From Penicillus capitatus (lineage: Eukaryota; Plantae; Chlorophyta): DNA of 64,000 nucleotides. The position numbers and the translations under genes are program-made. Location of the stretch: contig OZ287705.1 in the NCBI GenBank assembly GCA_965649825.1, forward strand, positions 638,990-702,989. Direction: 5' to 3'. Within the stretch, counting starts at the first letter, position 1, and every line of letters starts with the position of its first letter. The notes below the pieces were generated by a model. The model was not told the DNA's origin. It did not search any database and worked only from the letters and a program-made list of their open reading frames with translations. Shown here in pieces: positions 1 through 64,000 of this stretch.

Positions 1-15
1 TAGCCGTTAACGAAG

Positions 16-466
16 GTCCTCCTCGACTGTGGCGCGAACATCGACGCCAAAGATGATCTAAACGGCGACACGCCGCTTCATTGGGCCGCAATGTTCGGAA
101 TGGCTGAAGCCGTAAAGGTCCGTCAACGCAGTCCTCGCTGTCTCCTGAAGAATGGCCGTCAATGAAGGTCCTCGTCGACCGTGGCGCGAACATCGATGCT
201 AAGAACGTACACGGCATGACTCCTCTTCATTCGGCAGCAGATTACGGTACGGTTGAAGTCGTAAAGGTACGTCGCAGATGTGATCTGATCCTGGATATAG
301 CTGTTCAATGGCATAGGCGCTACTTGATGGTGGCGCGTCCACGTCGGTTAAGGACCTTATTGGTCGCACTCCGTATGATCGTATATGTGATAGTGATCGT
401 TATTGTTATGAGAGTACTCGGTCTGAACTCGAGTCCCTCTTGTCTCCCTCTAACAAGAGCGCATGA
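16..466 (+). CDS. Ankyrin gene A, 3' part only (5' end outside the window): two ankyrin exons plus a terminal cap exon
   Basis: Exon 16-117 VLLDCGANIDAKDDLNGDTPLHWAAMFGMAEAVK; 50-nt GT-AG intron 118-167; exon 168-266 VLVDRGANIDAKNVHGMTPLHSAADYGTVEVVK; intron 267-316; terminal exon 317-466 ALLDGGASTSVKDLIGRTPYDRICDSDRYCYESTRSELESLLSPSNKSA-TGA. Confidence 0.9.
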
Positions 467-528
467 TTCATGGCGTTTTATCATGCATTTTTTGTCTATT
501 CTAAGTCTGTCATCTATGTGCCAGACAG

Positions 529-592
529 ATGGCGCTGTGCATAAAGCTCCATCTCAACTTGCAACTCTGGATGGTGTTTAATGATTGAAGTG
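529..592 (+). promoter_or_regulatory. Conserved 3'-UTR element of the soluble ankyrin genes (candidate 3'-end processing or regulatory signal)
   Basis: GATGG(C/T)GCTGT-x-x-ATAAAGCTCCATCTCAACTTGCAACTC...TGTTTAATGATTGAAG recurs downstream of the stop codons of A (here), B (~1505-1570, minus), C (~6430-6500, minus), D (~10060-10130, minus) and F (~27165-27225, plus). Function is inferred. Confidence 0.45.
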
Positions 593-717
593 CTTTGAGC
601 GAACGGGGCATCGTTACGCGCATCTCGCGTCGGATGCGGCAATTGACATCTGGCTTGCCAGATTACTCTTGTGATTGTGTATGTGGCAATATTCCACTAG
701 CTTTCGCGAATGCAGTG

Positions 718-1111
718 AATCTAAAGCAAAAGTCCCTTGGCGCTTACGTTAGGACTCCGTCCGCCCGATTAGGCTCCTTTGCAGCTAGAAAGAATCTCGG
801 TGTTGCCGATGGCTAAATCGCTGACAAGCGTCTCACTATTTAGATAGACGAGCAGAAGATGTCATTCTATTCGATTGCCATGAATCCAGGTAAGAAGAAG
901 GGATTAGCAGGTGAAATGATAACCAACGCGTGTTACTGTGACCTCAATCGACTCCGAGCTTCTCCTGACGGACTCCCTTTTCGGGCGACAATGCATCGTC
1001 CTCTCTGCCTGAGGCAGTCTCTAAACGTTTTTCGTTTGTGTATTATCGACTGTACACTACTGCAGTCTCTACGACCTGTCGCAGCTAGATGAGATGAAAT
1101 CGAAACGGCAC
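718..1111. repeat. ~395-bp dispersed direct repeat, copy 1 (copy 2 at 5350-5744)
   Basis: AATCTAAAGCA(A/G)AAGTCCCTTGGCGCTTACG...GCAGCTAGATGAGATGAA..CGAAACGGCAC aligns collinearly with 5350-5744, at roughly 90% identity by eye. Confidence 0.9.
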
Positions 1112-1324
1112 TGTTTTGCCTGATCTCGCAATGAATACACGATCCGAATGTGTTCTGTTGTTATTTGCAGCGACGAAGATCGATCGAACGAGTGGGATAG
1201 ATTGATGAATATTTGCAACAGCACGTATTGACATCAGATTTGCATATCAAAAGCAGACAACGACACGGTCAAACGGTGCAGTAGATGATTACTGATCTCT
1301 GCAGAAAGTCGAGCCCAGATAGAA

Positions 1325-1860
1325 GCATTCTGTAGTGTTCAATGATCACCAGTGGAGAACATTCAAAGGTGAAAGTACTGCACATCTTTCAGGTAGACTT
1401 GCTCACAGCAATCTGTACACAAAGCTGACCTGCATACATCCACCCTGTACTGAGAGATACTGCTGATTGTGCGGGATCGTGTAACTTTGCTTCGCACAAC
1501 AACGCACTTCAATCATTAAACACTAATCGGAGTTGCAAGTTGCGATGGAGCTTTATATACAGCACCATCGAATTGGAGCACTAGAACATGTCTGGCATGT
1601 AGATGCCAGACCAAGAATCAACAAAAAAGAAAGTGCATGACAGAAACGCCATGAATCATGCGCTCTTTGTAGAGGGAGACAACAAGGACTCGAGCTCAGC
1701 CCGTTCACTCGCAGAACAAGTAGTATCCTCTTTCGCACATATGATGTCGTAAGGAGTGCGCCCCTCTTTGTCCATAACCGACTTGGACGCACCAAAACCA
1801 ACCAGTACCTGTGTCATCGAACAATTATACGTTGGATCTGAGAAAATCTGCGATACCTCT
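1325..1860. repeat. Duplicated 3' flank, 3'-UTR, terminal exon and last intron of gene B; matches the gene C end at ~6250-6770
   Basis: TTCAATGATCACCAGTGGAGAACATTCAAAG, CATCCACCCTGTACTGAGAGAT and the terminal exons (GRTPYD(I/L)IC...ELESLLSPSTKSA) are shared in the same order. Confidence 0.85.
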
Positions 1861-3949
1861 GCGATTTCGATCGTACCAAGTGCTGCTGCCCAGTGAAGTG
1901 GAGTTAAACTGTCTGTGGTTTTCGCTTCGAAGTCCGCGCCGCGGTCAAGGAGGACCTTCGGCAGACGACTGTTCTTCGCAGACAACGAGCATTTCGTCGA
2001 CTGGCCTTTGCGGCTTCAACATTTCCGGAAAATACTACTTGATGAAGTGGAGTCGTGCCGTCGTCGTCCTTTGCCTTGACATCCGCGCCACGGTCAAGTA
2101 GGACCTTCGTCGACAGCAATTCGTCAGAAAACATAACTGACTGCATCGTCTGACCTTTACGATTCTAACCTCACCATAATATGCTGCCGAATGAAGTAGA
2201 GTGACGCCGTGTAGGTCTTTGGTCTTGATGTTTGCGCCACGGTCAAGAAGGAACTTCGCCAGACGGCCATTCGTCAGAAAATGCAGTTGACTGCGCCAGG
2301 ATACCTTTACGAGTTTGATTTTCCCGTACGTTACTGCTCGATGAAGTGGAGTCGTGCCATCTGTATCTTTAGCCTCTATATCCGCGCCGCGGTCAAGGAG
2401 GACCTTCGTTCGACGGCCATTCTGCACAGGAGAGCAAAGATTGCGTCGACGGACCTTAACGATTTCGACGTATCCTTCCCTTGCCGCTTTGTGAAGTGGA
2501 GTGTCCCCGTCTGAGGTTTTGGCCTCGATATCCGCGCTACGGTCAACGAGGACCTTCGTTGACAGCCATTCTTCGCGAGACACGATAATTGCGTCGACGG
2601 ACCTTAACGATTTCGACGTATCCTTCCATTACCGCTTGGTGAAGTGGAGTGTCGCTGTCTAAGGTTTTGGCCTCTATATCCGCGCCGCGGTCAAGGAGGA
2701 CCTTCGGTCAAACGGCGATTCGTCAGAAAACATGGACGATTGCGTCGACAGACCTTTACGGCTTCGACTTCTCCGTACGCTGCTGCTTGATGAAGTGGAG
2801 TCCAGCCGGCTGTGGTTTTAGATTCGATATCGGCGCCACGGTCAAGGAGGACCTTCGTTCGACGGCCATTCTTCACAGACAGCGAACATTGCCGTCGACG
2901 AACCTTTACGACTTCGAAGTATCCGTCCATTGCTGCAAAAGAGAGTGGAGTCCGGTCGTATATGGCTTTAGCTTCGATATCGGCGCCACGGTCAAGAAGG
3001 ACCTTCGTTCGACGGCCATTCTGCACAGACAGCGATCATTGCCGTCGACGGACCTTTACGTTTTCGACGTTTCCGAACAATACTGCATCATGAAGTGGAG
3101 TCGCGCCATATGTATCTTTAGCCTCTATATCCGCGCCGCGGTCAAGGAGGACCTTCGTCGACAACCATTCTTCGCGCGACACGATGACTGCGTCGACGGA
3201 CCTTTACGGCTTCGACGCTTGCCATCCTTACTGCTTGATGCAGTGGAGTGCTGCCATCTGTATCTTTAGCCTCTATATCCGCACCACGGTCAAGGAGGAC
3301 CTTCAGTCGACCTCTATTTTTCACAGAGAACGAACATCGCATCGACGAACCTTTTCGACATCGATGCGTCCGATAAATGCTGCTTCATGAAGTGGAGTCA
3401 TGCCGAATTCATCTGTCTTGACCTCGATATCCGCGCCACGGTCAAGGAGGACCTTCAGTCGACCTCTATTTTTCACAGAGAACGAACATTGCGTCGACAA
3501 ACCTTTACGACTTCGACGTGTGCGTACGTTACTGCTATATGAAGCGGAGTCGAGCCGTATGTATCTTTAGCGTCTATATCCGCGCCGTGGTCAAGGAGGA
3601 CCTTCGTCAGACGGTCACTCGTCAGAAAACATGAAAGCCTGCTTCGACGGACCTTTACAGTGTCAACCTTTCCGATCCTTGCTGCTTCGTGCAGCGGAGT
3701 CGATTCGCTATTGTCCGTAGCCTAGATATCCGCGCCTCGGTCAAGTCGTTAAAACAACATGTGTCCTTCCTACCTCGGATCTGAAAAAGACGGAGTCGGC
3801 GAACGCGCCGTCTGCAAAGAAGTCTGCTCAGCAGATGACACTGCCGTCGACACAGATGCATGACCGACGACGGTACCTCGGCTGCACGTCGACTTGCGCG
3901 GAGCGACGAGCAGAAAGCAGAGGCACGTGTGCAGAACGGCGCACTTCAT
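1656..3949 (-). CDS. Ankyrin gene B: predicted secreted protein with signal peptide, 1 partial and 12 full ankyrin exons, and a two-Cys cap exon
   Basis: ATG at 3949 gives MKCAVLHTCLCFLLVAPRKSTCSR; short exon 2 ...DGAFADSVFFRSE; partial repeat ATDNSESTPLHEAARIGKVDTVK; twelve 99/102-nt exons of the VLLDRGADIEAKxxxGxTPLHxAxxxGxVExVK type at ~150-nt period; terminal exon VLVGFGASKSVMDKEGRTPYDIICAKEDTTCSASERAELESLLSPSTKSA-TGA (1656). The frame is continuous when ~50-nt introns are removed. Confidence 0.9.
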
Positions 3950-5020
3950 GTTTTCGCAGGCAAAACGTCGGAGGCACTGCGAAGAATCGTTCGTCAAACC
4001 GAAATGCGAGGTTTGAAACAAGACACGGACGACGATGTGGAATTGAATTTGTAGGCTGTCCGCGCTGTCATGCGAATCTACAGGACATCGCCTGCATTCC
4101 TTCAAGGCTATTTGCGGAAGGGTTTAAGGGCAGGGAGTCACGGGCGTCCGTATCTGAGGAGCCGTACCGTGAAAAGGCAACCTGACAGCGTCCAAGCCTT
4201 CTTGAAGCCTTTCACCGTTCTTTACACTTGCATCCGCCGACCGTCCGCAGTTCGTCGTCTGACTGCGACATGGGCATCATTCGCTCACGTTCAAGCGATC
4301 TCTTACCTGTCGAGACTGTCGCAGGCGACGACAGCCAGGGAAGACTTCGCGTCGTCGTCCTGGCAAAAAGATCGTCTCTGCGCTTCGGTTGCGAACATCG
4401 AATGGACTGTCCGAATGGACATTTAAAGGGTCATCCTGCTGCCAGCTGAACATGAACTTGTTCTCCACTGCGCTTCTGCGGCGCATCGCGTACGTTTAAG
4501 GTATGTATCCAGGGCCTTCTGCACTGATGTGCTGAGTCGACATTTATCTTAGATTACCTGTACGAAACGCTCGTCATTCGGGAATCTGTGTATCAAGCGA
4601 TGTGGACAGGAAGGGATGCGATTACAACCTTAATGTGATCTCAAGTCTGCCATGTGGTGCAGAAGGCGCTTTTTGAGTGAGGATAACTACTGCACAGTGA
4701 AGGATGCCTGATGATGTGAATCTGGCCCCAGAATGAACATGCACAAGACTCGATCTTTTACACGCAACTGACTGTTCATGCTGGCAGTGCCGTCTATTCG
4801 TCCTCCGCCGTGACATCCATAACTGCGACGCGGTGCGAAGGGAGACAAGTGATTCTGGGCTTCACTCGGGCAAGACTGTCTACGAGCTGGCAGACGTGCA
4901 AGAAGATCTTCACCAGATAGAGGCAAAACCAGGATCCAGATGACAGACAGTGTGCCCATGGAATGCACTCCGTGATTGTCGCCTGTTCGATTGTTGGCTG
5001 CTCGTAAGATGTCGCTCGAG
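3775..5020. repeat. ~1.25-kb segmental duplication of the gene B 5' exons and upstream flank (copy 2 at ~12775-14040)
   Basis: Near-identical runs such as GACATGGGCATCATTCGCT...CATCGCGTACGTTTAAGGTATGTATCCAGGGCCTTCTGCACTGATGTG and AATGCACTC(C/T)GTGATTGTCGCCTGTTCGATTG occur in both copies. Confidence 0.9.
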
Positions 5021-5349
5021 GCGTGTCTCGGAGAGAGTGCCCTAGAATTGAGTTCTTTTACTTTGAGGCGATGTGACGAGGCGCGCGCAGTGTGGCCTGG
5101 CCCGTTTCGTCAGGAAGTTGGCAAATCAGACAGTTCCGCGTTCGCGCTCTGGCTCGGACAGTCCCTGTAACGAAAACCTTCGAGGTCTACTGTGATCCCA
5201 TCGCGATGCGTTGTTTGCAAATCGAGGTTGCAGTTTTTGTTAACAAAGGCGTCATTGACACAATCCAAGGTCTTTTGTATGAACAGGTCATTTCATCGTA
5301 TCCTTCGACACATCAGTCAAATCACTGGATCCTCGGCTTGGCTGCACTT

Positions 5350-5744
5350 AATCTAAAGCAGAAGTCCCTTGGCGCTTACGATAGGACTCCTTCCGCCCGA
5401 TTAGGTTCCTTTGCAGCTAGAAAGAATCTCGGTGTTGCCGATAGCTAAGTCGCTGGCAAGCATGTCGCTATTTAGATAGGCGATCAGAAGATGTCATTCT
5501 ATTCGATTGCCATGAATCCAGGTAAGAGGAAGGCATCAGTAGGTGAAATGATAACCAACGCGTGTCTACTGTGACCTCAATCGACTCCGAGCTTCTCCTG
5601 ACGGACTTCCTTTTCGGGCGACAATGCATCGTTCTCTCTGCCTAAAACAGTCTTTAAACGTTTCGCGTTATGTGCTGTCAATTGTACATTAGTGCCGTCC
5701 CCCGCTTAGTGTCGCAGCTAGATGAGATGAATGCGAAACGGCAC
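5350..5744. repeat. ~395-bp dispersed direct repeat, copy 2 (copy 1 at 718-1111)
   Basis: Collinear match to 718-1111. Confidence 0.9.
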
Positions 5745-6564
5745 CGCTCTCCTCACATGGTAGGAAAGTCACTATCCTCAATTGGTATTTGAGCTGTTCG
5801 GACGGCAAGGAGATGTCACGAATCCAATAGATTGCCGAGATTCACACTAGCACTTGCTGAAAAGAGATCGGCACAGCAAAGGCAAGACGCTATTCAACGG
5901 TGCCGTACGTAATCTCTTTTAAAGACGATATCGAGAAGGAAGGAGAAGCTTCAAAACGCTCTTGACAATTGCGACAGCACAGTGAAGATCTGAATTCCAG
6001 TCGAAGACGTAGGAGTCGACACACACAACCTTGCTAGTACAGAACGCGTTGTCGCAGCATGCGAAAATCTCGAAAGGCAAGAAATTGTCTTAATGTCCAT
6101 TGCGCACTCTGAGTACGTGTTAGCCAGATTCTGCAGTGCATCTTCCTTTCTAGCTTTTCAAATCTTCACTGTGTAAGACATCCATCAACAACGAAGCGTA
6201 TGGGCGGGTGTTAGAAACATAATCTGGAGGAGGCTGAGGGAATGGAGGACTTCTGTATTGTTCAATGATCACCAGTGGAGAACATTCAAAGATGAAGGCA
6301 CCGTAATCCCTTCAGCGTAGACTTGTTCACGGCAATCTGTACACAAAGTTGACCTGCATCCATCCATCCACCCTGTACTGAGAGATGCTGCTGATTGTGC
6401 GAGATGCACGTAATGACGATGCACAGAACAACAAACTAATCATTAAACACCATTCAGAGTTGCAAATTGAGATGGAGCTTTATGTACAGCACCATCTGTC
6501 TGGCACATAGATGACAGACCAAGGATAAAAACAAACAGGATATGCATGACAGAAGCGCCATGAA

Positions 6565-8694
6565 TCATGCGCTCTTTGTAGAGGGAGACAACAGGGACTC
6601 GAGTTCAGATCGAGTACTTTTGGAACATGTCGTATAAGCACCAATACATATGAGGTCGTAAGGAGTGCGCCCCTCTTTGTCCACAACCGACTTTGACGCA
6701 CCAAAGTCAAGCAGCACCTATGCATAGGACAACTATACCTTCGATCTGAGAAAATCTGTGCGTTACCTTTACTCTTCCAATCTCGGCTTGGTATGCTGCT
6801 TGATGCAATGAGGTCTTGCCGTCTTCATCTGCCGCCTCGGTGTTTGCGCCGGCTTCGAGAAGGAGCTACGATCACGGCCATTACTTAGCAGACGGCACAG
6901 GGTTGCGTCGACGGACTTTAATGGTGTCATCCATTCCGAACAGTACTGCACAAAAAAGCGAAGTTTCTCCAGAATAATCCTTCGCCTCGGTGTCCGCGCC
7001 TCTGTCGAGGAGAACCTGCGCCGATGGCCATTCCTTAAGTCACAGCAGAAGGCTGCGCCGACGGACCTTTATGGCTTCGAGGTGTTCAAAGTACACTGCT
7101 GTATGAAGTGGCGTCCTTTGGTTGTTGTCCACCGTTTCGATGTCTGCGCCTCTGTCGAGAAGAACCTGCCTCAACGGCCATTCCTCACGATACTGTAATA
7201 TTTGCATCGACCGACCTTTATGGCTTCGACCTTTCCCGTCGCTGTAGCGTACTGAATTGGAGTACGTTCAAACCACGTCTTCGCCTCGATCTCCGCGCCG
7301 CCGTCGAGGAGGATCTACGCAACGGCCCATTCCTCACGAAACTGCGGTGCTTAGGTCGACGGACCTTGATGGTTTCAACCAGTCCGAGCCTTGCCGCAAA
7401 ATGAAGTGCAGTAGATCCGTAATCGGTCGACGCCTCGGTGTCCGCGCCGCCATCGAGGAGGATCTACGTCAGCCGCCATCCTTGCGGGAAAGCGAAAGGT
7501 GCACAGACGTACCTCTACGACTTTAACGCTTCCTTTCCGTGCCGCGTAGTGTAGCGAAGTCCATCCATTGTCGTCCTTAGCGTCGATCTCCGCGCCTCTG
7601 TCGAGGAGGATCTACGGCCATTCGAATGGGGAAGAGAAAGTCGCGTTGACGTACCTTCACGACTTTAGCGCTTCCTTTCCGCGCTGCAAAATGAAGTGGA
7701 GTCCGTCCACTATTGGTCGATGCCTCGATCTCTGCGCCGCCGTCGAGGAGGATCTACGCTGACGGCTATTCTTGTCAGAAGAGAAAGTTGCATCGGCCTA
7801 CCTCTACGACTTCAAGACTTCCTAACTCTGCCGCGTAATGGAGAGGAGTCCGTCCCCTAGTGTTCGTCGCCTCGATCTCTGCACCTCGGTCGAGGAGGAT
7901 CTGTGACGGCGGCCATTCCTCACGAGACGGTGATATCTGCGTCGACGTACCTTTACGATTTCAAGACTTCCTATCTCTGCTGCATGATGAAGTGGAGTAC
8001 AGCCGTAGACATCTTCCTTGGCATCGACATCTGCGCCTTGATCCAGCAGGTCCTGCGCGTGACACTGCTCGACAAGGAGATTCGAGCGGAGTGAGTCGCA
8101 CCTTTACGCGTTCTACTTCTCCGCTACTAGCTGCCTCATGAAGTGCAGTCCATCCGTCCTCGCCAACAGGCCTATCGTTGACGGTTCCCTGATTGAACGC
8201 ACTCTTAGACTGTATCATCGATCTGTAGCTCTATGTTGGTGACGCGTCGGTCTACCGGATAGGTTTTCTGGGTTCCGTCGCCGTTCTAAGCAAAAAACAC
8301 GGCGCTACTGTTCTGCGGCGTTAAATTGTAGGTCGATTACTTGTTCGAATTTTCGGTCCGAGGCTTCGGCGTAGTAGATTCCTACGAAGCGAGACAGTCG
8401 CTCGGGCGAGGAACAACGCACGTGTGTCGCGTTACCTCCGTGGCGTGCGTCGTCTACGTTCTGTACATGGGGGGCGCAGAACCGTCATTCAGTAAAGGGT
8501 CAAAGCAAAAGGAGCCGTACCGAGAATCTCGACGAGACGGAGTTGGCGGACGCGTCGTCGACAAAGAAGTCTGCGGCGCAGCAAGACATCGCCGTCGACA
8601 CAGATGTATGGACGACGGTACCGCGGTTGCCTGTTGACGGGCGCGGAACAAAGATCAGAAGACTGAGCCACACGCTGAATGTTGTCAGCTTCAT
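6565..8694 (-). CDS. Ankyrin gene C: predicted secreted protein with signal peptide, 4 micro-exons, ~10 ankyrin exons and a two-Cys cap
   Basis: MKLTTFSVWLSLLIFVPRPSTGNR (73 nt); micro-exons of 50, 25, 41 and 30 nt (DFFVDDASANSVSSRFS / NVDDARHG / GIYYAEASDRKFEQ / NGDGTQKTYP); repeats such as DLLDQGADVDAKEDVYGCTPLHHAAEIGSLEIVK and ILLDGGAEIEAKTWFERTPIQYATATGKVEAIK; cap VLLDFGASKSVVDKEGRTPYDLICIGAYTTCSKSTRSELESLLSPSTKSA-TGA. Confidence 0.88.
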
Positions 8695-10216
8695 GGTTTC
8701 TTCGATAGCACAGTCGGTTCTTCTTCGCGAAGGTCGACGGACAGTTCGTGTGTTTCTCGAATCCGAAAACCGCGAATGAAGAATCGCCGTGGCGGGCGGA
8801 CTTTATTCCTCCGACGGTTCTGCGCCGCCATTCGCCACGCGGCTGCCTTCCATGGAGGGCTGTCCCTCGTCCGAGTCGGTACGCGTGCCAAGTGCTCGGC
8901 AAAGACGATGGAGAGACTCCATTCGTCATAGCGTCGTGGTCCCGTAACGGCCAGACTTCGTCGTGCAGGACGTCCGAGTCGCGTCCTGCAGTTCTTCTAT
9001 CCGTCGTCCGCCGCTTTGTCCGTGCAGATGCTTCGATGCCGCCGATGTACGAACGGTCTCTACCGAAGGTCGCTGACTTCAAGAATCGACTGCCTGTCAT
9101 ATCATCCTTCCTTGACGAGCGATCTTCTGGGGCTTATGTGCTAGAAACCGTCGAAAGTGCAATCCCGCGATGCCGAAGGTGGACAAGGGAGGCATCTGTT
9201 CAAGGCGACGTCGAGCGTGACGGATCAGGTTTCCTCTCCTTCTGTCGTGCAGTCCGTGTGTCTGGTCACTGTACTCGGCGTAAACTTCCGTTTCTGAATC
9301 TGGTGATCGCGGCCGTGCGTCGACAGTCTGCGACCGACGTAAGATGAACCACGGCTCGACTATCGGATAGTGTCTACCGCACCGTGCGACGGTGTCTGCG
9401 TCTGCCCTCAATATGCAAATCTAATGTCGTACATGATGTTGCACAAAATTCGGCAATCTATCGGTCTATGCAGAACTCATGTCGCACAAGAAACAAAAAA
9501 CACTTTGAGGGTTATGTATTTAGTGCGAGACAGGGAAGAACAGTGCAGTTTTGCAGGCATCTCGTCTCGTTCCATCCACTACGAAGTGGAACACGGCAAA
9601 GCACTGTTAACGGCACGTAAACGCAACAAAGCGTAGAAACTGTGCTACCTAGAGAGGACGATGCATTGTCAGCCGGATGGGTAGAGTCATTTAGAGATGT
9701 TTCAAGTTGTCTAGAGTCACGATGGATAAGCGTTGTTTGTCGTTACTCCACTGAACTCTTCGTCCAAATGTGCACGATGACGGAGGATTAAAGTCACATC
9801 TCCTGACTGTCTGCGCAGATAACGATGCCCTTGCCAGGCAACTCATCTGAAAACGCCACACGATAGGAGTAGCCTTGTGATACAGAGTAACTGATCGAGC
9901 GAACAGACTCTTAGTTCGTGGATGCCTTGCCGCGTTCATAGGCCAGCAGAAACAAAACCATCGTCCAGCCACGACAGTTCTTTACCAAAGCTGAGTCGTC
10001 TGTCTACAGCAGCCGCATCCGACGCGAAACGCGCGTAACGATGCGTCGCACAACAAACTTCAATCATTAAACACTGTTCAGAGTTGCAAGTTGAGATGGA
10101 GCTTTATTTACAGCGCCATCGAATTGGGGCACTAGAACATGTCTGGCATGTGAATGACAGACCAAGAATAGACAGCAGGATGTGCATGATAGAAACGCCA
10201 TGAATCATGCAGTCTC

Positions 10217-12945
10217 CTAATAAGGATACAAGAGAAACTCGAGCTTAGCTCGAGTACTCGTAGAGCACGAAACAAAACCAACATAGCATATGCGATCGTA
10301 TGGAGTGCGACCACTGTCGTCTTTAGCCAACTTGGATGCACCACCAGCAAGTAGTACCTGTACCATATGACAACTGTACCCAAGATTCGAACGATTCTGT
10401 GGTGTACCTCTACGACTTCAACCACACCGTAATCTGCCGCCCAATGAAGTGGAGTAGCGCCGTACGTGGTTTTGGCTTCGATGTTTGCGCCACGGTCAAG
10501 GAGGACCTTCGACAGACGACAATTCTTCATAGACAGCGAACATTGCGTCGACTAACCTTTATGGCATCGACCTGTTTTTTCGCTACTGCTTCATGAAGCG
10601 GAGTAGGACCATCTACATCCTTGGCGTCGATGTTCGCGCCACTGTCAAGGAGGACCTTTGTTGACCGCCATTCTTCACGAGACGGCGAATATTATGCTGA
10701 CAAACCTTTATGACTTCGACGCATCCTCCCATTGCTGCTTGATGAAGTGGAGTCGTGCTGTATTTATCTTCCTTAGCCTCGATATCCGCGCCGCGGTCAA
10801 GCAGGACCTTCGACAGACGGCCATTTTTCACACACAGCGAACATTGCGTCTACTAACCTTTACGACTCCAACCTCGTCCTGATATGCTGCCGAATGAAGT
10901 GGAGTTGTGCCGCTTGAGCTTTTTGCCTCGATATCTGCGCCTCGGTCAAGAAGAACCTTCGGCAGACAGCCATTCGTCAGAAAAGATTGGTAACTGCGTC
11001 GATGGACCTTTGCGGCTTCCACTTTTCCGTACGCTGCTGCTTGATGAAGTGGAGTCGTGCTGTGTTTATCTTCCTTAGCCTCGATATCCGCTCCGCGGTC
11101 AAGGAGGACCTTCGACAGACGGCCATTCTTCACACACAGCGAACATTGCGTCTACTAACCTTTACGACTCCAACCTCGTCATGATATACTGCAGTATGAA
11201 GTGGAGTAAAGCCGTCTGAGTCTTTGGCCTCGATATCTGCGCCTCGGTCAAGAAGAACCTTCGGCAAACGACCATTCGTCAGAAAACGTGGAAGACTGCG
11301 TCGACAGACCTTTGCGGCTTCGACATTTCCGATCGCCGCTGCTTGATGAAGTGGAGTAGATCCGTCTGAGTCTTTGGCCTCGATGTTTGCACCATGGTCA
11401 AGGAGGACCTTCGTTGACCGCCATTCTTCACGAGACGGCGAAGATTGCATGGACAAACCTTTATGACTTCGACGCATAATCCGATTACTGCTTGATGAAG
11501 TGGAGTAGTCTCGTCTTCGTTTTTGGCTTCGATATTTGCCCCACGGTCGAGGAGGACCTTCGGCAAACGGCCATTCTTCACACACAGTGAACATTGTTGT
11601 CTACTAACCTTTACGACTCCAACCTCGTCATTATATGCTGCAGCATGAAGTGGAGTTCCGCCGCTTGAGCCTTTTGCCTCGATGTTCGCGCCTCGGTCAA
11701 GAAGAACCTTCGGCAGACGACCATTCGTCAGAAAAGATTGGTAACTGCGTCGATGGACCTTTGCGGCTTCGACATTTCCGGTCGCTGCTGCTTGATGGAG
11801 TGGAGTCGAGCCGTATTCATCTTCCTTAGCCTCGATATCCGCGCCGCGGTCAAGGAGAACCTTCGACAGACGGCCATTCTTCACACACAGCGAACATTGC
11901 GTCTACTAACCTTTAAGACTCCAACCTTGTCATAATATATTGCAGTATGAAGTGGAGTAAAGCCGCTTGAGCTTTTTGTCTCGATATCTGCGCCTCGATC
12001 AAGAAGAACCTTCGGCAGACGACCATTCGTCAGAAAAAGTTGATAACTGCGTCGACGGACCTTTACGGCTTCGACATTTCCGTACCCTGCTGCTTGATGG
12101 AGTGGAGTCAAGCCGTATTCATCTTCCTTAGCCTCGATATCCGCGCCGTGGTCAAGCAAGACCTTAATTGACGAGAATTCTGCACGACACAGCGAAGACT
12201 GAGCCGGTGGACCTTTATGGCTTCAACATTTCCGGTCCCTGCTGCTTGATGAAGTGGAGTCCAGCCGCTATTGTCTGCAGTCTCGACGTCTGCGAGTTGG
12301 TAAAGGTGAAACTGTGTCCACAGTTGTGACCATGGCAATCTGATTTGGTTAGCACACACCTTCTCGAGTTCATTACTTCCATCCGCAGCCCTCTTATGAA
12401 GTCGAGCCTGCCTGTCGATTCCGACAGCCTTATTGCCTGTTCTTTGCCCAAGGGCGCCCTATGTCAGTAAAAACGATCCGAGGCGTTGTGTTACAGACGC
12501 TCTATTTTACGTGGTAGGTTTTCTGAATTCCGGTTTCTCCCTGCACAAGAACATCGCGCTGGTTTCTCGACGACGCTAACCGCACCTCAGTCGTTCTTCG
12601 GATCTTTACGGCTGCGGCTTCTCTGTGTTTCGTTCCTGGAATCAAGACAGCAGCGCGCACAAGGAACAACACATGCGAGCTTTGTTACCCCGACGCGCAT
12701 AGTCGCCGCTCTGAGGATGGGCATCGGAGCCGCCATTTAGTCAAGATGTCAGTACAACGCGAGTCCTACCTCGGGTCTGGAGAAGACGGAGTTGGCGAAC
12801 GCGTCGTCTGTAAAGAAGTCTGCTCAGCAGAAGACATCGCCGTCGACACAGATGCATGACCGACGACGGTACCGCGGCTGCCCGTCGACTTGCGCGGTGC
12901 AAAGAGCAGAAGGCAGAGGCACGTGTGCAGAACGGCGCACTTCAT
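10217..12945 (-). CDS. Ankyrin gene D: predicted secreted protein with signal peptide, 4 micro-exons, 1 degenerate and 13 ankyrin exons, and a two-Cys cap
   Basis: MKCAVLHTCLCLLLFAPRKSTGSR; micro-exons; degenerate 99-nt repeat GALGQRTGNKAVGIDRQARLHKRAADGSNELEK; FHLYQLADVETADNSGWTPLHQAAGTGNVEAIK; twelve further repeats of the VLLD(R/H/S)GA type; cap VLLAGGASKLAKDDSGRTPYDRICYVGFVSCSTSTRAKLEFLLYPY-TAG. Confidence 0.88.
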
Positions 12946-14040
12946 GTTTTTGCAAGCAAAGCGTCAGAGGCACTGCGAAGAATCGTTCAGTCGTGTTGAA
13001 ACGCGAGGTTTGGAACAAAACACACACGACGATTCAGATTCAGAATTGAATTTGTAGGCTGTCCGCGCTGTCATCCGAATCTACAGGACATCGCTTGCAT
13101 TCCTTCAAGGCTATTTGCGGAACGAGCCTAACGGCAGCAAGCCTCGGGCGTCCGGTTTCTGAGGAGTCGGAACGCGGAAAGGCGACCAGACGGCGTCCAA
13201 GCCTGCTTGAGGCCCTTCGCTGTTGTTCGTACTTGCGTCCGCCGACAGCGTGCAGTTCGTCTTCTGACTGCGACATGGGCATCATTCGCTTACGTGCAAG
13301 CGATCTCTTACCTGTCGAGACTGTCGCAGGCGACGACAGCCAGGGAAGACTTCGCGTCGTCGTCCTGGCAAAAAGATCGTCTCTGCGCTTCGGTGGCGAA
13401 CATCGAATGGACTGTCCGAATGGACATTTAAAGGGTCATCCTGCTGCCAGCTGAACATGAACTTGTTCTCCACTGCGCCTCTGCGGCGCATCGCGTACGT
13501 TTAAGGTATGTATCCAGGGCCTTCTGCACTGATGTGTTGAGTCGACATTTATCTTAGATTACCTGTACGAAACGCTCGTCATTCGGGAATCTGTGTATCA
13601 AGCGATGTGGACAGTAAGGGATGCGATTACAACCTTGATGTGATCTCAAGTCTGCCATGTGGTGCAGGAGGCACTTTATGAGGAAGGGCGGCTTTGTACA
13701 GCGAAGTTTGCTAATGATGTGAATCTGGCTGCGGCTTTCACACGTCGACAGGAGTCGTTTTTCTAAGTACAACAACCAATATCTGTCATTCTAGCACTGC
13801 TGTCTATTTGTCGTCCGTGATGACATCCATCAAACTGCTGTCTGCTGTGGAGGGAGAGAGACAAGTGATTCTGTGCTTTGCTCAGGCGAGAGATACTGTG
13901 TAAGAGCTGGCAGAGGTGCAAGAGGTTCCACGTTAGTCAGGGGTAAACCAGACGTCCAGAATTCAAGCAGTATGCCGTGGAATGCACTCTGTGATTGTCG
14001 CCTGTTCGATTGCTGGCCTTACTTACGTACGATGTCTCTT
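12775..14040. repeat. ~1.25-kb segmental duplication, copy 2 (gene D 5' exons and upstream flank; copy 1 at 3775-5020)
   Basis: Collinear high-identity match to 3775-5020. Confidence 0.9.
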
Positions 14041-17000
14041 AGGATGAAGTCATCGAGGATCGCGACTTGAAGAGTTCTTTTGCCGCTGGGGTGACGGCAG
14101 ATGACAGATACCGAGCACAAGACCGAAACTGCGCCACGCGCCTGAGTTGCGTCATCCTAATACCTTCTAGGTAAGGCGCGAGATGCTCCGCGGATGATCG
14201 TAGTCTGCTAGGTGTTATGATGAAGGAAATGGCTGCCTGTCGATCCACCTACTCGCTACTGCCAAAGGTCTAGATCTGCCTGAGCCTCATTCTGTCTCAC
14301 GAACCGTAAGTCTGCAGGTCATCGCGTCGCCATCGACTGTCCATCCGTCTCTTTAAACTCTTACTGCAAACAGTCAGTCTTATCTGTCACTTGTGCGTCC
14401 ATATTGCAGAGCTTTTCAACATCGTCCTTCTCCAAGCGTTCCTCAGAAGTGGAAACTGCTCGACACCTGGATCGTTGTAGTTGAAGACGATGATATGGCG
14501 GTCGTGGATATAGTACAGGACCTTGGACAGCCAATGGCGCTTGAACCACAAGGAAGAGCATCATGATTACACTGTCGTTTAGTGTACGACACTTGAGTCT
14601 TTCTGCTGTGATGTGACGCAATTTTGATAGACTGATCAAATCAAGCCTCTTGCTGTTTGGCTTCGCCATCCCTGCTAACGACGCCGTCTCGCTGCCATCA
14701 TGGCAACTCCGTCATCGTGCGATTGAGCACACCTCTCTCCCGGCAGCACTAGTATAGAGCCTTCAAGGACTGACTGCCTGTCGTTTTCGGCCTTTCTCTC
14801 GAGAATGACTTGTCGTTTCGATTGAATGCCCTTCCCTAGCAATCAGTCTCGTCGTAGCTGTTCTCCTCGGAAACATCTCTTGACAGGACTGCTGTCGTAT
14901 CATCCTTCTCTGTCGAGAGCTCTTTTGAGACTGTACGTATGGGCTGACAACTGTCGAAGATGCAGCTTCGTGCTGCTGAGGGTGGACAGAGAAGATCGAA
15001 CTGCATCTCGGAGCTCCGCGTGGAGGCACCTGTGGCAAACACACTTCTGGCAGAGTGCCTACAGTCCTATGCTGTGCAAGATACATGCAGTAACGCGCTG
15101 TCCTTCGACTGCTATCAGAAAATCACTCACGGTCACACTCGGACTCTCCCACCGAAGCCTCAATTGGAGGACTGGCAATCTCTTGACTGCAGGATGACCC
15201 TTGACTGACTCAAGGGTCATCTAAGTCTTGTCAGACGAATACCTTCCGCTCCGTCGTGGGTAGCCGGTGACACGTCGCGACAGAGAGGTAGGTGTTCGTT
15301 CCGTTTCTGCGGCCCTTCCGTCCGCGCCACTGTGTTTCCTCTGTCCCTTGCGAGTGCGGTCTGGCATGGGACAGGTGGCATGGATGGATGCTTTGGAGAG
15401 AGCCCTTCAACACGACTGTCGCATTTCGGCTGCCGTGACGTTGAGCAACTCCAGAACAGGAGAAGAACGTCGACGGAAGCATGTGACTGTTGCCTTCGCG
15501 AATACGGATCTCCGAATCCGGGTAACTGATGGTCACTTGAAGCGTCGAAATGGATTGCCTCCGAGGCAGAAGGACTGGAAGTCTCCGACACCCGAATAGA
15601 ACGTTGCCGGCCCGTCCCCGTTCCGCTCCGGATCAGGATTCGCACTTATGAGAAGCATCAGAGATGCCGACCGCATTGCTTATGACTTTGGCGGAAGTGC
15701 AGCCGGAATCACTGCACGCCGCTTGGCTCTCAACAGATCGACTTTTGAATGCAATGGAGGAAGCACACCGTTGACATCGCGCAGAGGAGACGGCTGAAAC
15801 TTCAAGGTCCTCTCCGAACCATGGCTCCGCAGAATGATACGAAGAGGTGTTCCCAGAAGAGCACAGGACGGATAGGATCATCGATCAAGGCGTCAACGTG
15901 TGTCGGACGACGTTTCGTTAGCCGTACAGTAATGAATGCGAGGAATGAAGCCGAATATGATGCCGTCACGGGTGCCGAATAGAATGGAAAGGAAGCGTTT
16001 TGGTCTCTTAGATGTCTTCAAACGGAAGAAGGCTCTGGCAGTCCATGTAACGACAAACCTTCTGGGTCACCCTGAGAGGTATGCACAAGCTCGGAGCCAA
16101 CGGGTTCAGAAACACTGTATCGTAGATCTCTTTCGCGACGGCATCAGTAGTTTCATTACAGAGCGACTGCAGATCGATAAGAGAAATGGAAGAAGGTCTG
16201 TCCATCGTCGACTAGAGAAAGAAGTCTGAAGTAGTGGTGTCCACAGCAGAAGTGCGTTCCAGTGCTTAAACTGACTTTTGTGAAAACACTGTTGCAGGTG
16301 AATCATTTGAATGATGATGAGTGCGTCACGGGCAAGCTGTTCATGTCTTCGGAGGTGTTGGCCAGCTGTCAGACAAGCAATGTGTGTGAGAGGCACAGGA
16401 TAAGGCACGGTCACGACATGATTGTATATCGAGGAGAGAATTGGCCGAGGCGTTATTGGAAGATGAAGAAGGTGTGTTCTTGACGAGATGCAGACATGTT
16501 CTTACAGCATTCACCCGCCGCTAGAGAACACAAGGGTAGAGTTCTATGATTCTTGTCGGTATGTGAGTGGTGGCTGTAGTCATGCATCGTTGTGCAAATG
16601 GAAGAAGCAAAGGCAACAATGAATGCCGGAGATCGTAACATTATCGATGGCCATTTCGCGAATCGTCAAAGTTTATCAGTGGACACTACCCTGTCTGAGT
16701 GACGTGACGGTCTCTAGTAAAGCAGTCGTTTTCTTTTTCGATGGCAAAACAGCTTTTCGTTCGGAGTTCGTTACATAAGAGAGCTGTTGCGATGACCGTT
16801 TAAACGGGCAATGCCTTGCCAGTATCCGATATCAACGCTGCTGCAAAACAACATCAAGACGGACAAGAATCCTTCGCACCCAACACAGAAAAAGAAAAAG
16901 AGTGGAAATCATGCAACGCGTGACAGGCCAATGCGGACTGTTATTATTATTCCCTGCGTCTTGATGGTCACACACCAACCATTCATCCTCTATATCCACT

Positions 17001-17117
17001 AAAAACACTCGACGAACTGCAGCGGCCATCCCAGCCACCATACTCTCTCTGAAAAAGGATCTGGTAGGCAGACATTGTGATCAAGGCATGTGCCTGTCAA
17101 GAGGGAAGTGGACGCAC

Positions 17118-17324
17118 ATTCTCGACGTTTTCGTTCCCGAACTGATCGGCCAATTCTTTGGGCAGAAGACCATTGCATCGATCGCAGATGTCGACGCCGC
17201 CAATGTCGATGTACTGATTGACGAGGCCTCCGCAATTGGGATCGTCTGTCTTTGCCGCCAAGCACTGGGGCGTCAAGCCATCTTTGTTTTCGATCGTCGA
17301 ATCGGCACCAGAATTCAGGAAGAG
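17118..17324 (-). CDS. Isolated exon with about two divergent ankyrin-like repeats; the rest of the gene is not resolved and may be a pseudogene
   Basis: TTGCAG|LFLNSGADSTIENKDGLTPQCLAAKTDDPNCGGLVNQYIDIGGVDICDRCNGLLPKELADQFGNENVEN|GTGCGT is a phase-0 exon with a GAD...GLTP..LAA motif. Confidence 0.45.
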
Positions 17325-18004
17325 CTGCAAAACAGCACCCCACGGCAGTCTACAGATGTTGATGTACGGAATAGACATACGGCGTTCATGGGCGATTGGC
17401 AGAAGCGGCTTGTCGTATGCAAAGGCGTGTCGCCGTTGGCGTCCGTAACGTCGACGTTGCATTGGAAACGCTCGGCCTCGATGAGCTCTCAGGCAAAGGT
17501 AACGGCTTCGAACTGAGCCGCCGAGTGGTCCATTTGGATAGACCATTCGATGTGGTCTCCGTCTCGCAGAGACGACCGTTTCGTCTCGACGACAACGGAC
17601 AGTTCTCTTTAGCAGCAGCTGAGCGCACTGGCTCCGAAGACAAGGTCACCTCTCGCGTGTAGGTGAATGATGCCCATGTCACTGTCGGAACGCGAAAGGT
17701 CGCCCCGCTGCGAAAAGAAGTACTCGCCACTCGACGGAGCTTCATGCAGCACGGGTCGCTGTCTGCTCTCTTTTCAGCGCTCTGGCTGTACGAGAAAGGG
17801 ACGCCAGAGGTTTCCTCTCGGAAACATCCTCCTCGAATGTGGCGAAGGATCGCCTGTTGTTGTCCGTACATCTGCACGACATCACGGACAGCCCGCAATT
17901 TCAATTTCGCAACGGAGTGTCGGTTTTCATTTGAACTTCGCATTCGAACCAGTGAAACGGAGTTTGGCCCTTACGGTGTCTCTGGCGTCTGCACTCGCGG
18001 AAAC

Positions 18005-19097
18005 ATGAAACGCGCTGTTCTTTGCGCTTGGCTCTGTTTCCTTCTTCCACGCTCGACTTTCGGAAGTCATGGTCGTGCCGGTTAAACCATCTCGTCCCTC
18101 AGTCGAGCTTGTCGTTGCGCGAAGGTGCCCAGCTGTCAGCGGAAGGGAACGCTGGAGATAGTCGCTTGCGCAACACAGCCGCCAAGAGAAACGACGACAA
18201 CGCCGAACAGGTGAAACAAACAACCGTAGACCGAGCGCGACGACAAAGGCTGCCGACGCAGTTGCAGATCGGGCACAACCCCGACTACCACAACGCTTCG
18301 ATCGTCGCAACGAAACCGCTTCATGTGGCAGCCGCACTGGGAAGAGCAGACCGCGTGAAGGTGCGTTAAGTAACATACGGGAGAAGGTTCACTGGCGAAT
18401 CTCTTCTGTGCAGCGTCTTCTCGATCGCGGTGCGGACATCGACGAGACAGAAGAGAACGGTTTCACAGCACTCCACTGCGCAGTGTCGATTCCCTCAGAA
18501 GGAAGCGCGGCGACTGTCGAAGCGAGAGCGCAGACCGTGAAAGTAAACGCCGATATGTGATCGCCCTGTCGCTTGTGATTGCGATTGCAGGTTCTGCTCG
18601 ACGAAGGAGCGAACATCGAAGCGAAAGACGAGCAGGGCATCACTCCATTGCACCTTGCAGCCGCCACAGGATGCGTGGAGGTTATTCAGGTGAGGCGCTC
18701 AGTCTGCTTTACAGCCGAGTGACGCGAGATGCCTTGGCAGATTCTGCTCGATCACGGCGCGTCCAAAAATGTGAAGGACACGTCGGGGAGCATCCCATAC
18801 GACCTTGTGTATCTCTTTGTGGACGAGGAGGATTCTGGAAACGAGAGGTCTGTGGTCGAGTCCATGTTGAATCCACAAGGGGATCGCAGCAACGACGATG
18901 GCAAGCACCGCCCGTGGTGGCGCATGGCACTGATCATCGGTTCTATTGGTTTCGTTGTTCTGATCGCCGTTCTTCTGACAGTCACGGCGTGCTGCGTTAT
19001 TCATGGACCATCGATGAGCATTGACACAACCAACGGTCCATCGCTGAGCTTTGACACGACCAACCACCCGTTTTATCCAACACGGTCCAAGATCTGA
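18005..19097 (+). CDS. Ankyrin gene E: predicted type I membrane protein (signal peptide, 3 ankyrin exons, cap, TM helix, short tail)
   Basis: MKRAVLCAWLCFLLPRSTFGSH; repeats ...ATKPLHVAAALGRADRVK, RLLDRGADIDETEENGFTALHCAV..., VLLDEGANIEAKDEQGITPLHLAAATGCVEVIQ; terminal exon ILLDHGASKNVKDTSGSIPYD...WWRMALIIGSIGFVVLIAVLLTVTACCVIHGPSMSIDTTNGPSLSFDTTNHPFYPTRSKI-TGA. Confidence 0.85.
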
Positions 19098-19776
19098 TGA
19101 CACTGGGAAATGACGTTGTGCGCATCTGGGTCAAAGTGGATACGAATGCTTGGACTCCTGAGTGATGCTGATGAGAGCGCAGGGTTTTAATCGCCTCGGT
19201 TCTATTCTTTCCTACGACGATATCGCGCCACTCGATCTTGTCGTGTCTTCAGGAGGGCAACTTCGTCGAATTGGACATCGCAATGTCCAACGTCCCGAGG
19301 CGCTCTGCAGATGTGGCCGTCATTGTGTGATTTCCTATAGACTTACCAGTTAAGGCGGTAGCTCTAATTGGGTTCCGACAGCTATGGATCCAAAGAGACC
19401 GTCGTCGCCATTTTAGAAGTTCCAGCAGCTGTCGCTGTCAGTGACGAGGACAACATGTGCACGACAGTCAGGTACGATGTGACCCGTTTAACATTGTCGT
19501 ACGGTGTGTATTGCTGTACAGACAGAGAAACCGAAATGGCCGAACAAACGCATCACGCTTCGAGAGACGATAGAAATCCACAAAGAACTGCATCCATTAC
19601 ACCCTTCTGTCTCGATCCCTCGTGCACAGCAAGGGGATACCGGACAGAAGGGACATCGGATAACCCAACGTTCACTAAACGAATCCGGACTGCAAGCCAC
19701 AGCGAAATCGATACACAGAAGGTACGTCTACAGGCGCGATGACGCGATAGCAGAACAAAAAACTATCGTCACGCAG

Positions 19777-21073
19777 ATCGCCGTTTGACGAACGGCAGTC
19801 AGACTATCTGGACTGGGGTCAGCCGATCCGTGCCACCAGCAGCATGGAGATCCGAAGACTGTCAATTCGAGTCAGGTGACAATGTGCATTTTCATGCATT
19901 AGAAGGCGTGAATGATTCGATCCTGCATCGAATTCGTCCGGAATATGTCATTTTGTTGCATTTCGACGTTGACTTCCTGAGAAAACTAGAAGTTTTTCAG
20001 GTGTTATGACCCTCTTGGCTGCATGATGTATCTAGCTGCGAATGTCGTAGGCGGAAAACCGGCACATGCAGTTAAGATGCTTCTTCGTCTTCGACAACAA
20101 CAAAGTTGAGAAGAAGATGGTAAGGCATGCCGTTCAACGGGAGGCAGACGTTTTCACGAATCTGGATAACAAGAGGGCATCCATTCTCATTCCTTCAAAC
20201 ACATTGGGACGATTCAACGTCCACTAGGTAAAGCATCGAGTAATTATCAAAATTGGTTCTAGAAAGAAGATTTTGCCGTGATAGAACGGAGAAAGGCGGA
20301 GGAGATATTAATGGATGACCGGGAATTCATGGCCAAACTCCCAGGCGCATTGGACTATGCAGGCTTAACGCTTTGTCCCTCCACACTAAAGGTAGGATAA
20401 TGAGAAATCAAGATCACAGCCACACAGATAAATGTATGGCAGGTGGGGGATTATATTTTGACGTCGGACATCGCCGTCGAGCGAAAGACCATCGACGACT
20501 TCAAGGCATCTTTTAAGTCAGAGAGAGTCTTCCACCAGTTGGCAGCGATGGTACAAGTTTTCAAGACGCCGATGTTGCTGATCGAATTGGACGAGAGGCA
20601 GATTCGCCTGCCAAATTATAATCTGTCTTTACCGACCTCTTCAAGGATGTCATTTCTCGTCTCTTTCGATTACTGCATGATTTTCCGTCCATCGGGTAGT
20701 TAACGATGATGCTTATTGTATAGGCCGACGGTGTTTTGTTTGTGTTTTGCAGGTTGATCTTGTCGCCATCCCCACATGCGACCTGTCAAGTCTTCGAAGA
20801 TCTAAAAAGGGATGGTGCCGAGCCAGATCAAGAAGACATCGAGAGACGATGTCGAGGGCAGAAGACGGATCGGACGAAAAGGTGGAAAGCTAGAGACATC
20901 ACCAGGTATGCCCTTTTCTGTCTATCTGTCCTGTTTACTCACCGTTTGGTGTTTGACTTGCGTCTAGAGACGTCCCTGGAGTCACAGAAATAATACGTCA
21001 GAATGTGCTAGAATTAATTCGGAAATTCAATGACTCTCCTAATCTGTCATTTGTACAGGTTTTTAAGTTGTAA
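19777..21073 (+). pseudogene. XPF: XPF/ERCC4 (UVH1/Rad1) C-terminal half: ERCC4 nuclease and HhH region, frameshifted
   Basis: VHFHALE..ILHRIRPEYVILLHFDVDFLRKLEVFQ / AENRHMQLRCFFVF...QREADVF / MDDREFMAKLP..L|VGDYILTSDIAVERKTIDDF...LLIEL / VISRLFRLLHDFPSIG|LILSPSPHAT / DVPGV match plant and animal XPF motifs (DxREF, GDY, ERKxxxD). A frameshift near 20600-20650 cannot be removed by any plausible intron. Confidence 0.85.
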
Positions 21074-21382
21074 TAGAATACACTAGAAGTGTGAGAACAT
21101 AAAGGTTCTGGCTGTGACCACAGTTCTGTGACAAAAGTGTTGTTTCTGGCTGCGAGTGAGAGTGACCGACCGAGTGAGAGCGGCAGGTTCCGTCGGACAT
21201 CTAATGGAAACTATAATGAGAACATGCCACGAGATCGTGGCAGCTAAGACTCGGTGTTTCCTCATGACATCTGAGGGATGTATCATCCGTTGAACCACAA
21301 GATCCTGCTTCCGACGATACGCCAGAGAGACACTGTGTCGGATGTTTGTTCGTACCGTATTGTAAAAGTTGTGTTTGTTCTA

Positions 21383-21555
21383 CGGTTCTCCACAGTTGTC
21401 TGCGCTCCAGTTCTCCACAGTTGTCTGCGCTCCGGTTCTCCACAGTTGTCCGCGCTCCGGTTCTCCACAGTTGTCCGCGCTCCGGTTCTCCACAGTTGTC
21501 CGCGCTCCGGTTCTCCACAGTTGTCTGCGCTCCGGTTCTCCACAGTTGTCTGCGC
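21383..21555. repeat. Minisatellite of 7 tandem 25-bp units, CGGTTCTCCACAGTTGTC(T/C)GCGCTC
   Basis: Units start at 21383, 21408, 21433, 21458, 21483, 21508 and 21533 (last unit truncated). There are no spacers. The array ends 4 nt before the XPF ATG at 21560. Confidence 0.97.
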
Positions 21556-21559
21556 CGCG

Positions 21560-23084
21560 ATGCTGCCCTATCAACAAGAGATCGTCCAGGACCTCAATGC
21601 CACAAGCACACTCTGCATTGTCGGTGAGGGCGTCGGCTGGATAAGGCCCGTTTCTGCCTTTCTGCGCACCTACACTGATGAACGGAACAAGGGGGCTGTG
21701 ATTCTACTGGGATTCAAAGAGGCCCAAAAAAAGCGCTGGACGAAGAGCAGCACCAAGAAGAAACCGCTTGTTGGCAATAGTTGATTTGAGCAAGAAAAGG
21801 GTAACTGCATCGGAATGGCGATCCCTGTACAACGATAGGCGTTGTGTCCATGGCACCCCACGGATCATGATGAATGATCTGTTGAACCACAAGATCGACA
21901 CAGGTCTGTTCGGTGGCATGCTCATTATTCACACAGAAGACATCTCGTTGCACTCTGGGATCGAGTTCTCGGTACGCCTCTTCCGACGAGGCAATAGCAA
22001 AGGATTTGTGCACCTAATCAGCGACAATCCTAGTTCTTTTGAAGCAGGATTCACAAAGGTTCTGTCTTGCAGTGTGAGGCATTTGACTTAAAATGTGTGA
22101 GATTCAGGTTAGGGAGATCGTGAGTTTATTGCATCTTCAACAGCTCTCTCTGTGGTCACGTTTTCGGACAAAAGTGAAAGATGATCTGGAACGCATCCCG
22201 ATTCCGGTGACCGAAATCGTAGCGCCGATAACTCCTGCCATGTCAGAGATACAAGACTCCGTTGTCGTCGTCATGTTGGCACTCTTGGACGAGTTACAGA
22301 AAACGGAGAACATCGACAGGTACGTGACACTCAAATGAACAAGTGTGACAATGTGTGAGTAGGGTTGGCATAACGGCAGAGAACTGCATCTCTACAGCCT
22401 TCGATGGGATGATCCAAAGAAGTCTGAAGTGTGATAAGACGAGCATCCGGCCAGGTACAAAAAATGTGATGCATGATCTTCAAGAATTGTGCAATGTACA
22501 ACAAGGGCTCGTCTCGCTAGACGCTATGGATTTTCTCAGCTTCGCGGAAATGATTCCCATCAGAAGCAAACTGTCGACCCTGTTGTACCCACGTGTTATT
22601 GAAAAGGCAAAGGAACGTGTCCTTGCCTCGGACACTGAGGATGCCTGCAACGGACAGAATGATAGAAAACGAAAAATGAAGGCTTTCGCTGCAGGTAGCT
22701 TGTTTGTTTTTTTCCATGCAGAATTGTGCCGTGTGGCTTCTAGGAAATCAGGGTCATCTGCTTCCTAAGTGGGGATCATTGGACAGTATACTTCTCAGGC
22801 TTCGTAAGGAGATCGAGAACGGCAAAACCAAGAAGTCTGTTTTGGTGATTTACCACGATGAGCAAGCAATGGAGAAATCGCTGTCATCTTTGCTTCCCAA
22901 GAAGAGAAAACGGATACAAGGAATAAAGCAGAAAAAATCAGGTAATGCGCTTACTTTCTCTTAAAGATCATGATGACGTATATGGCTTACAACAGATGAT
23001 GGAAGTGAAGAAGGCGATGAGAAGGCATTTGATGCAATCCGAAGGGCGATAGGTTCGTTGTCGTGTGTTGACGGAACTCTATGA
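21560..23084 (+). pseudogene. XPF: XPF/ERCC4 N-terminal half (helicase-like domain), frameshifted, with no nuclease domain downstream
   Basis: MLPYQQEIVQDL..., TPRIMMNDLL...SGIEFSVRLFRRGNSKGFVHLISDNP..F..GFTK, LSLWSRFRTKVKDDLE...AMSEIQ, PKWGSLDSIL...SVLVIYHDE match XPF. The reading frame shifts near 21720-21790 with no intron-sized gap. The 3' end coordinate is approximate. Confidence 0.85.
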
Positions 23085-23689
23085 GGAATCTCTCTTGCAC
23101 AACGACAAGACCCCAAACCAATAGATCGTCGATTGGCAGATGTGCGTTTTTGTTCGACCTAGGTGATAGATAGGCGCTTCGCGTCGATGGTGTTGTAAAC
23201 AAAGGCGGCTGCGAATCGCTTCTGTCCGTTTCCGCCGTCACACAAAACGGTGACTTCGTGAACGCGTTCGCCACCTTGACGTCACCGCCTTCGACTCGCA
23301 GACCGGTAAGAACATTGAGCATCTGAGAATGTCACCTGTCATCGCTGATCGACTCACAGCCGCGTACTTGAGTTACTGCTCGGGGAAAAGCACATAGATA
23401 ACTCCACGCCATCCATGTTTTCTCTTCTTCGTCAATGACGTGACGTGAGCATCGTGTTTGTAGTTGGCAGACGACAGCGACCGAAGCGCTCGCTCTTTAG
23501 TTGTCGCCATTTCTGCCACTAACACCCTTTAAATGACTCATCTGGATTGTCGCCGTCCTTCGTCCGGAAGGAGGAAGAGGACTGACCGGCTCTTCGAGAA
23601 ACCGTCCACCAGTCCGTCCCGTTAATATCAAATTCCCGGACTCTTGTGCTCGTGAGAAACATGGCAGCGCAGGTTGTAGGCGAAGTTGA

Positions 23690-24560
23690 AATCTCCTCCT
23701 GTACGACGCTTCTGCAGGCATGGGTGTTTTGTGGCAGACAGCAACGTAGTTGGAGGAGCTCCGTTTAGCGAGGATGCCGATATCGTCATCCAGAACTCAG
23801 CCTTCGTGGCAAACGAACCGGATCATCGCGGACTCCGCAACCGGAGGCGCCATTCTTGTGCCGCGGATAGGTTGGAATCGCCACTCTCCTGTCGCCTTCC
23901 TCCTGCAGCGAGCTCAAGCTGTCGCTGGAAGCATTGCCGCTCATCCAGAGAATCGATCAGCTTTCCGATGGAGACTCGACACACGTCATCGAGCTCGGCA
24001 ATTCATTCTTCAAGATGGACACGCGACGTTGCACGAGAGGCGGTTCGATCCCTAGAAGAGCTGATCTCAGAGAATCGCGAACCAACGAACTCGAGCACTG
24101 TTCGATCACTCTTTGGGCGAAACAATCATCACGTAAAGGACAGAAGCTTGCGAATTCAGCATTCGTTGGATGAAGAGACACGGAGGCGACACCAGCCTGG
24201 GTGGCCATGTCCTATCAAACGGCATTTTTGACGCTCTGGGCCGAACTCGGTAATCCGTCCATTACTCAATAGCTACATCGAAGAAATGGACTCTAACATT
24301 CCGAGACGAAACAGCTCGGGTCAATGACAGCAGATGGATCTATCCCGTTTGGACATCCGCGACAACCGTATGCATCGCGATGACGGCGACATTCCTGTAA
24401 GTGTGACGCTACTGTCGCGTGGACACATTGCTGTCATTGGAGGAATCATATGCAGTGGCTGATTTCTGTCAAAACGTGAAGGATGAAAGCTCCTCGCTTG
24501 TGCAAGGACAATGGACAGAGCGTCATTGTGGTAGACCACAGACTCTCGATTGCTACTTGA
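23690..24560 (+). pseudogene. Decayed fragment of a beta-helix (GGAI/FxxN) membrane-protein gene, most similar to the gene at 31549-36888
   Basis: FVADSNVVGGAPFSEDADIVIQNSAFVANE, followed in another frame by ATGGAILV, parallels FVGNRGSDGGAIFAEDADIDIRQSTFEDNEATGAGGAIYI. It carries frameshifts and stops, and its limits are approximate. Confidence 0.55.
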
Positions 24561-25100
24561 CGACTAGATGCCGGATTAGAGTATGTTTGTTCTCGGTGTC
24601 TGGTGAATAATTTCTAGACAGACTTGTAAAGACGTCAATCGATTTCCAGAGGACGCAGCACTACCCATCCCCGCAGGCCATCACTCACCATTTCCGACTG
24701 GAGTGCCGTGAAGCTCTCCTGTGCTGTCAGCCTCCAGTCGCTAAAGACCATTCGTACATCAACGAAGCAACGATCTGACGCACGTCCGTCGACGATGGCT
24801 AGAGAAACAAGAGGACGCAATTCCAACGCCCTCCACGAAAAAGTGTGGCCGTCACGGTACCGCTATGCTCTGGCAAGTGGTCTCTCTTCGTGCGTTTTCG
24901 GAGCACGTGGCACTCGTGCCGACTCAGAAGAGAGATACTCGACTTCAGAAAGCAGCCGCATAGCTGATGACGCGACAGAACTGTCAAAGAGATACAGTCG
25001 CCGTCACGGGCCATTCTTCATTTGGGAATTTCGTGTTCGATGACCAAACGTACAGGCCACTGACCTTTGCGAAGCTCAATCCTCTGTTCCCGCGAAAACC

Positions 25101-27068
25101 ATGAAGCTGATTACTATCAGTGTGTCGCTCTGCCTTCTGCTCTTTGCTCCACACAAGTCGACCGGCAGCCGCAGTACCATCGACCATTCACCTTCGTCGA
25201 TGGCGCTGTCTTCGCTGCCCTGTAGATTTTTTCCCGGACGGCGCAGCGGGCAACTCCGTCACGTCGAAGTCCATAGTAAGACCCGCGTTCATCTGCCTTT
25301 TCGCTTAATGACCGCTCCGATGGCCTCGTCTTCAGAGCGAAGAATCTGTGCTCGAGGGTAACGAGCCTCTTGTGCCGTGTTCTTGACAGACTTGGCTCTC
25401 ACGCTGTGTAGGAATCAAGCGCACGGAAGCCTTGGACCGAAAATTCGAACGAGTGAATGAAGTACGATTACCGTCGCGGAAGACCCACGCGATGGTCCTG
25501 TGTAGAGTGGCGATGGAACTCGGAAAGGCTACCAGGTAGAATGCCGCGTCAATAACGTAATGCCGTGAATGGTTGTTACTGCCCAAGGGCGCGCTCCAAC
25601 AGAGATCAGGCAATGAGCTTGTCGGAAATAAAGGGCAGACTCAGCTTTATAAGCCAGCTGTGGATGGAAACGAAGAACGCGTGAAAGTGCGTGCGAACAA
25701 AATCGGATTCCCGTGATGGCAGCTGTGGACATAGTTTCGCCTTTACCCAGGCGCAGACGTCGAGGCAACGGAGAGTAACAGTCTGGTTCCACTTCATTTG
25801 GCGGCGCGGCTTGGATATGTTAGAGCCGTAAAAGTCTCTTGACACAGTCCTCGCTTTCGCGTGAGGAATGGCTGTCGATGCAGATCCTCCTCGACAGAGG
25901 CGCAGACATCGAGGCCACGAACGTTATGGGAGAAACTGCGCTCCATTGTGCAGCACACGGCGGATCGGTTGACGTCATAGCGGCACGTCCACTTAGCTCT
26001 TCGCTGTTTTTGCAGAACGGCCTTCGTTGTAGGTCCTCATTGACCGAGGTGCAGACATCGACGCAAAGAGAGACGACGGATCTACTCCGCTTCATGTGGC
26101 GATAGAGTTCGGCGAGGTGGAAGCCATAAAGGTTCGTCGACGCATTTCGTTGTTGTCTCGTGCGAAATGGTCATCGACGCAGGTTCTCCTTAAAGGAGGC
26201 GCTGACATCGAGGCGACGAAAGAGGAGGGCTGGACTCCACTTCACGAGGCTGCAGCGCTCGGGATGGCTGAAGTTGTAAAGGTCAGTCAACGCAGCCCAT
26301 CGGCGTCTCGTGGAAACGCTCTTTCGACTCAGGTCCTCCTCGACGGAGGCGCAGACATCCAGGCGGCGAGTGATCTCGGACTCGTTCCGCTTCATTTCGC
26401 TGCACGGTATGGACATGTTGAAGTTTTAAAGGTCCGTCGATGGTGCCAGTTGATGTCTTGAGAAGATTTACCTTGGACGTAGATCCTCCTCGACAGAGGC
26501 GCAGACATCGAGGCGATACAGAAGAACGGCTGGACTGCACTTCATGAAGCAGTAGCTTTCGGCAAGATGGACGTCGTACAGGTCGGTCGACGCAGCCCTT
26601 TGACGCATCGTGATGCGTGGCTGTATCGCAGGTCCTTCTCGACAGAGACGCGGAGATCGAGGCGACGAACACTTTCGGACAAACTCCACTTCATCTGGCA
26701 GCAGCGTTCGGCGACGTGGACGTCATGAAGGTCAGCCGACGCAGTCCTTGACGCCTCGTGATGAATGACCATCGACGCAGGTCCTCCTCGACGGAGGCGC
26801 GGACATCGAGGCGACGAAAAAGGAGGGCTGGACTCCACTTCACGAAGCAGCATACTTTGCTACGGTTGAAGGCGTGAAGGTACATCGCAGATTTGCTCGG
26901 ATCCTGGACATAGTTGCCCCTGTGATACAGGTCCTGCTTGATGGTGGCGCATCCAAGTCAGTTAAGGACATTTTTGGTCGTACTCCGTATGATCTCATAT
27001 GCTATGCCGGTATTGGTTCATGTTCTACGATTGTCTGGTCCGAGCTCGAGTCCCTCTTGTTTATATGA
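25101..27068 (+). CDS. Ankyrin gene F: predicted secreted protein with signal peptide, 4 micro-exons, 1 degenerate and 8 ankyrin exons, and a two-Cys cap
   Basis: MKLITISVSLCLLLFAPHKSTGSR; micro-exons NFFPDGAAGNSVTSKSI / SEESVLE / GIKRTEALDRKFER / SGDGTRKGYQ; repeats FRLYPGADVEATESNSLVPLHLAARLGYVRAVK ... VLLDGGADIEATKKEGWTPLHEAAYFATVEGVK; cap VLLDGGASKSVKDIFGRTPYDLICYAGIGSCSTIVWSELESLLFI-TGA. Confidence 0.9.
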
Positions 27069-29072
27069 GAAGTGCATGATTGGCGTTTCTGTTAAGGACA
27101 TTCTGTTGTTTCTGTCCTCTGTCTGTCAACTGTTTGCCAGATACGTTCTAGTACTTTACCTTGATGGTGCTGTACATAAAGCTCCGTCTCAAATTGCAAC
27201 TCTGAATAATGTTCAATGATTGAAGTGCGTTGTTCTGTGAAACATCGTTGCGTCAATCTCGCATCGGATGAGGTAAACTGCCACAGGTTTGTTAAAAACT
27301 GTGGTGGTTGGATGATGGTCTTATATCTGCTGGCTTCTCTGGACGCGGTAAGTTATACACAGATTAAGAGTCGTCCATCCGATCAGCTACGCTGTATCGC
27401 AAGACCATCCCTATGACACGTTGTTGTCAGCTGCGTTAGCTGGCAAGAGTCTCGTGATTTGCGCTGACATGCAGGCGATGTGATCTGAATCGCCTCTGCC
27501 ATAGAGCACATTAAGACGCAGAGTTCAGAGGGGTAGATGATGATCTTCTGTAACATGCATTCAAAGGCACGTCAAAATCTTCGCAGTCCGAAGATTTTGT
27601 TTCGATTTCGGCGATGTTGGCGATGATGGAGACGCATGACAGCGTTTTCGTCACCTGGACGAATACACGGCAACTTGAGGTCGCCATTCGGCATTTTCTA
27701 CAGTAGCGTCGGCGTCAGTGCTCTGTCAGGTCCACGAAACAAGAATCTGCTTTCTCTCAGAGTTCTGCCTTATGTCGAAACCGGATTATCGCCACAGTCT
27801 CGGACATGGATCGACGGAACTCGATAGTCAGAAGGAATACGATGAAGCTGTTTGAAAAAGCACAAGCATGACTCCGTGTTGTAACTCTATCCGTCCTCCG
27901 CGGTCTGATATGGTCACACACCGGTGCCGCTTGGACAGAGCGCATAGAGAAAGCGATTCTGTTCGCCGGCCTTTCGGATATCGGTGCTCTTCAGGATACC
28001 TTCGTTGAATTTTACGGCGAAAAGCTTAATGCTGGGAAGCGCCACGCGGTTGGTGGCCGACGCAATGACGATTGAGCCCTGAGTCACTCTTCTCTGGCAG
28101 CACGACCCGTACGTCCTTGCCTCTGAACAACCGTTGTCTGGCAACGATGGTGACTGCCGTATCCGGTCAACAGAAACACTCTTGTAACGCAGACGATATA
28201 AGAAATGCCATGACTCGCCAGTGCTCTATGACTGCCAAACCTGTGCAGTGGAGAGAGAAGTCGCTAACACGTCTATCAAAAGAGTGTGTCACTTTACGTG
28301 AGGAAGACTCACGTGTCGCACGCAAAATGAACATTGGCCAATCTGCGAGCAGAAGCCTTCCTTTTAGACGTTTGTCTTCGGATATGGAAGCAGAATGCCC
28401 AGATCCATAGTACCAGGAACAGCAAAGTGCATTCCATGCAGCGGACAGCACTTCGATTGCAACACGTGGTTCCATCTGTTGTGCATCTAGACAGCTGTGT
28501 ACGTCTCACAAGTTCCTGTCCTTGCGGCATTGCCAGACAAACCATAAGAGTGACTTGTCTGCCTTCAAGGTCACGATCTGCTGACGACCTCGTGGACAGA
28601 AGTGATCATAGAGTCGTCAGTAAAAGGGAACAGTTGCCGCTCGTCTACCACATCTGACATTGGATTCGCACGATCACACACCGGACGCTCACTGTTCGAA
28701 AGCAGAGCCCACAGTAGATGAAACAGAACAGCAAGAGCGCTGTAACAACCCATCCTACCTCCACCGACTCGATGGTCAGATCTCAGATGATGGAGAAACT
28801 CAGATGGGTCAAGGCGGTCCATGGCAGACTGACGGACTGACCCATTATGTACAAACAGGCACAGAAGGCAGGATTTGCTATGAACGCAACCCCTCTGTAG
28901 GAAGACACGGAAGAGAGACACGGATGACGTTCGGTACGTTCGCATGATACAAGACAGGCGGAGCACGTATTAGTTCGCATTACATTGTCCGTGCTTTGTT
29001 TTTCAATCTTCGTGTTTCGTTGCGCCTAGCACGTTTGGCCTTAACGGGTTGTCGCACTTGAGACTGTCCAAC

Positions 29073-30485
29073 ATGAAACGCACTGTGCTGTACGTGTGGT
29101 TCTGCCTAGCGGTCGTCCTCCGTACGAGCGCCGGCAGTCGTGGTACCACTGACGAAAGCATTTTTTCGAGCTGAAGTGTGTTATCGCGCACAGAGGCACA
29201 GCTGTCGGACAAGGAACACGCCGGAGACGCATCTCGACGCTCGGCAGCCGGCAAACGAAATGGCACAAGCGAGCAAGTGAGACCGCATAACCCTACCTCG
29301 TGGAGACGATTAACGGAGGCGACTCCAGCAGCTGTTGTTCGGTGGCGACGCGGACCGCGTTAATATGAAAGACCTCACCAAAGCGACGCCGCTTCATCTA
29401 GCGGTACTGACGGGATACGTGAAGAACGTAAAGGTGTGTGTTTGTTCGAGTGGCGGTTTGTTGAGGAGGACGGACCGGCTGGCTGTGTAGGATGCGCTTA
29501 ACGATGGGGCAGACGTCGAGGCAAAAGACAAAAACCAACAGACTCCGCTGCACTACGCCGCGCTCATTGGTCATGCAGATATCATGAAGGCGATTCGCGA
29601 CGCCGCTCAAAGTCTCTCAACCAATCGCCGTTTTGCAGGTTCTACTCGACCGCGGTGCGGATATCGAAGCGAAGGACACGAGAGGATGGACGGCGCTTCA
29701 CTTAGCCGCAACCTCTGGACCAATGGAGATCTTAAAAGTGCGCGCGTTCGCATCCCCACGGCGCTACGTGAGGCGTCGCTGCCTTGACAGCTCCTTCTCG
29801 AGAGAGGAGCAAAAACAGAGGCGACAGATCGAGAAGGACTGACGCCACTCCGCTATGCGGTGTTGTTCAACAACATGGACTTTATGAAAGTGCGCCGCCA
29901 GCTCGGCAAGATACGGCGAACGATGGGCTTCTTAACAGGCACTGATCGACAGCGGTGCGAATACCGAGGCGGTGGATATCTCGGGATGGACGCTGCTCAT
30001 TCACGCGGCACTGTTTGAGGATCCAGGACTCGTGAAGGTGCGTCCCTCTGTGCGACAGAGTCAGACGAGATGCGCTGTCTCGTAGACGCTACTCGACAAC
30101 GGTGCACAGACTGAGGCGGCGGACATCAATGGACGCACCGCTCTGTTCTACGCAGCTCGATTCGCAAGAGTGGAGATTGTCGAGGTGAGATAATCGATCT
30201 GATCAGGCCTGTGCGAGAACGGTGCCGCGACAGATTCTGTTGGATGCTGGCGCGTCCATAATGGCGGAGGACGAGATCGGGATGACGCCGTGTGAGGTCG
30301 TCTGCGCCGCTGCGAATGCGTACTGTCCAGCGAACATCAAACGTATGCTCACGTCTAAGCTGTCTATTGTCACGGGCGGCGGGCGCCGATGGCTGAGTAT
30401 TCTGAAAACCTGCGCCATTGTGCTGTTTGTTGTGCCACTCGTCATTGGCTGTTGTTGCTGCTGCTGTCGTCTCATAGGAGGTTGA
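29073..30485 (+). CDS. Ankyrin gene G: predicted type I membrane protein (signal peptide, 6 ankyrin exons, two-Cys cap, TM helix, hexa-Cys tail)
   Basis: MKRTVLYVWFCLAVVLRTSAGSR; repeats e.g. VLLDRGADIEAKDTRGWTALHLAATSGPMEILK and LLLERGAKTEATDREGLTPLRYAVLFNNMDFMK; terminal exon ILLDAGASIMAEDEIGMTPCEVVCAAANAYCPANIKRMLTSKLSIVTGGGRRWLSILKTCAIVLFVVPLVIGCCCCCCRLIGG-TGA. Confidence 0.87.
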
Positions 30486-31548
30486 GGCTGCAGCCCGAGC
30501 CTTTAACGGCGTCCACAAAGTCAAACAAAGATTTTTGAGTATCGGACGGCATCGGGATGGAGATCATTTGCAAAATCTTGACGTTGATGAACACGGACTC
30601 CTGAAATGTGAGGATGCCTTTAATCTAGTACATATCAAAGATGCAGTCACACGTCTTCCCGTTCGCTCTTCTGATGACATCGAGATCACATACCTCACCG
30701 ATACAAGGTGGAACTCAGACTGACAGAGAAGGTGACTGGTGTTCGATTGCACAGCTGAAATATGAAACGTCACATCGCAGACGGGTGCGGCTCTCACGTC
30801 CGTTGAGTCGCACGTACCTATGGCGACATTGCAGATTGCCACACGAACAACATTGAGACAGTGCGTCTACCAGAAAGTCGAACGGCTGGCTGGTTGCGTG
30901 TTGTCGTTTTACTCGTGCGATGTACCTGTCGTGCGTGGATACGTACGTCCTTTCACCTGTAACTCGGCGCTCTAACTGGCACGCAGATTATCTCTATGAA
31001 CCGTCTGCTGCGAGCTGACCAGCAGAGGAAACGCGTGTGAGACACGCGGACGAGAAGCCTCTCGTCGATGGCGTCGTTCAGAGTGCAGCCACCCTGTTTC
31101 ACTCAGTCCACGCCGTACGACATCGATTTTGAGCGTCTCTTACCATCGTGCTGTCTTTTCATGTCCTCTAGATGTGCATTCTGCACATTCTCTACGATGC
31201 ACCAAAGCAACATCGTCCCATCGGCGACTGTGTGCTTCCTTCCCGGACCTGAAAGCAGATACGACGGAGAACGACACAAAGTCGGACGAAATGAGCTCGA
31301 TGACTTCATTTTTCGTCTGAAGACGACCGTCGGCGCGGATTGGCGATGATTGATTTGGTTCAGTGTTGCATCTTGGGTCTGCAACTGTCGAAGATGGTCC
31401 AACGTAAAAACGCTGCGATTTTGCATGGTGATACGTCTCTAGGTACGTCGGCGTTCCTTGTGCTCGCGTTCTGCAAGAACACTGGGCCTCAACAGGCTCT
31501 GGCGAAAGTTCGTTCGTTTGGTCGAGGCGAAAAAAGATCGTCCAGACG

Positions 31549-34500
31549 ATGCCGTCCTCAGCACGGAGTCGCTCACCGAGTCTCGCCGCGAGACAGCGCT
31601 GGGCGCTGCTGTGCTTCGCGGCTGTGTTGTTCGCGCTGCCGCAGATTCGCGGAAGAGGTAGGACCGCATGCTCCTTCTTTTGCCATCATGACAGCCACAG
31701 TCGCTTGCTTACAGATGTGAGCCCGTCGAGGGCACTGTTTCAAATCCACGGTCGGAAAGAGGTTACCGTCGTTTCGGTAGGCGAGCTCCAGTCTGTCTTG
31801 GCGGACCACGAGTATAACCATCGTATCTCCGTCGACGCACGGGAGATTGCACTGACGGCGAATCTTCGCGTCAACGGCAGTGGATGGGTCTCTCTCGAGG
31901 GAAATAGAAAGGGGGCGACAACCATAAGGTGCACGAAGAACAGCACCGGCACCGCTTTGGTCATCAGGTGCGATCAGCCCTTCCATCGCGTATCCACTGA
32001 CAGGAGTGATGTGACCTGATAGGCGAGCACATGTGCAGTTCGCGCGCTTGCGCTTTGTCGGTTGCGACAACTCGGCCGTCGTCGTGGAACCTGACTACTC
32101 AGAGTCTGGAGAAGAGGGACAGACGGTGGACTTCGACCAAGTCGAGTTCGCCAACAACGGACAGGCGAAGGACAGAACGTCTGGAGCGGCAGTGAACGCT
32201 CGTCGCTGCCCCGAGCAGCCCTGTCGTCGCCTCTCTCTTCGATTCCGAAAGTGCCAGTTCGTCGGCAACCGAGGATCGGACGGCGGGGCGATCTTTGCCG
32301 AAGACGCAGACATCGACATCAGGCAGTCCACGTTCGAAGACAACGAGGCAACCGGCGCTGGCGGCGCCATCTACATAGACAATGGCAGAACTGCGGCGCT
32401 GACAATCGAGGACTCGGAGTTCGCGAAGAACAAGGCCTGGGGATCCGAAGAGCTCGAGGCTGCGGCGTGCAGGTCTGTCCTCACATCCAACGTAATCGAA
32501 CTGGCCAGAGGAACGGGTGGCGCCATCTTCGCATACAGTCCTGCCTCCGTTGACATCCGAACCTCGACTTTCGTGCAGAACACCGGATGCAACGGCGGCG
32601 GGGCGATTGCGGTGCTGCAGATAGACGTCGGCTCGGAAGAGAACTCTCGTCCAGCCTCCTTCTCTGTGACGGACGCCATCTTTCAGGAGAACGCAGCCTA
32701 CTGCGGATCGCAGCGAGATGCCATTGATTTTGTGTACTACAGTCGCGACTGCTCCAAGGGCGGCGCTCTGGTCTACGAAGCCCTGGACGAGTCGCCAGCC
32801 TCGTGGACGTTCAGAAATTCCTCCTTCCTCGGAAACAAAGCCATCGTCGGAGGAGCCATGCACCTTCGAGGTCTCGGCAGTTCCGTCGCAGAGCACAAGG
32901 TCATCTCTTGCGATTTCGACGAGAACATGGCGATCCGGTCTGGTGGAGCCATGTACCTGAAGGAAGTCAGAATGGCGATTGCGAGCTCGAATTTTTCGCA
33001 CAGCAGGGCCTTCTACGGTGGTCACATACTGAGTATCGGACCAACACACCTGAGAACGGAGCGCGACCCCGACAGGCCTGAAGCGCGTACCGTTCTCTCA
33101 GACGCGATCGCTTACTTCGGCGGCGCCGTGCTGACAACCAGCGAAGGTTCTCTGTTTGATCTGGCAGTTGCCTCTGCCACTGCATCGTGTCTGTTCGCAG
33201 GTTCGTTCGATCTCGCTGCGCTGGTCGTCCGAAACAACGTGGCTTACGGGGCCGGCGGCGGGTTTTGCGTAAGAGATTCTTCGCTGACTCTCGTGTTTCG
33301 CGATGTGCTGATCGAGAATAACTCCGCCATTCTCGGAGGGGGAATCGAGATAGTCTCGTCGCCCAACATCACGTTTGAACCGAGCGTCGGAACGTCGACG
33401 ATCATAAGGAACAACACAGCTGCAGTGGGGGGCGGAATGCGGTACCTGACAGGACGCTTCTCTTTTTCCCTGTTAAAAGCAAGCCGAGTCTGGTTCCAGA
33501 CGCAAGACACTGAGACCTTCGTGCTTGCAGATGAAACGCGTCAGTGTGATTGGCAACAGGGCGATACGGATGGAGTCTCCAGAGATGCAGAGGATCATCG
33601 AAGACAGAAGACAATACGCTCCCTCTCTGACAGAAGGCGTGCGATTCCCGGACATCGATGCAGTGCTCGGCCATCTGAGTACACTCAGATTCTACACGGA
33701 GACAGGAGAAGGCAACGGAGGCGGCTTCAATCTGGAGTTCGAAGACGTCGCGCCCAACGACATCGTGGAGGTCGTCTTCCAGGACGTGCTGTTTGAAGAC
33801 AACGAGGCCGTTGTCGGAGGTGAGCTCCGACGAATCTCGAACTCGCCTTACTCGACGGTGCAGGTGGCGTGTCGGCTCACATGAAAGACTTCTACTGGAA
33901 CAGGTCGAACAGAACATCGTGCTTTCCAGCCCTGTTTGGCATCTCTGCCTGTCAGAGGTTCTCGTTCCACAACGTCACCGTGGTGCGAAACAGAGCGGAG
34001 TATGCTGGCGGCGTCTTCTGCAGCATATCGAACTGCATCGCCTTCTCCTGCAGCCCGGAGAGCCAGACAAAGCTCGTCACTTCAGAGCCAGATGTCGCTG
34101 TCACGTCGACGGAAGTGATACGGTCGTACTGCTCAGAGATTTACTGGAATGAAGCTCTCGGCAGAGTCAACGGTGATGGGGCCAACGGAGGCAGCAAGGC
34201 GGTGTATCTGTCAGTCGTCGGACACGAAGGTCCGCTGAAGACTGTCGCGAGCGGAGAGAAGCTGGCCATTCCGTGCGAGGACGGGCGAAACGCTTCCTGT
34301 GCTGCGGAGCTTCGCATCGCCGTCAAAGACATCTTCGATCAGACGATCACCCGTGGCATTGACGACGCCAATCTGACCCTGGCACTCATCTCCAAAGCCA
34401 TCACTGGAGGACTGAGATACACGGCTGAAAGAGGAGTCGCTGTGATCGACAGCACCTTCGCCTGGGGAATCGGCGTCGAGGACACGCTGACGATAGTCAG

Positions 34501-36888
34501 CGAGCAGGACCCGAAGATCCGTCTGGAAATCCCGTTCTCGACGAGGAAATGCTTTCCCGGGGAGACGACTGTGGGCAAGGAGTGCAGCAGGTGTCCTCGA
34601 GAGTTCTACGGATTCGACCCATCGCTGCCGTGTCTGCCGTGCGAGAGCGGCGCCGAGTGCGGCGGCGGCGCAGCGATGGTCCCCATGGAGGGTTACTGGC
34701 ACTCCAATCCGTTCTCCCCCGTCTTCAGAGAGTGCATCAAGTCGACTGCCTGCGCGTACACAGACAGGAGGCAGAAGCTGGAGGCGTTCCACGAGGACGC
34801 CGACAGAGTCCAGGAAGCACTGCGAAATCTGGACAGAGACGTCGACGAAGCCGGATGGAGGACGGACTCCATAGACTATCCGGTGTGCAACGAAGGTTAC
34901 CGAGGATTCCTGTGTGGATCCTGCGACTCAGGATACGGCCACTCATACACGGGAGATTGCGAGAAGTGTCCGAGCAGAGATTCCTCGGTTTGTCTGTTCT
35001 TTCTGAGCTCCGTCTGGCTCTTCGTCATCATCGGAATCAACAGCGCCATCACAGTGACCTCCATGCGCTCCACCGTCGAGCGCGTGAAGTACGAGAGGAG
35101 CGCAACACTCAGAGACAGACGCCGTCTCTTTCAGCGAACAAACCATGTCCGAAGAGCAGAGGCAGTGTTGCCCCGACGAACATCTCTGTCAAGAGGTGGT
35201 TCCCGACAGCATTGCATCTGAGATCTTAACAGTGTGTTTTTGTATCTGACAGCAAATCTGGATCCAGTCGATGACGCTGCCGTCGGCGATACAATTCTCC
35301 TCGCCAAGAACCTCGCGGCGACTGGTCAGCTGAGTGAAATGCTCAAGGTTCGCGGCATTCATGTGCTCATCTCTTGTTGCTTTGATTCTTGCCATCCAGA
35401 TCCTCATCAACTACCTGCAGATCACCAGCGTGGCGCTCAGAGTGCATGTGGAATGGCAGTCGTCCTTGAAGCTGTTTCTCGAAGCCGAAGGTTCGTCGTT
35501 TCTGGCAGGGAATGATGCTGATCGTGTTTGTCTGTGCAGCTGTTTTGTCCGGCCTCTCCACCTCAGCGACATCAGACGACGTCGAATGCAGTTTCCAGGA
35601 GAGCGTTATTCAGGCGTCCATCGCCGCCACATGGACTCAGCTGTCCATTCCGTGGATCGTGCTGACTGCGCTGCTACTGACCTGCACAGTCGCCTGCCTC
35701 GTACTGAAGATCAAGTCCGGATTGGCCAGCTCGGCCCAGTCGTCCACGCAGGTCAGCTTCGTCCGCTTTGTCACCTACGTCGTGGCTATCTCCATCGTCT
35801 CGATACACTTCTTCTTCCTCGACGCCGTGAGAGAGCTGTTGGGGACCGTCAACTGCATCAGAGTCGACGATCTGGATCTGGAGGGCCATCCCTACGCGCA
35901 GTACTCCACAGAGACCGTCAACAGACTGGTGTGGACAATGGATACCGAGGTCACCTGTTTCCAGGGAGCACATCTGCCGCTCGGCGTCGTCGGATTCGCG
36001 GGACTCGCCCTCGCCTTCCTCTTCGTTTTGCTGATCGTTGTCTGGGTGCCTCTGAACCGAAGACATGCAGAAGACCCAGAGTTCATCGCCCGTTACTGGT
36101 TCGTGTACCAGGGCTACGGAGAGGAGTGGTACAGGAGGTCATGGGAATCGGTCATCCTCACCCGAAAGGCACTGATTGCTGCCGTGGTGTCCTTCTCTGT
36201 GCACCTCAGCCTCGGGCTGCAGGCGAACATGTGCACAGGGATCCTGACCATCGCCGCCATCCTCCAAGCCCTCTTCCTCCCGTTCAAGACTCCGGAGACC
36301 CGACAGAACGTCCCAGACTACGCAGATGGGCTGCTGCGCTCAATGTATCTGCCGAAACTGGGAAAGGCATGGGTCGCCTTTAACAACGCCGTCAATCTGA
36401 ACCTTCTGGAGATCATGTCCCTGGCATCCTCCATCTCTGTATTCTATTCCGCCAACGTCTCAGTCGATCTCACTTCAGGCGAGTCTGGCAGCACCGCGAT
36501 GTTTTCATTCGCCTTTGCCTTGAACATTCTTTTCTTGCTTTATGTTCTGTACCGCATGTATGCGGGCGTCCACGTGCTGTTCGATCTGAAGCTCGAGCTC
36601 AACAATCCGGGTTTCTTGAGCGTGTATGAGAACGGGATGGGTCTCTTTTCTTTCTTCGTCAAGGTCCGCGTCCTCGTTTCTGAGTATATGCGTAGCGACG
36701 ATGCACTCACGTCGGCCAAAATCGACTCGAGTGCTTCGATCGTTGACGGATCTTCCTCGGCAGAGACGAATGACGCGGAGTTCACTCTGCTTGCCAGAAT
36801 CAAGAAATGGTCCGGCATCTGTTGTCGCCAATCTCCTGTCTCCACAGATCGTTCGTCTAACACTCCATCGGTCCACACCATTGTGTAG
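31549..36888 (+). CDS. Giant membrane protein P1: signal peptide, right-handed beta-helix (Pmp-like GGAI/FxxN) ectodomain, Cys-rich domain, and ~8-9 TM C-terminal module
   Basis: N-terminus RWALLCFAAVLFALPQIRG; repeated DGGAIF, AGGAIY, GGGAIA, SGGAMY with FxxN spacing; CSRCPREFYGFDPSLPCLPCESGAECGGGAAMVPMEGYWHSNPFSP..EC; TM1 SSVCLFFLSSVWLFVIIGI; QLSEMLK|ILINYLQITS; ARYWFVYQGY..YRRSWESVILTRK. Multi-exon with ~50-nt introns; exact junctions not all resolved. Confidence 0.85.
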
Positions 36889-38728
36889 TTTTTTCTATTC
36901 TTTACAGTTGCGAAGCCTTTTGGGCCCAAACGTTCAGTCAGTTGTTTTCCTTTACTGGATCCGTCGGTTGGGTATTCTTTGAAAGGCAGTGGGTGTTACA
37001 AGATGGAATGCTGATTTCTCGATAAGCCATGATTGTATAGTGTGCGTTTGGATCTGTTGTCCCTAATCTGCATTGTGGGACTTCTATGAGATGAATCCAT
37101 TATCATTTGTGTGGTTGGTTTCGTATGACAGTCGCATGTTAAGCGAGTGCTGTTGAACGTTAAGCGCGATCCCCCTCACGGAAGCCATCCTGGAAGATCT
37201 CACTGCGACAGCAGCGTTCGTTTCGGAATTTGGAGTCTAGCGTCGGACGTGCGTCATTGCCAGAAACTGTGGATGGGACAGAGACGATAGTCAGGGTACG
37301 CCAAGCGCTTTCCTCGGTGATGTGACAGCGAATAGCATACTCCGTCAACCTCTTGCAGACGGTGCCGTCGTTACCCGTGGACGAGGATGAAGACTATAGC
37401 GACCAAAATTACGTAGTATTGACGTGGCAATCTCAATGGACAGGCGTTCTGTCGTCAGGTCTCTGTTGGATGCAACAAGAATGTACGCCCTCGACTGAGC
37501 GAAGCCATTCGTACTGTCAGCCAACACAAACGAGACAGTTGTACATAACAGGTCGCACTCTGTAACTGCTGCACCGATGGAAGAGAGTGACATGCTTACT
37601 GCTCACAACGCGTGATAGTGTTCACACGCGTCTGTATTCTGTGCGCACCTGGCTGCGCTTTACCGAGTTCGGTGTCTTGTGCGCTGGAGTTTTTCGCCAA
37701 TCGTGGCCATTTGCACGGCGCGACCACGCCACCCTTTGTTGCGCTAACGTTGCGCGTCACTAGTGTGATGTCGTAGCTGCTGGCGTTCATACTAAACGCG
37801 TTCTATCACACGCAGAGCGTCTGACCGCGACAGAGGGAATTGCATGCTCGATACCTTCTTCGTATCTAGGCGTTCGACACTGTGGCCAACGGAACGACCG
37901 TCGTCTCTTGTCGCCGTCGCCCGTAGCAGACAACGAATTCTTCGGCGAAGTCGCTCAGACAGGACAGCGCGGCTTAATTCACACACAGCGGAACATTTGT
38001 CGCCCAATGGACGGACTGCACATAATCACAAACGAGCGCAAGGCTTGCAGCTGTCGCATCACGGCGCCAATGTCCAGTGTCGTCTGTGCAGAGAATAGCG
38101 CGACAGGATGCTGATGTAGTGCGACCAAGCCGTCGGTGTCCTTCCATCACCGAGCTGGAAATGAAAAGAGTGACTTGTCAAGCGCTGTCTGTATTTAAAC
38201 GCATGGTCATTGTCTTGGTCTTCGTGGATGTCTGCCTTTTGATCGCGCGACCGCGCATGGGAAGATGGACGTAAATGGAAAGAAAGGGAGGGATGCCGTT
38301 TCGCATGCGATTGGTCAAAGTCGGTCCGCTGCTGAAACGGCAGCACTGCGGCGTTTGTAATCTCTCGCAGAGTGCATGCGAAAACCCGCAGACAACGATC
38401 AGGCACTGTTCTCTGAGTAAGGGCTGCGGGAAGGGGTGGGTGTTCGGTTGATGGCTGCGATCATCTGGAAAATGGTAAGCACACAAACAAACACTTAAAC
38501 ACAAACAAACACTATTCATTGCACGCATCGGTGCACAGCATTCACTTCTCCTATGATTCAGCAGTGGACACACACTGAGAACAGTTGATCAAGTCAAACA
38601 ATTGACAAGCACTTGATGGAATGCGTCTGCAGAGCAGAAGAAACAAAAATCTCTGCAGACAGACAACAGCAAGGATACTCACATACAGTTGAATGGAGAC
38701 AGGGTGTGTGTCAAAGAGACAAGGGCCT

Positions 38729-41700
38729 TCAGTTTGCCGAACCAGATGGCATCAGATTTCCTCTGCTGAAGTACGCGTGCATTTCGTCCTCCCGTTCGTT
38801 CATCCTCTTCAAGCAGCTGCTGGAGTAGGCGTGAAGCCAGAGGGCCTTGCGAACGAGGGCGACTGGCCCTAGACCTTTTGCCTTTTCTGGATCGAACAAT
38901 GCAGTGTTGCCTCGATCCGAAAGATCGTTCGCTTGGCCTTCGAAGAAGGTAATCGACATGTCCAGCATCAGATGCGTCCCAGCGTAGAGACGATGCAGCA
39001 TGTAGAGGACGTAGAGGAGGTTCAGGAAGAACGTGGCCGTCGCAACAACGTCCTTTGCCGTTTCGGAGGCATTCGGGTCGTAGCTGACGATTCCGGTGTA
39101 GAACACCGAGATCGACACGAGCATGGAGGCTGCCTCGAGGCCGTTGAGAGACAGCGCCCCCAGCAGATAGCGCCATCCCCAGGACACAATCCCCGGCACA
39201 ATGAATTTGAGATTTTCAAGGAACTGGCCGCAGTACTCTGGCACGTTCGGATGGTCTTCGTTCTCTTCGAACGGCCTCTCGATCCAGTGAACGGCCAAGG
39301 CCACCAAGAGCACACCGAGGGCAGCGGTCGCTTGCAGATTCGGCCCCAGACGGATGGCGAACACGACCGACGCTTGAATCAGAGCCTTTCTGAGGAAGAC
39401 CACGCCTTCCCAGTACGGTCCCAGCCTCTCTTTCTTGTAGCTGTTGTAGAGGAAACCGTAGCGCTTGGCGAAGACGGGATCGTTCCATCTGTCCTTGTTC
39501 GAATTTATCCAGAAGAAGATCCAGATGATGAGCAGGAAGGAACAGGTGAGGCCGGCGCCTCCCACCACGCCCGTTGCCCAGTGATCGTCCTGGAAGCAGT
39601 AGAGAGTGGGGTTCTGTGTCCACACCCTCGACACTCTCTCGATCGCGTAGTGTGCGTACGGGTGATCACGCCCCGAATCCTGTTCGTCTCCCAGATCCTC
39701 GTCGACTCGGATGCAGTTGACGGCCTCCATGAACGTCCCTGTTATGGTGCTGTACGCTTGAAAGATGAAGACCAAGAAAATGACGACGATGTTGGCTGTC
39801 GAATCGTCGCGCGCCTTCTTCTTCTGTCTCCGTTGCACGGCACGATCCCCATTCTCTCCACTGTCGTCTTGAGATGCATCACTGTCGATGTTTTCATCGT
39901 CCGTCGTCGGCAGACTGCTGGATGTCGCTCTCTGCTTCCGCTCCTTGTAATAAGTCATCATCGATTCGATAGCAAAGAGCACGGGCAGAGACGCCAGATG
40001 CAAGACCGTACGATACCAGAAGATGTGAATCGAATGGGAACCGGACAGGAAATCGTTTTTGAAGGCGCATTCCAGGGGCTCGTAGAAGAGACCATTGCTG
40101 GCCGAAACGAGCGAATCTAGACAGCACAGCATCGCCGATCGCAGGTCAACAGATAGACAGTGTGATCTGCGTTGTACTTTGTACGGAAAGAATGTAGCGA
40201 ACGGGTGGAAACCACGAGACGCTGATGGAGGACGCTGCGCTCGTCACTTGGAGGTAGTTGACGAAAATCTGCCAAACACATCGCACGGAAGAAGGGAAGC
40301 GGAGAGGTGCACACTTTCATGGTTTCGCTGAGCTTCTCTCGAGCGATGACGTAATCGGTGACCAGCGGTTCTCGCTCCTTTGTCGACGGCTTGCGCATCC
40401 AGATGTTCTTTAGCAACCCCCCTGCAGGAAAACGGCGAAGGATTTGACTCGACCGGCGAAAACAGGATCATAGACGAACATCGGTTGGCGACGGCAAGTG
40501 TCACAGTACGGCGCAGACGAGCACGGGCTCCGGTATCTGTCAAGGAACGGCGCAGATCAACTAGGATTTCGGCATTTGTCGAGGAACGGCGCAGACGAGG
40601 AGTTTCCTCAGTGAGCCGTTGAGTGAGATCTGGAGGCGGCGACATCACGGATCAGTGCACAAGAGTGATGGGACGCACCTTCCGTCGAGGTCTGCACAGA
40701 CGAAGAGGGTCCAGGATCGAGTTGGCTTGGTGGCTGGATCTCCCGACGGTCGTTCCGAAAGACATCGGTCATTCTAAAGGACATGCCACTGCGCAGTCGT
40801 CCTTTTGAATTTCGCGTTATGGCCGCCACGGCGGTAACATTCTCCGATACCAAAGCAGATGTCGTCGAGATCTGGATGCCCATCAAGAAGATCGTCAGCA
40901 GAAAGCTCAGAAGGGATGTCACTGCGAAGCGTGTGTTCCCCAAACACCTGCGACACTTGCCGTCGTCCATGCGACCGTAACCAGCGTCGCACGCTCCGCA
41001 GAGGATGCCTGTATACCCGTCGGCACATTGCCGATAGTCATCGTACACTGGGTGCGTCCCTTCCTTCGCCACATACGCATTCAGCTCTTCCAGATCTTCG
41101 AGGACGCGCGTCAAGTTCTTGTGATACTTCGCCAGAGTCTCGCCTCGGTTTTCGTAGACGCACGCGCCTTGGATGAAGCACTCGTGGAACTGAGGCGAGT
41201 ACGGGGTCGAGTGCCAGTGGCCATCTTCTGGGACGAGGACCGAACCGCCAGGGCATTTTGCATGCTTCTCGCAATCCAGACAGATAGATGAGGGATCGAA
41301 GGCGTACTGGTCATCTGGACACGGCGCGCAGGAGGTCTCCATTTTCACTTCCCCCGGGAGGCATTCCCGCGTTGTGAAATCCAGCTTCGCACTCAACAGC
41401 TTTCCATCGCCCTTTTGGTAGCGGAACTCGATGACGGACGTCTGGTCCACGCCGACGCCTTTCGTCTGGTTGACGTTGATCGTCCCATTCTTCGCACGAT
41501 ACGTCTGCTCGCCGAGGATGTCCGAAGACAGGGCAAGCACCACAAGACCTGTCACAAACAACGGCTCAAGGACTCGAACAGTGTCTCGTGCTGTGTGTAG
41601 CGTGCTATCTCACCGGCGTCCGGAATGCCGCCAGTGATTGTCTGGTCGAACGCGTCCCTGACTTCGATCTTGACGCCGTCTTCGCGATCGTCTTTACAGT

Positions 41701-44481
41701 CTGTCGTGCTCTTGCATGGCGGCATCAGTCGGTCGCCTCCCTTGTGGTCCGTGATCTTGCCCGATGGCGGATCGACGATCAACAGAGAGTCGACGCCGCT
41801 AGCCATGTTCGGGCCGTAGATGCCCCCACACTCCTTCAGACAGACCACATTGCCTGCGCGTTGTGTACAAGAGCGTTACCAGAACGGTGTTATCCTCAAA
41901 CAGAAAGCAGTCCTTCAGTGGAGTGCTGTCCATCTGAGCTTGACTCAGTGACCATCTCTCTGCATTCTCGTTGCACCCAACTATCACCAGCTCCGGTTCC
42001 GTCGCGAACAAACCGCCGGCTCCGAAGGTGGCATTGTTCCTGGCAAATGTCGTGTTGAGTAGGTGGAAGAGCCGACATGGCTCGATGTCAAACGTCTTGG
42101 ACTGGCAGCCGGAGTTTTTTCCGGTGCTCCAGTTTCCAGCGATACTCACAAACATGCCGCCTGCGCGGTAAGACAATACGATCTCTGTCTCTCAAGGATT
42201 GGCGTGTTACCTCCGACGAGTGCATGGTTGTCTTCAAATTTGAGGTTGCGCGTTTTAACAGCTGCCTTTGCTCTCGTTGGAACACGATCAAATACGAAGC
42301 AGGCGCCGCCGCCGCCTCCATCGCCGCAATCCCTCACCGCAGAAGCTTCTTCGACGTCGGTATCTCCTGCAGCATTCTCTGTGACATCTGACAACGACGT
42401 CGACAAAGTCTGCCGTCGCCTGGGCAAAGACGCGCCCTTGGTTGATGAATGATCCCCAAAGCCGTCGAAACCAACAGCCCGGTTCTCACTGAAGAGACAG
42501 GTGATGAGCTACAGCAAGCGTCCGCGTGTCAGCACGATGGGATGATGATCGCTTGTCGTACGTACCTCGAAGCTGTTCTTTTTCTGTCGACTGCCTTCTA
42601 CGAGCAGTCCGCCGCCAGACACTGCTACGTTGTTGACGAATACAGTCAAACGACTGGCTTCCGATGATTTGAAAATCACATTCGCCGTGGCTCGAAATGC
42701 TGCTCCTCCGCCGTGTCTCGCTGAATTGCCCTCAAAGCGGCACTCTTGGATGTTGACAATGTCATTCGAATCCAGTACAAACAGGCCACCTCCATCTCTG
42801 CTGGCGCGATTCTTTTTGAACGTCGCCTTCCGCAGTTCCATAACGCCGCAGCCAGCACACATGAGACCTCCGCCATCGACGGCCGAGTTCGTATCAAAGA
42901 GGTTCTGCTGTTCGCTCGACCCATCTTCGGAACTACCCTCTGCTGGTTTCGCCTTAAACTGTGCACCGTTGGTCAGCAAGATGGCACCGCCGAGGTCAGC
43001 CTTGTTCTTTGACCATGTTGCATTGCGCGCCACGATGTTGCCGCTGTTGCGAAGAAGTGCTGCTCCTCCCGCCTGTCCAGCTTCGTTTCCCTCGAACGTG
43101 CATCCATCGATTTGAATGTCGTTTTGAAACACGGTAACCATGTGAAGCGCGCCGCCACTGGATTGGGCACGGTTGTCTCGAAAGACGGTGTTGGACAGAC
43201 GGAAGATTTTCAGTTTCGAAGTGGCAGAGGCGACATAGATGGCACCGCCGAGTCTGCTGTCCCAATTGTTGGGCTCTGAATCGACGACTCTAGCTTCGTT
43301 CTCTCGGAAGTCGCAATCGGTTACGCGGATCGAGATCTTCTCCTGAAGTCCATTGTAGTCCGTCGCATCCAGTACGGCGTAGATGGCTCCACCACTCACG
43401 CCCTTGTTTGACAGAAACTGAGTCCGGGTCACGATGATGTCATCTGTCGAAATCGCAGCGATCGCTCCGCCGCCGTTCTCCGGCGACTCGAATTCGAAGT
43501 AGACATCGTGTTCGATCGGTTCGCCGGCTTCTCGGCGAACGTCTCTCACATATCCTTCTTCCGTCACGATGTTGTTCTCAAAATACGAGTCCGAGATTTC
43601 GAGCTGCGTTCCAGGATAGGTGGCGTAGATCGCTCCGCCATTGTCCCAGGCAAGGTTGTCGACGAAGCTGGAATGGACGACCTTGAACGCGCACTGTTCG
43701 CCATAAACAGCGCCGCCAATCGCCGCCTCATTTTCTCGAAACGTACAGTTTCGGATCTCCACGTTCAGGTATGGAAGACCGCTATCTTCATTCAGCTGTC
43801 CCCGGGCACAGATGGCTCCACCCGATGAAGGATAACCTTCATTGAGATTCTGCCGAAAGGTCACTCGGTCGAAGACAACGCTCTCGGGCGGAACGTTGTC
43901 CATGACCGAGAGTTTAATGTTCACGGCAGGACTGTTCTTGCATCCTTCAAATGTCATCGATGCGATCGTGACGTTCGGCACCCTGATCGTCACACAGAGC
44001 AGTTCAGAGGCGGCAGGGAGGCAATGGTCTCGATACTCGATGTTGAAGATGCCGTCTTTTTCGGGACACACCAGTACCGTCGATTCGGTGGATGCACCCT
44101 CGAGGCGCACATCGTATCGCGCTATCGTCAGCCACTGGGTCAGCTCGAAAGTGGTCCCCGCCAAGACAATGCTCTGTCCGCGTTCGACTGTGCCAAGTGC
44201 GTCTTCCAGCTCGCCGACATCGGACACGTATACTTCAGCGGCTTTCGTCTGCGCGAGATGTCGACCTGAAACATGAATGGCATCGACAGGCGAGCGTGAG
44301 AGAACGCGTGTGGTAAGTCGAAGGAAGCGCTTTGAAATGTAACCGAGGGAAGAGAGACGGTGACACTCGACATGTCGTGTATGGTACCTGGACCGACATT
44401 CCGTGCCGTGTCGTCACGGAAAGGACTGGCGGTGGCGTGATAGAGCAGTAGGATGATGTAGATGATGGCGCGAAGAAGCAT
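38729..44481 (-). CDS. Giant membrane protein P2, with the same architecture as P1 and P3
   Basis: MLLRAIIYIILLLYHATASP signal; 572-aa ORF rich in GGAIC/GGAVY/GGAIY/GGALH repeats; CAPCPDDQYAFDPSSICLDCEKHAKCPGGSVLVPEDGHWHSTPYSP; REKLSETMK; C-terminal ORF with KRYGFLYNSYKKERLGPYWEGVVFLRK and several TM helices; TGA at 38729. Confidence 0.87.
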
Positions 44482-45727
44482 GCTGGTATCGGCAGCGTCC
44501 GTCAGGTTTTCGAGAACGTGGATCGACGATGAGGATAAAAAGCCGAGGCAGACCGAATGATCGATTCCTTCGCGTTTCCGTCTGGAAATGAGACGGACGC
44601 TGCTGTCACTGACATCCAGGACGACGCCGCGTCTACTGTACCGCAGAATCCAACAGCACCGTGCAGTCAAAAACGTCCCATCGACCAAGTCGAAAGTTGA
44701 CAGACACGCGAGAGGTGTTCAGGTATGAGTGAGATGCTCTCCATGTTGTGCTCGAGCATTTGCTGATGTCAGTCGGATCGGTCGAACTGGGAACAGACAG
44801 ACTCCATGAATCTGCCATATGAGGGCATCATGGATTCCGAAGGCCTGTGATCCAGAAGCGATCACTCCTGAGTCTATCTGGAAGCGAAGGCAGGTCATGA
44901 TGCTTCTCCTATCAATGGGAGAAAGACTCTCTGGCGTTCTTATGCCGATGGCAGCGTCATGGCCAGAAGAAGCGGTCACGGTCTGTTGCGCGTTGGACAA
45001 CGGTGTGGTTGGTCCATTCTGTTAGTAAAAGCTGTGAACGAACTTGATGTGACGTCATTGGACACGTGGCAGCCAGCCACCATGCAACACTCGTGACGCC
45101 TGCGTCCAAGCCGTTGCAAAGTAGGCGCGCCTCTACGTGCTCTGCGCCCCGCTGTCCTGTTTGAAGATGGTGGGTCAGCCTCTGCATCGATGTGATGAAA
45201 AGCACGTCGACGAGCACCTCCCTGAAAACGACGCGGTCGCTTCTGCAGTGCCTTCGACGTTCGATGACGACCTATCTCATCGTACGGACGACCGCCATTC
45301 CGCCGCATCCATTCTGTTCTCACCTCGAGCAATCCATCGGCCACGAAGGTACTTTCCCTGAGATGACGGATTCCTTGTGCTCATGGCAAAGAGCGAGGAG
45401 AACGAATGTCATTTCGCGTGAAGACAGGACTTTCTCGAATGCGCGTTTCGAACTGGCGCCGTGCGTGCGAAGCTGCAGAGAGTGACCTTCGCATGCATCT
45501 CTCAGAATCAGAAGTCACCTTACACACAGAGGCGGGTGCCGAACAGAGAACGCAGCCGAACAGAACAGGCAGCAGGAAAGCTGCCTCTTTGCGAAGGACC
45601 TGTCCCTGGATGTCTTCCTTCGTGTGCAGAAGCAGTCGCCGTGTTTCAGAGGCATGGAATGTGGATGATTTACGTTACAGTCGACAATGTCCAAGTGCGA
45701 TACAAGATAAAAATATCGACAAGTGTC

Positions 45728-46323
45728 TCATAAATCATCTTCGTGAGGGAAGATAGCGGATCCGAAATTGATGGCAAACGTTTCGCACCTAGGAGCAGGG
45801 CACACGCTGAGTGATGGAGACAGGGTCAGCGTCGACGGCGGACCATATGGATACTGTCCGGATGTCGTCCCATGTCAGAGTCTTGGGCAGTTTGAAGGTC
45901 AGGACCTCGGATCCGTCGTAGGGATCTCCGGGAGGCAGCATTTCCAGCAACGTCTTTTCATCATCCGGCGGATTGTCGCCGTCCTCCACCGGCTTCTCGA
46001 AGGCCGTGACGTAGACAGCAGGTCCCTCGCCGTCCCACCTAAGCACGCGACCAATGATGTGACGTAGGGGGCCACTCGGACGCTGACGTGAAGTTCATGA
46101 TTCGAAAGGAGCAGTCGTCCTTGGGCACGACGACGCCGGACACCTGTAGGACACAGCAGCGTCGGACGGGCGTTGCACGGGACGTCCAACGGACTTCGTG
46201 GTCGTAAGTGGCGATGGGACATTCGAGTCCGACGTAGGGATGCTTCTTCCTGCACTTCTTCTGCCCCGCGACGCAGAGCAGGAGACAAGAGAGGAGACAG
46301 AGCGCAGGCCACATCCGCGTCAT
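45728..46323 (-). CDS. Small protein with a signal peptide and a single DM13 domain (4 exons)
   Basis: MTRMWPALCLLSCLLLCVAG..ATYDHE|VSGVVVPKDDCSFRIMNFT|WDGEGPAVYV...YDGSEVLTFKLPKTLTWDDIRTVSIW|CETFAINFGSAIFPHEDDL-TGA. H.VSG.V, NF..DG.GP and SIWC...NFG are DM13 hallmarks. Confidence 0.85.
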
Positions 46324-49037
46324 CTGCCAACAGCCATGCGCATGGGTGGAGACTGTCGAGGCGACGAACCGTGGACCGTCGGAGAGACATTAGACACGAC
46401 GGCTGTCAGTCGAAGAAACGTCAGTCGTGCTGCGTTTGCGTGGCTTTTCGAGTTCTTCCGGAGACAGAGCAGAGGGGGAGACAAACAAGAGAGTTATAGT
46501 CAGGAAAGGCGACGGCCTTTAATAGGGGCATTGAACAAAACGTCATGCATGACGCGAGAATGGCGTGACGTACTCGGCGGGATAGTCAGAGAGTAGATGT
46601 AAACGCGAAGATGCAGCGCATTGATGACGCGACGGTCACATCGGTCACCGTCCGACGAATCGCACGTCGGAGTCCGTTATCGAGGAACCCTTTCAGGCGA
46701 TGTCGTTCACAACCTAGATGTGCAAAGCAAAAGGACAATCCCACTGACAAACGAATCACCGACGAAGCATCTTCTCTGAACAGTTACTGCACCCCATCGC
46801 TGCCCGCCAAGAAAGCAACGCCAAAGAAGATCAAGATTATCACCACGAGATACAAAGAAACGAAATCGCCAGTCGACAAAGGGAGTGCTGGAAAGATATG
46901 ATGCAACAGAAAAGCATGTGATTGCCTATTCTTTCGACGGCATCATGGACGATCTGTTCTGAACAGGCAGGGCGCTGAAGAGAGCGGTCGAGAAGTGGCA
47001 GCAGAGACACGTGGTAATGTCCAGTTGTCTGATGGCCGGTTCCCTTGAGGGAGCCCATCCAGTGGTCGATACTCCACCGCACAAAACTGTGATCGGAGCA
47101 TGTGCTGCGTCGTCTTCGTCTCCTCGAGAGTGCCTACTAGAAGAAGAGACCCTCTCAGATTTTCCAGCACCTCTATCTGGGAAACGCCCTGTCAGCTCAG
47201 AGCGTTGTCGGAACATGAGAGGCATCTGTATGGCTCGTCATCTGTTCTTTGCGTCGAAGATCCGAGGCCCTCTGTTGAACGCTGCCCTCTAGATGGACAG
47301 AGACAGGAGTTTCAAAGAAGAGCTTAGTTCACATGCAGTCTAAGCACAGATCTGTGTCGGGGAGATGAATCTGTACTGTACACGCATGCTGTGGATAGGC
47401 CATCGGTGAAGTGATTCGCTCCTCACTGACGAACAAACCAGAGATCACACCAGGGTGATGCTTCATCAAGACAACAAACCTGTCAACCATGTGCAAATGA
47501 TTCGACTGGAATGCGGGGAAGCAATTGGATCAGGCAAGAGTACGCCGTAAACTCGTGCAGATAAACAGACAGAAGATGTGTGACATTATCGATGGTGTTG
47601 TGTAACAGAGAGACGTCGTTACTAGCTGAGTTTCTCTATTCTGTCTGACGACTTGTCTTTTCGCATGATCCAATATCCTCACACTCTTTGTGCCATACAT
47701 CACTCTTTTTGCCTTTTCTCCCTCAGTGCATCTGTGTACTCTCTTTCTCTTTTTCTGAGCTCTTGGTGACGCATCAGGTGTGGAGCAACGCAGTCTCTGA
47801 TTCCGTCTGCCCGTCCACTTAAGTGCCTCCGATGACGTTAGAACGCTTCTGCAAAGACGACAGTTGTCCATCCGAGTCTGCAGATCTGTGATCACTGTAC
47901 CTGCCCTCTAGGGAGTTCCAGAATCTCCGTTTTCTTTACCACTGCTCCATCCTGCAAACTGTGATCCTTTCTCTTCGCCCTTTCTGGAATACATCTTCGA
48001 GACGGCGGCGGCTATCTGTGTGTGACCTGTCGATGTGGTTGTGGGATTGCATCCCTACATCCACGTCCGCGTCTGTCGCCGCCTCTTCGATTTCTAGTGT
48101 CGGAGTCTCGTTCTTATCGACTAAGACGGCAGCAATGTCGCGTCATTTGGCAGATGCGTTCTGCAGATGAAGAACCTCCTCCACTGTACTATCGCGTATC
48201 CACATCCTCCCATTTCTTCAAACAATGTCCGCCACCCAGTGTTCATTCCCCTTCGTAAACACTGGGTGGTGCACTCTTCTCTATATGGCGCTAACGATAA
48301 GACACCAGAGATATCATTCCTACCGCCATGCACAGGACCTTCGATAAACGCAGCAAACAAATGTCAGCCGAGGAATCGTGAAATCGCTATGCAAACCAAT
48401 ACATCATCTAGCTTGGAAGAGCACAATGACCACGGTGTTGGTGTCGGAGGGTGTGTGCCTGCCATTCAGCAGCTTAGAATGGATGAGTGCTTTCTTGAAT
48501 GCTGATCTCATCGTGTGGTCGATCATTCATCACAGACTCATTAGGACATGAGTCTGTTTCTAGTGTCTGTGAAGACACCCATTCCTGCATACAACGACTA
48601 GCACCTCTAACTGCAGTGATTGACTGTTGGGGAGCTGTGCTGCGCTGTCAGCAACCGTTTGGTAGATAGAGACCGTTCTTAGATCGACGGTAACAAACCA
48701 TCCGCGGCGCTCGCGCAAAGCGGCTGCAGACGGATAGAGGAACGGCTGGACGCGACTCACACGTCCTGCAAGCCGCAGACTAACCGTTACAGCACAACTG
48801 CGCTCTGACGAATGGAGTCTCTCCATCCTCGTTTCAGAGCACTTGGCACGCGTACCGACTCGGAAGAGAGATAACCGAATGCAGACGGCAGCCGCGTGGC
48901 GAATGGCAGCACGAAACCGCCGGAGGAATAAAGTCCGCCCGCCACGGCGATTCTTCATTCGCGAATTCTCTGTTCGAGAAACACACGAACTGTCTGTCCA
49001 TCTGAGCTAAGCCGAACTCTGCGCTGACGAAGAAAGC

Positions 49038-50791
49038 ATGAAGCTGTCCATTCTCAGCGTGTGGCTCTGCCTTCTGTTCCTTGCTCCGCGCCCGTCGACG
49101 GGCAACCGCGGTAGCGTCGTCTGTGCATCTTTGTCGGCAGCAATGTCTTGCTGCTCTGCAGACTTCTCTCCTGACGACGCATCCGGCAACTCCGTCCGTT
49201 TAAACTCTCGGCAACGCTCATTGCTTTGACCTTTTACTGAATGGCGGTTCTGTGCCACGTGAACAGAACATAGACAACACGCGCGATGGAGGTAAAGAGA
49301 CACGCGTTTGTTGTTCCGTGCGAGAGCGACTGTATCGCTTCGTAGGAATCGACAACGCCGGAACCTCCGACCGAAAGCTTGCGCAAGTAAACGCACTGCA
49401 GTTACCACGGCGGATAGTCAGCGTGGTGTTTTTGTGTAGGACGGCGTACCATCTAAGGAAGACATGATGGTAGGATGACGCGACAATAATACAACACTGC
49501 ATATCGTTGTTACTCTCTAAGGGCACTGCGCCTTCTGAGACGGATTTTGAATTCGCGTATCAATTTGAAATTGATGCGTATGACGAGCATGAGAGATACA
49601 TGGATGACGACGCCGACCGGGTTGTCGATGTTGAGGGATGGACCAAACTTCATGAGGCAGCCAAGCACGGAGACACAGAATACGTAAAGGTATGAGAGTC
49701 TGTTCGACTTCCTGCTTCGGACAGTTTCCAACGTAGAACAAGGTTGTTAAAGACGACGTAAAAATCGAATACAAGGAAGAGAATGGACAACGTACTGCAC
49801 TTCATATTGCAGTAGCGCACAGACAGACTGAAATCGTAAAGGTGTGCCGTCGACGCAAGCTTTTCTGTTTTGTGACGAATGGTCGTCGAATAGACGCTCC
49901 TTGAAAAGGGTGCAAAAGTCGATGCGGAGGACTACGACGAACGGACTCCACTTCATTTTGCAGCAGTGAAGGGATACTTGGAAATCGCAGATGTCTGTCG
50001 ACACAGCATTCTCTGTTTTGTGACGAATGGTCATTGAGTAGATGTTCCGCGAAAAGGGTGCAAACATCAAGGCGATAGACTCAGCCGAACGGACTCCGCT
50101 TCATTATGCCGCAGTAAAGGGACGCGCTGAAGTCGCAAATGTCTGTCGACGCATTATTCACTTGTTTTATGACGAATGGTTCGTCGAATAGATGCTCCTT
50201 GAAAACGGAGCAATCGTGGATGCGGTGGAAGGTGATGAACGGACTCCACTTCATCAGGCAGTAAGGTTCGGATATGTTAATGCTGTAAAGGTCCGTCGAC
50301 GCAAACTTTTCTTTTTTGTGACGAATGGTTGTCGAATAGATCCTCCTTATACACGAAGCAAACGTCACCGCTCTTGACGAACACGACTGTACTCCACTCG
50401 ATTATGCAGTAGAGTGGAACAGGTATAGAATCGTAAAGGTCTGTCGACGCAGCATTCTCTGTTTTCTGACGAATGGTTCGTCGAATAGATACTCCTTGAA
50501 AAAGGCGCGAAAGTCGATGTGACGACAGAAAAGGGATGGACTCCACTTCATGTTGCAGCGAGGAATGATTATTATAAAATCGCAAAGGTACCTGCCATGC
50601 CGGACTTGCTCGGATCATGGGTATTCTTTCTTATGGCACAGGCACTAGTTGGAAAAAAAGCATCCAAAGTGGCTAAGGACAACAAAGGTCATACTCCTCA
50701 TGACGTCGTATGTGCCGATGCAGACTTTTGTTTTAAACGATCTGCGCTCGAGAGTCTGTTGAAACCAACAGTCAAGAAAGAAAGCGAATGA
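49038..50791 (+). CDS. Ankyrin gene H: predicted secreted protein with signal peptide, micro-exons, an acidic insert, 7 ankyrin exons and a two-Cys cap
   Basis: MKLSILSVWLCLLFLAPRPSTGNR; DFSPDDASGNSVRLNS; GIDNAGTSDRKLAQ; GTAPSETDFEFAYQFEIDAYDEHERYMDDDADRVVDVEGWTKLHEAAKHGDTEYVK; repeats e.g. TLLEKGAKVDAEDYDERTPLHFAAVKGYLEIAD; cap ALVGKKASKVAKDNKGHTPHDVVCADADFCFKRSALESLLKPTVKKESE-TGA. Confidence 0.88.
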
Positions 50792-53090
50792 TCCATGACA
50801 TTTCTAGCATACTCACTCTGCTGTCTATTCTCGGTTCGTAATCCATATGTCTGCCATGTTCAAGATGTCCAGTAATCCAATTATGTTGTTGCTCTGTGAC
50901 AATAGCAACTGTCAACTTTGCATTAAGCTGTTTAATAATTGAAATGTTCTGTTGTTCTTTGCACGTCAAGGCGATCTAACGCGTCTGATGTACTGATTGC
51001 CGAAACACGCACATCAGCATCTGCTGACGTTTGATTCTCACAGCAAGGACAAACGAGGATACCGCAAAACGGTGCGATAGACGATATCTGCAGAAAGCAG
51101 AGTCAATAGAGGCCTTCTGTGGTGATGGCGATCGCCTGCGGAGAGCATTCGAGGGAGAGTGCATCGTACTCCCTTCAGTGTATACCTGTTCAGGACAATC
51201 TGCCCACGAGGTGGAACTCTATGGTTCCTACATTGAGAGACACTTGTCCGTGTGCGTTTCTCATATTTTAAAGATAATAAGTGATCGCCGAATAGCAAAA
51301 GAGACTCTGTTGTGTAGGAATTAAAACGACTGTGTGTGAATCTAAAGACAGACGTTGTATCGCGCGAGCAATGACGGTTCTTTGTCGAAGGACGGTCCAG
51401 CCTACCGCTGTCGTTGCCCAAGCTACACGAATGTATCCGTCAAAATGTGGTCCGTTCATCAAGGCGACAAGAAATCTCACCGTCGATTACGGCAACGTCG
51501 CCTAACTATAGGAGACACGGCTTTCGTTGCGACCCGTTGCGTTGATTTCTTCGATGTCCCTAATGTCTGTTAGTGTAGGCATATCTCGATCGGGCACTGC
51601 CCCGTCGCTGGCATCGACATGTGGCCAATTCATTCGACATCTCGCGCAACAACAGCGCATTGCTGACCCGCGGGGCACGACTCTCTTTATATCTCTCTAT
51701 CCCACGTCCTCCTGCTTTGTACACATACCTCAGTAGTTTCTCTTCTGCCTTTCTTCCTCATCGACGTTGAACGCGTTGCTGCGAATAGACCGATGCTGTT
51801 TCCCCATTCTTCCACGTTTCGACCCATCTTCAGTGAACGATGAGCGCGAACGCAGGACGCCTAATATTACAAGCACATTTCAAGATTTAATGGCGCAACA
51901 GATATCAGCATCCTCGTCCACTCGCATCTCTCTTTTGACAGTTCTGCAGGATTTATGGATTTCAAGAGGCTGTCTTGGCCTTCTGTCGTGTGCGTACGAA
52001 ATGTTATGTCTTCTAGAATGGGAGAAATAACTGTCGATCCTGTCCTTCGGGAAATGCCTTTCACAGTGTCCCGGTGCTGGTGTCCTGTGCAAAGTGCGAT
52101 CTAAATTTCCATCCTATTACGTCTGACGTCACTTCGGCAACGGACTCTGAAAACATCCCATATGCGGGCGGGCGATTCACAACGCCGTACGTATCCAATG
52201 CGTTGTCAAGATCACTGACAAGACTCTTTGCATGACGCGGAGTCCGTAACATCAGTCACATCACTCACTCTGCATACACAGTGGACATGTCTTGAGTCCG
52301 TGATCATGGACAGAGCAACGGCCGCCAGCGCTCAGATTCCAAACCTGGCAGAACACGTCATCTTATACATATTCAACTGCAAGGCAGATGTGAACCCTTC
52401 CGTTCCACCAGAGTGGCCGACTCCCTGTCGATGCACTCGGTTCACTGAGGTCATTCCTTCTGACCATCCAGTCACACATCATGCACCTTGACTCGTGCAG
52501 TGCCACTTTGCCTCGGTCGACATACATCTACCTTCGACCGTCCCATCATGAAATGCGTTGCGTGTGTCGAGCATTCCTTGCCATGATATGGACCCGCTCC
52601 CCCTCTTCAAGATGTCCCGTTTCTAATCCCTTTAGCGTTGGATCCCTTTTTTCACTCACACTCTCCCACTAGAGTGTGATCTCAGGACGACCTGCCCTGT
52701 CTATCCAATGCCACGTCGAATCTCGGTTCAGATGCCTTCTAGGGAACTCGCGGCAAGTTCACGAGGTTTTCACACTCCGCCGCTGGCCGAACTGGATTCG
52801 ATGATGGTGTTGCCGCGGCCGCCGCGACCCCGAAGAGTCCACTGTATCTGCGGGCCACTGCACCAAGAGCTATACGTACAAGCGCCGCAAAACGCAACTC
52901 CTACCCTCAGCGGTGTTTTACTCCAAGGCCTTCCAACGGACTAACGCGATCGTCGATATTTCTGGAAGGAAGCTGCTTCGAACGTTAGCCCGCCTACATA
53001 ATTCATCAACAGCGGCCGCGGAGCACAGGACTTTCGTCATATTACCCACGCTTCAGACTCCAACCGATAGGAACGAACTCCTGCCGGAAG

Positions 53091-56000
53091 ATGCGACTCG
53101 CCGATGCGCTCCTCTATCTCTCTGTGGTCGTGACTCTGGCGCAACCCTCATATTGCAACGAGAGGCCAGATGGGTTTTCGTCTACAGGTAACACATCGTG
53201 TTTACTTGTCGTCTCAGACACTTCTTCCGACCCCGCCCCTCGTCCAATCTCACAACGCCAACGACAAACAGCATCAACGCATTCGATGCAGTCGCCCATT
53301 TTGCGAAGCGTTGTTGTGCTGTAGGTCGGCGCCTTTCACAAACGGCAGAGATTCCGGTGTCAAACGTCGAAGAGCTGAAGCAAGCGCTGGATCATGTTCA
53401 AAGCGGACAGACTGTCGTTTTGACAGGGGACAACAAGTTCATGTTGTCCGAGAGTCTACGGATCGAACAACACGATGTGCATCTCAGAGGCGAATCTCCT
53501 GAAGTCTCCACACTGGTCTGTCCACAAGACGGCAGCATCCTTAACATCGCGTAAGTACTAGTCGGGTTCTCTCGTCCCCTCCTTCACTGTATGTGCTGTC
53601 TAGGGTGCGAAATGTCACGATTGCCTGGTTGACATTAGAAGGCTGCAGGGATCACCCAGCAGTGACGATTGAACCGGGCAATGATGACTCTCCTCGCGAG
53701 AATGTTGCCTTTGACAGGGTGACTTTTCGCAACAACTCGAATTTCGACCTCTATCAGCCAGCTGGTGGTGCTATCTCTGCTGGGGGTTGTCTGTCTAAGT
53801 GGCTGTGCATGGCCATTGTACCCCTCACTGTGATCATAAAGGACTCTGTTTTCGAAGACAACGAATCGGATATGGGCGGCGCTGTCTACGGTGAACAGTG
53901 CACTCTCAAAGTCCTCCGTTCCAATTTCATGAACAATCGAGCCAATCAGACAGGAGGAGCCATCTATGTGATGGACCCAGGATCGCAATTGGAGATATCC
54001 GACTCTCACTTTCGCAACAACACCATAACGGAAAGGAGCTCCGTTGATAAGATTCTCGGGGAGGGCGATGGCCTGATCGAGCGTGACCGTTACTTCATTT
54101 TCAAGTCGCCTAGCAATGGTGGAGGCGCCGTTGCTGTGAGCTCAGTTGAAAGGCTCAGCGTGATCGGGACAGAATTTGTGACAAACAGGGCAACGAGTGG
54201 CGGCGCTATATACGCAACGCTGGACGCTAACGATCTGACGGATTTTGAGAACGATATATTCGTCCGCGTCGAAGGTTGCCACTTTCAAGACAACCAGGCC
54301 GCGATCATCGAAGAAACTGTCTGGAGCAATACGGAGGAGAACATCGGAGGTGCCATCTACTTTGCCGCTGCCTCTGCTGCATTGAAGACCCTTGAGATCA
54401 TGCGATCGACCTTCAAGGCCAATCGTGCTGGAGCGAGTGGCGGCGCTCTTCACATCGTCACGGTGCCTCTGGTCAACATCGACATCGATGGATGTACGTT
54501 CGACGGGAACGGAGCCGAAAAAGCAGGAGGAGCGGCACTTCTTCGGAACAGTGGTGGCATCGCGCAGCGCAACACGACATGGCGGAGGAACTCAGCCGGC
54601 CTCGGCGGGGCGGTGATGCTGACAAATGGAGCGCGCTTCACTGCGAAGCCGGTGTCGGACGGCGCTGGAAACGAAGATCCCGAGACACGGAACCTGTTCG
54701 CGGAGAACTCGGCCGTGGATGGAGGAGGTCTCATGTGTGCTGGATGCGGGACCATGCTGCTGAGGAACGTGATCTTCGAGAGGAACAGGGCGAGGAGAGT
54801 GGGAGGCGGTCTCTTCGTCCTGGATTCTTCGCGGGACGTCCGCATTGAGGAGTCACGTTTCCACGACAATGTCGCGATGCACGGAGGAGGAGCGGCCCTG
54901 AGATCTGCTGCAAGTGTGACCTTCGGATCGGCGAAGTCGGAGTGGTGGAACGAGTTTCTCCGGAACAAGGCAGCTTCAGGCGGCGGCGTCTTCGTGGAGG
55001 GGAACCGACAGAAGGAGAACACGCTTCAGGTATGGCCGGTCGCTAGAGGCGATGCACCACCCATTGAACGGCTGTCTGTGCCAGATGAAACGTTGCCGCT
55101 TCGTGCAGAACCACGCGGTCGACGGCGATGACCTCAGAGCCGATCTGTCAGGACAGATCCCACCGTTCGGCAGGAAACTGAAATCGGCGTCTATCTCCGG
55201 TCTCAACAGGAGAGAATCGAGCGAGGAGGAAAGCGTGATCGCCGAGGACTCTCTCAGGCATTGCGGCAACGGAGGAGGGGGAGGGGTGTGTCTGGCCTAC
55301 GGCGCTGTTCCGGACAGCGCCATGGCAGACATCAGCACACAGGAGACGCACTTCGAAGACAACGATGCGCTGGTCGGAGGTAACGCAGGCTCACGAGAGA
55401 CGTTCTTCTTCCTCATTCCACGTCGCAGGTGGCATGTTCGTGAGCATCGTCGGCAACTGGAGCAGTGGAGACAATACAAAGTGTGAAACCAATGTCCTCG
55501 ACATCGAGCCGTGTCGGCTGTTCCACCTGTTCAACATGTCCTTCGTCAGGAACACAGCCGCCTTCGGGGCCGGCGGCCTGTTCGTCGCGGATCCGGGGCT
55601 GGTGATCGTCGGGTGCGGCCAATCGCGATCAGACGTGGCAAACTGGAAGCAGCTGAGTCAAGCGCAGATCGATAGCAGTCCACTGACGGACTGCTTCCAC
55701 TTCGAAGCTAATAGGGTTCTGGTACAGCGTCGCACGAAAAGGCACATGCCGTTGTTCTTAATGTGCCTGTCTGAAGGAGTCTGGCGGCATCTACGGCCCA
55801 GACATGGCAGGCAGGGTGGACTCGCTTCGGATCGTGGATCCAGAATCCGGCGGCATAACCGACCACAGAGGAGGCGCTAGACTGCTGCCGCCATGCAGGG
55901 ACTCTGCAGATTGCCAGGAAGATCGCGAAGATGGAATCAAGATCGAAGTCAGAGACGCCTTCAGCCAGAGAATCACTGGCGGGATTCCGGACGCAGGTTC

Positions 56001-58907
56001 GATGCACGCAAGCTGTGCGGATGCTGCCGACACCTGTTTTCTTCATTCAGGTCTCGCAGTGCTCGCCGTGTCTCCCGACATTCTCGGCGAGCAGACGTAT
56101 CGGGCGAGGAACGGGATCGTCAATGTCAACCAGACAAGAGGGGTCGGCATCAACCAGACGTCTGCCATCGAATTCCGATACCAGAGATCAGATGGAAAGC
56201 AGCTACTGGCACACCTGAACTTCACGACGAGGGAATGCGTCCCGGGCGAAGTGGAGTCGGACACTGGGTGCTCGTCATGTCCCGCAGATCGCTACTCCTT
56301 CAACACCTCATCCTTGTGCCTGGACTGCGAAGAGCACGCACAGTGCCCTGGTGGCTCTGTTCTGGTCCCTGAGGATGGCTACTGGCACTCGACACCCTTC
56401 TCTCCTCGGTTTCACGAATGCATCATCAAGGAAGCATGCGTCTATGAGAACCGAATGGATAGACTCGCAAAGTACTACGAGAATGCGACGCTTGTCCTCG
56501 AGGATCTAGAAGAACTCGATCGGTATCTCGAGGAGAAAAGGGAAGACAAGAGGACACCTCGTCCAGAGTTCGAAAGCTACCATCAGTGTGCAGAGGGTTA
56601 CAAGAGTGTTCTCTGCGGTTCGTGTGAAGACGGTTACGGTCGTTTGGATGGAGGGAAGTGCCAAAAGTGCCCTTCAGAATGGCAACTCGGACTGATACCT
56701 GCAGCGTTGAGCCTTGTCATGTCTATCACTCTCATCGGCATCCAGATCAAGACACTGTCTTTTTCACTCTCAGAAAACGCCTCAGTTGTGTCTTCTATGA
56801 CGAAAAAGGCAGATGACTGCAGACATGGAGGAGAAACATCCACCATGCGATTGTCAGACGTCTTTCCCCATGACGACCCTGCACACCACAACGGCGACGA
56901 GCCGTCCATACAGGTGGCACAGCATGCATCTCATGGTGAGATCATCTCTCAGCGTTAAGTGCCTCGGCGACATGACCGTTTCGTTGCATGTCTAGGCGAA
57001 GGAGCAAATCTTTGCAACATCTTGCACAATGGGAGGCGATTTCCCTTGAGGCGCGCCGACGCATTTCATTGTCCGTAGATCATCTGTTCATGCGGAATCC
57101 GCTCACTCTTTGCTTGCTGTTTAGTGCGGACGATACGGGAGTGGTGGTCATGGATGCCTTCTTCTTCCCAGTTCCGCGAACCGCTCGTCACAGATCACAT
57201 CAACGCCAGAGAAAAGCTAAGCGAGACACTAAAGGTTAACCGTATCTCCCTAGCCCTCTCTAATAACGCTACCTGTGCCAATACTTCAGATTTTCGTCAA
57301 CTACCTTCAAGTCACAAGCACGGCGTTGGACATCAGTGTTCCGTGGTTTGCCCCGATGCGTGGACTGCTATCTCTCCAGAGTAACAAGCTCACGCCTTTG
57401 CCAGATGCATCGAGCACCACTGGTGTTGTGCAGATCTGTTTGTCGCCTTTACCAATGGAATCGTCTTTGTGCCATTGGGATGCATGTTTGGTGGAGATGC
57501 CGCATCATCGACATCGAAATCGATTCGTGTCTTCTGGCTCCATCTTCTCTACTGTTTGGCCTCTCTGCTCATCCTCTTCCTATTCGAACGCATGTTCGAC
57601 TGCCTAAGCATCAGAGCGGAGAAGAAGAGTAACCGTCGAGACACAGTCGGCGAACACTGAGCACCGCTGTTCTAGGGACTGCCATTCCACGCGTATCGAA
57701 TTGCAGCACAGAAGAGACTCGAAGACATGTGATGCTGACCGATGGCGATGCAGCTTTGATGGAGCGTGGCTCAGTGGATGGCCAGAGCAACGACCACGGG
57801 GAGCGGCAATCCGAACGCGAAGGCTATCTGGATTTCCAGAGACAGAGAGAGCAAGCGCACAGCGATTCGATGGCGGGAGTCGTCGTTATTATTCTGGTGT
57901 TCATCTTCCAGGCCTACAGCACCGTGACCGGCGCTTTCATGGAGGCCGTCAACTGTATCGAAGTGGACGGGGACGTGGATGGAGACCAAGATCTCAAGCT
58001 CAACGAAAACGGACGCTACGCCGTAGAATCGATGTCGCGTGTGTGGATCGAAGACACCAGTCTATACTGCTTTCAAGGCGAGCATCTGGTGACAGGAATG
58101 GCAGGCGGCATTGGCCTGTGCTGTTCGCTGCTGTTCGTCATCTGGATCTCGTTGTGGATCCACGCGAATCGCACGAGGTGGCAAGATCCTGTCTTCATCA
58201 AGCGCTACGGTTTCCTCTACAGCAGCTACCGACCGAAAGGCCTAGGGCCTTACTGGGAATCGGTGGTCTTTCTCAGAAAAGGGCTGATTCAAGCTGCCGT
58301 GGCTTTTGCCATTCGCCTCGGGTCCAATCTCCAGTCCATCATTGCCCTCGGCGTCCTGCTCCTGGCCTTTGTCGCCCACTGGATCACGAAACCCTTCACG
58401 GAGTACAAAGATCATCCCAATGTGCCAAACTACTGCGCCGCCACACTTGAACGATTTCTTCCGGGGATGCTGTGCTGGACGTGGCGATCGCTGCTCGAAA
58501 CGATCTCCCTCAACGGCCTCGAAGCCGCCTCTATGTTCATGTCTATCCTGGTTTTCTACACCGGAATCGTCAGCAACGACCCAAACGTATCCGAGAGTGG
58601 CAGGAACACCATGGCCATGTGCACCTTCCTGGTCAATCTCCTCTTCATTCTCTACATGGTCCATCGACTCTTTGCTGGCACCCATCTGGCTCTGGACATG
58701 TACATCACCTACCTCATCGTCTATCGAGGATGTCCACTGGATGGCAGTGTCCCGCATACCTACGACACGCGTCGACCTGAAGACGCCGCCAACGTTTCGC
58801 TCTTTCACAAAGCCAAGTGGATTCGTGCTTACTTAACAAACTGCTATAGCAATGTAAACGAGCAAGAGGACGCACTGTATGCGTACATCCATAGAGATGA
58901 TGCCTAG
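53091..58907 (+). CDS. Giant membrane protein P3, a close paralogue of P2 in inverted orientation
   Basis: MRLADALLYLSVVVTLAQP signal; GGAIS/GGAVY/GGAIY repeats; IEVRDAFSQRITGGIPDAG; CSSCPADRYSFNTSSLCLDCEEHAQCPGGSVLVPEDGYWHSTPFSP; REKLSETLK|IFVNYLQVTS; KRYGFLYSSYRPKGLGPYWESVVFLRK; TAG at 58907. Confidence 0.87.
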
Positions 58908-59178
58908 ATGTGCACGGCCCTGAATGTGGGGAGGACTTTTGTGCAGGAGATAGATACTGCATTGATTATTTGATTTTAGCTTGGTGTCTCAATGACAACC
59001 GTATTTTTTTCAACAAGTATTGCGCTCCTATGCCAATTTGTTTATCCATGATTGTCTGTTGTCGATACGATTCGTGTAAGAAACGAAAACTGCATTTCTG
59101 GTCGTTATGGAGTGGCTGCTGTATGGTGTGCCAAGGGAAGGGCGTCTCTGATGACGACCTGTCACATCATCAGCGTCC

Positions 59179-60058
59179 ATGGCATCTCTGCATGCGACGA
59201 CCGTGCGTCCTCTGACTGTTCCGAGAAGCGTCGTCCGCCACACGTGTCGTCGACGGCCTGTCCATGTTCCTCTCTGCCTTGGCCAGGACACGGCGGAGGC
59301 CACGCGCCAACGCGACGAACTGAAATCGAATCTGACCCAACTCCTCTCTTCAGCTAACCGTGGGATCTTTGGCCTGAAGGTGCGCGATACGAGGCAATGC
59401 CATCTGCCACGGAGGCCATTCACTGCTCTCTTGGACGATCCTGTGTAGACAGCGTTGAGGACGGATGTCCTGTCATTGCTTTCCGATCTCGAAGAGATGA
59501 ATCCCACTCCTTGCCCGACGGAGCATCTGTCCCTCGTCGATGGCGAATGGTCCTTGCTCTTTAGCACGATCACGATCACGGGATCTCGAAGGACGAAGCT
59601 GGGTCTGAGGGAGTTCGTCAGTCTAGGCGAGTTCCGACAGATCATCGACGTCGAGAACGCCACAGCGGTAATGCAGATCCCACTCGTGTGCTGTGCTGCT
59701 GACGGCGGGTCCCATCGCAGGAGAATGTGATCGAGTTTCAGGTGATGGGACTTGGCAGTCTGAAGGGTCAGTTGATGGTTCATGCGTCCTTCGCTGTCAC
59801 ATCAGCTCAACGGGTCAGCATTGAACTGCTCCATGCCGATCTGGTAAGTACTGTCACGTTTTGCGTGTGAGGGGGAGGAGGATCTCTGTTCAGAAACCGG
59901 AAGCGCTGCAGAAGCTCTTCCAAGAGAATTTCGAAATGCTGTTACAGATCTTTAATCCGGCTGGATGGCTAGACATCACCTACCTCGACGAATCGCACAG
60001 AATCGGACGAGACGATAAGAACAACGTCTTCTATCTCGAGCGACGCTCAAAAGAGTGA
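59179..60058 (+). CDS. FBN5: Plastid lipid-associated protein / fibrillin, FBN5-like, with a transit peptide
   Basis: Ser/Thr/Arg-rich N-terminus [21 protein letters not shown]; NRGIFGLK; [42 protein letters not shown]; [34 protein letters not shown]. These closely follow my recollection of the plant FBN5/PAP7 sequence. Confidence 0.88.
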
Positions 60059-60345
60059 CCTCATTCTCACTCTTTCACAAACATGCTAAAGTACTAGACG
60101 TCCCATCATTGCCATACACTTGGTGTACTGGCGGACAAACGATGTCAAGAACTCCCAGCGGTCTTTTCTTCGCCTTGATGCCTATCTTGGAGATGGAGAT
60201 CCGTCACATCGAGGCGCTCGTCGCATAAGGGCGCCGATCTAAAAACAGAGAGGCGTCGCGTGGGCTTGTCCTAGCTGTCCCATCACAGGAGCCTTACCGA
60301 ATAGCAGCACATCTATTTCCACTTCGGCGTTCCATTTTACAAGAA

Positions 60346-62896
60346 ATGTCCAGTCCAGAACAGACCCAGCTGGACGGCGCCGTCGAAACGGCAAAGGACG
60401 AGGACGCAGGTCTCGTAACGGATGCAGCACCTGCTGGCGTTTTACCGTCCACAACGGAGAAACTCTCTCAGCAAGCCGCGACGGTCGAAACCCCATACGG
60501 CGGCGTGACAGACAACGTCGTCAGCGACATGCAAATAGACGGCCCTCAAACAACACCCGAAGGCACCAGTACGTACCAACAAGCATCACCAAAGGAGCCG
60601 GATGCGTCGAAGAGCGGAAAACCACAACCCAGGTGCCACGATGCGTTTAACCACCCCCACCACTCCGACGACGACACCACCCGCTATATGAAGACCCTTT
60701 CCAACGAAGCTTGTCCGTTACTTCGTGTTCTTTGACCGAGTGGCTGGTCTGGAATGTTTGACGGGAGCTTTGCTTCGCTCTAGATCTATTGGTGGTGGTT
60801 ATGCTGCATCCATGATGTTTGGTGCCTAGGGAACCGCATCATCTGGAACAAGAACAAGAATTGATCGATTACGAAGTGGAAGAGGAGGATATGCTTCCGT
60901 CCAAAAAGAAAGAAACGGCGAAACAGCCGCTACGTACTGGAGAAAAGCAGCAGCCTGCCAGAATTTCGTGGAATGCATGGGCTGGGCCAGCTGCTGTGGA
61001 TCAGGCCAAACGCGCCGCAGAAATGCGAGAGATGGAAAAGAAAGACACATCGCTGCTGGCCGACAAAGGCATGCCGATGTCCGACGGGCGAAAGCACAGA
61101 GAGATGGGCGGAAACAACAGTGGACTCTCTTCTGGACGATACGGCCGTCCGGCGGTCGACGTCACACGCAATCATCATCGAGATCAACGTCGTTTTGGCG
61201 TGAGAGATCCTGGAGGTGGCGGCGGTGGCGGCGGCGGTAGAGAGCGATCTCCCAATCGGCGCTCGTATCGCGCGTTGCCTTACTCCAGATCCGCCGACGG
61301 AAACATAAGAAGAGGCACGGCAGCCTCGAGAGGTGCCATGCCTCCGGGGATGAATTACGGTAAAGCTTCCACAACTCATTTTGTGAATTCTGGTTCATTG
61401 AAACCCGTGCATCCTTCAGCACGTCCGATGGCTGCTCAAGGAATGCCTCCAGGATTGGGCGTGACTGGATCTGCTGCGGACGCTGCTCTGCCGCCACGAA
61501 ATCTTGCGCGTCCTTCTCAACACCCGCCATCTGTGGAGCATCGCCGAACGGCAATGAAGGATGGACACATGCATCGATCTCGATCGCCACCGCATCGTCC
61601 GGAACGTTTTTCAAGGCAAGGCTCTCTGCCGAGATATGATAAGTATCAAAGGCCGCATCCATCTCCACCACCCCGTCATCCAGAAGTGCTGCCGCCATCC
61701 GTGCATCGATCCAGGAGTCCTCCGCCCAATCGCGACGGCGCTGTGCCCTATACCGAACGACCGAGTGTCCAGAGACAGCCATCTCAGCGCGGCAGCAGTG
61801 GCGGCGGCGGCGGCGGCGGCCGTTCCCAACTGCCACTCCCGCAGCAGCAACAACGTCAAGAGCATCTGCCGCATGTACCTTACCGTGGTCAGAGATTGGA
61901 CAATGGTCCATCGCTAAGGCTGAGAGATGGCGTGCCAGCATCGCCTCGACGCTTTATACCTCCAGTAAGATACTTGAGCCCTCCGCGTTTCTGATTGAAG
62001 CAAGGCATGAACTTGATAATAGGACAAGCGTGACCTGCCTTATCAAAGACCGCACCCAGCAGGGGCGATGGAACCGCATCAATACAACCGTGGCTTCGCA
62101 GGAAATGCGATGCGACATCCTGGATCTGCTCGCTGGTCGCCGCCACCAAGAGATCACCACCATCCGCGACGACCCCTCTCTCCAAACGTGCATCGCTCTG
62201 GAGCACCGCGCCGTTCTCCTCCTCTCGCTCAGCCGCCTCTGAGACGACCTCCACGAGATCTCTCTCCGCCGTTGCGTCCAAGAAGAGATTCCGGAGACGG
62301 TGGGAGTTTTCGAAGAAGAGGCGATCCGCCTGTGCGTCCAGACTACTTCAATGGCGAACGAGATCGTCGTCCGTATGGTGGACTGCCGCCTCGTGGTGAA
62401 CCCGATTCGGATCGCCGTATGGAGACGTCAGCTGGAGGCCGTTACGGAAATCATCATCGCGATCCGCCGCACTCTCCTGGAAGAAATGTCAAGCGTCCGA
62501 GGCACAGTCCTCCTCCAGCTGAGCAACGGTATCCTCTTATGCAAGAGAATTCGTGTGATCTTTTCTATATTGGTTTCCAGTTTTCGCCGTGAACCCGCCG
62601 CCACGCATCATCGCAATCTCATGAACTCGCCGCATGAAAATCCGCCGAATCCCGATGTCGCCTCGACCGTCGTCTTGCGACATCCCGAGACCGAGTGCGC
62701 CTGGTATTATGTGGATCCACAGGGCAACACACAAGGCCCGTGCACGATCGCACAGTTCAGAAGCTGGCTGAGAACTTTGGCAGAGGATCCTCGATTCGCC
62801 GACGAGTACAAGCAGTTCATGTCCGTCGATGTTTGGAAAGAAGGCATGCAGAAAAAACAGCTGATGACGGAACTCTTGCAGCACAACAATCCTTGA
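60346..62896 (+). CDS. Large Pro/Arg/Gly-rich low-complexity protein with a C-terminal GYF-like domain
   Basis: Open frames at 60346, 60819 and 62068 with SPP/RS-rich and poly-Gly tracts. The final exon joins in frame (CAACG|GT...CCAG|T) to WYYVDPQGNTQGPCTIAQFRSW, a GYF-type motif. Internal junctions are uncertain. Confidence 0.65.
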
Positions 62897-63221
62897 TGGA
62901 CCCTACCCACCTATCCCATAAATCGATGCTTCTGTGCAAGCGCTCTGGGTGGTTGCACGGCACTGGACAGACGAACCTAACCGCAGCTATTTATTCTCGA
63001 ATCACCATGGACTGGAGACACACACGCTATGGATCGATCACATCGTGGGTCCGTCGGTACGAAAGGACGGTTCAGTTGGGCAACGGACGCTTTACAATTT
63101 TTCTATTCTGTTTTGGAAATACCATCATGCCGCAGGATCTTTCTGGAATGGTGTTTTACGCACGTGGTGGTGATGGCCGACAACACCCTTGTCTCAACAA
63201 CAGCCTTTGTCTTCTGAGCCC

Positions 63222-64000
63222 TTATTCTCGATTGAGGACGTCCTGCATTTTCGTTCTTTCTTGCTGCTCCATAACGAACATCAGATCCGCTTTCAATGCC
63301 TAAGATTTAAAACGGTGCTGAGGTGACGCTAGCATACATGACAGCATTCTGTTCACCACCTTTTCAGCCATCGATATGAACGCTTTCTGTGCGAGCGGCA
63401 GTTGAGATGTCCATTTCCAGAAATCCACAGACACTCTCTGCAGCACACGGATCTCGCTGTCGCTGACTGGAAGGCACACGTGGAGCTGATGAATGTGTCT
63501 CCTCTTCTCTCGTACGCCGGAAGCGCTCACGTGCAGGACGGATGTCACACTGCAGGGAGGATGGAAGAAGGACTCGATTCCCTGTCCTCTCCAATCCACT
63601 AGCATCACGCAATCACGTCATCCAGACGCATAGACAAGACGGATCACGTGCGTTGGGCATCGGCGGCTGACGGTTGGAACCAGTGACCGAAGAGAGGATT
63701 TGCGGGTGTGACCTTCTCATCCAGCAGATGCGACATCAGCAGTCCTTTGTCCAGCGGAACGGTCGTTTCCACTTCGGAGAGGGTCACAAAGGCATCTGAC
63801 AGTTCGGCAAAGGAAGGCATCTCCTGAAAGCCATCCCCCTTCGATGTCATCAGGTTAGAGAGAAACGCACGGGTGATGGGGATGTCTGCGGTTCAGGCCA
63901 GACCCACAGGATCCCATCCTTCTCCAAGACTGGAAGCGATTCGATCCGGATGCCTGGCTGGAAGACGGTGCTCGGCATCTTGACACAACTGCCACTGCTG
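63222..64000 (-). CDS. CAO: Chlorophyllide a oxygenase-like Rieske protein, 3' part (5' end beyond the window), with a degenerate mononuclear-iron motif
   Basis: GSCVKMPSTVFQPGIRIESLPVLEKDGILWVWP (end of the Rieske domain); VPLDKGLLMSHLLD; FFHPPCSV; HIHQLHVCLPVSDSEIRVLQRVSVDF; AEKV|ALKADLMFVMEQQER match plant CAO (G.C.KMPST..SLP..G..WIWP; HGLLLDNLLD; EF.PPC; HLHQLHVCLP; QVLNEDLRLV.GQQ). Confidence 0.85.

Follow-up and report, generated by a model that had tools for sequence, protein, structure and literature searches.

When searched with a profile derived from its own repeats, the window, a stretch of 64,000 nucleotides of the Penicillus capitatus assembly (GCA_965649825.1 OZ287705.1:638990-702989), shows 70 ankyrin-like segments, which fall into eight clusters. 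Rebuilding these clusters yielded eight gene models (A-H), all of them open reading frames and seven of them complete, in agreement with the eight paralogs carrying about 60 ankyrin exons proposed in a sequence-only reading of this DNA. The models exhibit two architectures. The soluble type comprises gene A (16..466, + strand), of which only the 3' part, two repeat exons followed by the C-terminal cap exon, is inside the window and whose start lies upstream, where a near-identical ENA contig (L005) has a further seven full repeats plus a partial repeat; gene B (1656..3949, - strand; 16 exons, 511 aa), composed of the signal exon, a 50-nt exon, a truncated first repeat, 12 full repeats and the C-cap exon; gene C (6565..8694, - strand; 16 exons including five small 5' exons, 455 aa); gene D (10217..12945, - strand; 20 exons, 587 aa, 14 repeats), which is a recent duplicate of B that includes the upstream flank; gene F (25101..27068, + strand; 15 exons, 417 aa); and the divergent gene H (49038..50791, + strand; 13 exons, 370 aa), whose model is open only if exon 2 uses an alternative donor. 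The membrane type comprises gene E (18005..19097, + strand; 6 exons, 278 aa), with the signal exon, 3-4 repeats and a C-terminal transmembrane helix, and gene G (29073..30485, + strand; 9 exons, 333 aa), with the signal exon, 6 repeats, a transmembrane helix and a CCCCCC tail. Ankyrin is the only Pfam domain in the cluster genes: the Ank family matches gene D in 13 stretches with 363.6 bits against a cut-off of 21.1, and genes E, G and H likewise exceed the curated ankyrin cut-offs (PF00023/PF12796 clan). Structure prediction, which had been suggested as a check, agrees with this assignment, as the AlphaFold2 single-sequence model of G is an ankyrin solenoid with paired helices in each repeat (block-mean pLDDT ~69-95 over residues 71-260).

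Analysis of the exon structure reveals a highly regular cassette. Sixty-one ankyrin exons are 99 or 102 nt long and every one of them is phase 0-0, while three more deviate from this size (69, 129 and 168 nt). The number of repeats per gene ranges from about 3-4 in E to 14 in D, as had been claimed. The phase rule does not extend to the 5' exons, which measure 73, 50 (32 in the H model), 22/25, 41/50 and 30 nt in C, D, F and H (five each), only 73 and 50 nt in B, 67 and 86 nt in E, and 70 and 83 nt in G. Introns between neighboring high-scoring repeat exons (n=42) are 43-57 nt long with a mode of 50/51, and the range over all gene models is 43-73 nt; the splice sites are GT-AG with the exception of three GC donors. 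That these introns are real follows from the fact that successive repeats occupy different reading frames. The 50-nt introns have a family-specific consensus, GTyyGTCGACGCArT..TC....TtTsTGAmGAATGGyCGTCGaCgAAG (e.g. the intron at 10507..10556, - strand), and the repeat units have clearly been duplicated together with their introns. The earlier observation that the framework is often constant down to third codon positions is borne out by the codons of the TPLH motif: ACT, CCA, CTT and CAT account for 87, 79, 73 and 80% of usage in the family, vs 14, 26, 10 and 37% in neighboring genes.

All seven complete genes begin, as had been noted, with a hydrophobic exon resembling a signal peptide, e.g. 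in gene D the 73-nt exon at 12873..12945 (- strand), which ends in phase 1 (MKCAVLHTCLCLLLFAPRKSTGSR). The equivalent exons lie at 3877-3949 (-), 8622-8694 (-), 18005-18071 (+), 25101-25173 (+), 29073-29142 (+) and 49038-49110 (+). Each encodes MK(C/L/R) followed by approximately 11-13 hydrophobic residues (Kyte-Doolittle 11-residue maxima of 2.5-2.85) and a stretch of small residues, which reads PR(K/P)STGSR in five genes, PRSTFGSH in E and RTSAGSR in G. At the other end, a conserved last exon encodes half a repeat and a cap, xLLDxGASKSVKDxxGRTPYDxIC(x5-6)C..ELESLL (e.g. 6565..6717, - strand, in gene C; equivalents at 317-466, 1656-1808, 10217-10357, 26931-27068 and 50642-50791). The CX5-6C cysteine pair of this cap is common to A, B, C, D, F and H, and is found also in the related contig L003 and in P0359. 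In E (18741-19097) and G (30234-30485) the last exon is lengthened by a transmembrane helix (19-residue Kyte-Doolittle hydropathy of 2.92 and 2.82, respectively), which is present also in the related-species gene P0358, and in G and its L003 orthologs the helix is followed by a poly-Cys tail. Such a tail fits a cytosolic C-terminus, which would place the ankyrin domain of G on the luminal or external side. Several repeats contain single unpaired cysteines, and N-glycosylation sequons are neither significantly depleted nor enriched (5 observed vs 9.3 expected, P = 0.08). The usual folding compartment of ankyrin domains is the cytosol, and extracellular cases are rare. Nonetheless, judging from the signal-like exon, the helix of E and G and the cysteine pair of the cap, secretory or extracellular routing of the family is plausible, so that the extracellular part of the earlier proposal is kept here as a plausible prediction short of proof.

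Genomic neighborhood analysis revealed that the ankyrin genes are interleaved with members of another family, represented by PMP1 (31549..36888, + strand), which joins a signal-like N-terminus to a Chlam_PMP/beta-helix region and also contains a Cys-rich stretch and a multi-pass membrane domain; its paralogs are located at 38729..~44300 (-), at ~53200..58907 (+) and, as a fourth copy, upstream of A. A nearby open reading frame with a PaO domain (29.1 bits vs a cut-off of 27) is the only plastid-type hint. The TGTAA motif shows neither enrichment nor a consistent position after stop codons, and the search for Rfam and tRNA markers found none. Outside the window, gene G has two orthologs in L003 with identical exon sizes, including the GC donor, which also retain the signal-like exon; the last exon of E has an ortholog in P0243; and the cap recurs in family members at several loci of three related metagenome contigs. 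NACHT genes of the related species are located in the vicinity of family members. The databases searched contain no annotated relative: the best identities, about 42%, are to generic ankyrin matches, and among the best 150 matches from a library of 1.84 billion proteins we identified no C-cap outside this lineage.

The repeats combine a near-invariant framework with a limited set of variable positions. Among 53 internal repeats, the amino acid entropy reaches 3.2-3.7 bits at exon codons 13, 14, 15, 17, 22, 25, 26 and 28. The sequence-only reading had equated the variable sites with the residues randomized in DARPin libraries, and five of the six DARPin positions (exon codons 14, 15, 17, 25 and 26) are indeed hypervariable; the sixth, position 33 (exon codon 12), is always Lys in B and D and most often Lys (64%) over all repeats, and variation is seen also at codons 13, 22 and 28, outside the DARPin set (positions 2, 3, 5, 13, 14 and 33). 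The family thus resembles DARPins in its consensus-like framework and in variation at hairpin and helix-1 positions, and differs from these synthetic libraries in the remaining sites. Recent duplicate repeats have "variable" residues in common, so that not every repeat is unique, in contrast to the near-universal difference suggested before. Binding-face sites vary in ankyrin repeats generally, which is the basis of DARPin design; the positional pattern is therefore generic and alone is no evidence for an immune function.

In order to estimate selection on these sites, we compared repeats with each other and with their counterparts in a related species. In 16 independent nearest-neighbor repeat pairs, omega relative to synonymous sites at the a priori DARPin codons is 1.63 (bootstrap 1.22-2.29), rising to 2.78 (1.89-4.25) in the six closest pairs, whereas framework omega is 0.43-0.53. 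These values are inflated, because synonymous sites and introns of the family are visibly constrained or homogenized; measured against the centers of the introns, their least conserved part, omega of the face is ~1.1-1.5, which is compatible with a mere lack of constraint. Face-codon identity is 0.39-0.42 even within one gene, i.e. near random. A different picture is provided by gene G, which between species shows dS of 0.42 and omega of 0.31-0.33, with face dN (0.06) below that of the framework (0.09), clearly indicating purifying selection. In the syntenic F-like gene of L003 the binding face is fully replaced (face pN 0.78 and saturated, pS 0.43-0.49, framework pN 0.12), in a comparison of two repeats whose one-to-one orthology is assumed from synteny only. 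The excess of non-synonymous change at binding-face codons that the earlier proposal had anticipated thus appears in the soluble repeats when measured against synonymous sites and is reversed in G, and rapid diversification would apply at most to the soluble subfamily (A-D, F and H).

Several known systems share parts of this pattern. Fungal NLRs with hypervariable ANK, TPR or WD repeats possess highly similar tandem repeats in which a small number of surface positions are hypervariable and under positive selection, and their repeat number is unstable; these repeats are not known to be split by introns and belong to cytosolic proteins, where a NACHT or NB-ARC domain precedes them, while the ankyrin genes in the window have no NACHT domain. 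Shuffling of exons that each encode one repeat is already known from the ROCO-LRR and NB-ARC-TPR genes of the brown alga Ectocarpus (PMC3341825; PMC11378527). These share with the window family the fixed-length phase-0 exon, the tandem clusters, and the gain and loss of repeats by exon duplication or shuffling, and their ligand-binding face has elevated omega, to be set beside the 1.6-2.8 (vs synonymous sites) or 1.1-1.5 (vs intron centers) found here. The Ectocarpus proteins are intracellular LRR or TPR proteins with a signaling domain (ROC-COR or NB-ARC), long introns and inactivated exons; the window family instead has ankyrin repeats, a signal-like peptide, no signaling domain and uniform 50-nt introns. 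Among Bryopsidales green algae, Ostreobium P0113 combines a signal-like N-terminus, an ankyrin array, a Cys-containing cap and a tandem paralog, although its gene differs from the window family in that introns are long and an exon encodes several repeats, and Bryopsis P0067 has an ankyrin array and a Cys-containing cap in a model without a signal-like start; neither cap is significantly similar to that of the window. Secreted ankyrin families, too, are already known: they have been described as effector candidates in the oomycete Phytophthora sojae (PMC11139960), and ankyrin proteins are enriched in the secretomes of plasmodiophorids, whose genes have introns of ~60 bp (PMC4471660).

Taken together, these features suggest, with a probability that we put at roughly 55%, a lineage-specific tandem ankyrin family that enters the secretory pathway in two architectures, with arrays built by cassette duplication, soluble faces that change and membrane faces that are conserved. 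In the soluble proteins (A-D, F and H) a signal peptide that would be cleaved off precedes a brief acidic N-terminal segment specified by the small 5' exons, of which B has two and C, D, F and H have five each; 7-14 repeats and the Cys-pair cap complete the protein. E and G would be type-I membrane proteins in which the signal peptide and 3-6 repeats are followed by a transmembrane helix, to which G adds a cytosolic Cys-rich tail. The arrays probably grew as a 150-bp unit, which joins one 99/102-nt phase 0-0 exon to one ~50-nt intron, was duplicated in tandem, and with such a unit unequal exchange can add or remove repeats with the frame intact. Residues of the concave face in the soluble type would be free or driven to change, providing a germline repertoire of putative binders for variable partners; the conserved face of the membrane type implies fixed partners.

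The export on which this reading depends could be doubted, as ankyrin repeats are overwhelmingly intracellular and a plastid-type gene lies nearby: the first exon might be a signal anchor or direct the protein to an organelle or the endomembrane system (e.g. as part of a bipartite plastid signal), with the repeats remaining inside the cell. We regard this as very unlikely, since the hydrophobic core of ~11-13 residues is short for an anchor and is followed by small residues at -3/-1 (e.g. STG|S), the region downstream is acidic (DFFxDDAxANSV), unlike transit peptides, and the transmembrane helix of G with its C-terminal poly-Cys fits a type-I topology. The secreted ankyrin families already described (PMC11139960, PMC4471660) make an effector role of the soluble members, acting on proteins of a host in or on which the producer lives, a serious competitor of the receptor interpretation. 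The points of likeness are a signal-like peptide with ankyrin repeats as the sole domain, as in the P. sojae class and the plasmodiophorid proteins, a clustered and copy-rich family with a fast-evolving face, short introns, as in plasmodiophorids, and matching contigs that come from metagenome samples. The described producers are known pathogens; the PaO-domain gene hints at a plastid-bearing and possibly free-living alga; we found no sequence relationship to the described effector families, the best matches being generic ankyrins at ~42% identity; no RxLR-like motif was seen after the signal exon when the gene models were inspected by eye; and the family has its own Cys-pair cap and conserved, membrane-anchored members (E and G), which misfit a translocated effector. 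We therefore consider an effector role unlikely.

We would give no more credit to an ordinary ankyrin family without a diversification function, in which duplication and conversion keep framework and introns alike while the face drifts neutrally. The variable sites are those that vary in ankyrin repeats generally, omega against intron centers is merely ~1.1-1.5, face-codon identity within genes is near random, and G is under plain purifying selection, all of which such drift would accommodate. Against it, omega relative to all synonymous sites is significantly above 1 and highest in the youngest duplicates, the seven complete genes and ~60 exons are intact, which favors selection on function, and conversion tracts alone cannot skip single interspersed codons. 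Returning to the two-architecture secretory family, the earlier interpretation as a diversifying extracellular recognition system is thus partly supported. Its strongest form, in which the soluble genes encode in the germline a set of ankyrin binders that act outside the cell, like a natural DARPin library for variable microbial, symbiont or self/mating ligands, appears quite unlikely at present. If true, it would mean that exon-intron cassettes, by being duplicated and lost, are the source of new specificities, to which variety at the RNA level may add, because skipping of any phase 0-0 exon preserves the frame, and that the membrane-anchored paralogs and the interleaved PMP-like surface proteins would serve as fixed partners or anchors.

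The window has a G+C content of about 52% and is eukaryotic DNA. Scanning it with a profile made from the repeats it contains detected 70 ankyrin-like segments in eight clusters. Successive repeats, spaced by about 150 nt, are each bounded by AG and GT and lie in different reading frames, so the spacers between them are introns. Two dynamic-programming splicing models were dropped because length maximisation kept introns and a splice-matrix score over-spliced, and the gene models were instead curated by paralogue alignment: A (16..466, +; its 5' part lies beyond the window start), B (1656..3949, -), C (6565..8694, -), D (10217..12945, -), E (18005..19097, +), F (25101..27068, +), G (29073..30485, +) and H (49038..50791, +). 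Every model has an uninterrupted reading frame between ATG and stop codon, and together the models contain 61 exons of 99 or 102 nt in phase 0-0; the coordinates and counts of the sequence-only reading (eight paralogues, about 60 ankyrin exons) are therefore correct. The 42 introns between adjacent high-scoring repeat exons measure 43-57 nt (most often 50/51), and the roughly 90 introns of all models range from 43 to 73 nt. Pfam domains in the models belong to ankyrin families only, and an AlphaFold model of G, run without an alignment, is a confident ankyrin solenoid with low-confidence ends, which bears out the fold assumed earlier. Outside all eight models, an ORF at 17097-17546 (-), which lies shortly before the start of E but on the other strand, carries the ankyrin-like pieces NVDVTDANGDTPLHT and LFLNSGADSTIENKDGLTPQCLAAK and may be a further ankyrin gene or a remnant.

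Analysis of the exons flanking the repeats reveals two architectures. In the soluble type (A-D, F, H) the first exon, of 73 nt, encodes MK, roughly 11-13 hydrophobic residues and PR(K/P)STGSR. It is followed in C, D, F and H by four small exons (50, 22/25, 41/50 and 30 nt; the second exon of the H model has 32 nt), of which B retains only the 50-nt one; the small 5' exons of this type encode an acidic stretch. Then come 7-14 repeats and a last exon of the form xLLDxGASKSVKDxxGRTPYDxIC(x5-6)C..ELESLL. In the membrane type (E, G) the signal exon resembles that of the soluble type, the second exon is of another kind ("AQLS..."), and there are 3-6 repeats, with the last exon prolonged to encode a helix of strong hydrophobicity (KD19 2.8-2.9), after which G has CCCCCC. 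We infer that the family enters the secretory pathway, with its repeats outside the cytosol, since the shortness of the hydrophobic core, the small -3/-1 residues, the acidic stretch behind them and the poly-Cys run C-terminal of the helix in G fit such entry. The extracellular location proposed earlier is plausible, and the routing itself is predicted from these features. Depletion of N-glycosylation sequons, considered as a sign of ER transit, was not significant (P = 0.08).

The variation within the repeats is concentrated at defined positions. Over 53 internal repeats the framework is nearly fixed, and entropy reaches 3.2-3.7 bits at exon codons 13, 14, 15, 17, 22, 25, 26 and 28. Five of these eight codons are DARPin library positions, so the proposed match to the residues randomised in such libraries holds for them; however, DARPin position 33 (codon 12) is an invariant Lys in B and D. 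The TPLH motif is written ACT-CCA-CTT-CAT in 73-87% of repeats, and this synonymous conservation is not codon bias, because neighbouring genes use these codons at only 10-37% within the codon families.

The rate of change at the binding face was estimated from recent duplicates, as 16 non-overlapping nearest-neighbour repeat pairs. At DARPin codons chosen a priori, dN amounts to 0.44 and the pooled dS to 0.27, giving an omega of 1.63 (bootstrap 1.22-2.29; 16 pairs), which rises to 2.78 (1.89-4.25) in the six closest pairs, as against 0.43-0.53 for the framework. The synonymous sites and introns of the family are visibly constrained or homogenised, and relative to the least conserved intron part (d = 0.35 and 0.29) the face ratio is about 1.1-1.5. 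The face can safely be said to change no more slowly than neutral sites, and it may change faster.

Comparison with related loci divides the family further. An exact look-up of two window ORFs in the protein collection matched neither, but the window sequence recurs almost unchanged in an ENA metagenome contig, ERZ25074695 ctg340182_20x_l: over the 21 kb compared there are 120 differences, all at 39000-45000 (the region of PMP2, one of the large neighbouring PMP genes described below) and none in the other approximately 15 kb, which may reflect differing haplotypes, conversion among PMP paralogues or the assembly itself. A related species is represented in a second sample by ERZ26696514 ctg303386_66.28x_l, which is syntenic with the window at about 77% DNA identity. 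In that species G has two inverted orthologues with identical exon sizes. Between species the dS of G is 0.42 and its omega 0.31-0.33, and its face dN (0.06) is below that of the framework (0.09); the binding face of G is therefore under purifying selection. An orthologous last exon of E is also present in the related contigs. The F-like gene adjoining G in the related species has a framework pN of only 0.12 and keeps the Cys pair, and change at its face codons has reached saturation (pN 0.78 versus pS 0.43-0.49). No repeat-by-repeat correspondence was found for other family members in the related contigs L007 and L008. With the face of G conserved, that of the F-like gene saturated and those of recent duplicates changing fast, the family consists of conserved membrane-anchored members and soluble members with quickly changing faces. 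"Rapidly diversifying", as the sequence-only reading had it, thus describes at most the soluble members and not G, and the excess of non-synonymous change expected at the face appears among duplicates when measured against synonymous sites and is reversed in G. The contig L008 (ERZ25074695 ctg338876_6x_c, 1-12777; 6x coverage) comes from the sample that also contains the window-like contig; its family members have only 65-75% DNA identity to the window genes, and it represents either a second related organism in the sample or a distant paralogous locus.

Several introns depart from the common pattern. Three have a GC instead of a GT donor after a repeat exon, at 2005 (-), 25983 (+) and 29590 (+); the one in G is probably a working GC-AG intron, because it is kept in both related-species orthologues. 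In B, the intron preceding exon 3 contains the 5' half of an ankyrin exon (3722-3773, -; …LDRGADI*), whose in-frame TAG supplies a new AG acceptor, which leaves B with a truncated first repeat exon of 69 nt. Compared with C, D and F, exon 2 of H and its intron (49162-49266, +) show a 1-nt deletion and a GC at the ancestral donor; in the gene model the frame is preserved only via an upstream GTCCGT donor, which makes the exon 32 nt and the intron 73 nt long. The introns of about 50 nt in A-D, F and H form a sequence family of their own (e.g. 10507-10556, -, and 50439-50488, +). Their identity between H and B/D is 70-72%, versus 54% for a shuffled baseline and 47-51% for framework third codon positions, and their consensus is shared neither by G introns nor by those of unrelated genes. 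A conserved RNA stem formed by the palindromic CGTCGACG, which stands at each end of the intron, was rejected (RNAalifold -0.66 kcal/mol, helix unsupported). Short introns also occur elsewhere in the genome.

Four large paralogous PMP genes are interleaved with the ankyrin genes, at 31549-36888 (+), 38729-~44300 (-) and ~53200-58907 (+) in the window and at 1399-6255 (-) in the near-identical ENA contig L005. Each combines a signal-like N-terminus and Chlam_PMP/beta-helix repeats with a Cys-rich region (DUF7630-like) and a TRP-like, multi-pass membrane domain. G and its PMP neighbour also lie together in the related species, in two copies arranged as a palindrome (inverted repeat). NACHT-domain genes of the related species (L006 1971-2450, -; L007 2821-3804, -) lie a few kb at most from the PMP gene and from ankyrin members, and one of them adjoins a long HEAT-repeat ORF. 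Within the window, gene duplication also took in intergenic blocks (700-1100 and 5340-5740) and the sequence upstream of B and D (3998-4828 and 13050-13861); a conserved element, GGTGCTGTrCATAAAGCTCC, recurs in the 3' untranslated regions of A-D and F. TGTAA, a candidate for a chlorophyte poly(A) signal, shows no enrichment. Neither the Rfam and tRNA scans, which covered the window and the loci, nor Pfam scans of intergenic ORFs gave a hit. An ORF with a PaO (pheophorbide a oxygenase) domain at 63274-63579 (-; Pfam 29.1 bits versus a cut-off of 27) is syntenic in the related species, with genes for GYF, LSM and Mak16 beside it; the ORFs around it showed no Rieske domain, and the PaO ORF hints weakly at a plastid-bearing organism.

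Ankyrin repeats are regarded as an intracellular scaffold; to our knowledge few secreted eukaryotic ankyrin families have been described so far, and those are pathogen effectors. Such families form an effector class in oomycetes (PMC11139960) and are enriched in plasmodiophorid secretomes (PMC4471660); the window family is like them in architecture, but is not a member by sequence. The same holds, with respect to gene structure, for the brown-algal ROCO-LRR and NB-ARC-TPR genes, which have one repeat per phase-0 exon and an elevated omega at the binding face (PMC3341825). A profile of the C-terminal exon was compared exhaustively with 1.84 billion proteins, and among the best 150 matches listed the only cap-bearing ones identified (the cap being the C-terminal part of the last exon) were ORFs of the same lineage. 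A search with a spliced protein returned generic ankyrin matches only, at identities of at most 43%, and a chimeric query of unspliced ORFs was dominated by long generic ankyrin proteins. The similarity of the Ostreobium/Bryopsis ankyrin cap to that of the family is not significant, and the Ostreobium ankyrin gene is unlike the window family in gene structure.

The most likely reading, to which we give a little better than even odds (about 0.55), is a family of secretory-pathway ankyrin binders made of exon-intron cassettes, with one branch that is soluble and evolves fast and a membrane branch that is conserved. Its role may be recognition at the organism's own surface or action on a host. 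If ankyrin arrays do pass through the secretory pathway here, the natural use of the ankyrin fold would be wider, whichever role applies: self-defence, symbiosis, adhesion or host manipulation. Because each repeat is its own frame-neutral exon and the face of one subfamily turns over quickly, this would also be the second case, after the LRR/TPR genes of brown algae, in which a repertoire of binders evolves by exon cassettes, in an unusual cluster of surface-protein genes from an unannotated eukaryotic lineage that is present in public metagenome assemblies.

What the first reader, a model, noticed from the sequence alone, without database searches (positions are those of the whole stretch)
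1325..5020. Gene B is a mosaic: D-like 5' end and repeat introns, C-like terminal exon and downstream flank
Seen in sequence: B's signal exon and ~1.2 kb upstream flank are nearly identical to D's (MKCAVLHTCLC...; 3775-5020 vs 12775-14040), and its repeat introns end in D-type GAAG|GTC. B's last intron (CAGATTTTCTCAGATC), cap exon (GASKSV.DKEGRTPYD.IC...LLSPSTKSA) and downstream flank (1325-1480; 718-1111) instead match C (6250-6770; 5350-5744). B's 3'-UTR also carries a GACATGTTCTAGTGC(T/C)CCAATTC segment shared with D but absent from C. Inference: repeated unequal crossover or gene conversion between neighbouring paralogues builds new genes from parts.
Basis: partly seen in the sequence, partly recalled or inferred. 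Interest (0 to 1): 0.72.

Follow-up and report, generated by a model that had tools for sequence, protein, structure and literature searches.

The report
Mosaic secreted-ankyrin gene from paralogue recombination
Gene B really is a patchwork whose front end resembles one family of neighbouring ankyrin-repeat genes and whose tail resembles another; this is the ordinary result of recombination between duplicated genes, seen here in an unidentified microbial eukaryote.

Summary
B (minus strand, about 711-5059) has a 5' flank, signal exon and repeat units of the type found in D. Its last intron, cap exon and about 770 bp of downstream flank are of the type found in C. A maximum chi-square test places the switch at the donor site of the last repeat exon (between 1859 and 1846, p<1/5000). 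NJ trees conflict: in the 5' tree B sits in clade {A,B,D,L4a,L5c} (100% bootstrap); in the cap tree it sits in {B,C} (84%) while {D,L4a,L5c} stays apart (100%).

Three corrections apply:
- B-D upstream identity averages 84-86%, not "nearly identical". Only 4258-4662 is 98.3% identical, and the distal flank is closer to A and to an off-window paralogue.
- The 19-nt UTR segment is ancestral. It is missing only in A and C.
- B lacks the N-terminal exons that D, F, C and H share, and it keeps a repeat remnant with an in-frame TAG.

An independently deposited metagenome contig carries the same junctions on a haplotype that is 3% divergent. It also carries a 46-bp tract identical to C, so assembly chimerism is unlikely. 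Mosaic paralogues in tandem families are well known, so interest is modest.

The parts
711..1480 (-). Downstream flank of B, C-type 3' module (homologous to C flank 5343-6405)
   Evidence: 711-1111 against 5343-5744 is 88.4%. 711-1283 against 5343-5907 is 79.3%, and 1319-1477 against 6242-6405 is 84.8%. A, D and F are only about 45% identical here, which is no real homology.
1031..1076 (-). Short tract that differs between the two haplotypes; the ENA contig version is identical to C
   Evidence: 18 consecutive variable sites show B'=C and differ from B, while on both sides B'=B and differs from C. Permutation p<1e-4.
1481..1655 (-). 3' UTR, conserved in all paralogues and carrying little phylogenetic signal
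   Evidence: 84-91% identical to A, C and D alike. The informative splits are few and conflict with each other.
1570..1588 (-). 19-nt UTR segment TGTTCTAGTGCTCCAATTC
   Evidence: Present in B, D, F, L4a, L4c, L5a, L5b, L5c and the related species, partly deleted in L4b, and absent only in A and C. It is the ancestral state.
1656..1808 (-). C-terminal cap exon including the TGA stop, C-type
   Evidence: B-C 81%, B-A 72%, B-D 64%. The clade {B,B',C} has 84% bootstrap support. Gene model.
1809..1856 (-). Last intron (48 nt), C-type
   Evidence: B-C 83% against B-D 60%. The maximum chi-square breakpoint falls between 1859 and 1846.
1857..3601 (-). Array of 12 ankyrin-repeat exons (99 or 102 nt) separated by 11 introns of 49-52 nt, D-type
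   Evidence: Exon chain with GT/GC-AG borders. TRF finds period 150 and 11.4 copies. For every B exon the best non-B match is a D unit. Mean B-D identity is 72%, against D-D 73% and B-C 64%. Pfam Ank E=3e-112 with 12 repeats.
3650..3745 (-). 5'-truncated repeat remnant with an in-frame TAG (3722-3724). CTTGAC (3740-3745) is the microhomology at the deletion junction.
   Evidence: Reads LDRGADI*ATDNSESTPLH... in the repeat frame. B-D homology ends here, and D has about 470 bp more.
3774..3811 (-). Exon 2 (38 nt; an alternative acceptor 12 nt upstream at 3823 is also in frame). It ends in phase 0 and can splice to exon 3601 across a 172-nt intron.
3877..3949 (-). Signal-peptide exon MKCAVLHTCLCFLLVAPRKSTCSR, 5' type I
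   Evidence: 21/24 residues identical to D. The signal region is about 90% identical to D and L4a, 88% to L5c, 83% to A and 59-65% to C, F and H. Clade I has 100% bootstrap support.
3950..4257 (-). Proximal upstream flank, where B is the outgroup to D and L4a
   Evidence: 83-89% identical to D. There are runs of sites where D=L4a and both differ from B.
4258..4662 (-). Tract nearly identical to D (about 13263-13667)
   Evidence: 7 differences in 405 bp (98.3%), flanked by 10-28 differences per 50 bp. The B=D run has permutation p=0.0017.
4663..5059 (-). Distal upstream flank, closest to A's upstream and to paralogue L4a rather than to D
   Evidence: B-A 86-91% and B-L4a 93% (for 4780-4642), against B-D 66-72%.
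5343..6768 (-). C's 3' module (last intron, cap exon, UTR, flank), the closest relative of B's 3' module
12764..14081 (-). D's 5' module (upstream flank, signal exon, exon 2), a type-I relative of B's 5' module

Best explanation
B is a genuine recombinant paralogue in a large cluster of genes that encode ankyrin-repeat proteins with an N-terminal signal peptide. The genes are built from cassettes. A 5' module holds the promoter flank, the signal exon and exon 2. A run of 150-bp units follows, each a 99- or 102-nt phase-0 exon plus an intron of about 50 nt. A 3' module holds the last intron, the cap exon, the UTR and the flank.

B joins a type-I 5' module and D-type repeat units to a C-type 3' module. 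The join lies at or within about 13 nt of the donor site of the last repeat exon. It is therefore an exon-shuffling event inside an intron, and the reading frame is preserved.

The most economical history (inferred) has four steps:
1. The adjacent D-C block was duplicated in tandem.
2. The copied pair was fused by a Lepore-type deletion between the ends of the two repeat arrays.
3. A microhomology-mediated deletion (CTTGAC) removed the N-terminal cap exons.
4. Short ectopic gene-conversion tracts from D, A and L4a later overwrote parts of the upstream flank, and in one haplotype a tract from C overwrote part of the downstream flank.

The predicted product is a 484-aa protein with 12 repeats that enters the secretory pathway. 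Whether it is still made is unknown.
For: Shown:
- The trees conflict. In the 5' tree, clade {A,B,D,L4a,L5c} has 100% support. In the tree of last intron plus cap exon, {B,B',C} has 84% and {D,L4a,L5c} has 100%. C with L5a, and D with L4a and L5c, keep the same partners at both ends, so B is the odd one out.
- In the maximum chi-square test, B matches D at 29 informative sites and C at 8 on the 5' side of the breakpoint, and D at 25 and C at 55 on the 3' side. The breakpoint falls between 1859 and 1846, p<1/5000.
- Homology in the flanks is present or absent by type.
- The repeat exons and introns are D-like, and the acceptors are the D-type GAAG.
- 4258-4662 is 98.3% identical to D.
- The ENA contig ERZ25074695 ctg340182 is colinear with the window. 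It carries both junctions, and the 3' junction lies inside a block that is 3% divergent between the two assemblies. Two distinct haplotypes therefore share the mosaic.
- The 46-bp tract matches C in that haplotype only.
- A second case occurs outside the ankyrin genes: at 44051-44261 the ENA version matches a paralogue at 96%.

Inferred: the block arithmetic fits. The D-C block of 8739 bp, minus 3641, 466, 299 and 15 bp, gives 4318 bp, and the B block measures 4349 bp (coordinates).
Against: - Identities to the nearest relatives are only 80-90%. The founding event is therefore old and its direction and order cannot be proved.
- Only about 110 kb of the 285-kb contig plus two other loci were seen, so closer donors may exist elsewhere.
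- The UTR gives no clear signal.
- Today's D and C are only 57-67% identical around the 3' junction. Homologous crossover there would need an older, more similar state or a microhomology join.
- The distal upstream flank is A-like, which the simple block model explains only by adding later conversion.
- No reads were available. Apparent haplotype-specific tracts could in principle be polishing artefacts from mis-mapped paralogous reads.
- No RNA evidence exists for the gene model.
Confidence: 0.8

Rival explanations
1. The mosaic is an assembly artefact: the contig switches between haplotypes or collapsed paralogues inside the repeat array.
For: The window and the ENA contig differ sharply in a block at about 800-2650. 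B' there has an array about 165 bp shorter, with partial-unit deletions. Long-read assemblies at 16-20x coverage can mis-join tandem repeats.
Against: The limits of the divergent block (about 800 and about 2650) do not coincide with the mosaic junctions (1856/1857 and 3740-3768). Both assemblies show the same D-type to C-type switch inside the block, although they differ by 3% there. The 5' junction lies in sequence that is 99.7% identical between the assemblies.
Confidence: 0.04
2. B keeps an older arrangement, and the D-type or C-type genes are the recombinants. In this reading the exchange is real but its direction is reversed.
For: All four combinations of 5' type and 3'-flank type occur: D has I/I, F has II/I, C has II/II and B has I/II. 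This proves that recombination happened but not which gene was affected. Other members also look patchy: L4a's UTR groups away from D, and A's cap exon is intermediate.
Against: C with L5a, and D with L4a and L5c, each form groups that agree at both ends, while B alone jumps between them. B is involved in the closest relationship at both ends. B also shows derived deletions.
Confidence: 0.1
3. No exchange between genes occurred. A mobile or independently inserted element sits downstream of both B and C, and the cap exons resemble each other through constraint.
For: Sequence related to the B/C flank also occurs downstream of D (9373-9837) in inverted orientation at about 64% identity, and in direct orientation downstream of H and L5a. 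This is how a dispersed element behaves.
Against: The C-likeness starts in the last intron and covers the cap exon at silent and intronic sites. It runs colinearly through to 711. Constraint cannot make an intron 83% identical to C against 60% to D. The 5' and 3' trees conflict even when the flank is left out.
Confidence: 0.04

Closest known systems
Lepore-type fusion genes made by non-allelic homologous recombination between tandem paralogues (delta-beta globin; established knowledge)
   Same: The 5' part and upstream flank come from one paralogue, and the 3' part and downstream flank come from the next. The join is in frame.
   Different: Here the fusion sits beside an intact D-C pair, so the block must have been duplicated first. 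The join lies at an exon-intron border in a repeat array. Identities of 80-90% show that the event is old, and later conversion tracts have overlaid it.
Recombining effector and recognition gene families: Phytophthora ramorum RXLR paralogues (PMC3820680) and the Podospora het-e/het-d/hnwd WD-repeat genes cited in PMC5100051
   Same: These are clustered, fast-evolving paralogues. They show gain and loss of repeat units, recombination or gene conversion among paralogues, and allelic divergence.
   Different: The fold is ankyrin rather than WY or WD40, and each repeat has its own exon. The organism and function are unknown, and no link to pathogenicity or self/non-self recognition is shown.
Domain-repeat evolution by unequal crossing-over and concerted evolution (PMC5100051)
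   Same: Whole units of 150 bp are gained and lost. The arrays are homogenised internally: B7/B8 are 90% identical, and D has an internal five-unit duplication at 83.5%.
   Different: Here the introns are copied together with the exons and are just as conserved (72% against 74% within B). The unit of exchange is therefore exon plus intron.
Ankyrin-repeat genes with one 99-nt exon per repeat, such as vertebrate ankyrins (recalled from memory, not tested here)
   Same: Phase-0 exons of 33 codons, one per repeat.
   Different: The genes here are small, lie in tandem clusters, start with a signal peptide and have introns of about 50 nt. No sequence relationship beyond the ANK fold was found (best database identity 48% or less).

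Membership tests
Ankyrin-repeat proteins (Pfam PF00023 / PF12796) | Tandem 33-residue ANK repeats that score above the Pfam gathering threshold | tested here: met
   Spliced B model: PF00023 E=3e-112 with 12 repeats, and PF12796 E=2.4e-103.
Secreted (signal-peptide) proteins | A cleavable N-terminal signal peptide | not testable with these tools
   The start MK followed by the hydrophobic run CAVLHTCLCFLLVA is visible and conserved among paralogues. Two conserved Cys in the cap exon fit a secretory route. No signal-peptide predictor or experiment was available.
Recombinant (mosaic) paralogue | Different segments have different nearest relatives, with statistical support | tested here: met
   5' clade I has 100% support. 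In the cap tree {B,B',C} has 84% and {D,L4a,L5c} has 100%.
Recombinant (mosaic) paralogue | A localised breakpoint that is more than chance clustering of informative sites | tested here: met
   Maximum chi-square of 22.6 between 1859 and 1846; none of 5000 permutations reached it.
Recombinant (mosaic) paralogue | The junctions are reproduced in an independent assembly or haplotype | tested here: met
   The ENA contig ERZ25074695 ctg340182 carries both junctions, and the 3' one lies within a block that is 3% divergent. Whether the underlying reads are independent is unknown.
Ectopic gene-conversion tract | A run of near-identity to a paralogue, bounded on both sides by much lower identity | tested here: met
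   4258-4662 is 98.3% identical to D, with a run test p=0.0017. 1031-1076 in the ENA haplotype is identical to C, p<1e-4.
Lepore-type fusion after block duplication | 5' flank colinear with the upstream gene's flank, 3' flank colinear with the downstream gene's flank, and a length that fits a single internal deletion | tested here: inconclusive
   Colinearity and length fit (expected 4318 bp, observed 4349 bp). However, the distal 5' flank is A-like rather than D-like, and a 284-bp spacer with no match (5060-5342) separates the blocks.
Pseudogene | Disabling lesions in the coding exons or splice sites | tested here: inconclusive
   For a pseudogene: the N-terminal cap exons are lost, a remnant carries a TAG, intron 11 has a GC donor, the ENA allele has partial-unit deletions, and the two alleles differ by 11 non-synonymous and 4 synonymous codon changes. 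Against: the ATG is intact, and 12 open repeat exons plus the cap exon have correct phases and an in-frame route from exon 2.

The most novel reading that the evidence does not exclude
The cluster could be a cassette system in an undescribed microbial eukaryote. In this reading the promoter/signal modules, the exon-plus-intron repeat units and the cap/UTR modules reassort continually. The conserved introns and the unusually conserved 3' UTR would serve as the homology anchors. Nearly all differences between haplotypes would then arise by ectopic conversion rather than point mutation. This would be a standing generator of diversity for a secreted binding-protein repertoire, comparable in logic to antigenic-variation families.
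Probability: 0.12. Interest if true: 0.65.

Novelty: new member of a known kind. Interest (0 to 1): 0.33.

Why it matters
This locus is a clean, well-bounded example of how repeat-protein families diversify. Phase-0 exons that each encode one repeat, copied together with their introns, allow any exchange at unit level or within an intron to stay in frame. The promoter/signal, repeat and cap/UTR modules can therefore be recombined. The comparison with a second haplotype suggests that ectopic conversion, not point mutation, causes most local polymorphism. The family itself has no named relatives and appears only in a few metagenome contigs. If the organism were identified and the proteins shown to be secreted, the cluster could be a useful model for the evolution of effector-like repertoires. 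The phenomenon as such is textbook.

Tried and rejected
- A protein search with the whole spliced B model returned only generic ankyrin proteins at 48% identity or less and told nothing about origin.
- A profile of the family-specific cap exon found six unnamed ORFs on ENA metagenome contigs and no named organism.
- Cluster look-ups gave no names or accession numbers. A literature search for the two ERZ accessions found nothing. The organism therefore stays unidentified. The features seen are GT-AG introns of about 50 nt, about 52% GC, and large intron-poor neighbouring genes for PMP-like beta-helix and TRP-like membrane proteins.
- An Rfam scan of 1-30000 at E<=1 found no match, so the conserved UTR is not a known RNA family.
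- The orthologous B region in the related species (contig ctg303386) could not be reached, because no protein found by a search lies near it. L002 covers only the part orthologous to window 28.7-50 kb.
- The idea that B's UTR was converted from D was considered and dropped. The 19-nt segment is ancestral and the other UTR sites conflict.
- The idea that the repeat remnant corresponds to D's first repeat was rejected. Its best matches are the internal units D4, B4 and D2, at about 79%.
- No unit-by-unit orthology between the B and D arrays was found. D has a 302-bp two-unit super-period that B lacks.
Full report
**What the region is.** The window is eukaryote-like DNA of about 52% GC. It carries a cluster of genes with a common build:
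- a short signal-peptide exon and a 38-50-nt second exon;
- in most members, a few N-terminal exons;
- a run of ankyrin-repeat exons of exactly 99 or 102 nt, separated by GT-AG introns of 43-57 nt;
- a 150-nt cap exon and a conserved 3' UTR.

Exon lengths are fixed while intron lengths vary by non-multiples of three. This is direct sequence evidence for the exon-intron model.

B lies on the minus strand. Its parts are the ATG at 3949, the signal exon 3949-3877, exon 2 at 3811-3774, twelve repeat exons from 3601 to 1857, and the cap exon 1808-1656. Spliced this way it gives a 484-aa ORF with 12 Pfam ANK repeats (E=3e-112). TRF sees the array as period 150 with 11.4 copies.

| B segment | Partner | Identity |
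|---|---|---|
| 3768-4998 | D 12764-14017 | 85.8% over 1261 columns |
| 1328-1850 | C 6251-6758 | 79.8% |
| 711-1111 | C 5343-5744 | 88.4% |

Segment-by-segment identities from a five-gene alignment of the 3' ends:

| Segment | B-D | B-C | Other |
|---|---|---|---|
| Last repeat exon | 75% | 54% | |
| Last intron | 60% | 83% | |
| Cap exon | 64% | 81% | B-A 72% |
| UTR | 84-91% to every paralogue | 84-91% | |
| First 75 nt of flank | about 45% | 91% | others about 45% |

All 11 B repeat introns end in GAAG, as do 10 of 12 in D. C, F, G and H use CAG or TAG. For every B repeat exon, the best match outside B is a D unit. Mean B-D identity (72% for exons, 71% for introns) equals D-D identity (73%) and exceeds B-C identity (64% and 63%).

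**Statistics.**
- For the triplet B/D/C, informative sites read 29 D to 8 C up to position 1859, and 25 D to 55 C from 1846 onward. The maximum chi-square is 22.6, and none of 5000 permutations reached it. The switch therefore sits at the donor site of the last repeat exon.
- I added paralogues from the same-species contig: A's 5' part from L003, plus L4a-c and L5a-c. The NJ tree of the signal region then gives clade I {A,B,D,L4a,L5c} at 100% bootstrap, against clade II {C,F,H,L4b,L5a,L5b}.
- The tree of last intron plus cap exon gives {B,B',C} at 84% and {D,L4a,L5c} at 100%.
- C with L5a, and D with L4a and L5c, keep the same partners at both ends. B does not, so B is the recombinant.

1. The upstream flank is not uniformly D-like. 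Position 4258-4662 differs from D at only 7 sites (98.3%). Position 3950-4257 has 9-15 differences per 50 bp, and there D and L4a are each other's closest relatives with B outside them. Position 4663-5059 is 66-72% identical to D, but 86-91% identical to A's upstream and 93% identical to L4a over 4780-4642. Over 3950-4835 the best single match is L4a at 89.3%.
2. The 19-nt UTR segment is present in nearly all paralogues and in the related species, and is missing only in A and C. It is ancestral. The other UTR sites give few and conflicting splits.
3. B lacks about 470 bp that D, F, C and H share between exon 2 and the first full repeat. B-D homology ends at a CTTGAC that also belongs to the repeat consensus. 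Downstream of it lies a 5'-truncated repeat with an in-frame TAG at 3722-3724. Exon 2 ends in phase 0 and can reach exon 3601 across a 172-nt intron, so an open reading frame survives.

**Independent sequence.**
- A neighbouring ORF led to the ENA metagenome contig ERZ25074695 ctg340182 (285,549 bp). Two window ORFs are found exactly on it, and locus L003 covers A through D.
- The contig is colinear with the window. Positions 1-800 are identical and 2666-15448 is 99.7% identical. Positions 800-2650 differ at 62 sites (3%), and the contig's B array is shorter, with partial-unit deletions.
- Both mosaic junctions are present in the contig. The 3' junction lies inside the divergent block, so two distinct haplotypes carry the same mosaic. 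This argues against an assembly chimera.
- Within the flank, the contig has a run of 18 consecutive variable sites (1031-1076) identical to C, while on both sides it agrees with the window's B against C (p<1e-4). This is a short ectopic conversion tract that differs between the two haplotypes.
- The same pattern recurs outside the ankyrin genes. Of 110 substitutions between the window and the contig over 28.7-50.1 kb, 102 lie in six clusters. In the largest cluster (44051-44261) the contig version matches a paralogue at 96%, against 80% for the window version. A TRP-like ORF shows the same thing at the protein level.
- The two B alleles differ by 11 non-synonymous and 4 synonymous codon changes in exons B10-B12 and the cap exon. 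Intron divergence is similar. There is therefore no sign of purifying selection on that part of B.

**Mechanism.**
- *Shown:* B's segments have different nearest relatives. The 3' switch is at an exon-intron border. Short tracts of near-identity to paralogues exist. Large blocks of the region are segmentally duplicated at 88-96%.
- *Inferred, the founding event:* B's flanks match D's upstream and C's downstream, D and C are adjacent in that order, and B lies just beyond C. The simplest history is a tandem duplication of the D-C block followed by a deletion that fused the copy of D to the copy of C at the ends of their arrays. This is a Lepore-type product. The arithmetic fits: 8739 bp minus 3641, 466, 299 and 15 bp gives 4318 bp, against 4349 bp observed.
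- *Inferred, crossover rather than conversion:* the C-type flank has no homologue beside D-type genes. A crossover explains the 3' module better than a conversion tract does, because a conversion tract needs homology on both sides.
- *Inferred, later events:* short conversions from D, A and L4a then patched the upstream flank. Every repeat exon is a phase-0 cassette copied together with its intron, and introns are as conserved as exons. Exchanges at unit level or within an intron therefore keep the frame.

**Comparison with what is known.**
- Mosaic paralogues in tandem families arise by unequal crossing-over and gene conversion.
- Repeat arrays evolve by the same processes (PMC5100051).
- Effector families show recombination among paralogues (PMC3820680).

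B fits these patterns. The family itself has no named relatives. A cap-exon profile finds only six ORFs on metagenome contigs from two ENA assemblies. In the related species a type-I 5' module is paired with yet another cap type, so modules have also reassorted between species. The organism could not be identified.

**Verdict.** The phenomenon is a new instance of a well-known kind, in an uncharacterised gene family. Interest is modest.

Noticed in passing
window 1504-1569 (B), with equivalent blocks near 515-580 (A), 6440-6505 (C), 10060-10125 (D) and 27165-27230 (F); also L002 about 540-610: A 3' UTR core of about 66 nt (GATGGTGCTGTACATAAAGCTCCATCTCAACTTGCAACTCT...GTGTTTAATGATTGAAGT) is 88-92% identical among paralogues whose cap exons are only 62-81% identical. 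It is recognisable in a related species. No Rfam family matches it. It could be a regulatory or polyadenylation element, or a homology anchor for recombination.
   Followed up: partly
window 1857-3601 and 10408-12311: All B repeat introns and nearly all D repeat introns use the uncommon AAG acceptor (GAAG|GTC). C, F, G and H use CAG or TAG. The acceptor type has evidently spread with the duplicated unit. In the window, intron 11 of B has a GC donor (2005-2004); in the ENA haplotype it is GT.
   Followed up: partly
window 10444-12267: D's array has a 302-bp super-period of two units, in which 99-nt and 102-nt exons alternate. It also has an internal five-unit duplication (10444-11506 against 11196-12260, 83.5%). 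B's array has neither.
   Followed up: no
window 800-2650 against L003 5904-7600: This block is 3% divergent between the window and the ENA contig, and the flanks on both sides are nearly identical. The ENA B allele has a 9-bp in-frame deletion and deletions of about 51 and 101 bp that cut exon-intron borders. These are either a decaying allele or assembly errors at 20x coverage.
   Followed up: partly
window 39335-44261 against L001: 102 of 110 substitutions between the two assemblies fall in six clusters. The cluster at 44051-44261 (41 substitutions) matches a paralogue on L004 (19217-19453) at 96% in the ENA version. In the TRP-like ORF 38729-40132, the ENA allele equals paralogue P0138 at residues 28-37. 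Patchy ectopic conversion therefore seems general in this region.
   Followed up: partly
window 9373-9837, 50945-51256; L005 4540-5109: Sequence related to the B/C downstream flank (about 64% identity) lies downstream of D in inverted orientation, and downstream of H and L5a in direct orientation. It may be an old dispersed element or a small unannotated gene.
   Followed up: no
window 14000-19855; L004, L005, L007: Segmental duplications of 5 kb or more at 88-96% identity link the window to other parts of the same contig and to a second contig (ctg334143). D's upstream 14000-14800 is 95.5% identical to L005.
   Followed up: partly
window 18005-19100 (+), gene E: E has the family's signal peptide and a cap-like exon. 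It then continues into a hydrophobic stretch (WWRMALIIGSIGFVVLIAVLLTVTACCVI) that looks like a transmembrane anchor. It may be a membrane-bound member of the family.
   Followed up: no
window 32033-36888 (+), 38729-44227 (-), 53593-58907 (+): There are three copies of a large unit made of a Chlam_PMP/beta-helix ORF, a Cys-rich ORF with a weak, sub-threshold DUF7630 match (checked in two of the copies), and a TRP-like (PF06011) multipass membrane ORF. The ankyrin genes are interspersed among these copies. They are probably large surface proteins.
   Followed up: partly
window 5060-5342: A 284-bp spacer lies between the end of C's flank homology and the start of B's upstream homology. It has no match anywhere in the sequence examined.
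   Followed up: partly
window 1656-1808 and the cap exons of A, C, D, F and H: Two cysteines are conserved in the cap exon (..YD.IC......C..). This would fit a disulfide in a protein that passes through the secretory pathway.
   Followed up: no
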